A stretch of DNA of 64,000 nucleotides from Candidatus Spongiisociaceae bacterium (GCA_965262915.1 OZ253564.1:1664001-1728000); one strand, 5' to 3'; shown: positions 1 through 64,000, numbered from the stretch's first letter. A program made the numbers and translations. Notes: generated by a model not told the origin, from the letters alone.

Positions 1-546
1 GAGCAGACCCGCCCCGAGAGTCGCGGCGACCACCCACCGACGTCCCGCAGGCTCCACCCGGGCCGGCAGGCAAGCCGACAGCCGGAACACTGCCTCGTCC
101 CCCGGCGTATACGGACTGGACGGGGGTATGCGCCCGATCTGTTCCCCAACAGGGGCCTCGGCCCAGCCGTCCGGGAACACAGCCCGCCCCACTTGGCGTA
201 GAAGCCACCTGGTGTGGCGCCGCCACATCAGACTCTTATGAGCGTTCACTTCGAACGCCCAGTACTCCACGTTGGCGGGACACAACATCCGGACATCCAC
301 CGTCGCCGACACCCCGAATATCCAGGCACCGAACTCCGACGTAACCCGAAGCATCTCGCGGACCATCGAAACGCTATCCGGATGAACAGCCGCAACCCAA
401 CAACGAACCGTCGGCCACACCAGGGATTCGAGGTCGCCGCTGCCATCCGGATAGGTGTCCCACACCGGTGGGCGCCACAACGACAGCCTCGCCAACACTC
501 CCGCGGACAGATCCGCAGACAGCGGAAGGCTGGTGAAGCAGGTCAC
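1..546 (-). CDS. Tyrosine-recombinase-fold protein, 5' half of a second copy (cut by window edge)
   Basis: Colinear nucleotide match to 15102-15647 (offset 15101) with scattered substitutions; GTG start at 546. Confidence 0.85.
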   Translation of the reverse strand, partial: MTCFTSLPLSADLSAGVLARLSLWRPPVWDTYPDGSGDLESLVWPTVRCWVAAVHPDSVSMVREMLRVTSEFGAWIFGVSATVDVRMLCPANVEYWAFEVNAHKSLMWRRHTRWLLRQVGRAVFPDGWAEAPVGEQIGRIPPSSPYTPGDEAVFRLSACLPARVEPAGRRWVVAATLGAGLL

Positions 547-631
547 AGCCAGAACCCCAACCGTGGGGAGGCGGTCAGCAACACGAGCCGCCAGGACTGC
601 CCAGAGGGTGATCGCTCAAGCCGCAGTCGTG

Positions 632-728
632 TGTTATACTAGACACCGTAAGTCCCCTTTGTGGGCGTCACCCGGAGTGCTCGATAAGTCGCCAAACTTT
701 GAGCGAGCACTACGGGTTTCTTCTATTC
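632..728 (+). ncRNA. Putative small antisense/leader RNA: extended -10 (TGtTATACT), stem-loop, T-rich tail (copy 1)
   Basis: TATACT 635-640; stem CCCGgAGTGCTCG/CGAGCACTaCGGG 671-716 followed by TTTCTTCT; same layout at 15721-15812. Confidence 0.45.
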
Positions 729-852
729 GTACATCCTCATGGTAGCAGAAACGGCCATTAACCAGGGGTTTTACCTGCCGATGTTGTAGATACGGTCGAC
801 TGCAGGACACGGGCCGGCCCGCTGAAATGATCTCTGATCAGGCGTTATCCAC

Positions 853-890
853 TCGCCGAGAGACTCCGCGGCAGGGCACCCAGAACCCGC
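853..890 (+). repeat. 38-bp dispersed repeat, copy 1
   Basis: TCGCCGAGAGACTCCGCGGCAGGGCACCCAGAACCCGC matches 22819-22856 with 2 mismatches. Confidence 0.8.
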
Positions 891-1006
891 CAGCACCGGC
901 CCCGAAGATCGCAAACAGCCCACATCCCGGAACTGCGCGGGTAGGGCACAAGAACCCTCGGAACATCCCCCAGGCACCCATCGGACACCTGTTTGTATTT
1001 CCCATG

Positions 1007-1023
1007 ACCATAGATACTATGGT
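1007..1023. promoter_or_regulatory. Palindromic operator candidate upstream of the HTH/helicase/methylase genes
   Basis: ACCATAG-ATA-CTATGGT in an AT-richer promoter region. Confidence 0.4.
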
Positions 1024-1095
1024 ACAGAGCGAGTGTGACATAATACAGGTTGCATGGCGGACTGTTTGACGCATCCCAAGGAAGACCTACTTCAC

Positions 1096-1434
1096 ATGGA
1101 CGACAACACTCAGCAGGTCATCCGCAACGTCTCCAAAACACTCTGCGGCGCCCGGCTCCGCCTACCCGTGGCCATCTGGATCAGAACCCAACCCCAAGAC
1201 AGCGTGTTCTACCAGCGCCAGATCGCCAAAGGAATCGGAACCGACGCCCGCTACCTGCCCCGCGAAATGCAGATACTGGAACAGCTCGGCATGATCACAC
1301 CCCAACCCACACGCGCACGCGACGTGCGACGCTTCTACCAAGCCGACCACACACACCCACTCTGGACGATCATCGACACCACCCTGACCGCCTGCACCGA
1401 ACTCGACCGAATGGACAGTAATGCCTCCCGGTGA
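1096..1434 (+). CDS. Small winged-HTH-like DNA-binding protein
   Basis: FYQRQIAKGIGTDARYLPREMQILEQLGMI resembles a wHTH; AAGGAAG upstream of the ATG (alternative start 1054). Confidence 0.55.
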   Translation: MDDNTQQVIRNVSKTLCGARLRLPVAIWIRTQPQDSVFYQRQIAKGIGTDARYLPREMQILEQLGMITPQPTRARDVRRFYQADHTHPLWTIIDTTLTACTELDRMDSNASR

Positions 1435-1716
1435 CGCCGTGGGAATACCTTCAGCTGGCGAGTGGCTGCAGGTGAACGCTCCGGATGCGACGTCTTGGGC
1501 TTCGAGCACCCCCATCCCCTCTGGGAACTGGTCGGCAGCGTTCTTGCTGCTTGCAGCCAGCTTGCCGAAGCCGGCGACCGGCGTATCGAAACGTTCTAGG
1601 GTGGTCAGGGTTGCTTGGTGGAGATGGTTACGGAGACGTGCCTGAACGACGGCTACACGGAGGAATTGTGCACAGCCAGACGCACACGAATACCCCCCAC
1701 ATGGATGGATGGTTGA

Positions 1717-4700
1717 ATGCCGGCGCGTAAGTTCATTCTGGATAATCAGGATCGGAAGGTTGTTGACTATCTGAGACGGTGTTTGTCGAATGCGGATATG
1801 TTCCGTGTCGTGTCAGCGTATTTCAGTATCTACGGTTACGGGCTGCTGGCAGATGAGGTCGACCGGGTGGGGCGGGTCCGGTTCTTGTTCGGTGATCCGT
1901 CGTCAGTCGAGTATTTGGACCCGGGCGAGAAGGCCCGTCAGAGCTTTGATCTAGTCGAGGGTGGGCTGGCCATCCGGGAAGTGCTTTATCAGAAGCCTCT
2001 GGCGGAGCGGTGCGCCAGGTGGGTCGACAGCTCCGCGGTGGAGATCCGTTCGGTGCGCAGGTCCAGGTTGTTGCACGGGAAGATGTATCTGGCTGATGAG
2101 CCGGGTGGGGATGGTACGGCGGTGGTGGGAAGTTCGAACTTCACCCGCAACGGTCTGGGCGGGGGGAGGATGTCCAATGTGGAGATCAACGTGGCCGACA
2201 CAGGTGTCGACATGCGTGCTGAACTGCGGGACTGGTTCGACAGGATGTGGGGGGATGACAAACTGACGCGGGACGCCAAGGATGATGTGTTGGACGCGCT
2301 GGGGCGTCTAGCGCGGGAGCATCCGCCTGAGATCATCTACTACAAGACGCTGTATGAACTGTTCCGGGAGGATGTCGAGGCAGGCCAGGAGGAACTGGAC
2401 GATGTTCACCTTCGCGATAAGCAGGTGTGGAAGAAGTTGTTCGAGTTCCAGAAGGTCGGTGTGAGGAATGTGCTCTCACGCCTGAAACGGCACAACGGTT
2501 GCATTCTTGCCGACAGCGTGGGACTGGGGAAGACATACACCGCCCTGGCAGTGATCAAGTACTTCGAGCTTCTCGGTGACCGGGTGCTGGTGATGTGCCC
2601 CAAGAAGCTGGAGAACAACTGGGCTCTCTACTCTGATCGGGAGAACCTTCCTGGGAACCCGTTTCCCCGTGACAAGTTCGGGTACCGGCTGAAAGCTCAT
2701 ACCGACCTCTCCCGGGAGGAGCCATTCGTTTGGAGCAACTATGACCTGGTGGTGATCGACGAGTCGCATCACTTCCGCAACACCGGACAACGCTACCGCC
2801 GACTGATGGATGAAGCCATCAAGCAGGGCAGCAACACGAAGGTGTTGATGCTGTCCGCCACGCCAGTGAACACATCCCTCACCGACCTTCACAACCAGAT
2901 ACGGTTGATGACAGGGGGGGATGACAGGGCCTTCGAACGGCGGCTCGGTATCAGCAGCGTCTCCCGATTGCTGGGCGACGCGCAGCGTGAATACAAGAAA
3001 TGGGAGGAGGAGCAGACCGAGAGCGGGGACCAGGCCGTCAAACAGACCAAGCAGACGTTGATGAATCGTCTGGATCCGGGCGTCACCCGGCTGCTGGATG
3101 CCGTGTCGATCGCTCGTTCGCGTCGCCAGATCGAATTGTTCTACAGCCAGGACATTGACAAGTTCGGTCCATTCCCCGACACCGGCGAACCAGACACCCT
3201 CTATCCGGTCACCGACCTGCACGGCGAACTCTCATACGGCTACCTCGCCGACCAGATCGGCAAGTTCACCCTCTCCGTCTACCGGCCGTCCAACTACCTG
3301 CCGGAGGAACTTCGTCAGAGGGCCGTTAACCAAACAGAGAACAACCTGGTCAGCATGCTACGGGTCAACTTCCTGAAACGGCTCGAAAGTTCCGCCTACT
3401 CCCTCACGGAAACCCTGGACCGCACCATCGGGAAGATCGACCTCTTGGCCGACCGTATCGAACAATTCCAGGTCGGGCAGACAACCACCATCGACATCGG
3501 AGACATCTACCCCGGCGCCGACGACGACGACGACGGGTTCTTCGTGGACCGGCGCGGTGACCCGATCAACGTGGAGGACCTAGACCTAGACCGATGGCTG
3601 GCGGAGCTCAACCAAGACCGGGAGACACTCCACGATGCCTACCTCAAAGTGGCTGCCATCACCCCGGAACGGGACGGGAAACTCACGAAACTGAAAGAGA
3701 TCATCCACGACAAGGTCACCCGTCCCAGCATCGACCGCGATGGCCGGCCTAACCGCAAGCTGCTCGTGTTCACCAGTTTCACGGACACCGCCAGATACCT
3801 GTACAGGCATCTGGTCGGCCTGGCTGACGAACTCGGCATCCATGTGGCTATGGTCTCGGGAACTGTCAACAAGACCACCGTCGGACGAAGCGATTTCAAC
3901 AGCATCCTCACCAGCTTCGCCCCCATCTCCCGCGAAGCGCCCGCCGGTGACCCCAGCAGCCAAGTGGATCTCCTGATCGGTACCGACTGCATCTCAGAGG
4001 GCCAGAACCTCCAAGACTGCGACGCTGTGCTGAACTACGACATTCACTGGAACCCGGTACGGCTCATACAACGACTGGGGCGGGTTAACCGTATCGGCAG
4101 CCCCAACAGAGCGGTGCGGATGATCAACTTCTGGCCTACCGACGACATAGACGAGTACCTGAACCTTGTTGGTCGGGTACTCGCACGGATGGCACTGGCG
4201 GACCTCACCGCTACCGGCGATGCCGACCCGTTGGCCGGAAGCGACGAACCAGCACAGCTCGCATTCGATTTCCGCGACGAACAGATCCTTCGAGACCTAC
4301 GCGACGGGACCGTCAACTTCGACGATCTCGATGACATGCCCACGATGAGCGACTTCACGCTCAACCACTTCTACAACCAGCTTCTCCGATACCTACAGGA
4401 GCACAAACATCTCGACCGGACCCCTGACGGCGCCTACGCAGTCACCGCAGCAGGACCGTCTCATCCCCCGGGAGTGGTGTTCGTCCTTCGCGAACGGCCT
4501 GTGTCCGCGTCGAACGGCACCACGGAACAGACCAGTCCGGTCCACCCGTTCTACCTCGTGTACGTACGCGACGATGGCAGCATCCGGCACGGCTGCGCCA
4601 GCACCCAGCAGCTTCTAGCCGCTTTCGAAGCGGCCACATCCGGTAAAACAGCGCCCCTCACCGCACTATGCGACCAGTTCAACGATGAAACCCGCAACGG

Positions 4701-4914
4701 GACGCGCATGGATCGGTACAACCAGCTACTCGACACGGCCGTTGCTCACATAGGGGAGACACGCAACAAGGCGCAGGCCAAAGGTCTGGCCACCAGGCGG
4801 GACTTCCAGTTGCCCACTGTGGTGGAAAGCGGGAACAGCCTGGAGAGGTTCGACCTCGTAACGTGGCTGATCATCACCAGCCCCCAGACCGCCCCTGCAG
4901 GCAAGCGTCCATGA
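1717..4914 (+). CDS. PLD-nuclease + SNF2-like SF2 helicase (restriction/defence-associated)
   Basis: HGKMYLAD...GSSNFT PLD motif; ADSVGLGKT, DESH, SATP, ISEGQNLQ, QRLGRVNRIG helicase motifs; 1065 aa. Confidence 0.9.
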   Translation: MPARKFILDNQDRKVVDYLRRCLSNADMFRVVSAYFSIYGYGLLADEVDRVGRVRFLFGDPSSVEYLDPGEKARQSFDLVEGGLAIREVLYQKPLAERCARWVDSSAVEIRSVRRSRLLHGKMYLADEPGGDGTAVVGSSNFTRNGLGGGRMSNVEINVADTGVDMRAELRDWFDRMWGDDKLTRDAKDDVLDALGRLAREHPPEIIYYKTLYELFREDVEAGQEELDDVHLRDKQVWKKLFEFQKVGVRNVLSRLKRHNGCILADSVGLGKTYTALAVIKYFELLGDRVLVMCPKKLENNWALYSDRENLPGNPFPRDKFGYRLKAHTDLSREEPFVWSNYDLVVIDESHHFRNTGQRYRRLMDEAIKQGSNTKVLMLSATPVNTSLTDLHNQIRLMTGGDDRAFERRLGISSVSRLLGDAQREYKKWEEEQTESGDQAVKQTKQTLMNRLDPGVTRLLDAVSIARSRRQIELFYSQDIDKFGPFPDTGEPDTLYPVTDLHGELSYGYLADQIGKFTLSVYRPSNYLPEELRQRAVNQTENNLVSMLRVNFLKRLESSAYSLTETLDRTIGKIDLLADRIEQFQVGQTTTIDIGDIYPGADDDDDGFFVDRRGDPINVEDLDLDRWLAELNQDRETLHDAYLKVAAITPERDGKLTKLKEIIHDKVTRPSIDRDGRPNRKLLVFTSFTDTARYLYRHLVGLADELGIHVAMVSGTVNKTTVGRSDFNSILTSFAPISREAPAGDPSSQVDLLIGTDCISEGQNLQDCDAVLNYDIHWNPVRLIQRLGRVNRIGSPNRAVRMINFWPTDDIDEYLNLVGRVLARMALADLTATGDADPLAGSDEPAQLAFDFRDEQILRDLRDGTVNFDDLDDMPTMSDFTLNHFYNQLLRYLQEHKHLDRTPDGAYAVTAAGPSHPPGVVFVLRERPVSASNGTTEQTSPVHPFYLVYVRDDGSIRHGCASTQQLLAAFEAATSGKTAPLTALCDQFNDETRNGTRMDRYNQLLDTAVAHIGETRNKAQAKGLATRRDFQLPTVVESGNSLERFDLVTWLIITSPQTAPAGKRP

Positions 4915-7900
4915 GTCCTGTCTCAGCGTCTCAGGCCGACAGCACGGGGCTGCGCACCAGCGTCAAAGACGTGCTGGGACAGATCGCCCATGCCGAGGAC
5001 TTCGACAGAGCAGCACGCGACCTCCTCGAAGTGCTCGGCTACCCAACCGGCAAGACCATGGCCAGCCAGACTGGCAACGTGAACGACTTCCTCAACCGGC
5101 ACACACCACTATCGGGATACAAGCCGGGCACCAGATCAGAGCAGAAACTCCGGGACGAGAACCCCGTCATCAAGCTCCTGTGCCAGGTCACGAACGAGAA
5201 CCTTGACCTAGCCGGCCAGCATTCCCTGTTAGAGCAGCCCGACATCGACAAGGGCCTCCACCAGAGCTTCCTGTTCGTGACAGTTGACCTGGGAGGGGAG
5301 TGCTCCTACCGCCGGGACGACTACGCCCAGCACACCCGGGAGATCAACAAACGGTTCCTGATGCCCACCGTAGTCCTATACCGCACCAACCGACGCCAAC
5401 TCACGGTCACGTTCGTACAACGACGGCAAGACAAACGCGACGAACGACGCGATGTTCTCGAAACGGTGTCGCTCATACGTGACATAGACTTCCAAGAACC
5501 TCACCCCGGCCATCTACGCCTGGTCGAGCAGCTGTCAATCGCGGACCGGCGTGACTGGATGCGCAAACACGGACAGTCCCCGAACTTCGACGGGCTGCTC
5601 CGAGCCTGGGTCGACACGCTCGACACCGAAACCCTCAACAAGGAGTTCTACCGTCGCTTGTTCGACTGGTTCCAGAGGGCCGTCGACGAAGCAACCTTCC
5701 CAACGGGCGACAGCGAAACCAGACAAGAAGAACAGGTGATCAGGCTCATCACCCGGCTGCTGTTCATCTGGTTCATGAAAGAGAAGAGCCTCGTTGCCGA
5801 CGAGCTGTTCATCCCAGACCAAGTAGAGGCCCGGCTCCGTGACTACGACCCGCACGAGGGAGACACCTACTACCCGGCCATACTCCACAACCTGTTCTTC
5901 GCCACCCTCAACACCGAATACGACGACCAGGCGGAATCACGACGCGGACCCGACCACTACCTACACACCGAGATGATCGACGACCTCGACGGCCTGATTA
6001 GCCTGTTCGACAAGACACCGTTCATCAACGGCGGACTCTTCGACCGCCTCGATCCCGACGACTGCTACAGCCCAGAACACGAGCGACGGCTGTCGGTCCC
6101 GAACCGTCTCTTCTTCGACCCCCGCGGGATCATCACACTGCTCAACTCCTACAAGTTCACACTCGAAGAGAACACCCCCATCGACCAAGACGTAGCACTC
6201 GACCCCGAACTGTTGGGCAGAGTGTTCGAGAACCTCCTCGCCGCCCACACCCCAGAAACCCGGACCACTGTTAGGAAACGTACAGGCTCGTACTACACAC
6301 CCCGGTACATCGTCGACTACATGGTCGACGAAGCCCTCGTCGCCTCCCTCGCGACAACATGTGCAGGCGATGGGAGCGACGGTCAGGTAACGGAAGAGAT
6401 GCTGCGGCATCTCTTCCACCACGGCCACGAGACGAAGGCGGAGAACCTGAGTGACGATGCGAAGCAGAGCATTGTCCGCGCTATAGCGAACATCAAGATC
6501 CTGGATCCTGCTGTCGGATCAGGTGCCTTCCCGATGGCTGTACTGAGCAAATTGACCTTAGCCCTGCGTCGGCTCGACCCTGACAACCAACTATGGAAGG
6601 CTCGTCAGAGGCAGATCGCCACGAAGCGAGCCTCTGAGGCTTTCCGCGAGGACGACCAGGCAACTCGCGACGAACGGTTACATGTCATAAGCGATACGTT
6701 CGAGAAGTACCGGAACGACTTCGGGCGGAAACTGTACCTCATCCAGAACAGTATCTACGGAGTGGACATCCTGCCCATCGCATGCCAAATCGTCAAACTA
6801 CGTTTCTTCATCGCCCTCGCAATAGACCAAACGCCAAATCAAACCGCCAACAACCGCGGCATCCGGCCCCTACCCAACCTAGAAACCAAGTTCGTCGCCG
6901 CTGACACACTCATCGGATTGCAGGGGCAACAAGCTCTGACGCCGCCGCCCGTAGAAGAACTACTAAGGCGGTTGGACATCAACCGCGAACAGCACTTCCT
7001 CGCCGCGATCCCTCAACACAAACACGCACTCAGGGAAGAACACCGCGCACTTCGCACTGCGCTCGCAGACGCACTTACCGATGGAGGAATGCCATCCGAA
7101 CAGACAGAGCGAATCGCCGCCTGGGACCCCTACGACCCGAACACACCCGCAAACTGGTTCGTTCCCAACTACATGTTCGGTGTCATGGACAGATTCGATG
7201 TAGTCATCGGAAACCCGCCGTACATAGGACTCCAAAAAGAAGCCGGGAGGTTGAGCAAACGGTACAAGCATGCCGGTTATGTGTCCTTCTCAGGGAACGG
7301 GGACATCTACTACTTGTTTTACGAGCGAGGTACCGCCTTGCTAAAGCCGAATCACGGCGTCCTGGCCTACATCACCTCCAATAGCTGGATGAAAGCTAAG
7401 TACGCCAGTGACCTGCGCGGCTACCTCGGCGAACACACGATCCCCATACAGTTACTCGACATGGGCAAAGATGTATTCGATGCAATAGTATCCACGAACA
7501 TACTCATCCTACAGAGCGGTAGGCGAAACACTGAACCGTTCCCGGCCGTAGGAACGGACACGCCAAGCCCTGACACCTTCCCACCCCACCGGAAGCATTG
7601 GGACACGATCCAGCCCTCCCACAAGGAAGTGCCCTGGGTCATCCTTTCCTCTCCAGAAGTGCAAGTGATGAACAAAATGCGCTCCCACGGCACGCCGCTC
7701 GCACAATGGGCCATCGGCATGCGGAATGGTATAAAGACTGGCTACAACCCGGCCTTCATAATCGACCGGGCAACCAGAGACAGGCTCGTAGCCGAGGACG
7801 CGGCTAGCACCGACATCATCAGACCCTTGTTGCGCGGTAGAGACATCCGACGCTACCGCATACGATGGGATGGTACGTATCTCATAGCCACGCACAATGG

Positions 7901-8474
7901 ATTCGAGGATACTCCGGCCATTAACGTGGATGAGTACCCGGCTGTGAAGAAACACCTGAATCAGTTCTACAGTTACCTACACAGACGCTACGACCAGGGC
8001 CGTACACCATACAACCTACGGTCCTGTACTTACTGGCAAGAGTTCGCTAGGGAGAAGTTGTTCTGGAGTCACATGGCTCCAGAGGGCCGACTCGTGTACA
8101 GGAAGCGACCCATGTTCTGCAACCAGAAAGGCTTCGTCGTAACCGGGCGCTCCCTAAAGTACCTGTGTGCGATTCTCAACAGCACGCTGGCGACATGGTT
8201 CGTAGGACACACGGCGGTTACCACAGGGGAAGGACTGCCTCAATGGGACAAATTCGTAGTAGAGCAGATACCAGTGCCACGTGTTCCCTCACTAGAGGAA
8301 CAGCCCTACGGCGAGTTGGTAGACGCAATACAAGCAGCTAGATCGGCCGACCCATCGACCCCCACCAGCGAAGCGGATGCCGAGATCGACCGGATGGTCT
8401 ACGAACTCTACGGCCTCAGTGATAAGGAGATCGCCGCTGTCGAGCGGCCAACCTCGCTTGCCCACCCAGGCTGA
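4911..8474 (+). CDS. Eco57I/type IIG-like N6-adenine DNA methyltransferase with TaqI-like C-terminal specificity domain
   Basis: GSYYTP, ILDPAVGSGAF (motif I), NPPY (motif IV), EIDRMVYELYGL C-terminus; ATGA overlap with helicase stop. Confidence 0.9.
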   Translation: MSPVSASQADSTGLRTSVKDVLGQIAHAEDFDRAARDLLEVLGYPTGKTMASQTGNVNDFLNRHTPLSGYKPGTRSEQKLRDENPVIKLLCQVTNENLDLAGQHSLLEQPDIDKGLHQSFLFVTVDLGGECSYRRDDYAQHTREINKRFLMPTVVLYRTNRRQLTVTFVQRRQDKRDERRDVLETVSLIRDIDFQEPHPGHLRLVEQLSIADRRDWMRKHGQSPNFDGLLRAWVDTLDTETLNKEFYRRLFDWFQRAVDEATFPTGDSETRQEEQVIRLITRLLFIWFMKEKSLVADELFIPDQVEARLRDYDPHEGDTYYPAILHNLFFATLNTEYDDQAESRRGPDHYLHTEMIDDLDGLISLFDKTPFINGGLFDRLDPDDCYSPEHERRLSVPNRLFFDPRGIITLLNSYKFTLEENTPIDQDVALDPELLGRVFENLLAAHTPETRTTVRKRTGSYYTPRYIVDYMVDEALVASLATTCAGDGSDGQVTEEMLRHLFHHGHETKAENLSDDAKQSIVRAIANIKILDPAVGSGAFPMAVLSKLTLALRRLDPDNQLWKARQRQIATKRASEAFREDDQATRDERLHVISDTFEKYRNDFGRKLYLIQNSIYGVDILPIACQIVKLRFFIALAIDQTPNQTANNRGIRPLPNLETKFVAADTLIGLQGQQALTPPPVEELLRRLDINREQHFLAAIPQHKHALREEHRALRTALADALTDGGMPSEQTERIAAWDPYDPNTPANWFVPNYMFGVMDRFDVVIGNPPYIGLQKEAGRLSKRYKHAGYVSFSGNGDIYYLFYERGTALLKPNHGVLAYITSNSWMKAKYASDLRGYLGEHTIPIQLLDMGKDVFDAIVSTNILILQSGRRNTEPFPAVGTDTPSPDTFPPHRKHWDTIQPSHKEVPWVILSSPEVQVMNKMRSHGTPLAQWAIGMRNGIKTGYNPAFIIDRATRDRLVAEDAASTDIIRPLLRGRDIRRYRIRWDGTYLIATHNGFEDTPAINVDEYPAVKKHLNQFYSYLHRRYDQGRTPYNLRSCTYWQEFAREKLFWSHMAPEGRLVYRKRPMFCNQKGFVVTGRSLKYLCAILNSTLATWFVGHTAVTTGEGLPQWDKFVVEQIPVPRVPSLEEQPYGELVDAIQAARSADPSTPTSEADAEIDRMVYELYGLSDKEIAAVERPTSLAHPG

Positions 8475-8526
8475 CGCTACGCTCGGGCCGGTCTGACGCC
8501 GACTTCGCAACCTTGAAGCCGTCTAG

Positions 8527-8760
8527 TTCGATGATGAGGACGTACGCCGCATAGCCCTAGCCAACAACTTCGAGAAGTTTGACCTCGGCACCCGCGACCA
8601 GATACACAACGTCATAATCGACCGCATGGCAGAAAACGATGCGATAGCAGCCAGATGCCTCAACGACCCAGAGTTCGAAGAGATCGTATTCTCCAGACTC
8701 CTACGGAGCATATACGACACCATCCGGACCCAAGAACCCACATTGGGTCTCGACATATGA
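8527..8760 (+). pseudogene. C-terminal fragment of a type I restriction subunit R (HsdR-like)
   Basis: Translates as ...ALANNFEKFDL...IIDRMAENDAIAARCLNDPEFEEIVFSRLLRSIYDTIR, resembling HsdR C-termini; in-frame TAG just upstream, no N-terminus. Confidence 0.6.
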
Positions 8761-8972
8761 CAGCTCCACCGGACACTGCCGGAGCCTGAACCTGCCGGCA
8801 GCCCCAACCATGCCAGCAGCGCCGAACTTGGGCCGGCGGTTGATTCCTTCAAGAAGAGACCGACACCTGCGGGTACTTCAAGTATCGCTGTTGTTCAACC
8901 GTATCGCTCTGGGGCACGGTACGGATAGCTACGTCAACCGCCCTTTCGTCCCCAACAACAGCCGCCGCGCGG

Positions 8973-10967
8973 TCACCTCGATGAGGGGTAGGTTGAGAGG
9001 AACAGGCCGAGTGAGGTGTCTTGGTTGTTGTCTGCCCACACGTGGACGATCGCTGGTACGGAATAGCCCTGTTTACCCCGTTCGATAAGGACCTCGAACT
9101 CGGAAATGCCACATAGGAAAGGTCGGTGGCGGTTGTCGGACCGTGCATCGAAGAGTGTGCTGAGACCGATGTCTTGCCTTAGCGGATGGTCAGCGACGAC
9201 CAGACGAGCGATCCTGAGCGGTGTCGGCCTGCCGTCGCCAGCGGTGATCGCATGGAGATGCGTGATCGTGCTCGTGACCTGTTCAAGCTTGTTCAGGTGC
9301 TCGTCGATCCACCGACGTAGTGACGCCAAATCGCCGTATCGGATGCCGCCGAGCAAGTTACGCTTGGTGATTTCAAGCACTAGGTAGTTGCCGGCGCTGT
9401 CGCCTATCACGAGATCCGCACGCTTCGCGTCACGGCCTGCTTCTTGGTCGATGATGGTGTCAATTGTTGTGCTGTCGATGACATGGTGGCTGCCGCCGAG
9501 CGTGTGGCACAGGTCCTTGACGTATGCCTCGAAGCAGCGTCCGAGGATGTTCCCGATACGCTGTCGGCGCGCTTGTACAGACTCGTTCTGGTTGTTATGC
9601 GCTTCTTGGCACAGCGAGATCGTTCTGTAGACAGTGTCGGGGAGGCCGACCGGTACGATCATGCCGTCATCGAACTGGAAGAACGGACGCTCTACGCATC
9701 GTTCATCAATGGTTCTTCGTCGGTCGACCAGTGTTTCACCGGGGTCGCCGTTGCCCAAGGGGCCATCGCCGAAGTAGCCAGCCTCGGCTAGTTGATCGAT
9801 GCCGGTCACTAGGTGGTCTGATACGAAAGAGAGTGCATCCTCTGCGGAGTTGCTCCCCAGAGCGTTGTTAGCGAGAGGAACCAAGCTGGGCATCGTGAAC
9901 AACTGGTTGCTCTGGTCTTGGAATGTCGTCATCACCGTGAGCATCCAGCGGACGGTCGTGGCCACGTCACGTAGGTCTAGCCCCGATGTCGTTCTCAAGT
10001 CCGAGCGGAGATCCGACGGTGCTTCGCCTTCGACCCAGGAACCATGCTGATGAGCGTCATCCAAACTGACCAACTCGTGCCAGCGCCGCAGCGAATCTTG
10101 GGGCTCGCCGATACTTTGCATCCCAAACGTGTAGGCCATCAGGGTGGATGGCCCTCCGTCGCCGAGGTTGGCGAACGGCGTGTCGTGGGACAGGATCCAC
10201 AGCGCTGTGCGAATCTCGCGATGCGAGGGTGGCTCCGACCGATCAATGCTAGGGAAGAACTCCGAAACGAGAGTCTGGACCGGTGCGCTGAGTTGCGAAG
10301 GGCCGTCTGTCTCGCATCCGGTGCTGCTACGTGAGTAGACGGCATCCATCGCTATCACTCTTACCAATTGAGGTATGACTAGGCGATGTGAGGCAATTTG
10401 CATCTGGTGGCGGTTTGCCTCGGGTCCGCTCAGAGAGTGGTACCGGAGAGTATCGCGATTCTGTGCCCATGGCCTGTGGGCTACCTCAGACGCGAATGCC
10501 CAGTGCATAGCAACGCGCAATAACGTCTCGCGTTGAGCGCACGCCAGCACAGACTGGGCGGCGCCTTGTAGCGCCCCACCTACCGCCGGTACCGGCAGAT
10601 GATGGGGGTCCAGCAGTGGCTCCGCCGCGAGAGCACGTTGGACGGAGATCTCAGCTGCGGCCGGTGAAGACACCAGAAAGGTCGTTCCCGGTAGCTCCCG
10701 CCACGGCTGATGGATGCCAGTCCCGGTCAGGTCCGGCATCATCGGCACCTGCCGCGCAGCGAAGCCGTCTGGCATCACCCCGGCAGCAGCCGCGAACGCT
10801 CCCGGGGTCCAAGGAGCTGGTAAGTTCGGCACCACCAAGGTCGGTACGGACTGCACAGGCCCCACCAGGTTCCTCAAGATGTACAGTGCCGATTGCTCCG
10901 CGCTTTCAATTCGAACCGCGAAGCGATCAGATCCTACTTGTCTAACTTCCATCCGAGCCGATCGCAC
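8973..10967 (-). CDS. Hypothetical protein with C-terminal PD-(D/E)XK/NERD-like nuclease domain
   Basis: 664-aa ORF; GRCFEAYV...ADLVIGD...LVLEITK pattern. Confidence 0.6.
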   Translation of the reverse strand: MRSARMEVRQVGSDRFAVRIESAEQSALYILRNLVGPVQSVPTLVVPNLPAPWTPGAFAAAAGVMPDGFAARQVPMMPDLTGTGIHQPWRELPGTTFLVSSPAAAEISVQRALAAEPLLDPHHLPVPAVGGALQGAAQSVLACAQRETLLRVAMHWAFASEVAHRPWAQNRDTLRYHSLSGPEANRHQMQIASHRLVIPQLVRVIAMDAVYSRSSTGCETDGPSQLSAPVQTLVSEFFPSIDRSEPPSHREIRTALWILSHDTPFANLGDGGPSTLMAYTFGMQSIGEPQDSLRRWHELVSLDDAHQHGSWVEGEAPSDLRSDLRTTSGLDLRDVATTVRWMLTVMTTFQDQSNQLFTMPSLVPLANNALGSNSAEDALSFVSDHLVTGIDQLAEAGYFGDGPLGNGDPGETLVDRRRTIDERCVERPFFQFDDGMIVPVGLPDTVYRTISLCQEAHNNQNESVQARRQRIGNILGRCFEAYVKDLCHTLGGSHHVIDSTTIDTIIDQEAGRDAKRADLVIGDSAGNYLVLEITKRNLLGGIRYGDLASLRRWIDEHLNKLEQVTSTITHLHAITAGDGRPTPLRIARLVVADHPLRQDIGLSTLFDARSDNRHRPFLCGISEFEVLIERGKQGYSVPAIVHVWADNNQDTSLGLFLSTYPSSR

Positions 10968-11099
10968 ATGTCCTAAACCGAGACATCAAACTGGATACTC
11001 AACTGGTGGCGTTGATCTCGCCGAAGGCTTCGGGCCTCTCAGATTGTCGGAGTAATGCCATGGGTGGAAATCCTAGATATGTGGGGAGACAAGAGCCAG

Positions 11100-11605
11100 A
11101 CGCGGGGAGTGGCCGAGTCGGCGGACGAACGGTGAGCAGGGGCTCGGGATACGGGCGAAACACCGATTCTCAGTCAGCGAGAGGAGGTGACAGATTCCGG
11201 CTGAGGAGGTGACAGACTCCTGGGACCCCTACCATTACCCCTGGTCGGGGGTGGTCGCGAAGACCCCACGCAGGGGTCCTCGCGTGTTACGGGGTGCTGA
11301 GTTCGCGGGTTAGGGCTGTTGGTGGGGGTTCTGGCCTGTTTCAGGGGTGTTCGGGTGTGTTTGGCCGGGGCGTGGGGGTGTGTGGCTGTGGTTACGGGGG
11401 TATGGCGGCCGCGACGGTTGGTTCTGGACGCGGTTGATTGGACGGGGTGGGTTCCTGTCAAAGATGAGCGGTAGGGGGTTGGTTTATGGGGGTGCGCGGG
11501 TGGGTGTGGACTGGCCTGGGCGTTGGGTTGGTGAGGCTGCGGTGGTGTCGGGGGTTGCCTGGTCGGCGCGGGCTGGGGTGGCATGGTTGCGGTTCTTGGG
11601 GCGGC
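11100..11605. repeat. Element-end copy A (leader + paired direct repeats + palindromes + GT-rich tail + last ~40 transposase codons)
   Basis: GAGGAGGTGACAGA x2 at 11181/11203; CCCCTGGTCGGGG; CGCGAAGACCCC stem; minus strand reads RPKNRNHAT...PTRAPP* like the 12907 transposase end. Confidence 0.9.
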
Positions 11606-11693
11606 TGGCCCGGTGTGCGCGACTTGTGTAGCCAAAGTAAGGTATTACGAGAGGGCCGACAAAGCCGCCCCCGGCGAAGGGAAGCACCCGGGC

Positions 11694-12074
11694 ATGGCCA
11701 CAACATCCACCGAACGGCTCCGCGACCTGGACGTGTACACCCACGACGACGGACGGCGGTACGTGTTCGACATGCGGATACCCCCCGGCGACACGCAAGA
11801 TGTGACCCGTGTCGAACCCCGCCCTGGTTTGAGCGTCTGGGTGGAGTTCCGGAGCGGCGCCCGCGGGACTGTCGATCTGTCCGACATCGCCGACGCGACG
11901 CCGAAGGTTGCGGAGCTGTGGTCGGACAGGGACTACTTCGAGACCGTCCACGTCGCGGACGGGGGGGTGGCGTGGGAGAGCGACCTTTACGATATCAGTC
12001 CGATGGTCCTGTACATGCGGGTCACGGGCAAACAGTTGGACGAAGTGTTCCCGCAGGTCAGATTCCTGGACTGA
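11694..12074 (+). CDS. DUF2442-family antitoxin-like protein
   Basis: VTRVEPRPGLSVWVEFRSG...GGVAWESDLYDISPMVLY pattern; RBS GAAGGGAAG. Confidence 0.75.
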   Translation: MATTSTERLRDLDVYTHDDGRRYVFDMRIPPGDTQDVTRVEPRPGLSVWVEFRSGARGTVDLSDIADATPKVAELWSDRDYFETVHVADGGVAWESDLYDISPMVLYMRVTGKQLDEVFPQVRFLD

Positions 12075-12358
12075 TGCCACGCATCTCCGAGTTCTACGGC
12101 ATCAAGATACGCATTTTCTACAGGGAACCGCACTGGCTGCCCCATTTCCAAGCCCGCCACGCAGGCAAAACGATAAGTGTCAACATCAAGACTATGGAAG
12201 TGCTCAGCGGGGCCGTTGGTAGGGGCCGGTTCGACGTAACCGCGTTGGACCATGTCATGGAGTGGGGCTGGCTTCACCAGCAGGAGCTGCTAGACGCATG
12301 GGAGGACGCCCGCCAGGGTCGTCCCCTACCCTGGATAGAACCACTCCCGGGCGGGTAA
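12074..12358 (+). CDS. DUF4160-family protein (TA partner of DUF2442)
   Basis: MPRISEFYGIKIRIFYREPHWLPHFQA...EWGWLHQQELLDAWE; TGATG coupling. Confidence 0.85.
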   Translation: MPRISEFYGIKIRIFYREPHWLPHFQARHAGKTISVNIKTMEVLSGAVGRGRFDVTALDHVMEWGWLHQQELLDAWEDARQGRPLPWIEPLPGG

Positions 12359-12906
12359 CAGGACATCCAGTTCCCCCGGTTACGGGATGCCCCGTCGCGC
12401 GGCGAACGACGGGAGTTCAACGAATCGTCAACACCAGCCGCGGACCGCCCGCAGGGTCGCAGGTTTCCCGCAGCTAAGGCCGGCGGGTCACGGACGAAAC
12501 CGGGAAGCCGCGCAGACTTAAGGGCAGGGCGCCGCTCTACGGCATCGACCCCGCCTGTAAACGGCGGGGCCACGCCCGGCTAGGCCGTTCGATTCTCAGC
12601 CAGCGAGGAGGAGACAGATTCCGGCTGAGGAGGAGACAGACTCCCCGGACCCCTACCATCACGCCTGGTCAGGGGTGGTCGCGAAGACCCCACAGCGGGG
12701 TCTTCGCGTGTTGGGCCTGTGTTAGTTCGCGGGTTAGGGGTGTTGGTGGGGGTTCTGGCCTGTTTTCGGGGTGTTCGGGTGTGTTTGGCCGGTGTTCGGG
12801 GGTGTGTGGCGGTGGTTGCGGGTGGTGTTGGCCGCGACGGCCGGTTCTGGACGCGTTTGGTTTGACGGGTGGGGTTCCCGTCAGCGGGGAGCGGTAGGGG
12901 GTTGGT

Positions 12907-14697
12907 TTATGGGGGTGCTCGGGTGGGTGTGAGCTGGCCTGGGCGTTGGGTTGGTGCGTCTGGTGGGGTGGTGTCGGGGTTCGTCTGTTCGGCGTGGTCC
13001 GCTGTGGCATGGTTGCGGTTCTTGGGGCGGCGGGTTCTTCCGGTTTGTTCGAGGTTGTGGATGACGGCTGCCATGAGCGCGGCGAGTGTGTGGGGAGCGA
13101 GACCGAACGCGCGGCAGGAGTCCTTCTCTAGGCTGCCGTCGTCTTTGATCATGCCGTTGACGCCTTCGACGGGGTTGCGTCCGGCGTAGTCGGTTGCCCA
13201 CTTCGTGGTGCCGTAGGCGTTGCGCTGGTGGTTGTCGAGTTCGTCGACACCGAGGGTGATCATCCCGTCGCAGCAGGTTTCCCTGTCGGCGACGGCGGTG
13301 ACGGGCAGGGGGGTGCGGCGTTTGCGGCGGTTGGCCCGTTCGGATTTGCGGGTTTTGGCTGTGCTTCTGACTTTGCCTGCGCATTGGGGGCATATGATCT
13401 TCTTCCGCCCGTCGGGGAAGCGTCCGATGACTACCCATGCGTATTTGGCTCGTTCGTCGAACCATTCTTGGCGGTCGGTTCCGGTCAGCCCGTCGGATGG
13501 GCTGAGTAGGTGTTCTGGTGTCCATTCGACGAGAGGGGTGCCACAGTTCACATAGATGGGGGTGTTGTTTCTGCCTGCGGTGATGAGCTTGACGCCTCCC
13601 TGTTTGTCTTTGGCCTGGTTCATTACGATCTCCCAGCCGTGTTCATGTAGGGGCCGGACGAAGGTCGTTTTCTTGGCGGTGTAGTGCTGGTCGGCTTTCA
13701 CGACTTCGACGCGGGGTGCTAGCTGCTTCGCTTTGGTGGCTACCTGATATCCGATGGGTCCGACGTGTTGGTCGGCGGCTGCGAGGACCATCGAGACAAT
13801 GTACGGGGAGACAGGCTCCTGCCGTTTGCCCCGGATGGAGGCGCGTACTGCAACGGCTAGATGAGCGAAGTAGCCGTTGAACCCCCCGGCTGGGTATTTC
13901 GACGTTGCGCTGCGGCGGCCGGAGCCGTCTTCGACGTCCTTGGTGTGTTGGATCTTGCCGTTGAGCTTGAAGATCGTTTCAGGGGGTATGCGGCCGGCGT
14001 CGATCTCTGACTGGCGTGTGAAGTCGGTGGTGCGTGCCCAGGTTTGGTAGTCGGTGCCGTCGAGGGCGATCTCGGAGACCTTGCTAGCGACCCATTTGGG
14101 AATCGACGGCCCGAGGAAGCGGTCGACCATCCATTGCAGATCGATGCGGGTCCCGTCGGCTGTTTCCGCTCCGTCGCGGAGGAAGCGTTCGATGCGGTGG
14201 GCCTGACGCCAGACGAGGTTGTAGGACACGAGCGAGTCGCCACTGTCGGGATCCAGCAGACCCCATTCCACCGCGACTGCAGCGTCGAGACCCGAGACAA
14301 CCTCGCACAACGTAGTCCGCTTGTAGCTGCCTTGGTGCCGAGCGGCGAGGAGCATGACCGTAAGGATCATCCGGGTAGAGAGCACGGGCTGTTCCCCCGG
14401 ATGGGCACGCAGGACCTCGTCTATGCGCTTGCAGACTCCGGTGTTGCCCACGTACTGATACATGCGCCGGGCGCTGAAGGCGGCAGTGAGTATCGGTCCC
14501 CGGCGGCGGATTCCCTCCTCGGCGGTATCCCCCCAGATGTGGTCACCCGACCGACCTGTTTCGTGGTCGTCGGCGCTGGGATGGTCTCTGGGTAGTCTCC
14601 TCTGAGCGTTCAGCTCGTACAGCCGGGCCGGTTCCGGGATGCCCTTCTTGGCGTACCGGTCGCGGCAGCGGCGGGCAGCCCGGGCCGTGCTGCTCAC
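12907..14697 (-). CDS. DDE transposase (IS4/IS5/IS1182-like RNase H fold) with Cys-rich insertion
   Basis: IALDGTD, VKADQHYT and YAGRNPVEGVNGMIK (Y-2-R-3-E-6-K signature); CPQC...CC; low-complexity P/T/R tail. Confidence 0.8.
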   Translation of the reverse strand: MSSTARAARRCRDRYAKKGIPEPARLYELNAQRRLPRDHPSADDHETGRSGDHIWGDTAEEGIRRRGPILTAAFSARRMYQYVGNTGVCKRIDEVLRAHPGEQPVLSTRMILTVMLLAARHQGSYKRTTLCEVVSGLDAAVAVEWGLLDPDSGDSLVSYNLVWRQAHRIERFLRDGAETADGTRIDLQWMVDRFLGPSIPKWVASKVSEIALDGTDYQTWARTTDFTRQSEIDAGRIPPETIFKLNGKIQHTKDVEDGSGRRSATSKYPAGGFNGYFAHLAVAVRASIRGKRQEPVSPYIVSMVLAAADQHVGPIGYQVATKAKQLAPRVEVVKADQHYTAKKTTFVRPLHEHGWEIVMNQAKDKQGGVKLITAGRNNTPIYVNCGTPLVEWTPEHLLSPSDGLTGTDRQEWFDERAKYAWVVIGRFPDGRKKIICPQCAGKVRSTAKTRKSERANRRKRRTPLPVTAVADRETCCDGMITLGVDELDNHQRNAYGTTKWATDYAGRNPVEGVNGMIKDDGSLEKDSCRAFGLAPHTLAALMAAVIHNLEQTGRTRRPKNRNHATADHAEQTNPDTTPPDAPTQRPGQLTPTRAPP

Positions 14698-15647
14698 GCT
14701 CTCAACCCTTCGAGGGCGGCTTCTACCGGATCGAGGTCAGCGGCCGCAGCTGCCAGCAGCGCGGTGAGGGTGTCACCCGACAACGGACCGGCGATCCGGC
14801 GCAGCGCCGACAGGGAAGTACCCGCGTGTAGGTGGGCGACCAGCCATGTGGAACGGGCACGCCGCACCGAAAGGGTACGGCCACTGATCCCAACCTGCCG
14901 ACACAACATGTACACAGCGGTGCGATGCGTCGCCGAAACGAACCGTTCGCCGTCGGCCAGCTCCACAGCTTCGCGTACGAGGGATGTGTAATCGTGGCGT
15001 ATCGGCACCATGCGCGGATGCGTGCCCCCGACCCGTATACCGAGCCGGTCGTTTCCGAGGTTGACCAGATCGCCGGTCTCGGCTGCTGCGACCGCCGGAC
15101 TGAGCAGACCCGCCCCGAGAGTGGCAGCGACCACCCAGCGACGGCCCGCGGGCTCCACCCGGGCCGGCAAACGTGCCGACAGCCGGAACACTGCCTCATC
15201 TCCCGGCGTATACGGGCTCGACGGGGGTATGCGCCCGATCGGTTCCCCAACAGGGGCCTCGACCCAGCCGTCCGGGAACACAGCCCGCCCCACCCGGCGT
15301 AGAATCCACCTGGTGTGGCGCCGCCACACCACACTCTTATGAGCGTTCGCTTCGAACGCCCAGTACTCCACGTTGGCGGGACACAACATCCGGACATCCA
15401 CCGTGGCAGACACCCCGAATGTCCAGGCAGCGAACTGCGACGTAACGCGAAGCATCTCGCGGACCATCGAAACGGTATCCGGGTGAGCAGCCGCAACCCA
15501 GCAACGTACCGTCGGCCATACCAGCGTTTCGAGGTCTCCGCTGTCATCCGGATAGGTGTCCCAAACCGGTGGGCGCCACAACGACAGCCTCGCCAGCACG
15601 TCAGGAACCAGATCGGCAGATAGCGGAGCCCGGGTGAAGCAGGTCAC
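14694..15647 (-). CDS. Tyrosine recombinase/integrase-fold protein, catalytic residues apparently substituted
   Basis: SSPYT, LGAGLLSPAV (box I, R->L), PRMVPI, LSVRRARSTWLVAHL (box II), AGPLSGDTLTALL (no Tyr); GTGA overlap with the transposase. Confidence 0.7.
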   Translation of the reverse strand: MTCFTRAPLSADLVPDVLARLSLWRPPVWDTYPDDSGDLETLVWPTVRCWVAAAHPDTVSMVREMLRVTSQFAAWTFGVSATVDVRMLCPANVEYWAFEANAHKSVVWRRHTRWILRRVGRAVFPDGWVEAPVGEPIGRIPPSSPYTPGDEAVFRLSARLPARVEPAGRRWVVAATLGAGLLSPAVAAAETGDLVNLGNDRLGIRVGGTHPRMVPIRHDYTSLVREAVELADGERFVSATHRTAVYMLCRQVGISGRTLSVRRARSTWLVAHLHAGTSLSALRRIAGPLSGDTLTALLAAAAADLDPVEAALEGLRA

Positions 15648-15715
15648 AGCCGCGACCTTGACCGTGGGGAGGCGGTCTGCCGCAGCCAGGGCAGCCGCAT
15701 CACGGCCTCGTGTTG

Positions 15716-15812
15716 TATACTATACTGCACAAGAAGCCCCCCAGTGGGTGTAAGGCCCGCGGTGCTCAGAGTTTTGTCAGAACCGTTTGAGCACCGTGGG
15801 CTCTTCTGTTTT
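15716..15812 (+). ncRNA. Putative small antisense/leader RNA (copy 2)
   Basis: TATACTATACT 15716-15726; stem GCCCGCGGTGCTCA/TGAGCACCGTGGGC 15755-15801 then TCTTCTGTTTT. Confidence 0.45.
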
Positions 15813-15922
15813 CGGCGCCGCCCTGTAAAAAGCACGCAAGGCCCTTCGCATGGCAGATCACGAAATAGCAGCCGCTGAACGGATCGTGGACGACAACTTT
15901 GATGAGATGCTGGAAGGGTGGT

Positions 15923-16519
15923 ATGACCATTTTCAACGATGATCTGGCAGTCGCCCAGTTAGAAGTCACCGACAGCGCGATACGTGTCTGGCTGAACGAC
16001 GGCAGAACGCTGACTGTTCCCGTTGGATGGTTCCCCGACCTAGAATCCACCGACCCCTTACAGTGGGGTCGGTGGATTCCGACAGGTTCGGGGGTTCGCT
16101 GGCCGGATCTCGGCGTGGAAACCAAGTTGGGGGATTTGCTGGCGGATAGCCCACTCCAGCATCCCGAAGGGATCGACCATGCCCGTCTAGCCAACGTGGA
16201 CGTGACCAACCGTAGTCTCTGCGTCTGGTTAAACGATGGCAGAACGCTGACTGTCCCGCTCTGGTGGTTTCCCCGCCTATGCGACGGCACACCCGAAGAA
16301 CGGAACGGGTGGCATATCAGAGACGGCGGAACCGATATCGTTTGGAAAGATCTGGACGAAGTGTATTACCTAGAAGATCTGTTAGCTGGGGGCTGGTCGC
16401 GGGAATCAGCTCGGTCGCTGGGTCGGTGGCTGCTCGCCCGCAGAGAAGGCCGACCCGTCGCCGCCTACCAGATTTCCAAGTTCCATAAGAGTATGCCCCA
16501 GCCAGAACCGTTGACCTAA
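15923..16519 (+). CDS. Tandem double-DUF2442 antitoxin-like protein
   Basis: VWLNDGRTLTVP(V/L)(G/W)WFP occurs twice, also repeated at DNA level. Confidence 0.8.
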   Translation: MTIFNDDLAVAQLEVTDSAIRVWLNDGRTLTVPVGWFPDLESTDPLQWGRWIPTGSGVRWPDLGVETKLGDLLADSPLQHPEGIDHARLANVDVTNRSLCVWLNDGRTLTVPLWWFPRLCDGTPEERNGWHIRDGGTDIVWKDLDEVYYLEDLLAGGWSRESARSLGRWLLARREGRPVAAYQISKFHKSMPQPEPLT

Positions 16520-16830
16520 CGGGAGAATACTCATCGCTACGCCGCCCACCACCATCAGGTGGACCGACTCTGGTGGGGCTGCGAACAGGTTGCGGCTAGG
16601 CGACGTGAGAAGCCTGTCTAACTGCTTATCTAGTTCAGGGAACAGAACCCTTAGCAGGGTACGCTGATCGAAGGTTTGTGACAACGGGCCGCTCTTTTAA
16701 GAGTTCTGTGCTTCTCTGGCGGCGTGCGCTGCGCGGAGCCGGGCGAACACATCCTTTTTATATTCCAGCATGTCGGCTTCGTAGTAGACGCCGTGTTTAG
16801 CGCAGGCGGGCGGCGCAAGCGCCCGACGGG
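16516..16830 (-). pseudogene. Fragment of an antitoxin C-terminus + nucleotidyltransferase (DUF6036-like) N-terminus
   Basis: RRALAPPACAKHGVYYEADMLE resembles the end of 24194-24682; FDQRTLLRVLFPELD...HLMVVGGVAM resembles the start of 24686-25225. Confidence 0.5.
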
Positions 16831-17590
16831 GATCCACGCGGGAATCACCGCCATCATCTCCCGTGCCCGAACAGCGGCAGTCGCGTAATCATGCTTTCCG
16901 ATAGCGTTCTGCATCTCGGACATGGACCCGAAGTACGCGTCCGTCGCGGCTGTCGGGGGTTCCCTGAACGCACCGCCAGAACCGAGATCGGACTCCGACG
17001 CCACCTGAAGGGTGGCCGCGTCCTTCTGTAGCAACGCGCCGAGCTTCGTGGAATCACTAGTACTCATACACGACGTCCAGTCGACGAGGCGGGTTCCAGC
17101 CATATGACCCTCCCCGCTGGTATCTCCTTCCACGGCCCGACGTCAGAAGCGCTTGCCTTCGTATCGCACGGCCCCCCACCTGGACAACATCGCCATCTGA
17201 CCTCCGGCCACCTACTTCGATCACTTCTACCTCCCCTGCTCAGCGGCAGCCGTGACGCTTCCGCCGCCGCTCCATGCCCATCTGGCAATTGATACCAACT
17301 GGGCCGCTGGCGATCAGCAACTAACCGTACCGGGCTAGCCGCGGGATGCGGGCAGGGCTCCCGCCTAGGCCGCCGGGGGGTCAATGTCAGCTCCACGTAT
17401 GAAGGTGCCTTACGCGGACCGGGACGGCGTACTGGTTCACGCGTCGCAGGTGGAGCGGGGTTGGGCGTGCGGATGCGTCTGTGTCGGGCACCAAGACCAG
17501 ACCTCATTTCGCTCATCACGCTGGTGCGGGGGATTGTGACGGGAGTGTGGAACCCGTCTGGTAGCTAGAAGGGCGTTGGCCGCTGTCTCG

Positions 17591-18053
17591 GCGACTGAGA
17601 AGAGGAGACAGACTCCCGGGACCCCTACCATTACCCCTGGTCAGGGGTGGTCGCGAAGACCCCACAGAGGGGTCTTCGCGTGTTATGGGCTGTTGAGTTC
17701 GCGGGTTAGGTGGTTTGGTCGGGTTCTTGGGTGGTTTCGGGGGTCTTAGAGCCGGTTTCGGCGGTGTTCGTGGTGGTTGTGGCGCCGGTTATGGGTGCTG
17801 GTGGTTTTGGTGGCTGGTTCTGGACGCGTCTGGTTCGACGGGTGCGTTCCCGTCAAGGATGAGCGGTAGGGGGTTGGTTTATGGGGGTGCGCGGGTGGGT
17901 GTGGACTGGCCTGGGCGTTGGGTTGGTGAGGCTGCGGTGGTGTCGGGGGTTGCCTGGTCGGCGCGGCCTGGGGTGCTTGGGTTGTCCTTCTCGGGGCTCC
18001 GGGTTCGTCGGGTTTGTTTGAGGTTGTGGATGACGGCGGCGGCGAGTGTGTGG
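17591..18053. repeat. Element-end copy C (one direct-repeat unit, palindromes, tail, ~55 transposase C-terminal codons)
   Basis: GAGGAGACAGACTCCCGGGACCCCTACCATTACCCCTGGTCAGGGGTGGTCGCGAAGACCCCACAGAGGGGTCTTCGCG; minus strand HTLAAAVIHNL...PTRAPP*. Confidence 0.9.
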
Positions 18054-18075
18054 CTGTTACCGCCCTAGAGTCGGG

Positions 18076-18366
18076 TCATCGGAGCATCCGGTCAACGTCC
18101 CTGCGAATCTCCGCTACGTAGGCATCGTCCGCGAGGCGGCTCTTGGCAATTTCCATTATCTGTATTGGCCTGCGGCGCGCGTTCTGCTGATGGCGCATCT
18201 TCTTATCTCCGGTGATCACCAACGCGAACCCGTCATCGACGGCTTTGTCCAACATCGCCCCGTTGGACAAAGCCTTCCAACCCATGTAGTCGACCGTATA
18301 GGTTTCGTAGTCAGGGAACAGGTGACGCAGGCGAATATCCAGGTCTTCGTCTATCAGGATCTTCAC
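18076..18366 (-). CDS. DUF5615/PIN-like toxin (VapC45-like)
   Basis: MKILIDEDL...MGWKALSNGAMLDKA...VITGDKKMRHQQN. Confidence 0.85.
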   Translation of the reverse strand: MKILIDEDLDIRLRHLFPDYETYTVDYMGWKALSNGAMLDKAVDDGFALVITGDKKMRHQQNARRRPIQIMEIAKSRLADDAYVAEIRRDVDRMLR

Positions 18367-18371
18367 AGGGA

Positions 18372-18959
18372 TTATCCCAGCGGTCCCTGGTAGCCCTGAT
18401 CCGCGGCGTGGCGCAACACCGCTTCGACGTGTTCGTAGTCCACGTCGTATGTGTCGCTGAACTCGCGGGCTGTTCTCCCTGCCTTCAGGAAGTCGAACAA
18501 CGCTTCGACGGGGTGCCAGGTGCCCGCGAACGTGGGCTCCGGCGGGGGTGTGAACCCCACGAAGTGGACGCCTGGCACGTCGGTCACGCAGGTGAGTTCC
18601 ACGAAGGGGCAGCCTGTCAGATCGACCGTGCCCACCGGCGGGTCGCTGGTCATGTAGTCGTAGACAGCCCTGACAGGTTCCGTATCTATCAGGTGAGCGT
18701 CAGGGAAGGTGTCCAGGGTGCCGCCGCCTGTGGTCAGCCAGTCGACCAGGGTGTCCGCTGGGATACGACGCCCGATAAAGGTTGCCTGACCGCCTTTCCG
18801 TCCGGGAACGTATTCGAGGGCCGCACAGCCCCGCCAGTCAACCATCCGGAGAACCATCGGGTCGTCGTGACGCTCCGCCCACGAACCAGCAGGAAGCTCA
18901 GACGGTGTGTCTTCGGCTGCTCCACTCGTGGTGCCCGAATGTAGCAATGTGTCGCTCAT
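18372..18959 (-). CDS. Double DUF433 antitoxin-like protein (copy 1)
   Basis: EYVPGRKGGQATFIGRRIP and FAGTWHPVEALFDFLKAGRTAREFSDTY: two DUF433-like units. Confidence 0.8.
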   Translation of the reverse strand: MSDTLLHSGTTSGAAEDTPSELPAGSWAERHDDPMVLRMVDWRGCAALEYVPGRKGGQATFIGRRIPADTLVDWLTTGGGTLDTFPDAHLIDTEPVRAVYDYMTSDPPVGTVDLTGCPFVELTCVTDVPGVHFVGFTPPPEPTFAGTWHPVEALFDFLKAGRTAREFSDTYDVDYEHVEAVLRHAADQGYQGPLG

Positions 18960-19045
18960 TAGCGTGCCCGACCTACTGTGGTTATCCGATAGAGAGTGTC
19001 TAGGCACATTCTACCCGAGAGGACGCTGCTGTGTAGCGTTCCTGC

Positions 19046-19510
19046 CCGTTCGATTCTCAGTTGGCGAGAGGAGGTGACAGATTCCGGCTGAGGAGGAGAC
19101 AGACCCGCAGGACCCCTACCATCACCCCTGGTCAGGGGTGGTCGCGAAGACCCCACGCAGGGATGTTCGCCACTTATGGGCTGTGATGTTCGCCACTTAT
19201 GGGCTGAGGGGGGTGTGGGCGCCGGTTTTGGGGTGTTCGGGGGGTGCCGGGTGGTGGTTCAGCGGGTTTCGCGGTGGGGTGGGGTGGTTCTTGCGGCCTG
19301 GGGTGGGGGTGGGTGATGTTCGGGACGTGGCGGGTCGGACCCTTCCGGGTCAGCGGTTTGTGGGGTTAGCCAGCCTGGGGTGGTGCCCTGCTGTGCTGGT
19401 TCGGGTTGTGTTCCGCTGGTAGCGGCGACTGTTCGACGGTTGCGTCGGTGATGTGTGGGGTGTGTTCGGGTGTACTGGTGGGGTCGGGCCGGGCGGCGGT
19501 TGTGGGGTAC
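19046..19510. repeat. Element-end copy D (core to ~19162, then 23-bp tandem duplication and a diverged GT-rich tail)
   Basis: CCGTTCGATTCTCAG...GAGGAGGTGACAGATTCCGGCTGAGGAGGAGACAGA...; GATGTTCGCCACTTATGGGCTG twice. Confidence 0.85.
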
Positions 19511-19654
19511 TAGAGTCGGGGATGAGCCCCCCTTTCGTGGGGTTGTAGGTCCGCGGCGCCCGTGCCCAGCCAAAGGTCAGGGCGTCGCGGATGCTTCTTA
19601 CGTGGCCTTCCCCTGCTGGGACGGCCGCTCTTATTCAACACACGACTGTGATTG

Positions 19655-19941
19655 TGTTTCCGCCAGCCCGTGACCTTCTCCGCCACGTCGGCGGGCAGGT
19701 CGGTGGACAGCGGAGACTTCGAGAAGCAGGTCACAGCAGCCGTCCCATCAACCAGATCCGATATCGAATCTCCGAACTCAAACGAAGGGTTCAGACCCAC
19801 CCGGGGATGCGGCCACAACCGACCAGAATCCAACTCCTCCCGCACACGAGCACGAACCCGACCGTCCCGCGGCCGCAGAAAACTCGTCGTATACGCACTG
19901 TACGTGTCAACAAGATCATCCCGCAACGCAAAAACGTCCAC
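19655..19941 (-). pseudogene. Chimeric remnant: N-terminus of a large DEAD/DEAH helicase fused to the N-terminus of a third Int-fold paralog
   Basis: MDVFALRDDLVDTYSAYTTSF...LWPHPRVGLNPSFE resembles DUF1998-type helicase starts; then VTCFSKSPLSTDLPADVAEKVTGWR matches MTCFTRAPLSADLVPDVLARLSLWR. Confidence 0.6.
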
Positions 19942-20419
19942 TACAACAACCTACCCAACGACGGCTGGCGGGAAAAGGGCTCGTCCCCCAGACAACTCAA
20001 ATACTGACACAAGAACCAATTCTATCGTTCTGCGGTTGCTGCGACGGGAGCGGTGGCAGCCGCCCCACCTACCCGCCCAGGATGGCGGGGCAACGACGCG
20101 TTTCTCCCAGTATGGCTCCACACTGAGCTCCTGTACCGTCGGTGGTGGCGACAACCGTGAACGTTCCGTCAGGACTGACATCCCCGTCACGGGGTATGTC
20201 CGAATACATCTTGGCGGCTCGCGCGCACCTGACGCAGAGAAACGCGTCGAACTCCCAGTCACTCTCCATGTTGGTTCGGTAATACGATGCGTGGCTCATC
20301 ATCGGCCCTCTCTCATCCGTCCCTTGCGGCCCCGACTTAGACGACAGGCTTCTCACGTCGCCCAGCTGGCGGTCATCCGACCAGGCTACCGAGCACATGC
20401 GTACCTGTTGGGCGTGCAA

Positions 20420-20562
20420 TCCCCCGACGGGCAGCTGATCGTCGAAATCTACGGCTACGACACCTACGACCCCACCACCCGCACCGTCCAACCCTCAGAC
20501 GGAGACGACATCGACTCGTGGATGGTCGACACAGCCCACGACGGCAACAACTTCTTCCCCCG
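20420..20562 (+). pseudogene. C-terminal fragment of a type III-like site-specific DNA methyltransferase
   Basis: DGQLIVEIYGYDTYDPTTRTVQPSDGDDIDSWMVDTAHDGNNFFPR resembles the GxDxYDPTTG...IAxWFIDTDYxxxSFFVR tail of such methylases. Confidence 0.55.
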
Positions 20563-20650
20563 CTGTCGGCGACGGCGGTGACGGGCAGGGGGGTGCGGCG
20601 CTTGGTCCGGTTGGCCCGGTTGCGGTTATAGGTTCGGGCTGTGCTTCGGA
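20563..20650 (-). pseudogene. 88-bp internal fragment of the DDE transposase
   Basis: Colinear with 13283-13370 (CTGTCGGCGACGGCGGTGACGGGCAGGGGGGTGCGGCG...GCTGTGCTTC). Confidence 0.85.
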
Positions 20651-20703
20651 ACCCGCTGCGGGTGTCTACGACCCGTCTAGGCCGCTTCTCTTAGGCTGAA
20701 GGC

Positions 20704-20919
20704 ATGGACGCTAGAGATGTCGCTGCGATGACCGCTGATGCGATGAACAGCATGGAACAGCGCATTGAGGGAAGCATCGCTCGGCTCGACGCCAAAATAG
20801 ACGGAGTGAAGCACGACGTCCACCTGCTCAGCGTCAAAGTCGATGTGGGCCTTGAGACCGTGGGCAGACAGATGGACGAAGGCTTCCGCCAGATCATCCA
20901 GCACATAGACCGCCGGTAG
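20704..20919 (+). CDS. Small coiled-coil hypothetical protein
   Basis: Heptad pattern MEQRIEGSIARLDAKIDGVKHDV; GAAGG upstream. Confidence 0.55.
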   Translation: MDARDVAAMTADAMNSMEQRIEGSIARLDAKIDGVKHDVHLLSVKVDVGLETVGRQMDEGFRQIIQHIDRR

Positions 20920-21275
20920 GCGTCCCCGCTTCCTGAGTCGCCGGCCCCAGCCCGCAGCTGCCAGCTGCGCCACTAATGTCTGGGGTGGTGCAGGCCGGTC
21001 GGCCTGCACGTCTCTCAAGTCTGCTTCGATCTGAGCGACATGATCGTCGTACCGGCCCGTAGCCAACGCTATGCCGAGGTTATGGCTCTGCTCTCTGGTC
21101 ATCGACCCGTCCCCGGTGATCACCAACGCGAACCCGGCATCGACGGCTTTGTCCAACATCGCGCCGTTGGACAAAGACTTCCAGCCCATGTACTCGACCG
21201 TGTAGGTTCGTAGTCAGGGGAAGGGAACAGGTGCCGCAGGCGAATATCCAGGTTTTCGTCTATCAGGATCTTCAC
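20920..21275 (-). pseudogene. Frameshifted DUF5615/PIN toxin (copy 2)
   Basis: Homologous to 18076-18366 with a 6-bp duplication and a 1-bp deletion near codon 23; diverges after ITGD. Confidence 0.75.
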
Positions 21276-21280
21276 AGGGG

Positions 21281-21853
21281 TTATCCCAGCGGCCCCTGGT
21301 AGCCCTGATCCGCGGCGTGGCGCAGCACAGCCTCAACGTGTTCGTAGTCCACGTCGTATGTGTCGCTGAACTCCCGGGCTGTTCTCCCTGCCTTCAGGAA
21401 GTCGAACAACGCTTCTACACGGACCAGGGTGCCCGCGAACATGAGCAGCGGCGGTGGGGGTGGCCCCACGAAGTGGACGCCTGGCACGTTGCTCAGGCAG
21501 GTGAGTTCCACGAAGCGGCAACCCGTCAGGTCGACCGTGCCCACCGGCGGTCCGCTGGTCATGTACTCGTGGACAGCCCTGACAGAACCCATGTCTACCC
21601 TGAACGCTTCGGGGAAGGTTTCGACGGTGCCGCCTGTGGCAAGCCAGGAGACCAGGGTTTGCGCTGGGATACGACGCCCGATAAAGGTCGCCTGTCCGCC
21701 GTTCCGCCCGGGAACGTATTCGAGGGCCGCACAGCCCCGCCAGTCAACCATACGGAGAACCATCGGATTGTCCAGATGCGTCGCCGACGAACCAGCAGGG
21801 ACCGCAGACGGTGTGTCTTCGGCTGCGCCCGAATGTAGCAATGTTTCGCTCAT
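21281..21853 (-). CDS. Double DUF433 antitoxin-like protein (copy 2)
   Basis: Close paralog of 18372-18959, including the upstream region. Confidence 0.8.
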   Translation of the reverse strand: MSETLLHSGAAEDTPSAVPAGSSATHLDNPMVLRMVDWRGCAALEYVPGRNGGQATFIGRRIPAQTLVSWLATGGTVETFPEAFRVDMGSVRAVHEYMTSGPPVGTVDLTGCRFVELTCLSNVPGVHFVGPPPPPLLMFAGTLVRVEALFDFLKAGRTAREFSDTYDVDYEHVEAVLRHAADQGYQGPLG

Positions 21854-21944
21854 TAGCGTGCCCGACCTACTGTGGATATCCGATAGAGAATAGAGAGTGT
21901 CTAGGCATATTCTACCCGAGAGGACGCTGCTGGGTAGCGTCCCT

Positions 21945-22043
21945 GCCATGCCCGGCTAAGCCGTTCGATTCGCAGTCAGTGCGAGGAGGAGACAGATTCC
22001 GGCTGAGGAGGAGACAGACTCCTGGGACCCCTACCATCACCCC
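21945..22043. repeat. Element-end copy E (short)
   Basis: GCCATGCCCGGCTAAGCCGTTCGATTC...GAGGAGGAGACAGA x2...GGACCCCTACCATCACCCC; stops at the palindrome. Confidence 0.9.
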
Positions 22044-22108
22044 ACGACCCATGTTTTTGCGAGGTAGCTCAGATGCACTCAGGTATATAAGCCCCCTATG
22101 CTGAGGAC

Positions 22109-22399
22109 ATGACTCGGCGCAATGATGTGCTTGTTCGTCACCGCGAGGCGATCCTGGCTGCAGCTAGGAACCGACGGGGCCGCCGCGTCGCTCTGGTCGG
22201 TTCGGTCGCTCGCGGCAACGATACGCATAACAGCGACTACGACTTCCTAGTGGATTTCGACGACGATGTCAGCTTGTTCGACATGGCGGGCCTGCAAGTC
22301 GATCTCGAAGACATCCTCGGCGGCCGCGTCGACATCGTGCCTAGGTCCAGCGTCAAGGAGCATTGCCAAGATATGTTCAAGGACGCCGTAGCGTTATGA
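22109..22399 (+). CDS. Minimal nucleotidyltransferase (MNT) antitoxin
   Basis: LVGSVARGNDTHNSDYDFLVDF...LEDILGGRVDIV. Confidence 0.85.
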   Translation: MTRRNDVLVRHREAILAAARNRRGRRVALVGSVARGNDTHNSDYDFLVDFDDDVSLFDMAGLQVDLEDILGGRVDIVPRSSVKEHCQDMFKDAVAL

Positions 22400-22484
22400 A
22401 CAGGCGCGACCCGGACACAGGCGAACTGGTCGTGTACCACGCCCACTGGATGTAAGGGAATCGGCGGCTGGTCGGCAACCGGTG

Positions 22485-22751
22485 CTAGAGAGCTGCGAGC
22501 TTTACCTTTCGGCCTGTAGGCACCCCGTTGGATATCGCCGCGATCCAGACATGATCGGGCAGGTCCGGGTCGGTACGGACGATGCGGCCTTCGTCCCATG
22601 CGTAACCGTCCGGTAGCTGACTGATCAGGTAGTCAAGGCCCCTCGCGAAGATGTGGTCGTACGCGCCGGCAGCGGCTTCGTCGGCCTGGCGGAGCAGCCG
22701 CGCTTCGAACTCTTCGCGGGTCTCAGTGCGGGTATCTGATCGGGTTGCCAT
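22485..22751 (-). CDS. Small hypothetical protein, paralog of 28282-28545
   Basis: Shared YLISQLPDGY...RIVRTDPDLPDHV motif. Confidence 0.7.
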   Translation of the reverse strand: MATRSDTRTETREEFEARLLRQADEAAAGAYDHIFARGLDYLISQLPDGYAWDEGRIVRTDPDLPDHVWIAAISNGVPTGRKVKLAAL

Positions 22752-22818
22752 CGCTGCTCACCTTGCCACCGTCAGGGCCGGTTGGCAAGGACAGCCAGCG
22801 GTGACTGGAGTTACGCAA

Positions 22819-22856
22819 TCGCCGAGAGACTCCGTGGCAGGGCGCCCAGAACCCGC
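22819..22856 (+). repeat. 38-bp dispersed repeat, copy 2
   Basis: Matches 853-890. Confidence 0.8.
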
Positions 22857-23089
22857 GCCGCTGGGACATCGCGGTGTGCGACACGTTGGGGTGGGACATC
22901 GACCAGGTCGCAGAACTCGGGGAGCTACTGGCGAAAGAACCGACCGTGCGGGGCGTCGCGTACGGTCAGTGGAGAACGTAGGCCCCCGAACCTGCGCCGA
23001 GCGCGTGGTTGACCGTCTGTGCTGGGGTCGGCTGCCGGGCACACTACAGTCGAACAAGTACGAGAGTGCCCCTCCTCAGTCACTGGGGT

Positions 23090-23300
23090 GAGGTGACGTC
23101 GTCTGGTGTCTAGAGGTGACGTCCTCCCCTGCCCCCCACCTAACTGCCTGGTCAGGGGTCTTCGCGTGTTATGGGCTGTTGAGTTCGCGGGTTAGGTGGT
23201 TCGGTCGGGTTCTTGGGTGGTTTCAGGGGTGTTCGGGTGTGTTTGGCCGGGGCGTGGGGGTGTGTGGCTGTGGTTACGGGGGTATGGCGGCCGCGACGGT
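23090..23300. repeat. Element-end copy F (variant direct repeats, internal deletion, mosaic tail)
   Basis: GAGGTGACGTC at 23090 and 23113; CCTGGTCAGGGG joined directly to TCTTCGCGTG; tail matches copy C then copy A. Confidence 0.8.
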
Positions 23301-23321
23301 CGCTCGGGTATCATCACACCT

Positions 23322-23681
23322 ATGACTTCGCCCGCCCGTTCGGTGACCGTATCGCGGACCCGCTTGTTGAGCCGCCCGCCTGTGTCCATCCCCGACGACA
23401 TGGAAGACCGGACGCTGCCGAAAGCGTCCGGGGTGGTGACCCTACCCGGCCATGTGGCCTGGTCAGCGCCCCGCACATTCGACATGGACAACCAGCGCCA
23501 GCTGATAAGCATGTACCAGACGGTGATGACCGAGGGGTTAGACGACGACGTCCGCTACTACATCGACATCGACTTGCTAGTCGAATTGTGGGACGATCTG
23601 TGGCTGTCCCCCTATGTCCGCGAAGCATGGTCAGCGTGGCTGCACGACAGGGGACTGATCGACGACCCCGCTGGATGCTGA
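23322..23681 (+). CDS. Putative antitoxin partner of AbiEii-type toxin
   Basis: GVVTLPGHVAWS...MYQTVMTEG...LWDDLWLSPYVREAW; overlaps the downstream nucleotidyltransferase start. Confidence 0.65.
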   Translation: MTSPARSVTVSRTRLLSRPPVSIPDDMEDRTLPKASGVVTLPGHVAWSAPRTFDMDNQRQLISMYQTVMTEGLDDDVRYYIDIDLLVELWDDLWLSPYVREAWSAWLHDRGLIDDPAGC

Positions 23682-24157
23682 CCGAACTACAGGAACGGAC
23701 CTGGCGGATACTCGCAGCGGTTCCCGAAGCAGACGGGTTCGCGTTAGCGGGAGGCTCAGCGCTGATCCTGACCGGTGTAGTCCAGCGCGGAAGCAACGAC
23801 CTAGACGTGTTCGGGACGTACCCTGGGTCAGCCATCCCCTTCGCTGAAGCAGCCCAACGAGTTCTGACCAGCGAAGGGCTGAACCCGACAGTGGAACGAT
23901 GGGGAGAGGGGTTCGTCCGTATGCGAGTCACTGACGGTGCTGACACAACATGGGTGGATATCGCGATCGATGTCCGCCGGCACCCGACGGTTGCAGACCC
24001 GACCGGACCGGTCCTGAACATCCGAGAGTTAGCAGCCGACAAGATGCTGGCGTTGGGGTTGATGCGGATGCTGGTGTGGTGTTCGAGCGTGGTTGGCCGT
24101 TGTCTGTGGTGGGATTGTCGGTTGCTCGGAGGGCGTGGACTCGTCGGGTGTGTTTGA
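23675..24157 (+). pseudogene. AbiEii/AbiGii-family nucleotidyltransferase toxin, C-terminally truncated at ~24057
   Basis: FALAGGSAL, RGSNDLDVF, ELAADKMLAL, then GT-rich foreign sequence instead of the expected RDxxD motif. Confidence 0.7.
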
Positions 24158-24193
24158 GGGAACGGTACAATCAGGGGAAATGGACGGATGGCT

Positions 24194-24682
24194 ATGACAA
24201 CAAAAGAAGCGCTTCCCCAGCGGCTGTACGGATACCTGGACAGCGCCGGCAACTATCAACCGACAGCCGTCCCCAAAATGGAGCTGACCGCCGCTGACCT
24301 GCCGCCTCTGATGGTCGTACCCGACCTTCGCGGGTCGTACAGGTATCCGCTGTTGCAGTTCATCTTCGACTGGAACAGGTCAGTCGACAAGGCTCGGTTG
24401 ATCGCTGAGCCGCCTGTCTACGACGGGGACGACCCTGTGCTGCTGCCGGCTATCGCAGTGGTCGTTCACGCGCTCGCCGACCGGGCCGGGATCCCTATAC
24501 CCGGCTGGGTGTTCGAGCATCGCGCCCCGACCGACATCGCGTTGTTCGTTCCTGACTACATGCCGAAATACGCGGAGTGGCTCAAACGCAGGTCACATCC
24601 GCTGTCGGAGTACCATCGGGTTCATATTCATCCCCGAATGCTGGACAAAGGAACCGACGACTGGTGGCTGCCCTGGGACTGA
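24194..24682 (+). CDS. Hypothetical antitoxin-like partner of DUF6036 nucleotidyltransferase
   Basis: LIAEPP...AIAVVVHALADRAGIPIPGWV pattern; 3 bp from the next gene. Confidence 0.6.
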   Translation: MTTKEALPQRLYGYLDSAGNYQPTAVPKMELTAADLPPLMVVPDLRGSYRYPLLQFIFDWNRSVDKARLIAEPPVYDGDDPVLLPAIAVVVHALADRAGIPIPGWVFEHRAPTDIALFVPDYMPKYAEWLKRRSHPLSEYHRVHIHPRMLDKGTDDWWLPWD

Positions 24683-24685
24683 CAT

Positions 24686-25225
24686 ATGTCTGAACGGGGA
24701 CTGACCAGAGAACAGCTAATCGGCCTGTTCGAAGAGTTGGACCTGTGGCTCGCTGCGAGACAAGCCGCCCACTACCAGATTCTGGTAGTGGGCGGTGCTG
24801 CTATCGCCCTGCAGTGGAATCCCTCCCGGCTTACCAACGACGTGGACGCTGTCTCGGAAGGTTTCACCGACGAATTACGGGAAGGGATCGCAGCAGTCGC
24901 CGCGAAACGGGGCCATGTGCGGGCCGATTGGCTCAACGACGCTTCCAAGATGTCGACTCTCTCCCCCCAGGCCGACGCTTCCCCCACCCCCATATACGAA
25001 GGGACCAACCTGACCATCTACGGAGCAGGCGCCCGGTACGTGATGGCCATGAAGGCGATCTCCGGCCGTCCCGTAGACCTAGCGGACCTTCCGGTTCTGG
25101 TTAGGGCAGCCGACTTCGATACGCTCGACGAAGCGTTGGAGTGGATAGACCGCGCCTACCCACTCCGTTCGACACCTGTATCAGCCCGATACGCTCTCGA
25201 ACAGATATGGGCTGACCTGCACTGA
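24686..25225 (+). CDS. DUF6036-like nucleotidyltransferase
   Basis: ILVVGGAAIAL, RLTNDVDA, DWLND, AMKAISGRPVDLADL. Confidence 0.8.
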   Translation: MSERGLTREQLIGLFEELDLWLAARQAAHYQILVVGGAAIALQWNPSRLTNDVDAVSEGFTDELREGIAAVAAKRGHVRADWLNDASKMSTLSPQADASPTPIYEGTNLTIYGAGARYVMAMKAISGRPVDLADLPVLVRAADFDTLDEALEWIDRAYPLRSTPVSARYALEQIWADLH

Positions 25226-25631
25226 TAATCCCGCAAACCACCACCCGTAGCCCGCCGCCACCCCGTCAGGTCGCAGCACAGGAGCCCTTTCATCCCAGAC
25301 CCATCATCGCGGAGCGGCTCCTCTCCCTCCGTCAAACCCCCACCAAATGAATTATCGGGGGTTGGAAATGGCCGAGTGGTTTATCGGCGAGATGAAGTCG
25401 ATCTAGCCGACCCCGGACCCTTTCGACCATCGGCGCGGGATAGCGGTACGGTGTTCTACGCAGCGCAGGCGGCGAGCCCTACACGCACCATGTCCGGCCG
25501 GCGCATCATCTGGTCAGCAGCTACGACGCCATAGCCGTTGAATGGTTGAACGTGGCGGGGATGCTCCGCACCAATATGTTTTCGCACAGGATGGCTTCGC
25601 AGCGTTGGGCCGCCTATGACCACATATTGGA

Positions 25632-25804
25632 ACGCGGGGAGTGGCCGAGTCGGCGAACGAACGGTGAGCAGGGGCTCGGGATACGGGCGAAACACCGATT
25701 CGCAGCGACTGGGAAGAGGAGACAGATTCCGGCTGAGGAGGAGACAGGCTCCTCGGACCCCTACCATTACCCCTGGTCAGGGGTGGTCGCGAAGACCCCA
25801 CAGC
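25632..25804. repeat. Element-end copy G (shares the ~65-bp leader with copy A)
   Basis: ACGCGGGGAGTGGCCGAGTCGG...CACCGATTC...GAGGAGACAGATTCCGGCTGAGGAGGAGACAG...CGCGAAGACCCCACAGC. Confidence 0.9.
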
Positions 25805-26062
25805 CATCTCAGCCAGCCGCCGTGCCGTGCGCCGCCGCCGTCGGCGCCGCCCACATCACCACACCACAGCAACGCCGCCACACATGTCACACGACACGAC
25901 GACGGTGGAGTCTTCCGCGTCTTCGGCCTCGGGCCGGGCCAACACGGATCGCGTAGGACCGTACTCAACCAACCGCTGGGGGCAGCGACTCCGCTAGGAT
26001 AGTTACGTAGCGTTGCGGATATACTCGATGTATTACGGGGTGCGTATTACCATCCGCACGTA

Positions 26063-26235
26063 ATGGTTGCAGCTACCAGGAGGACGAGCATTCTCGATCT
26101 CTTGGCTGATCGCGCCAGCATCTCGAGTGGTGAAGTAGCGGATTTGCTTGGCGTGACGCGACAGACCGCGCATCGCCACCTGGCGGGGCTAGTCCGAACC
26201 GGAGATTTGGCGCGGACGGGTCAGGGACGCGCTAT
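26063..26235 (+). pseudogene. N-terminal wHTH fragment of a regulator
   Basis: ILDLLADRASISSGEVADLLGVTRQTAHRHLAGLVRTGDLARTGQGRA; the frame then turns non-protein-like. Confidence 0.6.
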
Positions 26236-27987
26236 GTGCTTTCTCCAGAAGTATCGCTGCCGCCGCTTGCTCGGTGGCTTGACGAGTTGGTGGCCACCGA
26301 AGCCGCACTCCGCGATGTCCGCGACTCCGTGCGAGAGCGGTTATCTGACCGTGAAGAGCTGCACGCTATTGCTTGGGCCTTCGACTATCGGCTCGTTCTC
26401 GTCGAAGGTAAGAAACAACGGTCCAAAGAGGTGGGTCCGTTTCGTCCTTTGTGGGAGACGCCAAACGGCCAGTACCCGCCACCCTTTGAGGAGGTCGAGC
26501 CTGACGGGATGGCGCTCTGGGAGAAGCTCGGCAGGCTGGTCACGCACCCCTCTCTCCGCGCCCGTCTCCACGATCTGCTTTGGGAGCGGGAATAGTCTTC
26601 CGTCCCTTATACACACGCCCTCCAGGCGATCGATGCCTATTTAGAACTTGCTCCCACTACGGAGGACGGACTCGATTCCGCCAATGCGCTAGGCCGTGCG
26701 AGGTTGTTGGCTCGTCGGATCAACGACCATGCCCGTCTCCGTGACGCTGTTGACGCGGCATTTCGCCGAGCCGAAGTAGAACTATCGAGTGTCGATCCCA
26801 AGCCCGGCATCGTACTGAGGCTGCTGGACGTAGTGCTACATCATGTCGATGAGGATGCGAATCGTCACTTGGCTGAGAGGCTTTTGGAGCAGGCGAAGCG
26901 CACGTTCCAGGATCCGTGGATTCGTGATGACATCATCAGGCGCCAACTAAGCATCCCCGGTAGCCCCGAGCGGAAACAGGACCTGCGGTCCCAGGCAGTG
27001 GATCTGTGGCTCAAGGAGGCATCGGCCTTGTCCGGGGTGAAACGCACCTTGTTTCTAGAAGAGGCACTAAAGCGAGCCCAACGGTACGGTCTTCGAGAGA
27101 GTGCTGAAAAGATCCGGATAGAAATCCAGGAGAACGAACTAGACAGAGATGAGATGCAGAGCATCTCCGTCGATATGGAACTGCCACATGACCACATCGA
27201 GCAGACTCTCGTTTGGATCAGTTCCGGCGATAGCTGGGATGGCTGTCTAGAACGTCTGGTGGCGTTCGGTCCCTTGAGCGGGCACCTGCAGCACAATCTA
27301 GAGGCGGTACGCCGCAAGGCAGGGGAGTTCCCTCTGCTACGTCTAATGACCCACCGTGTGCTCGGCCCTTGGAACGAGACTCTCTTCACGCCGAGCAACG
27401 AGGAGCAATGGAATGAGCTCGAGTTATCCCGGTACGAGAAAGTCGGGATAGACATGGCCAGCTATGTCCTGGCTGAAGCGCTTGACCGCATCCATGCCTT
27501 CCACGGACTGCCAAAACGGCGAGAACTACAGTCGTTCTTCACTACATGCCTAATTGATAGAGAAGCCGCTGAGCGGATGGCGGCAGGCGTGGTGCATTAC
27601 ACACGGCGGCAGTTCGATGAGAGCATCCTAGTTCTCATCCCCCGCATTGAGGGAGTAATTCGCGAACTCGTTCGACAGCTAGGGGCGCCAATCTGGCGGG
27701 AACCTCGACCATTGAAGGAACGGCTTTCTTTCGGGAGGCAGATCTCTCTCGGGGACCTCTTGCGGACTCTTGGGGGCCATTTGGATGAAAACTGGCACCG
27801 GTACCTAACCACTCTATTCGTCAACCCACTCGGCTCGAACCTGCACAACCTGTATATGCACGGACTGTTACCACAAGGCACACGAGAGCATGCCGCAGCC
27901 ACCATCCACGCTGTTGGGTTTCTGGCTTCTCTCCGACTGTCGCACGACGAACAACGGAATACCGGGGATGAGAATGGTTCTCTATAG
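26236..27987 (+). pseudogene. DUF4209/HEPN-like protein interrupted by one in-frame TAG (26593-26595)
   Basis: ORFs 26236-26595 and 26704-27987 share a frame and the linker is open (SSVPYTHALQAIDAYLE); C-terminal LIPRIEGVIR...GSNLHNLYMHGL. Confidence 0.7.
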
Positions 27988-28198
27988 GAAGTCAGCCTTT
28001 AAGCATGGTTACGACCCTGAGGATATAGAGCGAGTGTTGGATCATCCCTTAAGCGTTCGGGAGGTTATCACCAGCAGAGGCTCCTCGGCGATATCCAAGA
28101 TCGGATTCGCGTCAAATTTGACCCTGATAGATGTACGCTATCGATATCATCCCCACAGCGGGGAGCGCGTAGTGTTTCACGCACAGAAGGTTCCCTAG
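27974..28198 (+). CDS. Small BrnT/RelE-like toxin candidate
   Basis: SAFKHGYDPEDIERVL...IGF...VVFHAQK; 74 aa. Confidence 0.55.
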   Translation: MVLYRKSAFKHGYDPEDIERVLDHPLSVREVITSRGSSAISKIGFASNLTLIDVRYRYHPHSGERVVFHAQKVP

Positions 28199-28281
28199 GA
28201 GCCTGTGCGGCGGTAGAAGCCCTACCATCACCAGTAGGGACTCCTTGACTACGCGGGACAGTGAAACTACCGTTCGAAGCG

Positions 28282-28545
28282 ATGACCACTCTGAACCCTC
28301 CCACCACCTTGGAAGAGCACGAGGAGCAGTTATTGGACCTAGAGAGGGCCTCGGAGTCAGGCGAGTTCGACTATGTTGGCCAAGAGGCAGTCGAATACCT
28401 GATCAGCCAGTTGCCGGATGGCTACGTTCTCGACGACGAGAACCGGGTGGTGCGACTGGACCCCAGCCTGCCGGATCATGTCTACATTCCCGCTCTCATC
28501 TTCGGCGTGCCGTCCGATCCAGTAAGAATCCCCGTCTACAGGTAG
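28282..28545 (+). CDS. Small acidic hypothetical protein (antitoxin candidate), paralog of 22485-22751
   Basis: YLISQLPDGY...RVVRLDPSLPDHV; alternative start 28261. Confidence 0.7.
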   Translation: MTTLNPPTTLEEHEEQLLDLERASESGEFDYVGQEAVEYLISQLPDGYVLDDENRVVRLDPSLPDHVYIPALIFGVPSDPVRIPVYR

Positions 28546-29362
28546 CATTCACCTAGGTCCCCGTGGCGGAGACTGAGGGCGACGGGGTGACTTCCTCCCG
28601 GGTGTTCGTCCCGAGACTTGCCGGAACTCAGTGTCATGCCCCGAGTCTGGTGGGTCGCCGCAGCCGAGACTGGCCATGTGGTCGACCTCGGTGGTGGTCG
28701 TGTCGGTGTGTGGATCAGGGGTCGGCTTCCGGCGTGTGGTCCCGAATACAAAGACTACACGCCGCTGATTACAGGCAACTCCAGCGCGGGTGGACGGCCA
28801 GTGGATGGTCTCCTACTTCGCCTATTGCCGTATTCCGAGCCGCCTCGGTCCCGGCAAACAGATCTGCCCGAAGGATCCCCGCCCGCACATCGCTTCGGAG
28901 ACCGGAGTGCGGTCCGAGGGGTCCGGCACCTACGCCCCGTGGGACATATCGGACGCCGAGGCCGACGCTGTCCGCGATACCCCAGCCTGGTAGGGGGACG
29001 GGGAGGCGGCCAGGGTCTCGGTTCTTGTTGAAGTCAGCGATGTCAGCACCACCAGCCTGGACGGCTGCAACACCCCCCGGGAAGGGATGGAGGTTATCGA
29101 ACCGGCGGTGGCAAACGAGATTCGGATCAGGTCCGCCTAGACGCGAGTTGTACGCGACCTCACCCATTTCGGTCATGGTTTCTGTAGATCCGATATAGAG
29201 TGTTCTCCAATGGCGGCGATTTCGATATTGGGCAGTGGTTCCTCTTCCCACGACAGTCGACGGTGATGCGGATCGCGGCGAGCCGATCGGGCAGGAGACC
29301 GTCGTTGGTGTTTTCGGCCGTGGTTCGGTGCTGCGGTTGGGATCCGGCCCGGTGGTGCTGAG

Positions 29363-30184
29363 TTGAAGGCCACCGATCGTTGGCGGGCCGAGTTGGAGGC
29401 CTGGGTGATTCCCCAGAGCCTGCTTGACGCCGCAGAAGAGTCACCCTACGGGTGGGCGCCGTGCGTATGGGCACGCCTTTCCGCCGCTGCTCGCTCTGGA
29501 CCGCCCCCGATCACCTTCGAGATCGTCCGGGACTTGCTCGGCGAGCACGGTTCGGTGCTCGATGTCGGAGCGGGGAGGGGACGGGCCTCCTTGCCGCTGG
29601 CGGTGTTGGGTCATGACCTCACCGCTGTGGAGCCCGACACCGGAATGGCAGATGGTTTTGAAGAAGATGCGGCCCGACTCGGTGTTTCCGCCCGGCTGGT
29701 CCGGGGACGCTGGCCGGAAGCGGCGGGGGAGATCCCGGAGGCAGATGTTGTCATGTCGGCTCATGTCGTCTATGACGTACCGGGCATCGGCCCGTTTCTC
29801 GCCGCTCTCAACGACACCGCCCGGCGTGCCGTGGTAATCGAGATGACGGATCGCCACCCCCGAGTCGCCACGGCCCTCCTCTTCCGCGCCGTCCACGGTG
29901 TCGACCGTCCGGGAGGCCCGTCGGTTGACGATCTGGCTGCGGCGATCGTCGAGGAACTTGGCATCCGCCCCAATGTGGAGCGGTGGGAACGACCCGGGAC
30001 GATTTGGTTCGAGAGTTGGGATGAGATACTCGCCTTCTACGGGCGACGGCTGACCCTGCCAATAGCCCGACGCCCCGAGTTACGGCCCCTCCTGGAGTCG
30101 CAGGTCACCGAGAAGAACGGCCGGCTATACGTCGGGGACCGGGAGGGGCAACACTGCACCCTGTGGTGGCGTACTGATCAATGA
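29363..30184 (+). CDS. Class I SAM-dependent methyltransferase
   Basis: VLDVGAGRG, AVEPD, ADVVMSAHVVYDV. Confidence 0.85.
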   Translation: MKATDRWRAELEAWVIPQSLLDAAEESPYGWAPCVWARLSAAARSGPPPITFEIVRDLLGEHGSVLDVGAGRGRASLPLAVLGHDLTAVEPDTGMADGFEEDAARLGVSARLVRGRWPEAAGEIPEADVVMSAHVVYDVPGIGPFLAALNDTARRAVVIEMTDRHPRVATALLFRAVHGVDRPGGPSVDDLAAAIVEELGIRPNVERWERPGTIWFESWDEILAFYGRRLTLPIARRPELRPLLESQVTEKNGRLYVGDREGQHCTLWWRTDQ

Positions 30185-30430
30185 AAGCGCCGGACGCGCA
30201 GGGTCTGGCTACCAAATGGCAGTGTGGCGTGCGCCGGGGCTGGCATTCGTAGCATGGCCCGACGCCCGCCGATCAGGCATTCCCTGGATGAGCGATGGGC
30301 CAACCCTTTGCCCGTCTTGGGGCCCATTCCTAGGAGGGTGGTCAAAAACCCCTTAGCGGCCCGTCGACCGATGACATAATGCCTGTTCAGAGGAAGACGG
30401 GCCGTTGCTCCCCCCGTCTTACACACCTTC

Positions 30431-32890
30431 CTAGCCGGCTTGGTCGGCGAAGCGCCAGAACCGGGTCACCCCGGACGCAATGGCCAGGTCCCGCTCCCGG
30501 AAATCCTGGTCACTGCGGTAGCGGATCGTGAGTGACCACTGCCACACGCCGGGGAACGGCAATCCCCACACGCAGTCGACGTCGACGCGGTCACCCGGTT
30601 CGCAGTCGCCGCCCAGCCACTTCTCGTCCTCGGGGTTCCCGAGGCCGACCCGCTGCATCAGCCGGCGCCCGTCGGCCTCGACGGCAGCCCGCTGGTCCGA
30701 CGACATGGCCTGCCACTGGCGGTGCATCGCCGCTGACACCTGCCGGATATCCGACAGGTCGTTGTCGAACCAGGGGAACAACGGCCGTGCCGCCGAGATG
30801 ATCGCCGCCATCCGCCACTCGCAGCCCGTCGTGTCCGTCACGGCCAGGTCCTCATCCGAGGTCCACCACGGCCAGATGCGCGGGCTGCCCCCACCCACCC
30901 CGGGGTCGCCCGTCGTGATCAGGTAGCTGTCGCCGCCGGGTACGCCGCCGTGGGCGCCGGTCCGGGGGACGTCGGTACGCCACCCCACCGACTCGCGGAC
31001 GCGGGCTATCTGGTCGCTGGGAATCGTCCGGGAGCACGCGATAGCGTCCGGACCGGGCAGGACCTCGAAGGAGCAGTCGATGTCCTCCACGCCGTCGGGA
31101 CGGGGTGACGGCCGCAGCGTTCCCTCCCACAGCCCCTCGGCGGTCGGTGTCCCCGACAGCTCCTGCGCCCAGATCCCGCTCACTCGTCGGAACCGCATTC
31201 GCATCCCGTCCGGTTCGTCCCCCGACCAGATATGCACCGTCGCGCCGTCGGCCACCGGCAGGATCCGGGTGTAGGAATGCCCGACCGTGAACGTCCAATC
31301 GCAGATACCCGACCAGCCCGGCGGAGTCGCCTCCACCACATAGAACGTACACGTCGTCCGGGGCAGGTCGGCGTACGCCACCTCGTCGATCACCGCCGTC
31401 CAGGACACTGCCCAAGTGCCCTCCAACGCCGGTGACCCCCGCACCCGGTTCCCCTCCCGCGCCAGCCCGGGCGGCAGCGACCCCGACGAGTAACGATCCA
31501 CCCGCGGCCCCACCAACCGAGGCATCGCCAGGTCATAGTTCCGGTCAACCTCCAAGAAGAACTCACACACTTCGGGATTCCAACTGCCGGGGTCCACCAC
31601 GATCGTGCAGGGCGTCTCATACCTGGCTCGCCCCACCCGAGCAACGACCTTCCCCCTGTAAGAGCCGTGGGACAGCGCCGTGCCGTACAAGAACGCCTCT
31701 CCCTCACCCCGCCCGGAGAGTATCCCGCGAGGCCGACGCCCCGAGTACCGATGATCGTCGTCGATGCTCGATCCCAGGTAGAACGGCAGATAGATCTCCG
31801 GATACTCCCGGTCCCCGTAATACTCACCCAGCTCCAACTCCTCATAGCATGGACCCGACCAGCCCGAAGTCGTCTGCGGCTGAGTAGTGACCGTCGTGCC
31901 CTCCCGCACCCGGAACACGCACGCCAACGTCAGAGGGTCCCCACTCGACACCGACGCCGTGATCGTCCCACGAGACACCTGCAGCGAGTTACCGTTCGAC
32001 GTAGGCCGGCCGCTCAACGTCAGCGACGACGACCCCGACACCGACATCCCACCCGGCTGCGCTCCCGAATACGAATAGCCGGTCACCCTCGCATCCGAGT
32101 TCATCGGCAGCGCCTGCGAATACGACTGACCCACCTGGAAATCATACGAACACGTCCCGCTCCAATCCCCCGGCCCCGCCTCGGTCGTGGTCGTGACTTC
32201 CTCCCCCGCGGTGGTCGAGGTCGTCTCTGGGGTGTGGTCGTGCGGTACCCCCGCAGACCACCAGCCGCACCGGCGGCTACCCCCGATGTCGTACTGGCTC
32301 GGCCGCGTCGAAGAACTGCCGTACTCCACCGACTCCCCCCGAGGCGGACCCGTGTTCGTCGACCGGGTATGACCCTGGATCCCCGAACCCGGCAGAACGC
32401 ACCGAGACGGGCCCGGCCGGTTCCCGATCAGCACTGTCCGGTGTGCTTGATTGGTGAACACCCACTTGTAGACCCCTTCGGTGTAGGAATCGTGCCGGTT
32501 GCAGGTCGCGCCGGTGGGAGCGTCCGCGTTCGTCAGGGCTACCTGCTGGCCGTTCACCACGTTGGCGGGTTTCCACTCAGGGCGGGCAGCACAAGTATCC
32601 TGCGGACGCTCCCGCCACTCCCCAGTGTCCTCCCAGGCGTCGCAATCGCCTGTGTAGTGGTTGAAGCGGACACATCGCTGCTTGATGTAGCGGTTGTAGT
32701 GCCAGAACTGGTACTCGGTGAGCCTCGTCGTTGTCCCCCGGTTCCAGGTGAACTGATATACGGCTTCGTCGTGGCCTGTATGGGCGGCGCTGTCCGGTCC
32801 CGGGCCGAACAGCAGCACCAAGCCGAGCAGCACCGCGGCGGCCGCACCCGGTATCCAGACCTTGGGAGAGGCTAGGGTGCGGCGTGCCAT
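30431..32890 (-). CDS. Secreted/membrane-anchored protein with four Ig-like (He_PIG-like) repeats; putative adhesin
   Basis: N-terminal hydrophobic segment; four W-x2/3-C...(L)xG(T/S/R)P...C units; last gene of the Tad locus. Confidence 0.75.
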   Translation of the reverse strand: MARRTLASPKVWIPGAAAAVLLGLVLLFGPGPDSAAHTGHDEAVYQFTWNRGTTTRLTEYQFWHYNRYIKQRCVRFNHYTGDCDAWEDTGEWRERPQDTCAARPEWKPANVVNGQQVALTNADAPTGATCNRHDSYTEGVYKWVFTNQAHRTVLIGNRPGPSRCVLPGSGIQGHTRSTNTGPPRGESVEYGSSSTRPSQYDIGGSRRCGWWSAGVPHDHTPETTSTTAGEEVTTTTEAGPGDWSGTCSYDFQVGQSYSQALPMNSDARVTGYSYSGAQPGGMSVSGSSSLTLSGRPTSNGNSLQVSRGTITASVSSGDPLTLACVFRVREGTTVTTQPQTTSGWSGPCYEELELGEYYGDREYPEIYLPFYLGSSIDDDHRYSGRRPRGILSGRGEGEAFLYGTALSHGSYRGKVVARVGRARYETPCTIVVDPGSWNPEVCEFFLEVDRNYDLAMPRLVGPRVDRYSSGSLPPGLAREGNRVRGSPALEGTWAVSWTAVIDEVAYADLPRTTCTFYVVEATPPGWSGICDWTFTVGHSYTRILPVADGATVHIWSGDEPDGMRMRFRRVSGIWAQELSGTPTAEGLWEGTLRPSPRPDGVEDIDCSFEVLPGPDAIACSRTIPSDQIARVRESVGWRTDVPRTGAHGGVPGGDSYLITTGDPGVGGGSPRIWPWWTSDEDLAVTDTTGCEWRMAAIISAARPLFPWFDNDLSDIRQVSAAMHRQWQAMSSDQRAAVEADGRRLMQRVGLGNPEDEKWLGGDCEPGDRVDVDCVWGLPFPGVWQWSLTIRYRSDQDFRERDLAIASGVTRFWRFADQAG

Positions 32891-32910
32891 GTGTTCTCCT
32901 TCCCCGGGGG

Positions 32911-33978
32911 TTACCAGCCGGGGGTGGTGTTGACCCGGGTGCGCGTGGGATCGTCGGTCGGGTCATAAGCGGCGATCACATGCTCATTGGCCGTCACACG
33001 CGGTCGCGGGTCCGGAGGGCACGGATTAAGGGTTCCGCCGTGGTCCCTCACGAAGGGGATAGCAGCGTCGATGTACCGGCAGAAGCCCTGGTAGCTGATC
33101 TTCCACTCGCCGTCGACGTAGGTGAAGGGCACCACGTTCCACGCCCAGGCGAAGCTGCCGTCCTGCATCACCGTCCGGATGCGCACGTCGATACGGTCCG
33201 GGTCGTTCCACTGCGCCCCGTACAGCTCCACCCGCCGTGTGCTGCGGTTGTCAGCGTCGGCCCAGACGCTGGTCCACGCATCAAGGTCGTTGGCAGCTTC
33301 CTCCCCAAAGTACTGCTCAGCCGAGGTCTGCGACTCGGCGAACACCTGCGCTAGCAGGTGGCCGTCGCGGATCGTCGCCATTCGCTGCTCGTGGCTCCCT
33401 GCCCGCCAGGCGAGGAACTCTTTCCGTACCTCGTCGAGCACGCATTCGTCCCGCACCTTGAACCACTGGTGGTAGTTGCCGGGGCAGTCCCCGGTGGCTT
33501 CGGGGTCGGGGGCGGTGGTCGTCGGGTACTCGTAGGTGTGGCAGTGTTCCAATACGGCGTCGCCATGGTTGTGGCATACCTCACCGGTCTGCACCGCTTC
33601 GTCGTGATGCTCGTGCTCGCTCGCTTCCACCGGCGCCGCGGTGGTCGTGGTCGAGGTCGCCGCGGTGGTCGTGGGGACTTGGGTAGTGGTCGTGGGAGCC
33701 TGGGTGGTCGTAGTGGTCGGTTGGACGACCGCCACCGTCGTGGTCGTAGGAACCGTGGTGGTGGTCGTGGCACTCGTTGGCGTGTCGGCGGCCACCGACC
33801 CCGAGGAAGTGGTGGTTGCCGGGGTGATCCTTGCGGTTGCTACCACGGTGGGGGCCGGCGCTTCCCGCGTGGAAGGGCTACTGACCACGAAGTACGCCGC
33901 AACGAGGCCCCCAACAGCGAGGGCAACTGCGGCCACCAGGAGCCGGATACGCCTGCCGGGCTTGGTGGGGATGGTCAT
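32911..33978 (-). CDS. Membrane-anchored protein with Thr-rich stalk and His/Cys-rich motif
   Basis: TM helix, TTTTT tracts, EHEHHDE...CHNHGD...HCH; AAGGAG RBS. Confidence 0.75.
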   Translation of the reverse strand: MTIPTKPGRRIRLLVAAVALAVGGLVAAYFVVSSPSTREAPAPTVVATARITPATTTSSGSVAADTPTSATTTTTVPTTTTVAVVQPTTTTTQAPTTTTQVPTTTAATSTTTTAAPVEASEHEHHDEAVQTGEVCHNHGDAVLEHCHTYEYPTTTAPDPEATGDCPGNYHQWFKVRDECVLDEVRKEFLAWRAGSHEQRMATIRDGHLLAQVFAESQTSAEQYFGEEAANDLDAWTSVWADADNRSTRRVELYGAQWNDPDRIDVRIRTVMQDGSFAWAWNVVPFTYVDGEWKISYQGFCRYIDAAIPFVRDHGGTLNPCPPDPRPRVTANEHVIAAYDPTDDPTRTRVNTTPGW

Positions 33979-34135
33979 GGTGTGTCTCCTTCGCTCGCCC
34001 GGGCAGGTCTGTCCGAGCCCCCGTTTACCGAGGTACGCTCGGGTGGTGACAGGTCACGGTGGTTCCGCAGGAGCCAGGTGATCACCGACCGCGCCGCGGG
34101 TGAGCCAGGGCCGGGGAAGGCCGACGGGACGTATC

Positions 34136-34474
34136 TCAGGGCCCGCACGGGTCCACCGCTTCCACGTCGGCGCCGAGGGTGTCGGCGTCGAAGTACAGGG
34201 AGGCCTCCGCCGATGCGACCCCGAGGGGGAAGCGCCGGCGCGGCCCAAGGTCGGCGTGGACCTCGACAACGTTGTTGGGGTGCAGGCATGCCGACGGGGG
34301 TGGCCGGTCGCACACCAGGTCGTCGCCGCAGTCGGCCAGCAACCGCCGCATCTCGTGGGACGCTATCTCGTAGGCCAGTTCCTGGTCGTTGACCCAGTGC
34401 GTGTAGTCGGCCAGAAAGACCATCACTGCCACGATCATCCCGACGAGGTAGACGGAGACGACCGCGAACCTCAC
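34136..34474 (-). CDS. Tad minor pilin-like protein
   Basis: GTG start after AGGAGG; N-terminal hydrophobic helix; operon context. Confidence 0.6.
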   Translation of the reverse strand: MRFAVVSVYLVGMIVAVMVFLADYTHWVNDQELAYEIASHEMRRLLADCGDDLVCDRPPPSACLHPNNVVEVHADLGPRRRFPLGVASAEASLYFDADTLGADVEAVDPCGP

Positions 34475-34977
34475 CGTTCCTCCTGTAGCTGGCCGACAAG
34501 CGGGTCGGTTGCGGGCGCTTCTTCCACGATGGGCGGACCCTCCGCCAGCATCACCTGCGATGTTCGGGTGACCTGGGAGGCCATCGCGGGTATTGGCCCC
34601 GGCAGCGGCCGGCACACGACCGAGACCCGTACCCGGCTCAGGACCGGCGGAGTACCTGCCCAGTCGGTGTTGCCCTGGTATCGGGCCGGGTCGAGCCACG
34701 CCCCGTCCCGCCGGCTGTAGTAGTCGACGGTCACGGTGGGACGGTCGGCGCAGACCCACGCCGCCGACAGCACCGCGGCGGACGCCGCCGCCGAACCCGC
34801 CCGCGCGTCCGCAGGGGTCGCGTCGGCGGGGACTCCCGAGGCGGCGGCCAGCGCGCCCCGGTAGGTGGCCGTCTGGAGTTGCCGGCTGCGGTCGGCCCCC
34901 TCGACCACGGTCACCATTACCAGGATGCCGACCAGGATGGTCGGGACTGCAAGCAGCGCCGCTATAACCTCGTCCAC
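34471..34977 (-). CDS. TadE-like minor pilin
   Basis: DEVIAALLAVPTILVGIL...TATYRGALAAA. Confidence 0.65.
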   Translation of the reverse strand: MDEVIAALLAVPTILVGILVMVTVVEGADRSRQLQTATYRGALAAASGVPADATPADARAGSAAASAAVLSAAWVCADRPTVTVDYYSRRDGAWLDPARYQGNTDWAGTPPVLSRVRVSVVCRPLPGPIPAMASQVTRTSQVMLAEGPPIVEEAPATDPLVGQLQEER

Positions 34978-34978
34978 G

Positions 34979-35410
34979 TCAGGGTCCCTGCCCGCACACC
35001 GTCAGCACTCCCAGGCCCACTCCCGCCCGGGTCGGGGCGCAGCCGACCGCGTGGAAGGTACCCGCCCACCATCCGATGGTGACGGGCAGCACCTCCAGGC
35101 TGGTCAGCACGGTGCAGGTGGCGGTGTCGGCGCTAGCGGAGAAGCCGACGACCCGCAGGCGTTCGTTCCCCCGGAGGCGGTCGCCCGACGCGGCGGCGGC
35201 GGCGGCGGCATTGTCCCACGCCGGGTCGCCGGTCGTCGCAACGCAGTTCCAGCCGCTTCCGGCCAGCGCCGCCGCAGCCGCTCGGGCGGCTGAGCGGGCC
35301 GCAGAGCGGGCCTCGAGACCGCCCGTATATGCCATCATCACCGAGATCACCATCATCACGGTCGCTACCCACACCGCCCCCAGCTTGATCGCCGCTACCG
35401 CGGTGTCCAC
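34979..35410 (-). CDS. TadE-like minor pilin
   Basis: Hydrophobic N-terminus then ARSAARSAARAAA; GGAG RBS. Confidence 0.65.
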   Translation of the reverse strand: MDTAVAAIKLGAVWVATVMMVISVMMAYTGGLEARSAARSAARAAAAALAGSGWNCVATTGDPAWDNAAAAAAASGDRLRGNERLRVVGFSASADTATCTVLTSLEVLPVTIGWWAGTFHAVGCAPTRAGVGLGVLTVCGQGP

Positions 35411-35549
35411 GATCCGCTCCGGGCCCGGACGTACGGGCGACCCGTCTCCAGGAGGGTTGTCAGGAGCCCCCGGTTGGCCCGACGGTCGATGACAAAGTGC
35501 CACGCCGGCGGACGACGGGCTGACCATTCACGTGTTTTCGAGCGCCCTC

Positions 35550-35756
35550 CTAAGTGCATTTGTCACCCGTGGCGGCGGCGGTCCAGGTGCCACCGGCCGC
35601 GTCGCACACCGCCTTGGTGGTGATACCGCTGTACGGGTTGATATCTTCGATGTCCTCCTGGGCATTGGTGATCTGGGTCCACATGATGAACCCGACGGCG
35701 ATCATTCCGGCCACCGCCAGGGCAATGCTGAGAACAAGACTGATTGGTTTGTCCAT
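35550..35756 (-). CDS. Flp-like major pilin candidate
   Basis: 68 aa, single hydrophobic helix, strong AAGGAGG RBS, directly after tadC. Confidence 0.65.
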   Translation of the reverse strand: MDKPISLVLSIALAVAGMIAVGFIMWTQITNAQEDIEDINPYSGITTKAVCDAAGGTWTAAATGDKCT

Positions 35757-35780
35757 TCGACCCTCCTTGGTCTGTTTCGA

Positions 35781-36509
35781 TCACGGCCTGACGCCGGTGT
35801 TGACGGAGACGGCGATCCCGATCATCAGCACCACCACACCGAAGGCGACAACGATGGTGCCGAGGGCGCCGATGGTGCGTCCCAGCCGGTCGGTGCGCTC
35901 GGCCCCGGAGGCCGCGTACACGGCTATGGCCCGGTCCACCACGTGGTCGATGAGCGCGGTGGCGGCTGCTCCGCTTCGCTCCACGGTGTCGACCGTGCCC
36001 AGGAGCGTCTCGGCGGCGGACCCCCGGACCCGCCGGGCCGCCGCGGTCAACGGATCCCGGCCGCCCTCGAGAGCGACGGCGATCGCCGAAGCCACCGGGG
36101 TGAACGCTCGCTCGGTGGTCTGGTGGGCGGCTTCCACAGCGGCTTCGCGTATGGGGAGCCCTATAGCGGTGTACAGGCGTACCCTCCGGAGCCAGGAGTG
36201 GAGGGCGCCGGCCTGACGGCGGTGGTGGCTCTCGAGGACGATGTTCCGGAGTCGAGGGGGCAGCAGCAGCGGTACCCATGCCCCGAGCGCTACCGCGACG
36301 GCGGGAGCGGCCCGGGCGCCGGTGACGATCGTCATCCCGCCGAAGGTCGCAATGGCGACGATGGCTGCGCACCCCCATGAAACGGCAGTCACCATTGCCG
36401 GTGACCATCCGGCCGCGGCTAGGTCCTCGGCGTCGTGGTGGGTGGCTGGATCGGTGAGGATCAGAACCGCTCCGAGAGCCGCCAGCGACGCAACCGCAGC
36501 CCAGATCAT
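35781..36509 (-). CDS. tadC: TadC-like T2SS-F membrane protein
   Basis: TM segments, LYTAIGLPIREA, ERSGAA; ATGA coupling to tadB. Confidence 0.65.
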   Translation of the reverse strand: MIWAAVASLAALGAVLILTDPATHHDAEDLAAAGWSPAMVTAVSWGCAAIVAIATFGGMTIVTGARAAPAVAVALGAWVPLLLPPRLRNIVLESHHRRQAGALHSWLRRVRLYTAIGLPIREAAVEAAHQTTERAFTPVASAIAVALEGGRDPLTAAARRVRGSAAETLLGTVDTVERSGAAATALIDHVVDRAIAVYAASGAERTDRLGRTIGALGTIVVAFGVVVLMIGIAVSVNTGVRP

Positions 36510-37327
36510 GCCTTCACCGCCGCCGCTGCCGAAGCGAACACCGGGGCACACACCGCAGCGGACCCGGCCGCCGCGCCGAGGGTCACAAGCTGGCCGCCCG
36601 GACTGACCAGCCATTCCCCGAAGGAGGGCATCCACACCGCCATGCCCACGACGGTCCCGACCGAGAGGAGGAGGGCGACCGCGAGGGGCAGCATCTGGGC
36701 GGCTACCTTGCGGTGGAAATGCCGTGCCGCGTCGGCCTCCGCGGCTGCCAGGTCTTCGAGCGCGGACAGGACTTCGCTGACCTGACCGCTGCCGCGGCCC
36801 GCCGCGGCCAGGATGTCGGTGAGCCAGACCGAGGCGGTCACCGGTACTGTCTCCACGAACTCCCGGGCTGCGTCGGCTACCGCGCCCTGCTGGTACCCGG
36901 CGGCCAGTCTCTCGGTGGCGCCACCCACGCTCCCTCTCACCAGCGGGGCAGTTCGGGTGAGGGCTTCCCCGATGGTGGTAGCGGTGGTGGCCTGGTTGGC
37001 CAGCACGACGGTTAGGCGGGCTACCCGCTCGGTGCGGGTGGTGCGCAGGGCGCTGCGTGCCCGGATCGACAGTGCCCACACGCATACGCCATAGGTCATG
37101 ACCGCGGCCATGCCGAGGGCAGGACCCCAGCGGATGGCCACGACGCCCCCTATCGCGGCCGCTCCCGCCGGAGCGATGACGGTTCCCGGCCGGGTCTCCC
37201 GCACTGCCTGCCGGGCGCGGGCGGCTCTGAGAGCGAGCAGCGTGGGGACCGGGCGCCGTTCGGGGAGCAGCACGAGGACGAGACCTGCCATAGCCGAGGC
37301 GGTCACGATCCACCCGACCGGGTTCAT
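36506..37327 (-). CDS. tadB: TadB-like T2SS-F membrane protein
   Basis: TM segments, TIGEAL, GRGSGQVSEVLSAL; ATGA coupling to the ATPase. Confidence 0.7.
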   Translation of the reverse strand: MNPVGWIVTASAMAGLVLVLLPERRPVPTLLALRAARARQAVRETRPGTVIAPAGAAAIGGVVAIRWGPALGMAAVMTYGVCVWALSIRARSALRTTRTERVARLTVVLANQATTATTIGEALTRTAPLVRGSVGGATERLAAGYQQGAVADAAREFVETVPVTASVWLTDILAAAGRGSGQVSEVLSALEDLAAAEADAARHFHRKVAAQMLPLAVALLLSVGTVVGMAVWMPSFGEWLVSPGGQLVTLGAAAGSAAVCAPVFASAAAAVKA

Positions 37328-38934
37328 CCGTCCCTCCCCGCGTCTATGACTCTCAGTCCCCGGTCCCGGTAGTCGACCATATCGTCGAGGGACACCCCGA
37401 CCGCTCTGTATAGGGCGGCCACGACCGGGTTCTGCGGGAGTGCCACCGGGCGCGCCCACCGCCCGGATTCGAGCAGTTGCCACAAGCAGCCGGTGCGTAT
37501 CTGGCCGCCGGTCTCGTCGATGTCCACGACCTCGGTCACGTCGGCGATGACCCTCTCGTTGCGGTCGTTGCGCCCCAGCCAGACCAGCAGATGAACACCG
37601 GCCGCTATCTGGCGGCGGGCGTACTCCCCGGAAGCGCCCTCGGACGACGCGTAGGCGACCAGCTTCTCCAACACACCGGAACCGGGCGGCGAGTGCAGGG
37701 TGGCGAGACAACCATTCATGCCGGAGGACATGGCATCGAAGAGAGCCAGGGTGCCTTCCCCGCGGACCTCCCCCACGACGATCTTGGACGCGTTGCCCCG
37801 CTTGGCGTCGCGGATATGGTCGGTCATGGCCAGCTTGCCGATCCCGTCGGCGTTGGCGTCGCGGGTCAACCGCTCGAACGTCATCCGATGGAGCCCGTAA
37901 TCGGCCAGCCGCAGCTCCGGGGTGTCCTCGATCGTGTCCACCCGCTCGTGAGCAGGTGTATGCGCCAGCAGCGCCTGCAGCAGCGTGGTCTTTCCTCCGC
38001 TCATCGTCGCGGCGACGATCGTGTTGGCGCGGCGGGTCCCGGCGACAGCACCCACCAGGAGGCTGTTCAGACGGTGGTCGGCGAAGCCGAGTTGCTCCAG
38101 GGTAAGCCGCCCGCCCATGTTGGCCCGCAACGCCAGGTACATGGGGCGCACGACGAACCCCTCGGCGTGGAGCCGCCAGCGGTCCTTGAGGTTCATGTCG
38201 AGGCGTGGGTGTTGCTCGTCGAAACGGTGGGGCCGGCTACCGCCGAAGGTAGCGAGGAACTTGATCGCCTCCTCCAGCGAGTGGTCGTCGGCGAACGGGG
38301 ATTCCCGGTCCTCTCTCCGCCCGTCGGAGTATTGGACCTGCATCCGCCCGCCGCCGAAGACCTGGTACTCCTCGACATCCTCGATGTCCATCAGTTCTCT
38401 CAGGAGGTCCTCCGCCTGCTGGCGTGCTCCGGCCCGGTGCGTGGCGGCGTCGCCGGCCTCGAACCGGCGGGGCTGCACTGCGTAGACCGCCAGCGACTTG
38501 CCCATGCGGTTCAGCAGCCGCACGGCGCGGCGGTGCGGGGCGGGGCGGATATTGCGCATCTGGCTGACCCCGGCTGTGGCGGCCAGCAGGTCCAGGCTCT
38601 CGGCGGGTTCGTCGGTGACCGAGACCACGACGATCGGCACCTTCCACCCCGACCCGTTGTCCAGATTGAGCCAGGGCCGCACTCCCTGGGCGTTGCCTTC
38701 CGTGATGAGTACGACCGCAGCGGCGGACGCCGCCGTCGCCAGCATCCGGTCGCGGTCGGTGTCGGAGCGGAGGGTGACCACCTGGCCGCCGCCGGCGGTG
38801 CGGAGGGTCTCGTCGCCCAGGTGCTCCACCACCGTGACCTCCCGCGCCCTCCGGCGTATCCCCTCGGTGAGGCTTCGGGTGGTCCAGTTCCTCACGTCGC
38901 CGGCTAGCCCCTTGTCCTGGATGACCAGCAGCAC
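37324..38934 (-). CDS. cpaF: CpaF/TadA pilus assembly ATPase
   Basis: AATMSGGKTTLL, TIEDTPEL, IVVGEVRGEG, GCLATLHS. Confidence 0.9.
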   Translation of the reverse strand: MLLVIQDKGLAGDVRNWTTRSLTEGIRRRAREVTVVEHLGDETLRTAGGGQVVTLRSDTDRDRMLATAASAAAVVLITEGNAQGVRPWLNLDNGSGWKVPIVVVSVTDEPAESLDLLAATAGVSQMRNIRPAPHRRAVRLLNRMGKSLAVYAVQPRRFEAGDAATHRAGARQQAEDLLRELMDIEDVEEYQVFGGGRMQVQYSDGRREDRESPFADDHSLEEAIKFLATFGGSRPHRFDEQHPRLDMNLKDRWRLHAEGFVVRPMYLALRANMGGRLTLEQLGFADHRLNSLLVGAVAGTRRANTIVAATMSGGKTTLLQALLAHTPAHERVDTIEDTPELRLADYGLHRMTFERLTRDANADGIGKLAMTDHIRDAKRGNASKIVVGEVRGEGTLALFDAMSSGMNGCLATLHSPPGSGVLEKLVAYASSEGASGEYARRQIAAGVHLLVWLGRNDRNERVIADVTEVVDIDETGGQIRTGCLWQLLESGRWARPVALPQNPVVAALYRAVGVSLDDMVDYRDRGLRVIDAGRDG

Positions 38935-40133
38935 TAGCCCTCACATTCCCGCGTGTCCCGGTTCCACGTCCTCCCCGCGTCCGTGCACTCCCGGGCTCCC
39001 ATCGTCACCACGTCCCCGGCCGCTTCTCCGGGAGCCGTGTCGCAGTGCGGCCAGGTCCCTTCCACGGTGGCAGGCCACGTCGCCAGCGCCGGTTCGGCCA
39101 TCAGGCGGGCTGCCTCGTCGGGGGTGGCCGCCAGGCTGATCGACGGCCCGTCGACTCCGAGAAGTTCGGTGACCATCCACGCGCAGCCGGAACCGAGGGG
39201 ACCGACCACGGCCAGATCCCCCGCGGCCGGCCCCGGCGGTGGCCAGTGGGTCGGGTCGACCAGCAGCCGCAGCGGGGCGGTGCCCTCCGGTATGGGCGGG
39301 TCGCAGCGCGGCCAGGTCACAGCGGCAGAAGGCCAGACTCCGATGTTGCCGCGGGTGATGAGCCGGTCGGCGGCTCGGGGTGTGACGGCGATGGTGATAC
39401 CGCCCCCCGGGTCCACGTCGAGGACGGTGGTGACGGCAAGCGCGCAGGCGGTCCCGACCGGCCCGACCACCGCTTCGTCACCGGGTGCAGGACCGGGCGG
39501 CGGCCACAGGTCGACTCCGGCCACCAGCCGCAGCCGGGCCGTCCCGGGCGGCGTTTCCAGGATCGGTGTTCGTGTCTCCGGTTCGGGACATGGCGGCCAA
39601 GCCCCGCCGGCGGGGGGCCAGATGGCGAGATCTCCGGTTGTCATGAGCCGGCCGGCGGCCTCGGGGGTGGCGGCGATAGTGACGCTTCCGGCGTCGACGT
39701 CCAGGAGTTCGGCGACCGCCAGCCCGCAGGCGGTCCCCGCGGGGCCGATCACCGCTTCGTCACCAGGTACAGGACCGGGTGAGGGCCACAGGTCGAGTCC
39801 GGCTGTCAGCCGCAGCCGACTCAACCCACTCGCGTCGCCCAGGTCGGCCCCGGGCGCTCGCAGCATTCCCGGTGTGATGAACGTGTTGGCTGGGATGTCG
39901 AGGGCGGCGACATTGCTACCCATGGCGTCGGGGGTGACGAACAGGGGAGCGAGGCTCTCGGGTACGTCGAGGATGGCCAGTTCCCCGACGGCGCCGCGGG
40001 GCCACGGCTGGGTGGCGAATATGACGCCGACCACCGGCGGCGGCTCGGAGCGTCCGAACAGCAGCACCAGTACGACGGTCACTACGACCAGCGCACCGGC
40101 GGTACTGAGACGAGCTGCCCGGCCGGTGAACAT
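38934..40133 (-). CDS. CpaB/RcpC-like protein with triplicated C-terminal domain
   Basis: TM + SAF-like region (ATQPWPRG...AALDIPANTFITPGML) + three ~85-aa repeats; first gene of the Tad operon. Confidence 0.6.
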   Translation of the reverse strand: MFTGRAARLSTAGALVVVTVVLVLLFGRSEPPPVVGVIFATQPWPRGAVGELAILDVPESLAPLFVTPDAMGSNVAALDIPANTFITPGMLRAPGADLGDASGLSRLRLTAGLDLWPSPGPVPGDEAVIGPAGTACGLAVAELLDVDAGSVTIAATPEAAGRLMTTGDLAIWPPAGGAWPPCPEPETRTPILETPPGTARLRLVAGVDLWPPPGPAPGDEAVVGPVGTACALAVTTVLDVDPGGGITIAVTPRAADRLITRGNIGVWPSAAVTWPRCDPPIPEGTAPLRLLVDPTHWPPPGPAAGDLAVVGPLGSGCAWMVTELLGVDGPSISLAATPDEAARLMAEPALATWPATVEGTWPHCDTAPGEAAGDVVTMGARECTDAGRTWNRDTRECEG

Positions 40134-40730
40134 TCAGACCCTCATGGGCGTCCGGCCCAACAGCGTCCGGCGGAAGGTGATTACCTCTATCATTGTGTGG
40201 ACTGTACCTACTGTGTGAAGTGATAGACAATTCTGAACAAGGATATTTTTGTCTTTATAATGTAATCCATCGCCAAATCAGTTAGAAACCGAGTTGTAGC
40301 GCCACACACACCGACCGCTAGGTGCTCTCACGGCCGTTAGCGGCGATATCCGGTCCGCGCTGGGTACGACGGGGATGGAGACCCGGTCGGGGTTGCGCCG
40401 TAGGCGTCGGGATGTGCGTCGACCGGGAAACGGGTCCAGGAGCGGTCTCACGTCGCCCGAGTGTTACCGACAGGTCGCTCTTCCGGAAAGTCCCCGACTT
40501 CGCGTCACCTGGCGTCGTGCAGTTCAGGGCCAGGTATGGTTGCCCACTGCCGACCTCGATCACGTTTCGAGGGTTGCCTTCGAGGAACTGCCAGGCAGCC
40601 TCGGGTGGTCGAGATGCGGGCTCCGGACCGACGGCTTCCAGTTAAGGCCTGGTTGGTCCGGAGCAAGCGCAACGCCGGGTAGCGTCGACGCTTCTTGCTA
40701 GACGTACATCCGGATCCCGTCAGGCCGGCT

Positions 40731-41555
40731 TCAGCCGAGGAGGATCATGGCGAGGGCGACGATTGCCAAGCCGAACCCGGCCACCTGGATGCGGGTGGTG
40801 CGTTCTCCCGCCAAGACGACCTGGCATACGAGGGTGAAGCCGTAGGCCATCTGGAAGAAGAGTCCGGCGATCGCCAGGTTCTCCTGGGCGGCCAGCGTGA
40901 AGCTGCCGAGACCGATACCACCCAACAATCCGATGAAGCCCGCCCTGGGTATCGATCCCCGTAGGGGTTTGATGGGGTGGCGACCGACGAGTATCACCAG
41001 CATCACCGTTCCGACCGCTGTCACCCGTCCGGGCAGTACCGGCCATATACCCGAGCCGTCGCTTGTCAGGCCGAGCATGGTGGCGGTGAAGCCGAACAAG
41101 AGACCGGCCATGAGACCGTGCCGAACGGCGATCCGGTCCCACTTGCCGGTGGGGTTCCTGAGGCCGATCAGCCAGAGGGCGATCACCCCGACCGCCATGC
41201 CGGCGCCGACGATCACCGAGGGAAGCCCTACCAGGACGGCGTCCACGGCTATAGGGATGACCGCTCCCGTCACCGCCGCCACCGGCCCGACGATCCCGAC
41301 CCCGCGGGTGGTGTAACCGCGGTACAACTGCACCAGGGCCATGCTCGCTCCTATGCCCGAACCGGCGCCCAGCAGCAGATCGGTCGTGGTGGGCTCTCCT
41401 CCCCAGAGGAGCGCCAGAACGGCGGTGGTCACCAGCGTGGAGATGTAGATCCACAGCACCGTCGCCATGAGGCGGCCTCTCCGCCCCAGGTTGGTCCCCA
41501 CATGGTCGGCGTAGCCGATCACCACCGGGGAGATGAGACCGATCAGGACGCTCAT
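40731..41555 (-). CDS. EamA/DMT family transporter
   Basis: About 10 hydrophobic helices; LAGERTTRIQVAGFGLAIVAL. Confidence 0.85.
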   Translation of the reverse strand: MSVLIGLISPVVIGYADHVGTNLGRRGRLMATVLWIYISTLVTTAVLALLWGGEPTTTDLLLGAGSGIGASMALVQLYRGYTTRGVGIVGPVAAVTGAVIPIAVDAVLVGLPSVIVGAGMAVGVIALWLIGLRNPTGKWDRIAVRHGLMAGLLFGFTATMLGLTSDGSGIWPVLPGRVTAVGTVMLVILVGRHPIKPLRGSIPRAGFIGLLGGIGLGSFTLAAQENLAIAGLFFQMAYGFTLVCQVVLAGERTTRIQVAGFGLAIVALAMILLG

Positions 41556-41905
41556 GTAAACGAAGGATGGAGAAGGCGAGCGGAGAGGCAGGCATCCGGT
41601 TCGCGAAACCCTTTTCTATCGATGGGGTTGAACCTGTCGTGCCGTCGCTGCATGATAGGTGATACCAAACACCCGTGCGGTCTCGAACCGGACGTCATTC
41701 GACGGCTCGCAGGGTCATGAATCCCGGAACCGGATCGCCTCCCACGGGCGCACCCGGCCGCGTTCGAGTCCCAGGTACGGTGGTGGTGGGGGAGGGCCCG
41801 GCGGGCGGATCGGCGGTGGCGATTTTCGCGCTCTGAGGGTGCGGTCCGAGAAGGCGGGCGGGGCCGTGATCGCTCCCTCGGATGTCCCATCAGGGCCGCT
41901 ACCTG

Positions 41906-43090
41906 CTACTGGAAGGCGGCGAGGCCGGTGAGGGCCTGGCCGAGGATCAGGGTGTGGATCTCGTTGGTTCCCTCGTAGGTAATAACCGTCTCCAAGTTGT
42001 TCATGTGGCGGATCACGGGGTAGTCGAGCGTGATGCCGTTGGCTCCCAGGACCGATCGCGCCTCGCGGGCCACCTCGAGGGCAGACCGGACGTTGTCGAA
42101 CTTTCCGAACGAGATGTGCCGGGGATCGGCCAGGCCTTGGTCCTTCATGCGGCCGATGTGGAGGGCTAGGAGGAGGCCACGGTTGACGGCCACCATCATG
42201 TCGACGAGCTTGCGCTGGGTCAGCTGGAAGGCGCCGATGGGCTTGCCGAACTGGTGGCGTGTGCCGGCGTAGTCGAGAGCCGTCTCGTAGCAGGAGCGGG
42301 CTGCTCCTATCGATCCCCAGAGGATGCCGTAGCGGGCTTCGGTCAGGCACGAGAGGGGGCCCCGCATCGAGGCCACCCCGGGGAGTGCGGCGTCGCCGGG
42401 GAGGCGGACATCGTCGAGTACCAGCTCGGAGGTGTGCGAGGCCCGCAGCGACAGTTTGCGCGTTATGTCGCGGGCGGAGAAGCCGGGAACGTCGGTGGGG
42501 ACTATGAAGCCGCGCACACCCTCGCCGGTCCTGGCCCAGACGATCGCCACATCCGCTACCGATCCGTTGGAGATCCAGGTCTTGGTCCCGTTGAGAATCC
42601 AGTCGGACCCGTCCCGTCGGGCGTTGGTGCGCATGGAAGCGGGGTCCGACCCGGAGTCGGGCTCGGTGAGCCCGAAGCACCCGAGCGCCTCGCCGGAGGC
42701 CATGGCGGGCAGCCATCGCCGGCGCTGCTCCTCGGAGCCGTAGGCTCGGATGGGGAACATGGCCAGCGATCCCTGTACCGACACCATGCTCCGCAGCCCC
42801 GAATCTCCAGCCTCCAGTTCGAGACAGGCCAGGCCGTAGTCGACCGCCGAGGCGCCCGGACAGCCGTAGCCGTCCAGGTGCATCCCCAGCAGCCCCAGCC
42901 CGCCCAGCTCGGTGGCCAGCTCTCGGGGGAGGATGCCCTCCTCGAACCAGTCGGCGATGGAGGGGAGCACCCGGTCGGACACCCAACGGCGCACGGTGTC
43001 GCGCAGCAGGCGTTCCTCCGGGTTGAGCAGGCGATCGATGCCGAGGAAGTCCTTGGGGTCAGGAGCGGGAGGCGGGGTGGGAGAGGGCAT
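41906..43090 (-). CDS. Acyl-CoA dehydrogenase (glutaryl-CoA dehydrogenase-like)
   Basis: GCFGLTEPDSGSDP, LNGTKTWISNG, RHQFGKPI, TYEGTNEIH. Confidence 0.92.
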   Translation of the reverse strand: MPSPTPPPAPDPKDFLGIDRLLNPEERLLRDTVRRWVSDRVLPSIADWFEEGILPRELATELGGLGLLGMHLDGYGCPGASAVDYGLACLELEAGDSGLRSMVSVQGSLAMFPIRAYGSEEQRRRWLPAMASGEALGCFGLTEPDSGSDPASMRTNARRDGSDWILNGTKTWISNGSVADVAIVWARTGEGVRGFIVPTDVPGFSARDITRKLSLRASHTSELVLDDVRLPGDAALPGVASMRGPLSCLTEARYGILWGSIGAARSCYETALDYAGTRHQFGKPIGAFQLTQRKLVDMMVAVNRGLLLALHIGRMKDQGLADPRHISFGKFDNVRSALEVAREARSVLGANGITLDYPVIRHMNNLETVITYEGTNEIHTLILGQALTGLAAFQ

Positions 43091-43682
43091 GTCTCGATCT
43101 CTTAGGGGATGTCCGCCCTGATTCTTGCAGCCATCGGCCCGGTACCGAGCCGAGAGCGCTGCTGCCGGTCCCATTGGTTGCCAAGCGGGACCCATCGCTG
43201 CCGGCCGGGACGGGCGTCGGCTGATCGGTCGTCCCGGGAAGCGTTGCCGAAAGGGTGATTCCGGGGGCGAGGCCGGTCGACGATCGGTACGTTCCGGACC
43301 GCTCCGATGTCTTGAGTCTCATGTCGGTATGCGGGTTTCGTGGCGTGGTTCCAGGTTCCTCGTCCGGTCCCCGTAGTGAACTCTTCGCAATGTCTGATCG
43401 GGTGGCATCTCAAGAAAGTGTGGGGTGACGGCCAGGTGGATCCTTCCGGACAAGGGTGGTTCCGGGGCCGAGCGAGCAGGGCCTAACAGGGTCGGAGGAT
43501 GGCGCCAACGGACCGCGGCCTGCCTTACGAATTGCCCTTGGTAGCTGTGGTCCCCTCGTAGAATCGATGGGGACAGGCAGCCTAACGCGAGGCGGGTATA
43601 CCGCGCAGGCACCGTCGGGACGGACCGTGTACCGTGCCTTTCGCGGTAGCAAAGAGATCGATGTCAGACCGAGGAGAGGCCG

Positions 43683-45044
43683 ATGACCGAACCGACCAAG
43701 ATCCTGCTCGATGAGTCGGAGCTCCCGACCCATTGGTACAACATCATCCCCGACCTGCCGGCGCCGCCTCCCCCGGTGCTGCATCCGGGAACGCTCGAGC
43801 CTGTGGGACCCGCCGACCTGGCGCCGCTATTCCCGATGGACCTGATCCTCCAGGAGGTGTCCGCCGAGAGTTACATCCCGATCCCCGAGGAGATCCGGGA
43901 GATATACCGCTTGTGGCGTCCGACTCCGCTGCACAGGGCCCGCCGCCTCGAGCGGGCGCTCGATACCCCGGCCCGCATCTACTACAAGTACGAGGGTGGC
44001 AGCCCGGCGGGATCGCACAAGCCCAACACGGCGGTGGCCCAAGCCTATTACAACGCCAAGGCCGGGGTACGCAAGCTCACCACCGAGACCGGCGCCGGCC
44101 AATGGGGCAGTGCCCTGGCCCTGGCCTGCCAGATGTTCGGCCTCGAGTGCGAGGTCTGGCACGTCGCCGCGTCCTACGACCAGAAGCCCTACCGGGTTTC
44201 GATGATGCGGACCTGGGGTGCCACCGTGCACTCCAGCCCGTCGGACGTGACCAACGCGGGGCGGTCCATCCTGGCCGAGGATCCCGACAGCCCCGGCAGC
44301 CTGGGGATCGCCATATCCGAAGCGGTCGAGGTGGCGGCCACCAACGAGGACGTCAACTACTCGCTGGGTTCGGTGCTCAACCACGTGCTGCTGCACCAGA
44401 CGGTGATAGGCCAGGAAGCAGTCGCCCAGATGGCCAAGGTGGGAGAGACGCCGGACATCATCATCGGTTGTACCGGAGGTGGTTCCAACCTCTCCGGGTT
44501 GTCGTTCCCGTTCATCCGCGAGAAGCTGGCCGGGAACATCAACCCGACCATCCGGGCGGTGGAGCCGGCGGCGTGCCCGTCGATCACCAGGGGCGAGTAC
44601 CGGTACGACTTCGGCGACGCCATCGGCATGACCCCGCTCGTGAAGATGTACACCCTGGGCCACACGTTCGTCCCCGACCCGATCCACGCCGGCGGGCTCC
44701 GCTATCACGGGATGTCCCCCCTGGTTTCGCATCTGTGCGAGCTCGGGATCATGGAAGCCGTGGCGATCGGCCAGACCGAGTGCTTCGAGGCGGCCATTGG
44801 CTTCGCCAGGAGCGAGGGCATCATCCCGGCGCCCGAACCCACCCATGCCATCGCCGCCGCCATCCGGGAGGCCGACCGGTGCCGCCAGACGGGTGAGGAG
44901 AGCGTGATCCTGGTCGCCTTGTGCGGTCACGGCCACTTCGACATGGCCGCCTACGACACCTACCTGGCCGGCGAGTTGTTCGACTACGAGTACCCGGCCG
45001 ACGCCATCGGAGCGGCATTGGAGAAGGTTCCCGTAATCGCCTGA
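43683..45044 (+). CDS. trpB2: TrpB2-type tryptophan synthase beta-like PLP enzyme
   Basis: [42 protein letters not shown]. Confidence 0.92.
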
Positions 45045-45111
45045 GCAGGCACCAGGAGTCCGGTCCCGCCAGGGCCTGTCCCGCCGGGGCCGGACCCGAA
45101 CCCGACGACGA

Positions 45112-46125
45112 TCAGAAGGGCAGGGCGAGTTGGTGGTCGCTCTCCCCCCGACCGGTCGCCACGCCATCCCGGCCGCGCGCCTGTTTCGTTCCACCGTGGG
45201 CGGCGACCAGGCGGCGGATGACACCACCCAGGCGTTTGCGCATCGCCGTCGAGGCGTAGGACCGCCGGCCGTACTCGTGCCGGTAGTACCTGATCAGGTG
45301 GGGGTACTCCGCCTCCACCCACCGGAAGTAGTGGTCCTTGAGCGGTCCGCGCAGGTGCAGGTACTGCCCGGTGATGAACCTGGCCCCGGCCTCCGCCGCC
45401 CCCCTCACAACCTCCTCGATCTGGGCCGGCCGGTCGGAGAGCCCGGGCAGGACGGGGGCCATCAGCACGCCGGAAGGAACGCCTCGGTCGTTGAGACGCC
45501 TCACCGCGTCCAGGCGCTTGCGGGGATGGGAGGTTCCCGGTTCCGAGCGCGACCACACGTCGGGATCGAGGGTGCCGATCGAGAAGTCAACGGTCACTTC
45601 GGTCACCTTGGCCGCCTCGGCGAGCAGGTCGAGGTCCCTCAACACCAATGGGGACTTGGTCAGGATCGAGAACGGGTTACGCCGCTCGACCAGGACCTCG
45701 ATGATCCCCCGTGTCAGCTTGTACTTGCCCTCGGCCGCCTGGTAGGGGTCGGTGTTGGTCCCCATGGCGATAGCGTGCCCGGCCCACCGAGCGGGTGCCG
45801 TCTCGTGGCGTACCACCTCCGGCGCGTTGATCTTCACCACGATCTTGGTGTCGAAGTCCTTGCCGATGTCCAAGCCGAGGTAGTCGTGGCTGGGCCGGGC
45901 GAAGCAGTAGGTGCAGGCGTGGCTGCATCCCCGGTAGGCGTTGATGGTGTAGCCGAAGGGCAGCACCCCCGGGTTCGGGACCCGGTTGATGACGGTGCGC
46001 GACTCGACATGGAGGAACTCGAGGCCCCGGTAGGCGCCCCGGCCCACCTTGCGCTCGATGACCGCGTCGAAGAGTGCCGGACGGTCACCCGGCGCATCGG
46101 CCGTGATCCAGCGGAACTCTCCCAT
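45112..46125 (-). CDS. Rv2578c/SplB-like radical SAM DNA-repair protein
   Basis: INAYRGCSHACTYCFAR, GTNTDPYQ. Confidence 0.9.
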   Translation of the reverse strand: MGEFRWITADAPGDRPALFDAVIERKVGRGAYRGLEFLHVESRTVINRVPNPGVLPFGYTINAYRGCSHACTYCFARPSHDYLGLDIGKDFDTKIVVKINAPEVVRHETAPARWAGHAIAMGTNTDPYQAAEGKYKLTRGIIEVLVERRNPFSILTKSPLVLRDLDLLAEAAKVTEVTVDFSIGTLDPDVWSRSEPGTSHPRKRLDAVRRLNDRGVPSGVLMAPVLPGLSDRPAQIEEVVRGAAEAGARFITGQYLHLRGPLKDHYFRWVEAEYPHLIRYYRHEYGRRSYASTAMRKRLGGVIRRLVAAHGGTKQARGRDGVATGRGESDHQLALPF

Positions 46126-46133
46126 GTCGCCAC

Positions 46134-46163
46134 AGCCTAGCCGAACATACGTTCGTCCGGCAA
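46134..46163 (-). promoter_or_regulatory. Promoter with LexA (SOS) box between -35 and -10
   Basis: Minus strand TTGCCG-18 bp-TAGGCT; CGAAC-ATAC-GTTCG at 46142-46155; ATG 8 bp after -10 (likely leaderless). Confidence 0.8.
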
Positions 46164-46234
46164 GACAGCAGCACACCGGGTTGTCTTCTCATCCGGAGGG
46201 TGATGGCGGGCAGGTCGAGTGCGAGGAACGATGG

Positions 46235-46562
46235 CCTACCGGCCGCGCTTTGACAAACCGGTTCGGGCTCACGTGCTCCTCTGGAGCTCGGACCGGCGAG
46301 GCCCGGATGGGTGCAAGACCGGGAAGTTGCCCCTGGATCAGACTCGCCCGTATATCACCGGTCGGGCCGGCGAGGCGGGAGGTTGTTCACCGGCGGCCTG
46401 CATATCGGTGACGACCCGGTCTACAAGCCGGCGGATCCCGGCGAAGGCCTCGTCGGGCGCCGACGCCAGCCAGCTCAGTGAGGGAAACTCGACGCAGAGC
46501 CCGACATGCTCCTCGTCGTCGGGAGACCATGTAACCCGGTAGGTGTAGTTGTGAATTGCCAT
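46235..46562 (-). pseudogene. HicB-like antitoxin, C-terminal half degenerate
   Basis: YTYRVTWSPDDEEHVGLCVEFPSLSWLA; early stop at 46338; EEHVSPNRFV remnant downstream. Confidence 0.75.
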
Positions 46563-46803
46563 ACGTCTTCAACTCCCTGACTGCCCGCAGGACCTGCCGC
46601 ACCTGGTAGGCCTTTGCCATGCCTCGGTCGTTCTGGATGTTCACTCGCGGGTCTCCGGGCCATGGTGTGCGGTAGACCCGGTGGCTGCCGCCGGTCTGCC
46701 GTGGTTCCCCGAAGTACTCGTCACACACTCTGACGAGGTCGGCGAACCGAACACCCTGGGGGTTCTCGCCCAGTGCTCTGACAATCGCTTCTGTGGTAGC
46801 CAT
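46387..46803 (-). CDS. HicA-like toxin (reads through into the antitoxin gene)
   Basis: NPQGVRFADLVRVC...GSHRVYRTPWPGDPRVNIQ...AKAYQVRQVL. Confidence 0.75.
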   Translation of the reverse strand: MATTEAIVRALGENPQGVRFADLVRVCDEYFGEPRQTGGSHRVYRTPWPGDPRVNIQNDRGMAKAYQVRQVLRAVRELKTYGNSQLHLPGYMVSRRRGACRALRRVSLTELAGVGARRGLRRDPPACRPGRHRYAGRR

Positions 46804-46860
46804 GCCATGGTAAGTACACCTTACGATACTCTGAGTCAAGGGGGTTCCTCTACCTGTCTG

Positions 46861-47121
46861 CTATCGGTCTCGTGTCTTCCCGGACAGGTGGTCGTATTTG
46901 GGCTCTCGTTTCTGGGCATCGAACACCACACCTGTGTCCATGTCCCTCAGAACCACTATGGGTAGGCCCTGGGTGGTGAACCCGCCGATCGCGGCAACAC
47001 CGCGGCGGGGACAGTTGCTGTCTGCCCCTGCGGGCCACGACAGTGCTGCCACTATGTCCGTTCTCGGGAACCGTTTCAGAGCCGAGTCGAGGATTTCGGT
47101 GACGCCGAAGGGCAGCGTCAA
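46861..47121 (-). CDS. Small toxin-like protein related to 27974-28198
   Basis: SALKRFPRTDIVAAL...IGGFT...VVFDAQK. Confidence 0.5.
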   Translation of the reverse strand: MTLPFGVTEILDSALKRFPRTDIVAALSWPAGADSNCPRRGVAAIGGFTTQGLPIVVLRDMDTGVVFDAQKREPKYDHLSGKTRDR

Positions 47122-47432
47122 GAAACGCCGACCGCCAGCAACGAGATGATGTCATCGGCAAGGTCGGATGGCAGGCGGGAGAGTATCCCGATCCGTTCGG
47201 GGTCCGTCATGTTCGCCAGGCGCCTTACCGAGACGTGAGCCGGCAAGCATCTAGCGATCTCGACCTGTTCGTCCACCGAACACCGATAGAAGACCGAGTC
47301 GGCGAAGTCGGCCAGTTCTTCATATTGGTCGGCGCTGAAGGGCTGACCGCGGACATCGTCACCACTCACGTTCGGGTCTTCGGACAGTGCGATGATCTGC
47401 CGGTAGTCGAGTTCCGCCACATCCTCGATCAT
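47118..47432 (-). CDS. Acidic helical hypothetical protein (MgtE-N-like repeats), antitoxin candidate
   Basis: LANMTDPERIGILSRLPSDLADDIISLL; 4-bp overlap with the next gene. Confidence 0.55.
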   Translation of the reverse strand: MIEDVAELDYRQIIALSEDPNVSGDDVRGQPFSADQYEELADFADSVFYRCSVDEQVEIARCLPAHVSVRRLANMTDPERIGILSRLPSDLADDIISLLAVGVS

Positions 47433-47499
47433 AGTTGCTGAGGGGGGTGCGCGGGTAGGTGCTCACCTCGGGAAACACCCCTTGCGTCGGTTGATGAGT

Positions 47500-47830
47500 T
47501 CACAGCGATAACCAGGGGTGTTTTTTGAGCCGGAGTCGGACAGGCTGTTCAGCAGGGCCGGTCGCGATCCGCCTACCTGCGCACCCTCTGAGCAGGTACA
47601 AGACCCCAGGCACAGGAGTCCACGCCATCGGGCGGCTCCGCGGCGGCCCCTCGAGTGTGTTGGAGTGCAGCAACTGTGGCTTGGGGATCCGACTTCGCTC
47701 CGGGGATGTTCCGTCCCCGGTCGGCGGTTCTGGAGTTCGGGTGATGGCCGTTCGGCGCTGTATCAACTTCGTGGCCGAGGAGCTCCCCGCGAAGCGGCGC
47801 AGGTGTACAGTGATCGAGGATGATCTTCAC
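47500..47830 (-). pseudogene. Degenerate DUF5615/PIN toxin
   Basis: MKIILDHCTPAPLRGELLGHEVDTA then loss of similarity. Confidence 0.6.
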
Positions 47831-48063
47831 GTACAGGTTACGGTCTGTAGGCGCTTCATCTGACAGTCGATGACGATCTCGGCCTGTGACCTCTCGACGC
47901 CCTCGTACCACTCCAAGAACTCGTCCAGGGTTGCCCCGTCGTTGATGTTGTCGAACAGAGCGGAAATCGGTACCCGCGTACCTACGAACGCCCAGTTCCC
48001 ACTGAGACGATCGGGATGACGCTCAACGGCGTCGCACGACTCCCAGATTGACGCATCCATCAC
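47827..48063 (-). CDS. DUF433 antitoxin
   Basis: VERHPDRLSGNWAFVGTRVPISALFDNINDGATLDEFLEWY. Confidence 0.85.
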   Translation of the reverse strand: MMDASIWESCDAVERHPDRLSGNWAFVGTRVPISALFDNINDGATLDEFLEWYEGVERSQAEIVIDCQMKRLQTVTCT

Positions 48064-48216
48064 CGATCACCCCCTTTGTCGTGTCAACCGAAGCGTACCG
48101 AGGCCAGGGGCGGAAGCACATGTGACGTCCTGGTTCCTTCTTGCCGGTCGATTGACGGTTTTACGGGCCCGGCATCCGGGTATCGTCGGGGTAGTGAATC
48201 GCACCGAATCTGACGA

Positions 48217-49878
48217 GTGATGTCCGGAGTTCCCTCGATCTCCTTCGCTCTCGGCGGGTTGACCTCCCGCGTGCAGGCCCGCCTGGCCGCATGGGACGAG
48301 CAGGACTTCGGGGCCCGCCTGTGGGCGAGGGACCACACTTTGTGGTCCACGGTCGAGATTCGGGAGTTGACCGACCGCCTGGGGTGGCTGTGGCTGCCGG
48401 AAGACAAGGGCCAGGCGGGTGGGATCGAGGAGTTCGCGAGCGAGATCCGCTCCGAGGCCGACCGGGTGGTGTTGCTCGGTATGGGCGGATCGAGCCTGGC
48501 GCCGGAGGTATACCAGGCGACGTTCGGCAACGCCGCCGGGTACCCCGAGCTGATGGTTCTCGACAGCACCCACCCGGCGGCCGTGCGAGCGGTGTCCGAG
48601 AGCATCGACCTCAGGCGGACGCTCTTCGTGGTCGCTTCCAAGTCGGGGGGCACCATCGAGACCCTCTCGCTATACCGTTTCTTCTGGGGATCGGTCTCCG
48701 GAGTCACGAGCCATCCGGGGGAGCGGTTCGTGGCACTCACGGATCCGGGGTCCGGGCTGGAGGCGCTGGCCCGCCGACGGCGTTTCCGGCGCATCTTCCC
48801 CACCCCACCGGACGTTGGAGGTCGCTACTCGGCCCTCACGCCGTTCGGCCTCGTTCCCGCCGCGCTGATCGGCATGGACATCCGCCGGCTGCTCGACTCG
48901 GCGGCCGCCATGGCCGATGTCTGCGGTCCGGGCGTCCCGGCCTCCCGCAACCCCGCGCTCCAGATGGCCGCGGCGATGGGCGAGGCCGCTTTGGCGGGAA
49001 GGGACAAGATCACCTACGTGTGTTCCCCGTCCGTCGCCGCCTTCGGAGCATGGGTGGAGCAGCTCATCGCCGAGAGCACCGGCAAGAACGGGACCGGGAT
49101 CGTGCCCGTGGCCGGCGAACCCCTCGGCGACCACCGGACCTACGGTGACGACCGGCTGTTCGTCCATCTGGACGTGGCGGGGGAGGACCCCGCCGGCCGG
49201 CCGGCCGCCCTCGAAGTGCTGCAGGCGGTCGGTCACCCCGTTATACGGGTGGTACTCGACGACCTCTACGACCTGGGCGCCGAGCTGTTCCGCAGCGAGA
49301 TGGCGGTGGCCGCGGCCGGGTCCGTCCTCGGGATCAACCCCTTCGACCAGCCCGACGTGCAGATCGCCAAGGACCTGGCCAGGCGGGCGATGTCGGAGGA
49401 GGGCCTGGGGGGTGCCATCGACGAGGTGTCCACCGGCACGCCCTCAGAACTGGGCGACCGCTTGGGAGAGTGGGTCGGGACGCTCCGCCCCGGCGACTAC
49501 ATAGGCATCCATGCCTACCTGCCGATGGGAGGTCCGGCCACCCCCGTTCTCGAGGAGCTCGCCAGGACGCTCAGGGGCCGGTGGGGGACCGCGGTGACGC
49601 TCGGCTACGGACCGAGGTTCCTCCATTCCACCGGGCAGCTCCACAAGGGCGGCGCCGCAAACGGAGTGTTCCTCCAGATCGTCGACATCCCCGGCCCGGA
49701 TACGGCGGTTCCGGAGTCGGGCTTCACTTTCGGCGAGCTGATCGAGGGGCAGGCAGCCGGGGACTACCAGGCTCTGGAGGCACGGGGCCGCCGGGTGCTG
49801 CGGGTGCGATTGCACGACGATCCGGCGGATGGAGTGCAGGACCTGATCAGGGTGCTGTCGAAGATCGGAAGAGGGTAA
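48217..49878 (+). CDS. pgi: Glucose-6-phosphate isomerase (Tal-Pgi-type Pgi domain)
   Basis: LGMGGSSL, SKSGGTIET, VGGRYSAL, EQLIAESTGK, NPFDQPDV, HSTGQLHKGG. Confidence 0.9.
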   Translation: MMSGVPSISFALGGLTSRVQARLAAWDEQDFGARLWARDHTLWSTVEIRELTDRLGWLWLPEDKGQAGGIEEFASEIRSEADRVVLLGMGGSSLAPEVYQATFGNAAGYPELMVLDSTHPAAVRAVSESIDLRRTLFVVASKSGGTIETLSLYRFFWGSVSGVTSHPGERFVALTDPGSGLEALARRRRFRRIFPTPPDVGGRYSALTPFGLVPAALIGMDIRRLLDSAAAMADVCGPGVPASRNPALQMAAAMGEAALAGRDKITYVCSPSVAAFGAWVEQLIAESTGKNGTGIVPVAGEPLGDHRTYGDDRLFVHLDVAGEDPAGRPAALEVLQAVGHPVIRVVLDDLYDLGAELFRSEMAVAAAGSVLGINPFDQPDVQIAKDLARRAMSEEGLGGAIDEVSTGTPSELGDRLGEWVGTLRPGDYIGIHAYLPMGGPATPVLEELARTLRGRWGTAVTLGYGPRFLHSTGQLHKGGAANGVFLQIVDIPGPDTAVPESGFTFGELIEGQAAGDYQALEARGRRVLRVRLHDDPADGVQDLIRVLSKIGRG

Positions 49879-49951
49879 TGGTCTGTCTGCAAAACGACTT
49901 GGCGTGCTCTGCTTGTGCATACCACGCAGTCATCTCACAGACGGACCACTA

Positions 49952-51457
49952 ATGGAGTCGCTTCCGGTCGCAGGCGCCAAGGCGGTGGACCGCCACCTCC
50001 TGGTCGTGTTCGGGGCCACCGGCGACCTCTACCGGCAGAAACTCGCGCCGGCTCTCTACCACCTGGTGCGCCAGTACGGGTTGGGGGACCGGTTCGTGAT
50101 ATTGGGTGTGGCCCGCTCCCAGATGAGCGACGCGGCGTTCAGGGCCGCCTCCCGGGAGGCCGTCGAGAAGGTCGCGCAGGGACAGGCGCAACCGGAAGAC
50201 CCGTGTGCCGACCCCGCCCAGTGGTGTGACGAGGTGGTGCACTACCAATCGATCGGAGACGGGCGGAGGGCATCTTACGAAACCCTCGGGCGTCGTATCG
50301 AGCGCGTCGAGGCGGCGCACGGCCTGTCCGGCAACCGGATCCTCTATCTGTCCCTGCCTCCGTCGGCGTTCGTGGCCACGGTCAGAGGCTTGGGCGCCGC
50401 GGGCCTCTCCGGGAGCGCGGGATGGACCCGGCTCGTGGTCGAGAAGCCGTTCGGCGCCGATCTCGATTCGGCTGTGGCCCTCAATGCGATCCTCCACGAA
50501 AGTTTCGACGAGCGGCAGATCTACCGGATCGATCATTACCTGGGGAAGGCGACGGTCCAGAACCTGCTGGTGTTCCGGTTCGCCAACCCCCTCTTCGAGT
50601 CGGTCTGGAACCGCGACCGCATCGACAACGTCCAGATCACGGTGGCCGAGGACGGGGGAATCGCAGACAGGGCGGACTACTACGACCGTTCGGGCGCCTT
50701 GCGGGACATGGTCCAGAATCACCTGACCCAGGTAATGAGCCTGGTGGCCATGGAGCCGCCGGTCTCCTTCGATGCCGAGGCGATCCGGGATGAGAAGGTG
50801 AAGGTCCTCCAGTCGATCAGGCCGCTCGAACCCGACGATGTCGTGCTCGGGCAGTACGCGGCCGGCCGGGCAGACGGGAGACCGGTGCGCGGCTACGTGG
50901 AGGAACCGGGGGTGGCCGACGGCACCGTCACCGAGACCTACGCCGCCCTGCGGTTGTTCATCGACAGCTGGAGGTGGCAGGGGGTCCCCTTCTACCTGCG
51001 CACCGGCAAGCGGCTGCCCACCCGGCTCACCCAGGTGGCGGTGACGTTCCGGGAGCCGCCGGTACCGCTCTTCAAGTCATTCGAGCGGGGGCGGCACCAG
51101 GGCAATGTCCTCTACGTCAGGCTCCAGCCGCACGAGGGTTTCGACCTGCTGTTCGATGTCCAGGTGCCCTCCGACCAACCCCGGTTGGCCACCATGCCCC
51201 TGACGTTCGCCTACGAGGAGGCTTTCGGCGATCTTCCCGACGCGTACGAGACGCTGCTCTACGACGTGATGACCGGCGACCGGACCCTCTTCGTCCGCTC
51301 CGACGAGGTCGAGCAGGCCTGGCGCCTGTACACACCGATTCTCGGAGCCGGAATCCGTCCCGTTCCCTACCCGGCCGGTTCGTGGGGTCCCCCGGAGGCC
51401 GAGCGGCTGATCGGACCGTACGGGGACGGCTGGACGGTGCGCCTCCCCGGCGACTAG
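49952..51457 (+). CDS. zwf: Glucose-6-phosphate 1-dehydrogenase
   Basis: FGATGDL, EKPFG, RIDHYLGK, RDMVQNH. Confidence 0.95.
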   Translation: MESLPVAGAKAVDRHLLVVFGATGDLYRQKLAPALYHLVRQYGLGDRFVILGVARSQMSDAAFRAASREAVEKVAQGQAQPEDPCADPAQWCDEVVHYQSIGDGRRASYETLGRRIERVEAAHGLSGNRILYLSLPPSAFVATVRGLGAAGLSGSAGWTRLVVEKPFGADLDSAVALNAILHESFDERQIYRIDHYLGKATVQNLLVFRFANPLFESVWNRDRIDNVQITVAEDGGIADRADYYDRSGALRDMVQNHLTQVMSLVAMEPPVSFDAEAIRDEKVKVLQSIRPLEPDDVVLGQYAAGRADGRPVRGYVEEPGVADGTVTETYAALRLFIDSWRWQGVPFYLRTGKRLPTRLTQVAVTFREPPVPLFKSFERGRHQGNVLYVRLQPHEGFDLLFDVQVPSDQPRLATMPLTFAYEEAFGDLPDAYETLLYDVMTGDRTLFVRSDEVEQAWRLYTPILGAGIRPVPYPAGSWGPPEAERLIGPYGDGWTVRLPGD

Positions 51458-51587
51458 GGAGCCGAACCGGTGGGCGGCCGGAGGTGGTTGCCCGGCTCCC
51501 CGTACCGGTGCGGGGACGCCTCGGGAAGAGCCTGCCGTTAGCCGGGTGGCCTAACTAACGTTGACCCGTCATATCCAGGGAGGACCC

Positions 51588-52178
51588 GTGGCGCACTTGG
51601 TGTCTGCCCCCGCCGCACTGATAGTGCTCGTATCTATGGTGCTCGCCGCGTGCGGGGGCGACGACGACGCCCCGGAGGAGACGCAGGTGGTGCAGACGGT
51701 GGCGTCCCTGGAGGAGACCGAACCATCCGAGACACCGGTCGAGTCGACCAGACCGCGGTTCGACGAAGGCCTGTTGCTGTTCACGGCCTGCCTGAGGGAC
51801 ATGGGAATCGAAGCACCCGACATTCCCGTCGATCCCGACGGCCGGCCGATCCTGTCATCGGACCTGGTCGAGCAGATCGACACCGAGTCCCCCGAATTCG
51901 CGGTGGCCTTCGCCAACTGTGTTCACTTCCTGACCGCAGCCTCCCCGGTCGATCTCGGCGCCGATCCCGAACTGCAGGCGGTGATCGTCGACTCCCTGCG
52001 CCGTTTCTCGTCGTGCATGCGCCAAAACGGGGTTGAGGAGTTTCCCGATCCGGCGCCCGGATGGGACGGCAACGGCTCTCCCTTCCCGGTGGCGGAGGCT
52101 TTCGACACGTCCGATCCCGATGTCGACGCGGCGCTGGAGGAGTGCTCGCAGCTCATCTCGTTCCCGAGCCTGAACTGA
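51588..52178 (+). CDS. Lipoprotein
   Basis: Lipobox LAAC; two FxxC(L/M)RxxG(I/V) repeats. Confidence 0.8.
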   Translation: MAHLVSAPAALIVLVSMVLAACGGDDDAPEETQVVQTVASLEETEPSETPVESTRPRFDEGLLLFTACLRDMGIEAPDIPVDPDGRPILSSDLVEQIDTESPEFAVAFANCVHFLTAASPVDLGADPELQAVIVDSLRRFSSCMRQNGVEEFPDPAPGWDGNGSPFPVAEAFDTSDPDVDAALEECSQLISFPSLN

Positions 52179-53248
52179 TGCCCAGGCTGGGATGGGTCGC
52201 CCTTCTTCTGGTGCTGGTGGCAGTGCTGACGGTGGGCGGCTTTCTGGCGGTGGACCGCCTGGCGGGTGACCGGCAGGACCACACGGTGGTCGAGAAACCG
52301 GAGTTGGGTAGGGCGGCGGTGGTCCGGACCGATCTGCGCAGGTCGGAGACCTTCCCGGCCTTCCTTCGCTACGGCCGCCCTCGGACGGTGTTCGCCGGGT
52401 TCGGGGGCGTAGTCACCAAGGTCCCCGAGGAGGGTGCGGTGCTCGCCATGGGTGATCCGCTGATCGAGATCGACGGCCAACCGGTGTTCGTCTTCCACGG
52501 TGAGCGACCCATGTGGCGGTCGCTGGGTCCGGCGCGGGGCGGGTCGGTGACCGAAGGGGCGGACGTCGAGCAGTTGGAGGTCAACCTGGCGGCCCTCGGG
52601 TACTCCTCCGAGATCGTGCCCGACCGGGTCTTCGACGAGGAGACCGCCCGTGCGGTCGAGCGCTGGCGGTCCGGTGCCGGTTTGGAGGCCAATGGATCGG
52701 TGGAGTTGGGCCGGATCGTGTACGTCGAGGTGCCGATCCGGGTGGGACGCAGCCTGGTCGAGGCCGGCGCCCACATCCTGGCGGGCGCGGCGATCGTCGA
52801 GGTGTCGGGCACCGATCAGGAGGTTCTCATGGAGCTTCCCGTGGACCGCAGGGACCGCATCGCGGTGGGGGACGCGTTGACGGTGCAACTGCCCGACGAC
52901 ACGAGGGCGGTCGGCACCGTTCACGATATAGGCGCGGTGGTGTTCAGCCCGGCCGGCGACAGGGGGGAGAACCTCGTAGAGGTGAGCATCTTCCTGGACG
53001 ATCCTTCCCTCGGCGAATCCTTCCACGGGTACCCGGTCGACGTCGAGATCGTGACCGAGGAGGCCGTCGGGGTCCTCGCCGTACCGGTCAAGGCCTTGGT
53101 GGCGCTCTCCGAAGGGGGATACGCGGTCGAGGTGGAGCGGGACGGGGAGCTGACCCTGGTCGGCGTCGACACCGGTATGTACGCCGACGGCCTGGTCGGG
53201 GTGCGGGGCGACCTCAGCACCGGTGACCGGGTCGTGGTTCCCAAGTAG
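52178..53248 (+). CDS. Peptidoglycan-binding membrane-fusion/adaptor protein
   Basis: [16 protein letters not shown]...[12 protein letters not shown]; VLAVPVKAL. Confidence 0.85.
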
Positions 53249-53253
53249 GCGCC

Positions 53254-53967
53254 GTGCCGTCCGCGCCGCCCGCAGCCGACGCTCCCGGATCCCCCTCCCT
53301 CGAACTGTCAGAGGTGACCAAGGTGTACCCGGGGCCGCCGCCCGTGGCCGCTCTGGCCGGGGTCAGCCTGACGATCCGGCCGGGTGAACTCGTGGCCGTG
53401 GTCGGCCCCTCCGGTTCGGGCAAGTCCACCCTCCTCAACCTCATGGGCGGGCTGGACCGCCCCACGTCGGGATCGGTGAGGGTGGCCGGCCGGGAACTGA
53501 CCGAACTGGACGACCGCTCGCTGTCCGGCATCAGGGCGGGAACGATCGGCTTCGTGTTCCAGGAGTTCTTCCTCCTCCCTCGGACTCCCGCCCTCGACAA
53601 CGTGGCCGAAGGCCTCCGCTACCGGGGAGTGCCGACCCGCGTCCGGAGGCAGAAGGCCGAGGCGGCGCTGCGGCGCGTGGGTCTCGGACACAGGATGCAC
53701 CACCTGCCGGATCAGCTGTCCGGCGGCGAGCGCCAGCGGGTGGCCATCGCCAGAGCGCTGGTCGGCCGCCCGGCGGTGGTGTTCGCCGACGAGCCGACCG
53801 GCAACCTGGACAGCGCTACCAGCCGGGAGATAACCGACCTGTTCACCGAGTTGAACGCCGAGGGCGCCACCATCGTCGCCATCACCCACGATCCCGAGGT
53901 GGCCTCCTGCTTCCCCAGGCGGATAGTGATGCGGGACGGGTCGGTGGTGGCGGAGGAACACACATGA
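53254..53967 (+). CDS. ABC transporter ATP-binding protein (MacB/LolD-like)
   Basis: [33 protein letters not shown]. Confidence 0.95.
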
Positions 53968-55148
53968 GAAGCCGGCTCCGGATCGGTGATGTCCTCAGCC
54001 TCAGCCTCACCGGTCTCCGGTTCCACCTCGGGCGCACGGTGCTGACCGCGCTGGGCATCGCCTTCGGGATAGCCGCCATCGTCGCCGTTCTGGGTATCTC
54101 GGCATCGGGCCGGGCTGCGTTGCTCGCCCAGCTCGACCGGCTGGGCACCAACCTCATCCGGGTCACCCCTTCCAGCGGGGTATTCGGCAACGCCGACGGT
54201 CTCCCCCCCGAGTCGGTTGCCATGCTGGGGAGGGTGGGGCCCGTCGAACGAGTCACGTCCACGGCCCTGCTCGACGTCGACGTGCTGGTCAACGACCTCG
54301 TCTCTCCCCTGGAGACCGGCGGCCTGTCCGTGCTGGCCGTTCCCGCCAACCTTCCCGGGGCGCTGAACACCCCCATGCTCGCCGGAAGGTTCCTCGACGA
54401 TGCCTCCGCCACCCTTCCCACGACCGTGCTGGGGAGGATCGCGGCCGAACGCCTGGGGATCGACGACGTGGGCCGGTCCCGCCGGGTCTACATAGGCGGG
54501 GAGTGGTTCGAGGTGATCGGCATCCTCGACGAGATGACGCTGCATCCCGACATCGAGCGCGCCGCCCTCATAGGCGAGCCGGTGGCGCGGGACCTGTTCA
54601 TCGAGGACCTCAAGCCAACCGCCCTCTACGCCCGGGTCCACCCCAGGCACGTGGACGATGTCCTCGAGGTGATCCCGGCCACCGTCAACCCGGAGAACCC
54701 CGACCGGGTGGCGATCGTCCGCCCCGCCGACGCGCTGGTGGCCCGGCGCCAAGCCGAGGAGGCTCTCACCACCCTGCTGGTAAGCCTGGGAAGCGTCGCC
54801 CTCCTGGTCGGAGGCGTGGCGATCGCGAATGTCATGGTGATGTCGGTGCTGGAGAGGCGCATGGAGATCGGAGTGCGCCGGGCCCTCGGCGCCACCAAAC
54901 GCCACGTCCGGTTGCAGTTCATGGGCGAGGCGATCCTCCTGGCCGGCATCGGCGGAGTGCTGGGAGTGGGCGTGGGCGCCACGATCACCGTCGCCTTCGC
55001 CATCAGCCGGGACCTGACCCTGTCGGTGCCCCTGGCCGGGCTAGCGGGAAGCGTCCTCGTCGCCCTGGTGATCGGCGCCCTCGCCGGTATCTACCCCGCC
55101 ACCCGAGCCGCCCGGATCCCGCCCGCCGAAGCGGTCCGCTCCGCCTGA
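53964..55148 (+). CDS. ABC transporter permease (MacB/FtsX-like)
   Basis: [17 protein letters not shown]; [13 protein letters not shown]. Confidence 0.92.
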
Positions 55149-55205
55149 TTCTCGGAGCGATCCGTCGGTGGGTTACCGGTCGGATCCTCTAGAATGCCCC
55201 ATCCA

Positions 55206-55278
55206 GGGCGTTTAGCTCAGCTGGGAGAGCGCTTCCCTTACAAGGAAGAGGTCGGCGGTTCGAGTCCGTCAACGCCCA
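55206..55278 (+). tRNA. tRNA-Val (TAC)
   Basis: GGGCGTT/AACGCCC acceptor stem, CTTCC-CTTACAA-GGAAG anticodon arm, GGTTCGAGTCC T arm; TAGAAT upstream; CCA not encoded. Confidence 0.97.
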
Positions 55279-55447
55279 CGGTGGTTTCATAAGGATTCAT
55301 ACCATGCCTTGAAACCCCTATCTACCAGTGCTTTCATGCCCAACCACCCAGAATCCTCGGTTACACAAGCACCCGCTTTGTTTCACCTATTTGCACCGAT
55401 AATGTTACATCACAAGTAAGCCGTATCGACTAGCTCTAACTTGCGAA

Positions 55448-56263
55448 GTGAGAATGCGGCGACCCAAAACACTCACCGCAGCCTTTTGCAGGACCATTTC
55501 CACGCCGGGAACCTACGGCGACGGACGCGGCGGCTTCGGTCTTACGTTCCGAGTCAAGCGGACCCGCAACGGCCGGCTGTCAAAAGTGTGGGCCCAACGG
55601 GTTGTAATCGGTGGGAAACCGACCTATCTAGGGCTCGGCACCTATCCGACGGTGACGCTGGCCGAGGCCCGGCGGCGAGCGCTCAAGAACCGCCGAGAGA
55701 TCGAAGCGGGCAGAGACCCGCGAGGCGGCGGGATCCCTACCTTCGCGCGGGCGACCGAAAAGGTGATCGCCCTGCACCGTGACGGCTGGAAGCCGGGTAG
55801 CCGAACAGAGTCGGCATGGCGTAGCGGATTCATCCACCATGTCTATCCGAAGCTCGGTCACAGGCGAGTCGATGTGATCACCACCGCAGACGTGTTGGCT
55901 GTGCTCTCCCCCATTTGGCACACGGCACCACGACAGGCCGAAGTTCTTACGGCGGCGGATCAGCCAAGTCATGCGCTGGGCGGTAGCGCAGGGCTACCGG
56001 CCGGACGATGCCGCAGGGCCAGCTCTCACCGCGGTCTTACCGAAGCGCACCAACGCGACGACTCACCACCGGGCTCTCCACCATTCTGATGTAGCAGCCG
56101 CTTTGCGGAAGGTCCGGGAGTCAGGTGTAGCCACATCAACCCGGTTGGCCATCGAGTTCCTGGCCCTCACTGCTGCCAGAACAAGCGAAGTCAGGCTTGC
56201 TACCAGATCTGAAATCGACCGCCAGGGTGGAATGTGGACGATTCCCGCCGAGAGAATGAAAGC
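55448..56263 (+). pseudogene. P4/IntA-type tyrosine integrase, frameshifted and truncated by ISL3
   Basis: GLGTYPTVTLAEARRRA arm domain; frameshift near 55950; LTAARTSEVR...WTIPAERMK cut at the IS end. Confidence 0.85.
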
Positions 56264-57703
56264 GGCTCATCGCGTTTCAGTGGGGAGTGACGGTCGCGAG
56301 TAGGTCCCAGTTGGGTTTCCCGGCGTAGAGAAGGGCCCGTATTCGGTAGTTCGCGAAGTTGGGTAACCCGAACGCTGCTCGTTTGATCCGTTTGATTAGG
56401 TTGTTGAGGGCTTCGGTGGCGTCTGTTGGTTACCTTCGAGATGTGCCAGTTGGTGATCTGGGGGGTCCAGCGGGCGATGGTGCGACCCAGCTTGTTGATC
56501 TCGGGTGGGCAGGATTCGTCCTGGAGGTCGTCTGCGAGCTGGAGGGTGTATCGGAGAGCAAGGACCGGACTCTCGATCCCGTAGATGCCCCGTACCGTTT
56601 CGGTTGCGTGCCAGGCTGTGCGTACCTCGCCGTGGGGGTCACCGGCATCGAGGAGGCCACGCAGCCGTGTTTGGCCGCGGTCGCTGATCCTCTCATGCGC
56701 GGCGGTGAGGAGGCGGCGTATCCGATACAGCGGGTCATCCTTGCGGCCTCTGTGTCCCAGGGTCTCGTTTTGGACTCTTCGTCGTACTTCGTCGAGACGC
56801 TGGTTGGCGAGGCGGCTGACACCGAACGGGTCCGCTACCCCGGGGGCGTGGGGCAGCACCCTGTCATACGCCTTCCGATACGAACCGGACATGACCCGAC
56901 ACCGCCCAGCGGATAGCCTCACACCATTCGGTGGGCTGCGCCCGGAACCAGGCTGCGGCGCTTTCTGCCGTTCTACCACCGACTATGTCGAACCGGCTGG
57001 TGGCCTCCCACGTCGACGACAGAGGTGCACCAGACCTTGGTACGCCACCGGCCTTTCCGCCAGAACAACGATTCTTGTCGATGCCCACAGCTTGGACCTC
57101 GCCTATCCGGTCGGTGTCGGCCCCCAGGAGGGCTTCGCCCCAGCGGCCGACCTCGTTGTTCACCGTATGCCACCCACAACCAAGCTCTGCGGCGACCTCG
57201 TCGACCGGGCGACCCCGCCCACCCACCCCGATGGTCACCCACCGGGCCGCTCGGGATGTCAACAACGCCCGTTGGGGACCAATCGTGGGGTCTTGTTCGA
57301 TGAACGATCTGAGCGCACAGTCGGTGTTCGGACATGTCCAACGGCGTTTCCGCCACCGCAGCCGAACCGGACGGCCGAACGCCGGTAAATCCACCAACAC
57401 CACCGTCCGCTCACCCTTGGACCACACCGGGCCACCACAGGCCTCACAGGACGGCCGGGGCTTGCGAGACCCGATCACCACCCCAAGCGGTGCACCCTCG
57501 CCCGAGTCGTTGATCCCCACCAGGTCAACGTCGCCTAGGCCTACCAACTTCTCGCACATGCGCGCAGGGATCAGCTTCCACAGGGGTCCTCCTGCCTCGG
57601 ATGTCGCTTATCAACAGCCGATTATGGAGGACCCCTCCTCACTTCTGGTGGATTCCGATCCCCCCTGGCAGATCCCCTACTCCCCACCCATTCGCGAAGA
57701 GCC
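56264..57703 (-). mobile_element. ISL3-family IS with a multiply frameshifted transposase
   Basis: Imperfect IRs GGCTCATCGCG..GTGGGGAGT / GGCTCTTCGCG..GTGGGGAGT; CEACG, WRKRRWTC, GID, DPF motifs across frames; no TSD seen. Confidence 0.85.
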
Positions 57704-57742
57704 ACTTTGCTTCGCTAACGCCTGTACTTCGCCTAACGACAC

Positions 57743-58054
57743 TCAGACAGCGTGAGCGGGCGTGTGAACGACGATGTTGTCGAGCCGTTCTGATAGGCGG
57801 TCTTGGGTGACTTCAAGATCGTACTGGGCCTGTAGTCCCATCCAGAAGCCCGGAGAGTTCCCGAAGAAGCGCCCTAGCAGCAGAGCCGTCTCCGCGGTTA
57901 TGGACCGCTGCCCGTGAACGATGGCATGAATGCGCCTCGGGTCCACACCGATGGATTTCGCCAAGCGATACTGCGTGATGCTCATAGGGGCGAGGAACTC
58001 CTCGTTCAGGATCTCGCCGGGGTGGATGGGCGGTAGCTTCGTTTCGGTGCTCAT
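57743..58054 (-). CDS. higA: HigA-family antitoxin
   Basis: PPIHPGEILNEEFL...RSITAETALLLGRFFGNSPGFWMGLQ. Confidence 0.92.
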   Translation of the reverse strand: MSTETKLPPIHPGEILNEEFLAPMSITQYRLAKSIGVDPRRIHAIVHGQRSITAETALLLGRFFGNSPGFWMGLQAQYDLEVTQDRLSERLDNIVVHTPAHAV

Positions 58055-58066
58055 CGTTCCTCCACG

Positions 58067-58349
58067 TCAGTGGTAGTCCACTATTTCGACTTGGTGAGCG
58101 TTGCCGTCACTCCAGACGAAGCAGATCCGCCACTGGTCGTTGATGCGAATGCTTGTGCTGCTCATCGCGGTCACCCGACAGAGCCTCCAACCTGTTTCCT
58201 GGCGGTATCCGTAGATCGTTGAGGTTTGTGGCGTTGTTCAGGATCATCAGCTTCCTCTGTGCTCGACGCTGGATATCCTCGGGCAGTCCGCGGACACGAC
58301 GGCGTTCGGCAACCGCCCGTGTGTCCTTGTCCCGGTAGCTCCGGATCAC
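58067..58349 (-). pseudogene. higB: HigB/RelE toxin with +1 frameshift
   Basis: IRSYRDK...DLRIPPGNRLEALSGDR then SIRINDQWRICFVW...EIVDYH in another frame; 283 bp. Confidence 0.85.
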
Positions 58350-58429
58350 TATCGGATAGTAGCATCTGTCGCTACTAGTGGTGAGCGCTAACTCGTTCGG
58401 CGGTGATCCGACCTGTGGCGTCCCACAGT

Positions 58430-58560
58430 CGAAGGAGCCATCGGTAAAGGTCCATCCCGACGTTGTCGGCGCTCTCAAGAGGTGGCGTCTCCCAGGCCAT
58501 CGGACGATCCGGAGGGGGATTGAGAGCCAAGATCCACATGGCCGCAGCCGACGCCCGTAC
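58430..58560 (+). pseudogene. IS5-family (IS427-like) transposase fragment
   Basis: VKVHPDVVGALK and AIGRSGGGLRAKIHMAA in adjacent frames. Confidence 0.6.
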
Positions 58561-59039
58561 CGCAATCAAATCCGCTCATTCCCCAGGCCTCGTTACCGAT
58601 GACTGCTGTACGACGAGACGAGAGGTGTCCCGCTACTGATACCGGTCGCAGTGGCTCGCAACGGCGCGTGCGCTGGGCGATGCGCTCTAAATCCCCGAGG
58701 ATCGGCGCGTAATCGTGTTTCAGTCCCAGTTCGGTCCCGAGCCATGGTTGAAGCCTCGTACCGCGACCGTGCTGGAGGAACTCGCTGCTCAGGCCGTGTG
58801 GCCTACCGCCATCTTGGCGCCCGGATTCGTCGCGGACTGCCTGCAGACCCTAGAGGAGTTAGGGATACGCGGAGTCTCGTGACGGAGGCGCCTGTCCGGG
58901 CCGTGACCGGTTCCGGTGCCGGCGACCGGCTAGAATAGGTTGAGGGGATCCATCCGGTGGCTTACGGGAGCCGTCCGTAACCGCGGGCTGAGGATCGCGC
59001 CCAGAGGATCCCTTATTCGAACTCCGGAGCGGGTCAACT

Positions 59040-59999
59040 ATGCTACACGTCGCCGCGGGTACGCGATCGGGCCGGGCAAGATACAGAACGGTGACGCTGC
59101 TGAGCCTGGTAGCGGTGATCGCGCAGGTCGCTCTGGGAGGAGTCGTCCGGGTCACCGGTTCCGGAGATGCATGCCCGGATTGGCCGCTATGCCACGGACA
59201 GATAATCCCACCCCTCGACTACCACATCTGGCTCGAGTTCACCCACCGCTTGGCGGCGACCGCCGTGGGGTTCTTGGTCGTGGCTTCGCTCGTGCTGGCT
59301 TGGCGACACTTGCGGACATCGAAACCTGCGATCGTCGCCACGGGCGCGAGCACGATACTGGTGGTCGCGGCGGCGATCCTCGGTGGCCTCACCGTACTGA
59401 GCGAACTCTCATGGTGGACAAGGCTGATCCACTTGGGGCTGGCCGAGTTGACCGTGGCGGGTCTCGCCGTTGCCTGGCTGGCCGGTCCGCCTGATGATCG
59501 ATCCGATGGTCCACAGAACCTCGATACCAGGGTTTCCAGGCAGGATCGGAGGCTGGCGTGGGCCGCCTTGAGCGGTCTGCTGGTAGCCATCCTCTTCGGT
59601 TCCTACATGGTGGGGATGAACTACGGGGCTGCTTGTCCGAGTTGGCCGCTCTGCATCGGTAACAACCTCCCCGGAGGTACGCCGTTCGTCGTCAACATGG
59701 CCCATCGATACATGGTGGCCATCGTGGCCCTACTCGTGCTGCGTACCTGCTTCGTGGCTTGGAAGCAGGGAGCGGCATGGGGGCAACTACGTTGGCTGGT
59801 GGTGCTCACGGCCGGGTTCCTGGTGATCGAGATCGGGGTAGGGGCACTGACGGCATGGATGGGTTCGGCCCCTCTCATAGCGTCCCTGCATCTGGTCTTC
59901 GCCACGATGTCCTGGGTCTCGATGGTGTTGATGGTCGCGATGCAGTTCGATCCCGGAACTTTCCGGGTGAGGACCCGGCATCCGGGGTCCGCCGGTTGA
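59040..59999 (+). CDS. ctaA: Heme A synthase (COX15/CtaA)
   Basis: GGVVRVTGSGDACPDWPLC, EFTHRL, CPSWPLC, MAHRY. Confidence 0.9.
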   Translation: MLHVAAGTRSGRARYRTVTLLSLVAVIAQVALGGVVRVTGSGDACPDWPLCHGQIIPPLDYHIWLEFTHRLAATAVGFLVVASLVLAWRHLRTSKPAIVATGASTILVVAAAILGGLTVLSELSWWTRLIHLGLAELTVAGLAVAWLAGPPDDRSDGPQNLDTRVSRQDRRLAWAALSGLLVAILFGSYMVGMNYGAACPSWPLCIGNNLPGGTPFVVNMAHRYMVAIVALLVLRTCFVAWKQGAAWGQLRWLVVLTAGFLVIEIGVGALTAWMGSAPLIASLHLVFATMSWVSMVLMVAMQFDPGTFRVRTRHPGSAG

Positions 60000-60898
60000 C
60001 GCTGGCTCCAGGCACTCGTGTATCCAGGGTCGTGAGCGACTACGTCGCGCTTACCAAACCCCGGATGACCTTCCTTCTGCTGATCACGGCGGTGGGGAGC
60101 ATGTTCCTGGCCGCTAAGGGCTGGCCGGATCCCCCGCTGACCGCCTTGGTCGTTGTCTCCGGCTACCTGGCGGCAGGCGGAGCCAACGCGCTCAACCACG
60201 GCGCCGAACGCGACATAGACCGGAGGATGGTCCGGACCCGCGCCCGCCCCGTAGCCGGCGGGAGGGTCTCGAAATGGCAGGCTTACGGCTTCGGGATCCT
60301 TCTCAACCTGGGCGCCTTCGTGATCCTGGCCGGCTTCGTGAACGTTCTCAGCGGCCTGCTCGCCGTGGTCGGCACCCTCATCTACCTGTTCGTATACACC
60401 AAGGGTCTCAAGCGGACGACGCCCCAGAACATCGTCATCGGCGGTGCCGCCGGCGCGGTTCCACCCCTGGTCGGTTGGGCGGCGGTGACCGGGACGGTCC
60501 AGCTACCGGCCATCTACCTGTTTGCCATCATCTTCCTGTGGACGCCGCCGCACTTCTGGGCTCTGGCATTGCTGATCAAGGACGACTACGCCCGCGCCGG
60601 GATCCCGATGCTTCCGGTCGTTACCACGCTGGCTGCGACCAAGCGCCAGATCTTGGTCTACACGGTGGTACTGGTCGTGGTTTCCGCGACGTTCGTCGCC
60701 ACCGGCGCCGTCGGATGGATCTACCTGGTCGGCGCCTTCGCACTTGGCACAGGTTTCATCATCCGGGCAGTCCGGCTCGCACGCGGTGAAGGAACCGAGG
60801 GCGCCAAGGCGTTGTACCTGTTCTCACTGGTATATCTGGCCCTGCTCTTCGGCGCCGTGATAGCCGATTCGTTGGTGAACCGGTACGTCCTCGGTTGA
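59996..60898 (+). CDS. ctaB: Protoheme IX farnesyltransferase (heme O synthase)
   Basis: LTKPR, ERDIDRRMVRTRARP, WTPPHFWAL, DDYARAGIPMLP. Confidence 0.93.
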   Translation: MTLAPGTRVSRVVSDYVALTKPRMTFLLLITAVGSMFLAAKGWPDPPLTALVVVSGYLAAGGANALNHGAERDIDRRMVRTRARPVAGGRVSKWQAYGFGILLNLGAFVILAGFVNVLSGLLAVVGTLIYLFVYTKGLKRTTPQNIVIGGAAGAVPPLVGWAAVTGTVQLPAIYLFAIIFLWTPPHFWALALLIKDDYARAGIPMLPVVTTLAATKRQILVYTVVLVVVSATFVATGAVGWIYLVGAFALGTGFIIRAVRLARGEGTEGAKALYLFSLVYLALLFGAVIADSLVNRYVLG

Positions 60899-61131
60899 TC
60901 CCGTCGATGCTGGGGGGCGCACCACCCGAGGAACAGGATGAGCCTAGCCCCATCGACACCATCGTCACCAGCGCCCGAGTTCCAAGACCGGTGGGCCATG
61001 GTTGGCCTCGGTCCCCCAGAATGCGTTCTCTGTTTGACGCACCCCGGGCGCTATCGCCGGGTGCGTAACCCCCGGTCATCGGGCAACAGGCCCAAAATGC
61101 GGACGGTCCACCCCCCTGTGCAGAGGCTAAG

Positions 61132-62908
61132 CCTGAATCCACCGATTGATCCGTTGGGGGGGTGCTTGGCGGGGGTGTGCGTGTTCGGGGTGGTTGTTTT
61201 CGGGGGTTGGTTGGCGGCTGGTGGAAGTTGGGGGGTGTTGTTGGGTTCCGGGTTGACGGTGGGGGCTTTTTGGGGTGTGTCGGGACGTGTCGGGGTGCGG
61301 TTCCGGAGCGGTTCATTCAGAGGTGGGGTTGTGTGGTTGTGGGGGTGGCGGCTAGCAGAGTTGGGGGAGGTTGCGGAGGTTGGTGAGGGCGGTGTGGTAG
61401 GTGTGGGCCCAGGGCCATTGGGCGGGTAGGCGCAGTATGTGTCGTCCGCTGTGGTTGACCAGCCGTGCGGGTATGCCGAATAGCCGGTTGCGGATGGTGG
61501 TTCCGGCGGTGAGTTTGTTAGGTGGTTGGATTCGGCCGAGGTGTGCTATCCACCGGTAGAGGTTATGGGCGAGGGTGGTGATGGCGAGCCAGGCGGCGTT
61601 GGCCCAGAACCGTCCTGATGGTAGGTGAGCGAGACCGGCTGCTCCTTTGAGGTCTCGGATGGCAAGTTCGATCGTGGCGTGCCGGCGGTGGTGTCGGTCG
61701 GCTTCGACGAGGCGGTCGGTGTCGGTGTCGGTGTCGGTGGTGTGCGGGTGTTGGCAGTCGGTGTCGGTGTTGTGCTGGTGGGGGTGGTGTCGGTCGGCTT
61801 CGGTGGTGGGGTGGTCGGTGTTGGTCACGAAGGGGTGGTAGCGCCAGTCGGACCATAGCTGTAGCTGGTCTTGGTCTGTGAGGCGGGTGCGACGCACGAC
61901 GAGACGGAGTTTTATCTGCTGTTTACGCTTGGTGCGATGTGTTACCCAAATGGTGGTCTCCGCGACTTGGGCTTCGCCACCGCGGCGGTATTTGATAGAG
62001 GTCCAAGCCTTCTCCGCGATGGCCTCTATCGCGGCCCGCACGTTGGAGTAAAGGGGTACGGTGATTGAGTAGTCCACCCCCAGTTTGTTCAACGTAGCCA
62101 CCATGTTGTAGGAATAGAATCCCGAATCGGCGCGTAGGGCGATCGGCCCCCCGGCCCCGGCCCGGCGGACACGGCCCACGGCATCGGCCACGAAACCGAC
62201 GTTGCCCCGCTGGGAGCCGCCCTCGCGCAGGCGGGCCGCCACTATCTCGCCGGTCTCGGCGCGTGTCGCCAACAGCGGGTGGTAGCTCAACACCCCGTCG
62301 TGCCCAAAGCGGGCGCCTTCTTTGGTCTTGCCGCACACCCCACACACCGTGGAGTCCACATCTATGGTCACCGGAGCCCCACCCGGGCCTGCCCCCGCTG
62401 CCCACACCCGCCGCAGCGTCTCCTCCAACGCATCATCCAGCAGGCCTATGTCGTCGCGGCCCAACGAACGCAGAAACGTTCCCAACGTGGAAGGGGCCAT
62501 CACCCGATGCGGCAACACCCCGGCGGTGGCTCCGGCCCGCAGCCCCCCAGCGTGATCGATATGGGTAGCACCCATCAGCATCGACGACACCAACGACAGC
62601 ACCTTACGACCCGGGTTCGCTCCACCCACCCGGTCACCCAACCGCAGCATCTCGTCCCACAACTCTTCCAAACCGAGGCGATCCATCAACGTCCCCGCTG
62701 GGGGAGCTAACAACCCCCCATCAGCGACCAACGACTCGTCGTCGAACACCACCTCAAGACGGTCGATTCTCTGTGATACCCTCCTCATAGGAAGTGCCTC
62801 CCCGATCCAGGCCAAAGCCTCTACTTCTTACGGCTATTGTCCCAGATCAGAGGCACTTTCTACGTCAAACCACCCACCACCACACCAAACCCCATCGGTG
62901 GATTCAGG
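61132..62908 (-). mobile_element. IS1380-family insertion sequence
   Basis: Perfect 15-bp IRs CCTGAATCCACCGAT; 5-bp TSD CTAAG at 61127-61131 and 62909-62913. Confidence 0.93.
61352..62788 (-). CDS. IS1380-family DDE transposase
   Basis: TIDVDST, SYHPL, LRADSGF, HRRHATIELAIRDLK, LPSGRFWANAAW. Confidence 0.92.
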   Translation of the reverse strand: MRRVSQRIDRLEVVFDDESLVADGGLLAPPAGTLMDRLGLEELWDEMLRLGDRVGGANPGRKVLSLVSSMLMGATHIDHAGGLRAGATAGVLPHRVMAPSTLGTFLRSLGRDDIGLLDDALEETLRRVWAAGAGPGGAPVTIDVDSTVCGVCGKTKEGARFGHDGVLSYHPLLATRAETGEIVAARLREGGSQRGNVGFVADAVGRVRRAGAGGPIALRADSGFYSYNMVATLNKLGVDYSITVPLYSNVRAAIEAIAEKAWTSIKYRRGGEAQVAETTIWVTHRTKRKQQIKLRLVVRRTRLTDQDQLQLWSDWRYHPFVTNTDHPTTEADRHHPHQHNTDTDCQHPHTTDTDTDTDRLVEADRHHRRHATIELAIRDLKGAAGLAHLPSGRFWANAAWLAITTLAHNLYRWIAHLGRIQPPNKLTAGTTIRNRLFGIPARLVNHSGRHILRLPAQWPWAHTYHTALTNLRNLPQLC

Positions 62909-63383
62909 CTAAGTCCGTGGTCATCCCGGCCTGGGCAGCGCCAGCCTCGGAACGTCCCGTGCCCGAACCCCGCACTTGCTCCCACTCAGGCTGCCGGATG
63001 GTACGAATGGTGGGACTGACCTCCCGACTCTCGATTTCGACCCCAGATCAGCCCGTGTCAAGCAACGGACAGCATCTCCGCCACAGGGGGCTCAGGAGTT
63101 GGCGTGGCGCGCTTCAGCCGTGGAGTACCTCGGCTAGACGGTCCATCTCTCAGGCACTCTGGTTAGCGGCAGCTATGGGCCGAACATGTCGAGGCTGCGA
63201 CGAAAGTGTCGGGTGGTGGAGAAGTCCTCCGAATGGGTGTGAAGCCTTCGCTGGGATCGGTTTGGCCAGGTCGCCGATCCAGCTCTCTTCTGATGAGCGC
63301 CACCCGGGCCCTGATGGGCGGTAGTCGGTGAACGAGAATTCGTTTCTCCTTGGTTCTCGTGACGCGGCCGAAGCGGCGGTTGC

Positions 63384-64000
63384 CTATGCGGGTGACCAGG
63401 TGGGGCATTCGCCGTTGCGGTCGATTTGTCTGTGGTTGGTCCCGTCGGAGTCGATAACGCCGACGCCGTCTTCGGTTCTGTACGCGAGGTGGTCACCTGT
63501 GGGTGATACAGCCAGGCAGCTTTTCTCGGTTAGGTCGTTGGTGAGGCGACGCATGCCACCATCGATGCCGACTACGTAGACGTCGTCGGCTAGGTAGGCG
63601 ACGCTTTGGCTGTCGGGTAGCCAGACCAGGTCGAACACCTTGCCGGGGAATATCTCGGTAAGGATCGATCCGTCGGTGTCGACGATTACCAGCCCCAGTG
63701 GCCAGCCTTCGAGGTCGTGGTGGGTGGCGAAGAGGCGAGCACCGTCGGGTGACCACCGGGGTCGCCATCCCTGCTGGGTGAGTTGTTTGCGGCCGCTCCC
63801 GTCGGAGTTGACCACCCAAACGCCACCGTCCTCACCGTTCCACGCGATCTGGGAGGCATCGGGCGACAGGCTCACAGCACGAAGTCCGCTACCAAGACGT
63901 CGACGGTTCGAACCATCGACACCCACCACCCACAGAGCCCCGGACTGGGTGTAGAAGATTCGTGTTTGGTCGGGCCACCACCGCGGAGTCGAACCCGCGT
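63384..64000 (-). CDS. TolB-like (PD40) beta-propeller protein, 5' end outside window
   Basis: Repeated PRWSPDG / VWVVNSDGSGRKQLT units; frame open to the window edge. Confidence 0.8.
   Translation of the reverse strand, partial: AGSTPRWWPDQTRIFYTQSGALWVVGVDGSNRRRLGSGLRAVSLSPDASQIAWNGEDGGVWVVNSDGSGRKQLTQQGWRPRWSPDGARLFATHHDLEGWPLGLVIVDTDGSILTEIFPGKVFDLVWLPDSQSVAYLADDVYVVGIDGGMRRLTNDLTEKSCLAVSPTGDHLAYRTEDGVGVIDSDGTNHRQIDRNGECPTWSPA

Follow-up and report, generated by a model that had tools for sequence, protein, structure and literature searches.

A proposed, previously undescribed kind of transposon that inserts behind tRNA genes and stacks TA and anti-phage genes

The DNA analysed here (hereafter the window) is a stretch of 64,000 nucleotides from a Candidatus Spongiisociaceae bacterium (OZ253564.1:1664001-1728000). 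An array of elements runs from a tRNA-Met gene, located 2.4 kb before the window start, to position 25804 (Table 1). Starting from the tRNA side, a full element comprises a 12-bp terminal repeat (GGGGTCTTCGCG) and about 200 bp of G/T-rich DNA, a transposase gene, a coupled gene of the P0002 type that likewise reads toward the left end, a cargo of TA pairs or restriction/defence genes, and a right end of about 130 bp, in which two GAGGAGGWGACAGA boxes precede the terminal inverted repeat CGCGAAGACCCC. An earlier note on this DNA had credited only the copy at 12.6 kb with full genes, yet a second full set (84% identical) straddles the window start, from -2416 to 579. Pfam confirmed its assignments of DUF2442, DUF4160, DUF433 (twice), MNT (NTP_transf_2), AbiEii, and DUF6036, and the DUF433 half of its twofold DUF433/PIN pair held, whereas the PIN half proved to be a DUF5615 match of E 0.0017 whose 18.7 bits fall short of the cut-off (23.8). 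TA and defence genes were found in all arrays of this genome.

Table 1. Features of the array, in window positions unless marked as genome positions.
Feature	Position	Strand	Remarks
U recombinase-like gene remainder, U transposase, U left end, tRNA-Met	genome 1661506-1664000		upstream of window
Left copy of putative target duplication	genome 1661579-1661583		tRNA-Met discriminator A + CAGC
U recombinase-like gene, first 182 codons	1..546	-	
126-aa gene, no significant family	1054..1434	+	81% aa identity between the copies of U and X, both full elements; absent from B
U cargo, whole	1717..10967	both	
U cargo: HKD+Snf2 helicase	1717-4914	+	
U cargo: type IIG restriction-methylase	4863-8474	+	
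U cargo: 664-aa protein, no known family	8973-10967	-	
Right end of U	11100..11267	+	boxes 11181-11194, 11203-11216; hairpin; terminal repeat CGCGAAGACCCC 11256-11267
Junction spacer ACGCA, 5 nt	11268..11272	+	
Left-end remnant of A'	11273..11612	+	terminal repeat from 11273; last 43 transposase codons 11487-11612, minus strand
A' cargo: DUF2442 (11583-12074), DUF4160 (12074-12358)	11583..12358	+	overlap TGATG
Right end of A'	12567..12691	+	boxes 12605-12618, 12627-12640; terminal repeat 12680-12691
Spacer ACAGC, 5 nt	12692..12696	+	same as duplication beside tRNA-Met and at 25800-25804
Left end of B	12697..12906	+	GGGGTCTTCGCG 12697-12708; second similar 16-mer at 12768; G/T-rich spacer to transposase stop codon
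P0001, predicted DDE transposase, 596 aa	12907..14697	-	D213, D336, E511; Y504-R507-E511-K518
P0002, predicted tyrosine-recombinase fold, 317 aa	14694..15647	-	4-nt overlap with transposase start
B cargo, whole	15899..17519	both	
B cargo: double DUF2442 protein	15899-16519	+	
B cargo: two ORFs, no known family	16651-17133, 17064-17519	-	
Right end of B, inner side truncated	17592..17663	+	one box 17599-17612; terminal repeat 17652-17663
Spacer ACAGA, 5 nt	17664..17668	+	
Left-end remnant of C'	17669..18053	+	last 61 codons of transposase gene
C' cargo: DUF5615-like (sub-threshold match) + DUF433 protein	18076..19007	-	
Right end of C'	19046..19154	+	boxes 19068-19081, 19090-19103; terminal repeat 19143-19154
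Spacer ACGCA, 5 nt	19155..19159	+	
Left end of D', second end subfamily (GGGATGTTCGCCAC)	19160..19241	+	
Transposase remnant within D', 36 codons	20544..20651	-	
D' cargo: second DUF433 module copy	20677..21949	-	21087-21947 repeats 18183-19046, 85-97% identity
Right end of D', cut before terminal repeat	21945..22043	+	boxes 21983-21996, 22005-22018
MNT-type nucleotidyltransferase (PADLOC PDC-S09)	22109..22399	+	between two elements, in decayed DNA
Divergent right end, two AGGTGACGTC boxes	23085..23154	+	terminal repeat + spacer deleted
Left-end remnant of F'	23155..23302	+	
F' cargo: AbiEii-domain protein 23213-24157, 164-aa ORF 24188-24682, DUF6036 nucleotidyltransferase 24686-25225	23213..25225	+	
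Right end of F' = array end	25632..25799	+	boxes 25713-25726, 25735-25748; terminal repeat 25788-25799
ACAGC, right copy of putative 5-bp target duplication	25800..25804	+	

The recurrent block that the earlier note described at 11.1, 12.6, 17.6, 19.0, 21.9, 23.1, and 25.6 kb was confirmed, with all copies on the plus strand. Allowing one mismatch, GAGGAGGWGACAGA matched 11 times in the window (0.03 expected; 0 of 100 shuffles reached 11), always on the plus strand and within the seven block copies, and 25.8-64 kb held no additional copy. The block had been taken for one transposon end cut at variable inner points; it is instead the seam at which the ends of two neighbouring elements abut. A right end (two GAGGAGGWGACAGA boxes, hairpin, CGCGAAGACCCC) is followed by 5 nt and the next left end (GGGGTCTTCGCG; starting GGGGTCTTCGCGTGTT), and the supposed CGCGAAGACCCC/GGGGTCTTCGCG stem is a by-product of the abutting inverted repeats. 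Both halves are present in copies A-D, copy E has a truncated right end only, copy F combines a left end with a divergent right end whose terminal repeat is deleted, and copy G is a right end only. Junctions mixing two end subfamilies also exist, copy D reading CGCGAAGACCCC-ACGCA-GGGATGTTCGCCAC.

P0001 is predicted to be an IS4-type DDE transposase with a Tn5-like fold. Among its relatives D213 is nearly invariant and D336 and E511 are invariant, and P0001 carries Y504-(2)-R507-(3)-E511-(6)-K518 in addition to this triad, Y-2-R-3-E-6-K being the signature of IS4-type transposases in the IS4 literature. Its AF2 model (pLDDT 70) best matched the Tn5 transposase (1muh, E 4.5e-4), then piggyBac and ISCth4. 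In Pfam, P0001 reached no curated cut-off of the DDE_Tnp_1 clan (DDE_Tnp_1_6, 23.4 bits against 25.1); of 36 sampled relatives, five matched DDE_Tnp_1 at E<=0.001, two of these above the cut-off, and 30 matched no Pfam family. NCBIfam gave no match for P0001, P0002, or 13 other ORFs, PDB sequence searches with the P0001 and P0002 alignments returned nothing meaningful, and tblastn of P0001 against plasmids yielded a single hypothetical protein (24% identical). Among 28 family genomes, full-length uninterrupted transposase genes occurred only in the genome of the window, in three copies, and the seven others with a match held fragments or stop-codon-bearing copies only.

The model of P0002 (pLDDT 80) matched 45 PDB entries (E<=0.001), with XerA, XerH, Cre, Tn1549 Int, and IntI at the top. 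P0002 has no Tyr after R265, Leu occupies the Arg-I position in its close relatives, and no C-terminal Tyr is conserved across 19 relatives; sequence and model together mark it as a putative catalytically dead protein of the tyrosine-recombinase fold. A P0002-like gene lies directly upstream in four of seven distant-relative loci, which have tRNA or tmRNA neighbours. The predicted P0001-P0002 complex scored 0.08 (mark 0.32).

The ends of these elements are inverted repeats, and insertion appears to duplicate 5 bp; the one-ended transposition proposed earlier is not supported. The terminal repeats measure 12 bp, and matching 5-mers beyond both outer ends were found for six elements or arrays from three transposase lineages. 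Four belong to the genome of the window, namely ACCAA, ACAGC (the window array), GCTCC, and ACTTA. The fifth, TCGGC, comes from L083, with a transposase 33% identical and repeats of its own (GGGATGATCTCCA/TGGAGATCATCCC), and the sixth, ACTTT, flanks an element behind a tmRNA gene (L089; transposase 30% identical).

On the sequence evidence, the preferred target is a 5-bp stretch whose first base is the discriminator of a tRNA or tmRNA gene; the gene stays intact and the target is regenerated. Left ends in the genome of the window directly follow tRNA-Met, tRNA-Arg, and tRNA-Glu; no tRNA is present at position 537249, and the sequence before 476302 resembles a tRNA 3' end with no ARAGORN or Rfam call. 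Of 25 left ends in relatives, 7 come after a tRNA and 6 after the right end of another element; the remaining 12 have no called tRNA and no right end before them, about four of these being T-arm-like by eye. In 8 of the 12 close-family cases, precisely 4 nt separate the discriminator from the terminal repeat (otherwise 7, 7, and 10 nt in three tRNA cases and 4 or 5 in an ambiguous one), and the duplication usually begins at the discriminator base. Distant relatives adjoin tRNA-Thr, Val, Ala, Lys, and tmRNA. The tRNA-Met site is empty in one relative (G004); the right flank of the array (25805-33000) showed no synteny with the tRNA-Met locus in five relatives, so an empty site with both flanks is not demonstrable. 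A genome-wide 12-mer scan with two mismatches was too noisy to use. Reading the right end as a T-arm mimic was dropped as the distances do not fit, and GTTCGATTC in the right-end module was dropped as a tRNA remnant, not being conserved among copies.

Elements accumulate at the same 5 bp. In the tRNA-Leu array of another relative (G006), ACGAA stands on the tRNA side, at two internal junctions, and at the far end. The window has internal spacers (ACGCA, ACAGC, ACAGA, ACGCA) that do not all equal the outer ACAGC, and internal right ends of the tRNA-Arg array have unrelated 5-mers behind them and lack an adjoining left end; such non-matching 5-mers require composite moves, recombination, or decay. 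The near-identical strain OZ244034.1, whose flank is 99.36% identical, proceeds from tRNA-Met-ACAGC immediately into element B (99.94% identical), whereas the genome of the window has there the two tRNA-proximal elements U and A' (14.1 kb) with ACAGC on both sides. Most members, judged from their sequence, have lost both genes and persist as end-flanked cargo cassettes. The cassette at genome positions 476302-479044 has AbiEii cargo, ACCAA on both sides, and no transposase, a layout of ends and cargo that A', C', and F' share.

Of what the earlier note had concluded, the assignment of the block copies to a transposon holds, as does the head-to-tail, co-oriented arrangement around variable TA/defence cargo; the elements also cluster in a few arrays genome-wide, and their order differs between strains. 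Its repeated insertion is borne out insofar as the same spot is reused in relatives, such as the ACGAA site; an insertion at or beside the element's own end gives way to the 3' ends of tRNA/tmRNA genes as primary target, which went unnoticed because the window does not include the tRNA. Its likening of the array to an integron holds for the outcome only.

We put the probability at roughly three in four that the array comprises six or seven members of one transposon family, set head-to-tail behind tRNA-Met by transposase-driven insertion at the tRNA end. An unlikely alternative attributes the array mainly to homologous recombination, duplication, and decay in one old tRNA-linked island, the apparent elements being fragments of few ancestral copies and not repeated independent insertions. 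It would account for the duplication of the DUF433 module with its right end (2.9-kb period, 85-97% identity), for the age implied by copies 74-92% identical, and for internal spacers that differ from the outer duplication, and the strain difference could be a deletion between identical 21-bp stretches of ACAGC plus terminal repeat. Against it, cargo differs between nearly all adjacent elements, junctions mix two end subfamilies, all four junction 5-mers in G006 equal the tRNA-side duplication, and elsewhere, as at 476302-479044 (ACCAA), there are single cassettes that lie between two ends and have a duplication of their own.

It is more doubtful still that the boxed module of 130 bp exists in its own right, as a small mobile repeat or a small-RNA gene, with the transposon merely preferring sites next to it. 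Conservation of the module (83-94% across two genera) exceeds that of the transposase genes; it reaches 18 copies per genome, often with no adjoining left end, and folds into hairpins with a terminator-like stem at its end. In contrast, none of 13 predicted pairs showed compensatory change among 25 distinct copies (covariation term -0.25 kcal/mol), and no Rfam family matched. The last 12 bp of the module moreover form an inverted repeat with the left end; in four cases in the genome of the window, the next 5 bp equal those before the outermost left end, and right-hand repeats also match in lineages whose terminal repeats differ.

Least probable of all is an integron-like or integrase system that would use a tyrosine recombinase, either P0002 or a host Xer, to recombine tRNA gene ends with the palindromic 12-5-12 junction, leaving the DDE protein as a passenger: P0002 has the full recombinase fold with IntI among its matches, CGCGAAGACCCC-N5-GGGGTCTTCGCG resembles a recombinase core site, and tRNA genes are classic integrase targets, but P0002 lacks a Tyr after Arg-II and has Leu at Arg-I in close relatives, the tRNA duplication is limited to 5 bp, mixed-subfamily junctions are not palindromes, and the 5-mers vary by site (ACCAA, ACAGC, GCTCC, ACTTA, TCGGC, ACTTT), whereas tyrosine-recombinase partners would require identical crossover regions. 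Nor does the locus resemble a tRNA island of a tyrosine integrase, as only 5 bp are repeated, different tRNAs share no common core, and no active integrase is present.

The transposon array is integron-like in outcome only, as a growing, strain-variable row of small cassettes, often TA, beside one fixed chromosomal site. Integrons differ in having IntI, attI, attC, and a Pc promoter, and the present system would rely on DDE transposition with target duplication. No IntI with a catalytic tyrosine is present: P0002, the only protein with a recombinase fold, has no Tyr after R265, and Pfam found no Phage_integrase match in 9-28 kb. The borders are not attC sites but abutted terminal inverted repeats with a 5-nt spacer. 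Nor do the cassettes form a co-oriented series read from a common promoter, with DUF433 modules on the minus strand and DUF2442, MNT, and AbiEii on the plus strand.

With insertion sequences of the IS4/IS5 type the elements share the DDE triad, Y-2-R-3-E-6-K, terminal inverted repeats, a short duplication, and the predicted Tn5-like fold; they depart from them in the coupled second gene, asymmetric ends, cargo, strict site preference, and a P0001 below Pfam thresholds. Mobile insertion cassettes, reportedly described for IS231/MIC231 of Bacillus cereus, are IS ends flanking passenger genes that are moved in trans. A', C', F', and 476302-479044 are similar in keeping both ends and cargo without a transposase, one with its own 5-bp duplication, but differ in being stacked at one site with TA/defence cargo. 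Translocatable units of IS26 are reported to build co-oriented cargo arrays by inserting beside an existing copy (PMC4196232), and IS1202-family elements, DDE insertion sequences that target dif sites, are reported to sit a constant 5 bp away from where a tyrosine recombinase binds (PMC10132070). Both belong to transposase families other than that of P0001, and the present elements stand apart in targeting tRNA gene ends and encoding the recombinase-like protein themselves.

The closest precedent for P0002 is found in Tn6022-type Tn7-like transposons, whose accessory protein TnsF, with an inactivated tyrosine-recombinase domain, serves site-specific insertion at comM (PMC10293859). The two systems have in common a DDE transposon, a partner with a dead recombinase domain, a conserved host-gene site, and cargo, which suggests that P0002 may likewise select the target; fold, gene coupling, and the TnsF precedent are what this assignment draws on. 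Unlike in Tn6022, the transposase here is IS4/Tn5-like, the targets are tRNA/tmRNA ends and not comM, and P0002 keeps both recombinase domains and has no zinc-finger N-terminus. A TnsA/TnsB/TnsC/TniQ core is not seen in element B, which encodes only P0001 and P0002 as mobility proteins and gave no Pfam match to rve, AAA, or TniQ.

The stacked transposons might work as follows. The transposase would cut and paste, positioned by P0002, which would bind the boxed right end or, in the tRNA gene, the T-arm/acceptor part. New arrivals would enter on the tRNA side, and any left end could move with any downstream right end in the stack as a composite, which would carry old junction 5-mers along as fossils. 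Tentatively, and with odds somewhat short of even, the family may represent a new class of site-specific cargo transposon in which a domesticated, catalytically dead tyrosine recombinase directs an IS4-type DDE transposase to the 5 bp from the discriminator base onward at tRNA/tmRNA genes. With the target regenerated and target immunity lacking, elements and gene-less cassettes would therefore pile up head-to-tail, the newest beside the tRNA, and runs of neighbours would move as composites, giving Acidimicrobiia a transposon-built functional counterpart of the integron for TA/defence genes.

Public sequencing data contained the stretch in 20 rows from seven studies, all as contigs and with no RNA set listed. 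Contigs from four runs break at the repeats, and the shorter side of their joints is at most 39 letters (28 for the joint 12691>17669, seen in three runs), so they cannot show excision, circles, or array order; 9600-10800, in the U cargo, had no cover in three of the four runs.

If the proposal is true, it adds a mechanism that gathers defence and TA genes into strain-variable islands at tRNA genes, which are usually credited to integrases. It would also show, beyond the Tn7-like transposons, a simple Tn5-like transposase paired with a dead tyrosine recombinase, a combination that suggests repeated co-option of target selectors, and would offer a compact two-gene system for single-base-precise, gene-sparing insertion. 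The transposase family is large (1391 cluster representatives at E<=0.001, 255 even at E<=1e-30) and almost unannotated, and many 'hypothetical' genes beside tRNAs may then be members.

The repeated block of the window array occurs in families of 4-5 copies at 11.1, 12.6, 17.6, 19.0, 21.9, 23.1 and 25.6 kb in a repeat search of the window, as the earlier note had reported. The 14-nt box GAGGAGGWGACAGA was found 11 times in the window at ≤1 mismatch, all on the plus strand and all within these seven copies, with 0.03 occurrences expected by chance and 11 reached by 0 of 100 shuffles. Blastn of 12400-16000 against the window returned the same seven sites and 1-579, and the TA-type genes noted between the copies were borne out by Pfam. 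The claim that the block represents one transposon end does not hold: genome-wide blastn splits it at 12696/12697 into two separately occurring parts, and the block is thus a seam. Its first part is a boxed module of ~130 bp terminating in CGCGAAGACCCC, and the second begins with GGGGTCTTCGCGTGTT and extends into the 3' end of the gene for P0001 (596 aa), the two terminal 12-mers being mutual inverted repeats. Alignment of the seven copies showed both parts, 5 nt apart, in copies A-D, a truncated first part only in E, a divergent first part with the second part present in F, and the first part only, with unrelated DNA beyond, in the last copy, G. A second end subfamily carries GGGATGTTCGCCAC/GTGGCGAACATCCC. 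Because junctions exist that mix the two subfamilies, the "stem" described before merely arises where two ends abut and is no functional hairpin. An RNA role of the boxed module finds no support, with 0 compensatory changes at 13 predicted pairs among 25 distinct module copies and no Rfam match.

Three full gene sets, B, U and X, are present in the genome of the window (G000) and share 74-84% DNA identity. The left end of U lies directly 3' of tRNA-Met(CAT), therefore the window array begins outside the window at tRNA-Met; it ends at 25804. The left end of X lies directly 3' of tRNA-Arg(CCT), and one subfamily-2 left end in G000 follows tRNA-Glu(TTC). A matched 5-bp duplication, with one copy preceding the outermost left end and the other following the outermost right end, is present in four G000 cases; where a tRNA is involved, it begins at the discriminator base. 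The same flanking-duplication pattern, with terminal repeats of their own, is displayed by two distant lineages, at loci L083 and L089.

Coordinates of elements, junctions, duplications and side observations
Feature	Position	Detail
Full gene set B	window	
Full gene set U	window -2416 to 579	
Full gene set X	G000 4.155 Mb	
Matched duplication	G000 476302-479044	ACCAA
Matched duplication	G000 window array	ACAGC
Matched duplication	G000 tRNA-Arg array, 4155525-4181769	GCTCC
Matched duplication	G000 692299-686346, minus strand	ACTTA
Mixed-subfamily junctions	window copy D; G000 687516, 1598261	
Distant lineage L083	tRNA-Thr	transposase 33% identical; repeats GGGATGATCTCCA/TGGAGATCATCCC, 4.8 kb apart; flanks TCGGC
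Distant lineage L089	tmRNA	transposase 30% identical; flanks ACTTT
126-aa gene of U	window 1054-1434	
GGGGTGTTCGCGTGAG-ended element	G000 528346, 543533, 690475, 2810909, 3669032, 4418990, 4998729 and others	
Locus of the insert in G002 (L034, L019)	contig 2, 89313-94313	~5 kb
~170-nt sequence	L079 (reverse complement) 517-686; G000 ~1657290-1657460	~6.6 kb upstream of window
HTH protein and 427-aa protein	window 26063-27987	G+C 0.56-0.60
136-nt repeat, three copies	window 39140-39818	spacing 261-282 nt; stretch G+C 0.73
tRNA-Met by ARAGORN, 84 nt	window 41668-41751, minus strand	no Rfam report at gathering score
tRNA-Val(TAC)	window 55206-55279	
Multi-copy IS	window ~56275-57708	
Short G/T-rich repeat	window 61721-61786	stretch GC skew +0.37
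Actinobacterial sRNA Ms_IGR-7 (Rfam)	window 62789-62907	45.3 vs 45 bits, barely at gathering score

The boxed module was detected in 11 of the 41 searched genomes with G000 counted, namely in 6 of the 7 other genomes of the genus, in 4 of the 8 of a second genus and in none of the remainder. Of 29 family genomes, 8 have P0001 matches, and full-length, stop-free copies are confined to G000. In four relatives, 25 left ends were inspected, one further match lying at a contig end: 7 stand after a called tRNA, 6 after another right end and 12 after neither, and ~4 of these 12 have T-arm-like sequence by eye. Among 12 tRNA-adjacent cases in the close family, 8 have a gap of exactly 4 nt from discriminator to terminal repeat; the remaining four have 4 or 5 (one case), 7, 7 and 10 nt. 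The public genome collection holds 19 loci encoding relatives, all in MAGs titled as Acidimicrobiia-type. Seven loci hold distant relatives (L083, L084, L089, L090, L091, L093 and L094; 29-42% identity), with near-full-length matches at five and C-terminal matches only at L093 and L094. All seven possess an opposite-strand tRNA or tmRNA gene a few hundred bases past the transposase 3' end, and a P0002-like gene lies directly upstream at four.

For P0001, Pfam gave only a sub-threshold match. Among 5.8 billion clustered proteins, 26 are close homologues, and a profile search retrieved 1391 cluster representatives (E≤0.001); among 36 sampled relatives, 30 have no Pfam family at E≤0.001, five match DDE_Tnp_1 and one DDE_Tnp_1_6. 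P0001 contains D213, D336 and E511 with the motif Y504-R507-E511-K518, and its model (pLDDT 70) best matched Tn5 transposase, followed by piggyBac and ISCth4, with E≤0.001 for the Tn5 match only.

The gene for P0002 (317 aa) has a 4-nt overlap with the start of the transposase gene, and the protein has no family in Pfam or NCBIfam. Its model (pLDDT 80) gave 45 PDB matches at E≤0.001, and all among those listed are tyrosine recombinases (XerA, XerH, Cre, Tn1549 Int, IntI). No tyrosine is found downstream of Arg-II (R265), and an alignment of 19 sequences shows no conserved C-terminal Tyr; the Arg-I position holds Leu in close relatives and retains Arg in distant ones. P0002 is read as a putative DNA-binding protein that lacks recombinase chemistry. 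The missing catalytic tyrosine, together with 5-mers that are site-specific and vary between places, contradicts a recombinase-driven, integron-like mechanism. The earlier note was largely right in its observation, right in spirit in its reading of a self-stacking, cargo-collecting array and wrong in its mechanism, because transposition is two-ended, tRNA-targeted and lacks integron parts. P0002 may serve as the target selector. A full-text literature search found no paper describing this transposon family. Its closest parallel is TnsF of Tn6022, described in PMC10293859 as an inactivated tyrosine-recombinase-domain protein needed for comM-targeted Tn7-like transposition; also described are IS1202-family IS at dif sites (PMC10132070) and translocatable units of IS26 (PMC4196232).

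A third, divergently oriented gene of 126 aa is common to U and X and missing from B. Its sole Pfam lead, the B-block-binding winged helix of TFIIIC, is non-significant (E 0.17, 12.4 bits vs a cut-off of 22) and is a curiosity, not evidence. TFIIIC is a eukaryotic factor binding the T-loop box of tRNA genes.

Stacking was recorded in related genomes. In the tRNA-Leu(CAG) array of G006, ACGAA occurs at four positions, namely next to the tRNA, at two junctions within the array and at its far end, and the last member is a 0.5-kb cassette with one small ORF between the two ends. In G021, ACACT is found beside tRNA-Met and again at the first internal junction, but ATATA follows a later right end. 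The near-identical strain OZ244034.1, whose flank shares 99.36% identity with that of G000 across 4809 nt, carries element B immediately after tRNA-Met-ACAGC, with 99.94% identity over 12689-15819 and 98.95% over 15816-19243. In G000, U and A' (14.1 kb) lie between tRNA-Met and B with ACAGC at both borders, and the internal U/A' spacer ACGCA is the duplication found at tRNA-Met in G006. The two strains diverge again past copy D, and the tRNA-Met site in G004 has no element. Insertion of a composite U+A' into the tRNA-side target is the simplest reading of the strain difference; alternatively, OZ244034.1 may have lost U+A' by deletion between two identical 21-bp stretches. New elements would enter at the tRNA side, neighbouring elements may move as composites, and the family may be active at present.

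Recombination and decay certainly contributed to the array, as displayed by the duplicated DUF433 module, truncated ends, deleted repeats and unexplained internal right ends of the tRNA-Arg array, but they leave the matched duplications and the ACGAA array of G006 unexplained.

PADLOC matches in the cargo of U identify an HKD+Snf2 helicase (E 2.8e-96) and a type IIG restriction-methylase (E 9.6e-135); the enzyme carried by X is of the MmeI type. In other arrays of G000, AbiEii, DUF2442, DUF433, MNT, HepT, Fic and DUF5131 genes are found alongside unrelated IS (ISL3, IS110 and IS30-like). Just past the array end, the 427-aa protein matches PADLOC candidate PDC-S39 (E 1.7e-12) and lies with the HTH protein in DNA of reduced G+C, and no counterpart of this segment was found at the tRNA-Met locus in 5 relatives.

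In G002, the insert lies between an intact tRNA-Met and a second copy of its 3' half, which is followed by a family left end; it appears that an integrase-type island entered tRNA-Met later than the transposon. The ~170-nt sequence, located in the upstream flank of tRNA-Met, has ~58 further G000 matches (72-87% identity, both strands) and looks like a dispersed small repeat. In window 55206-64000, G+C falls from ~0.70 to ~0.63 right after tRNA-Val(TAC); no family left end was found in that segment, and in G006 a family transposase remnant adjoins tRNA-Val(TAC). Another multi-copy G000 element ends in ...CACCTGT followed by GGGGTGTTCGCGTGAG, which resembles the family left terminal repeat and adjoins unrelated sequence.
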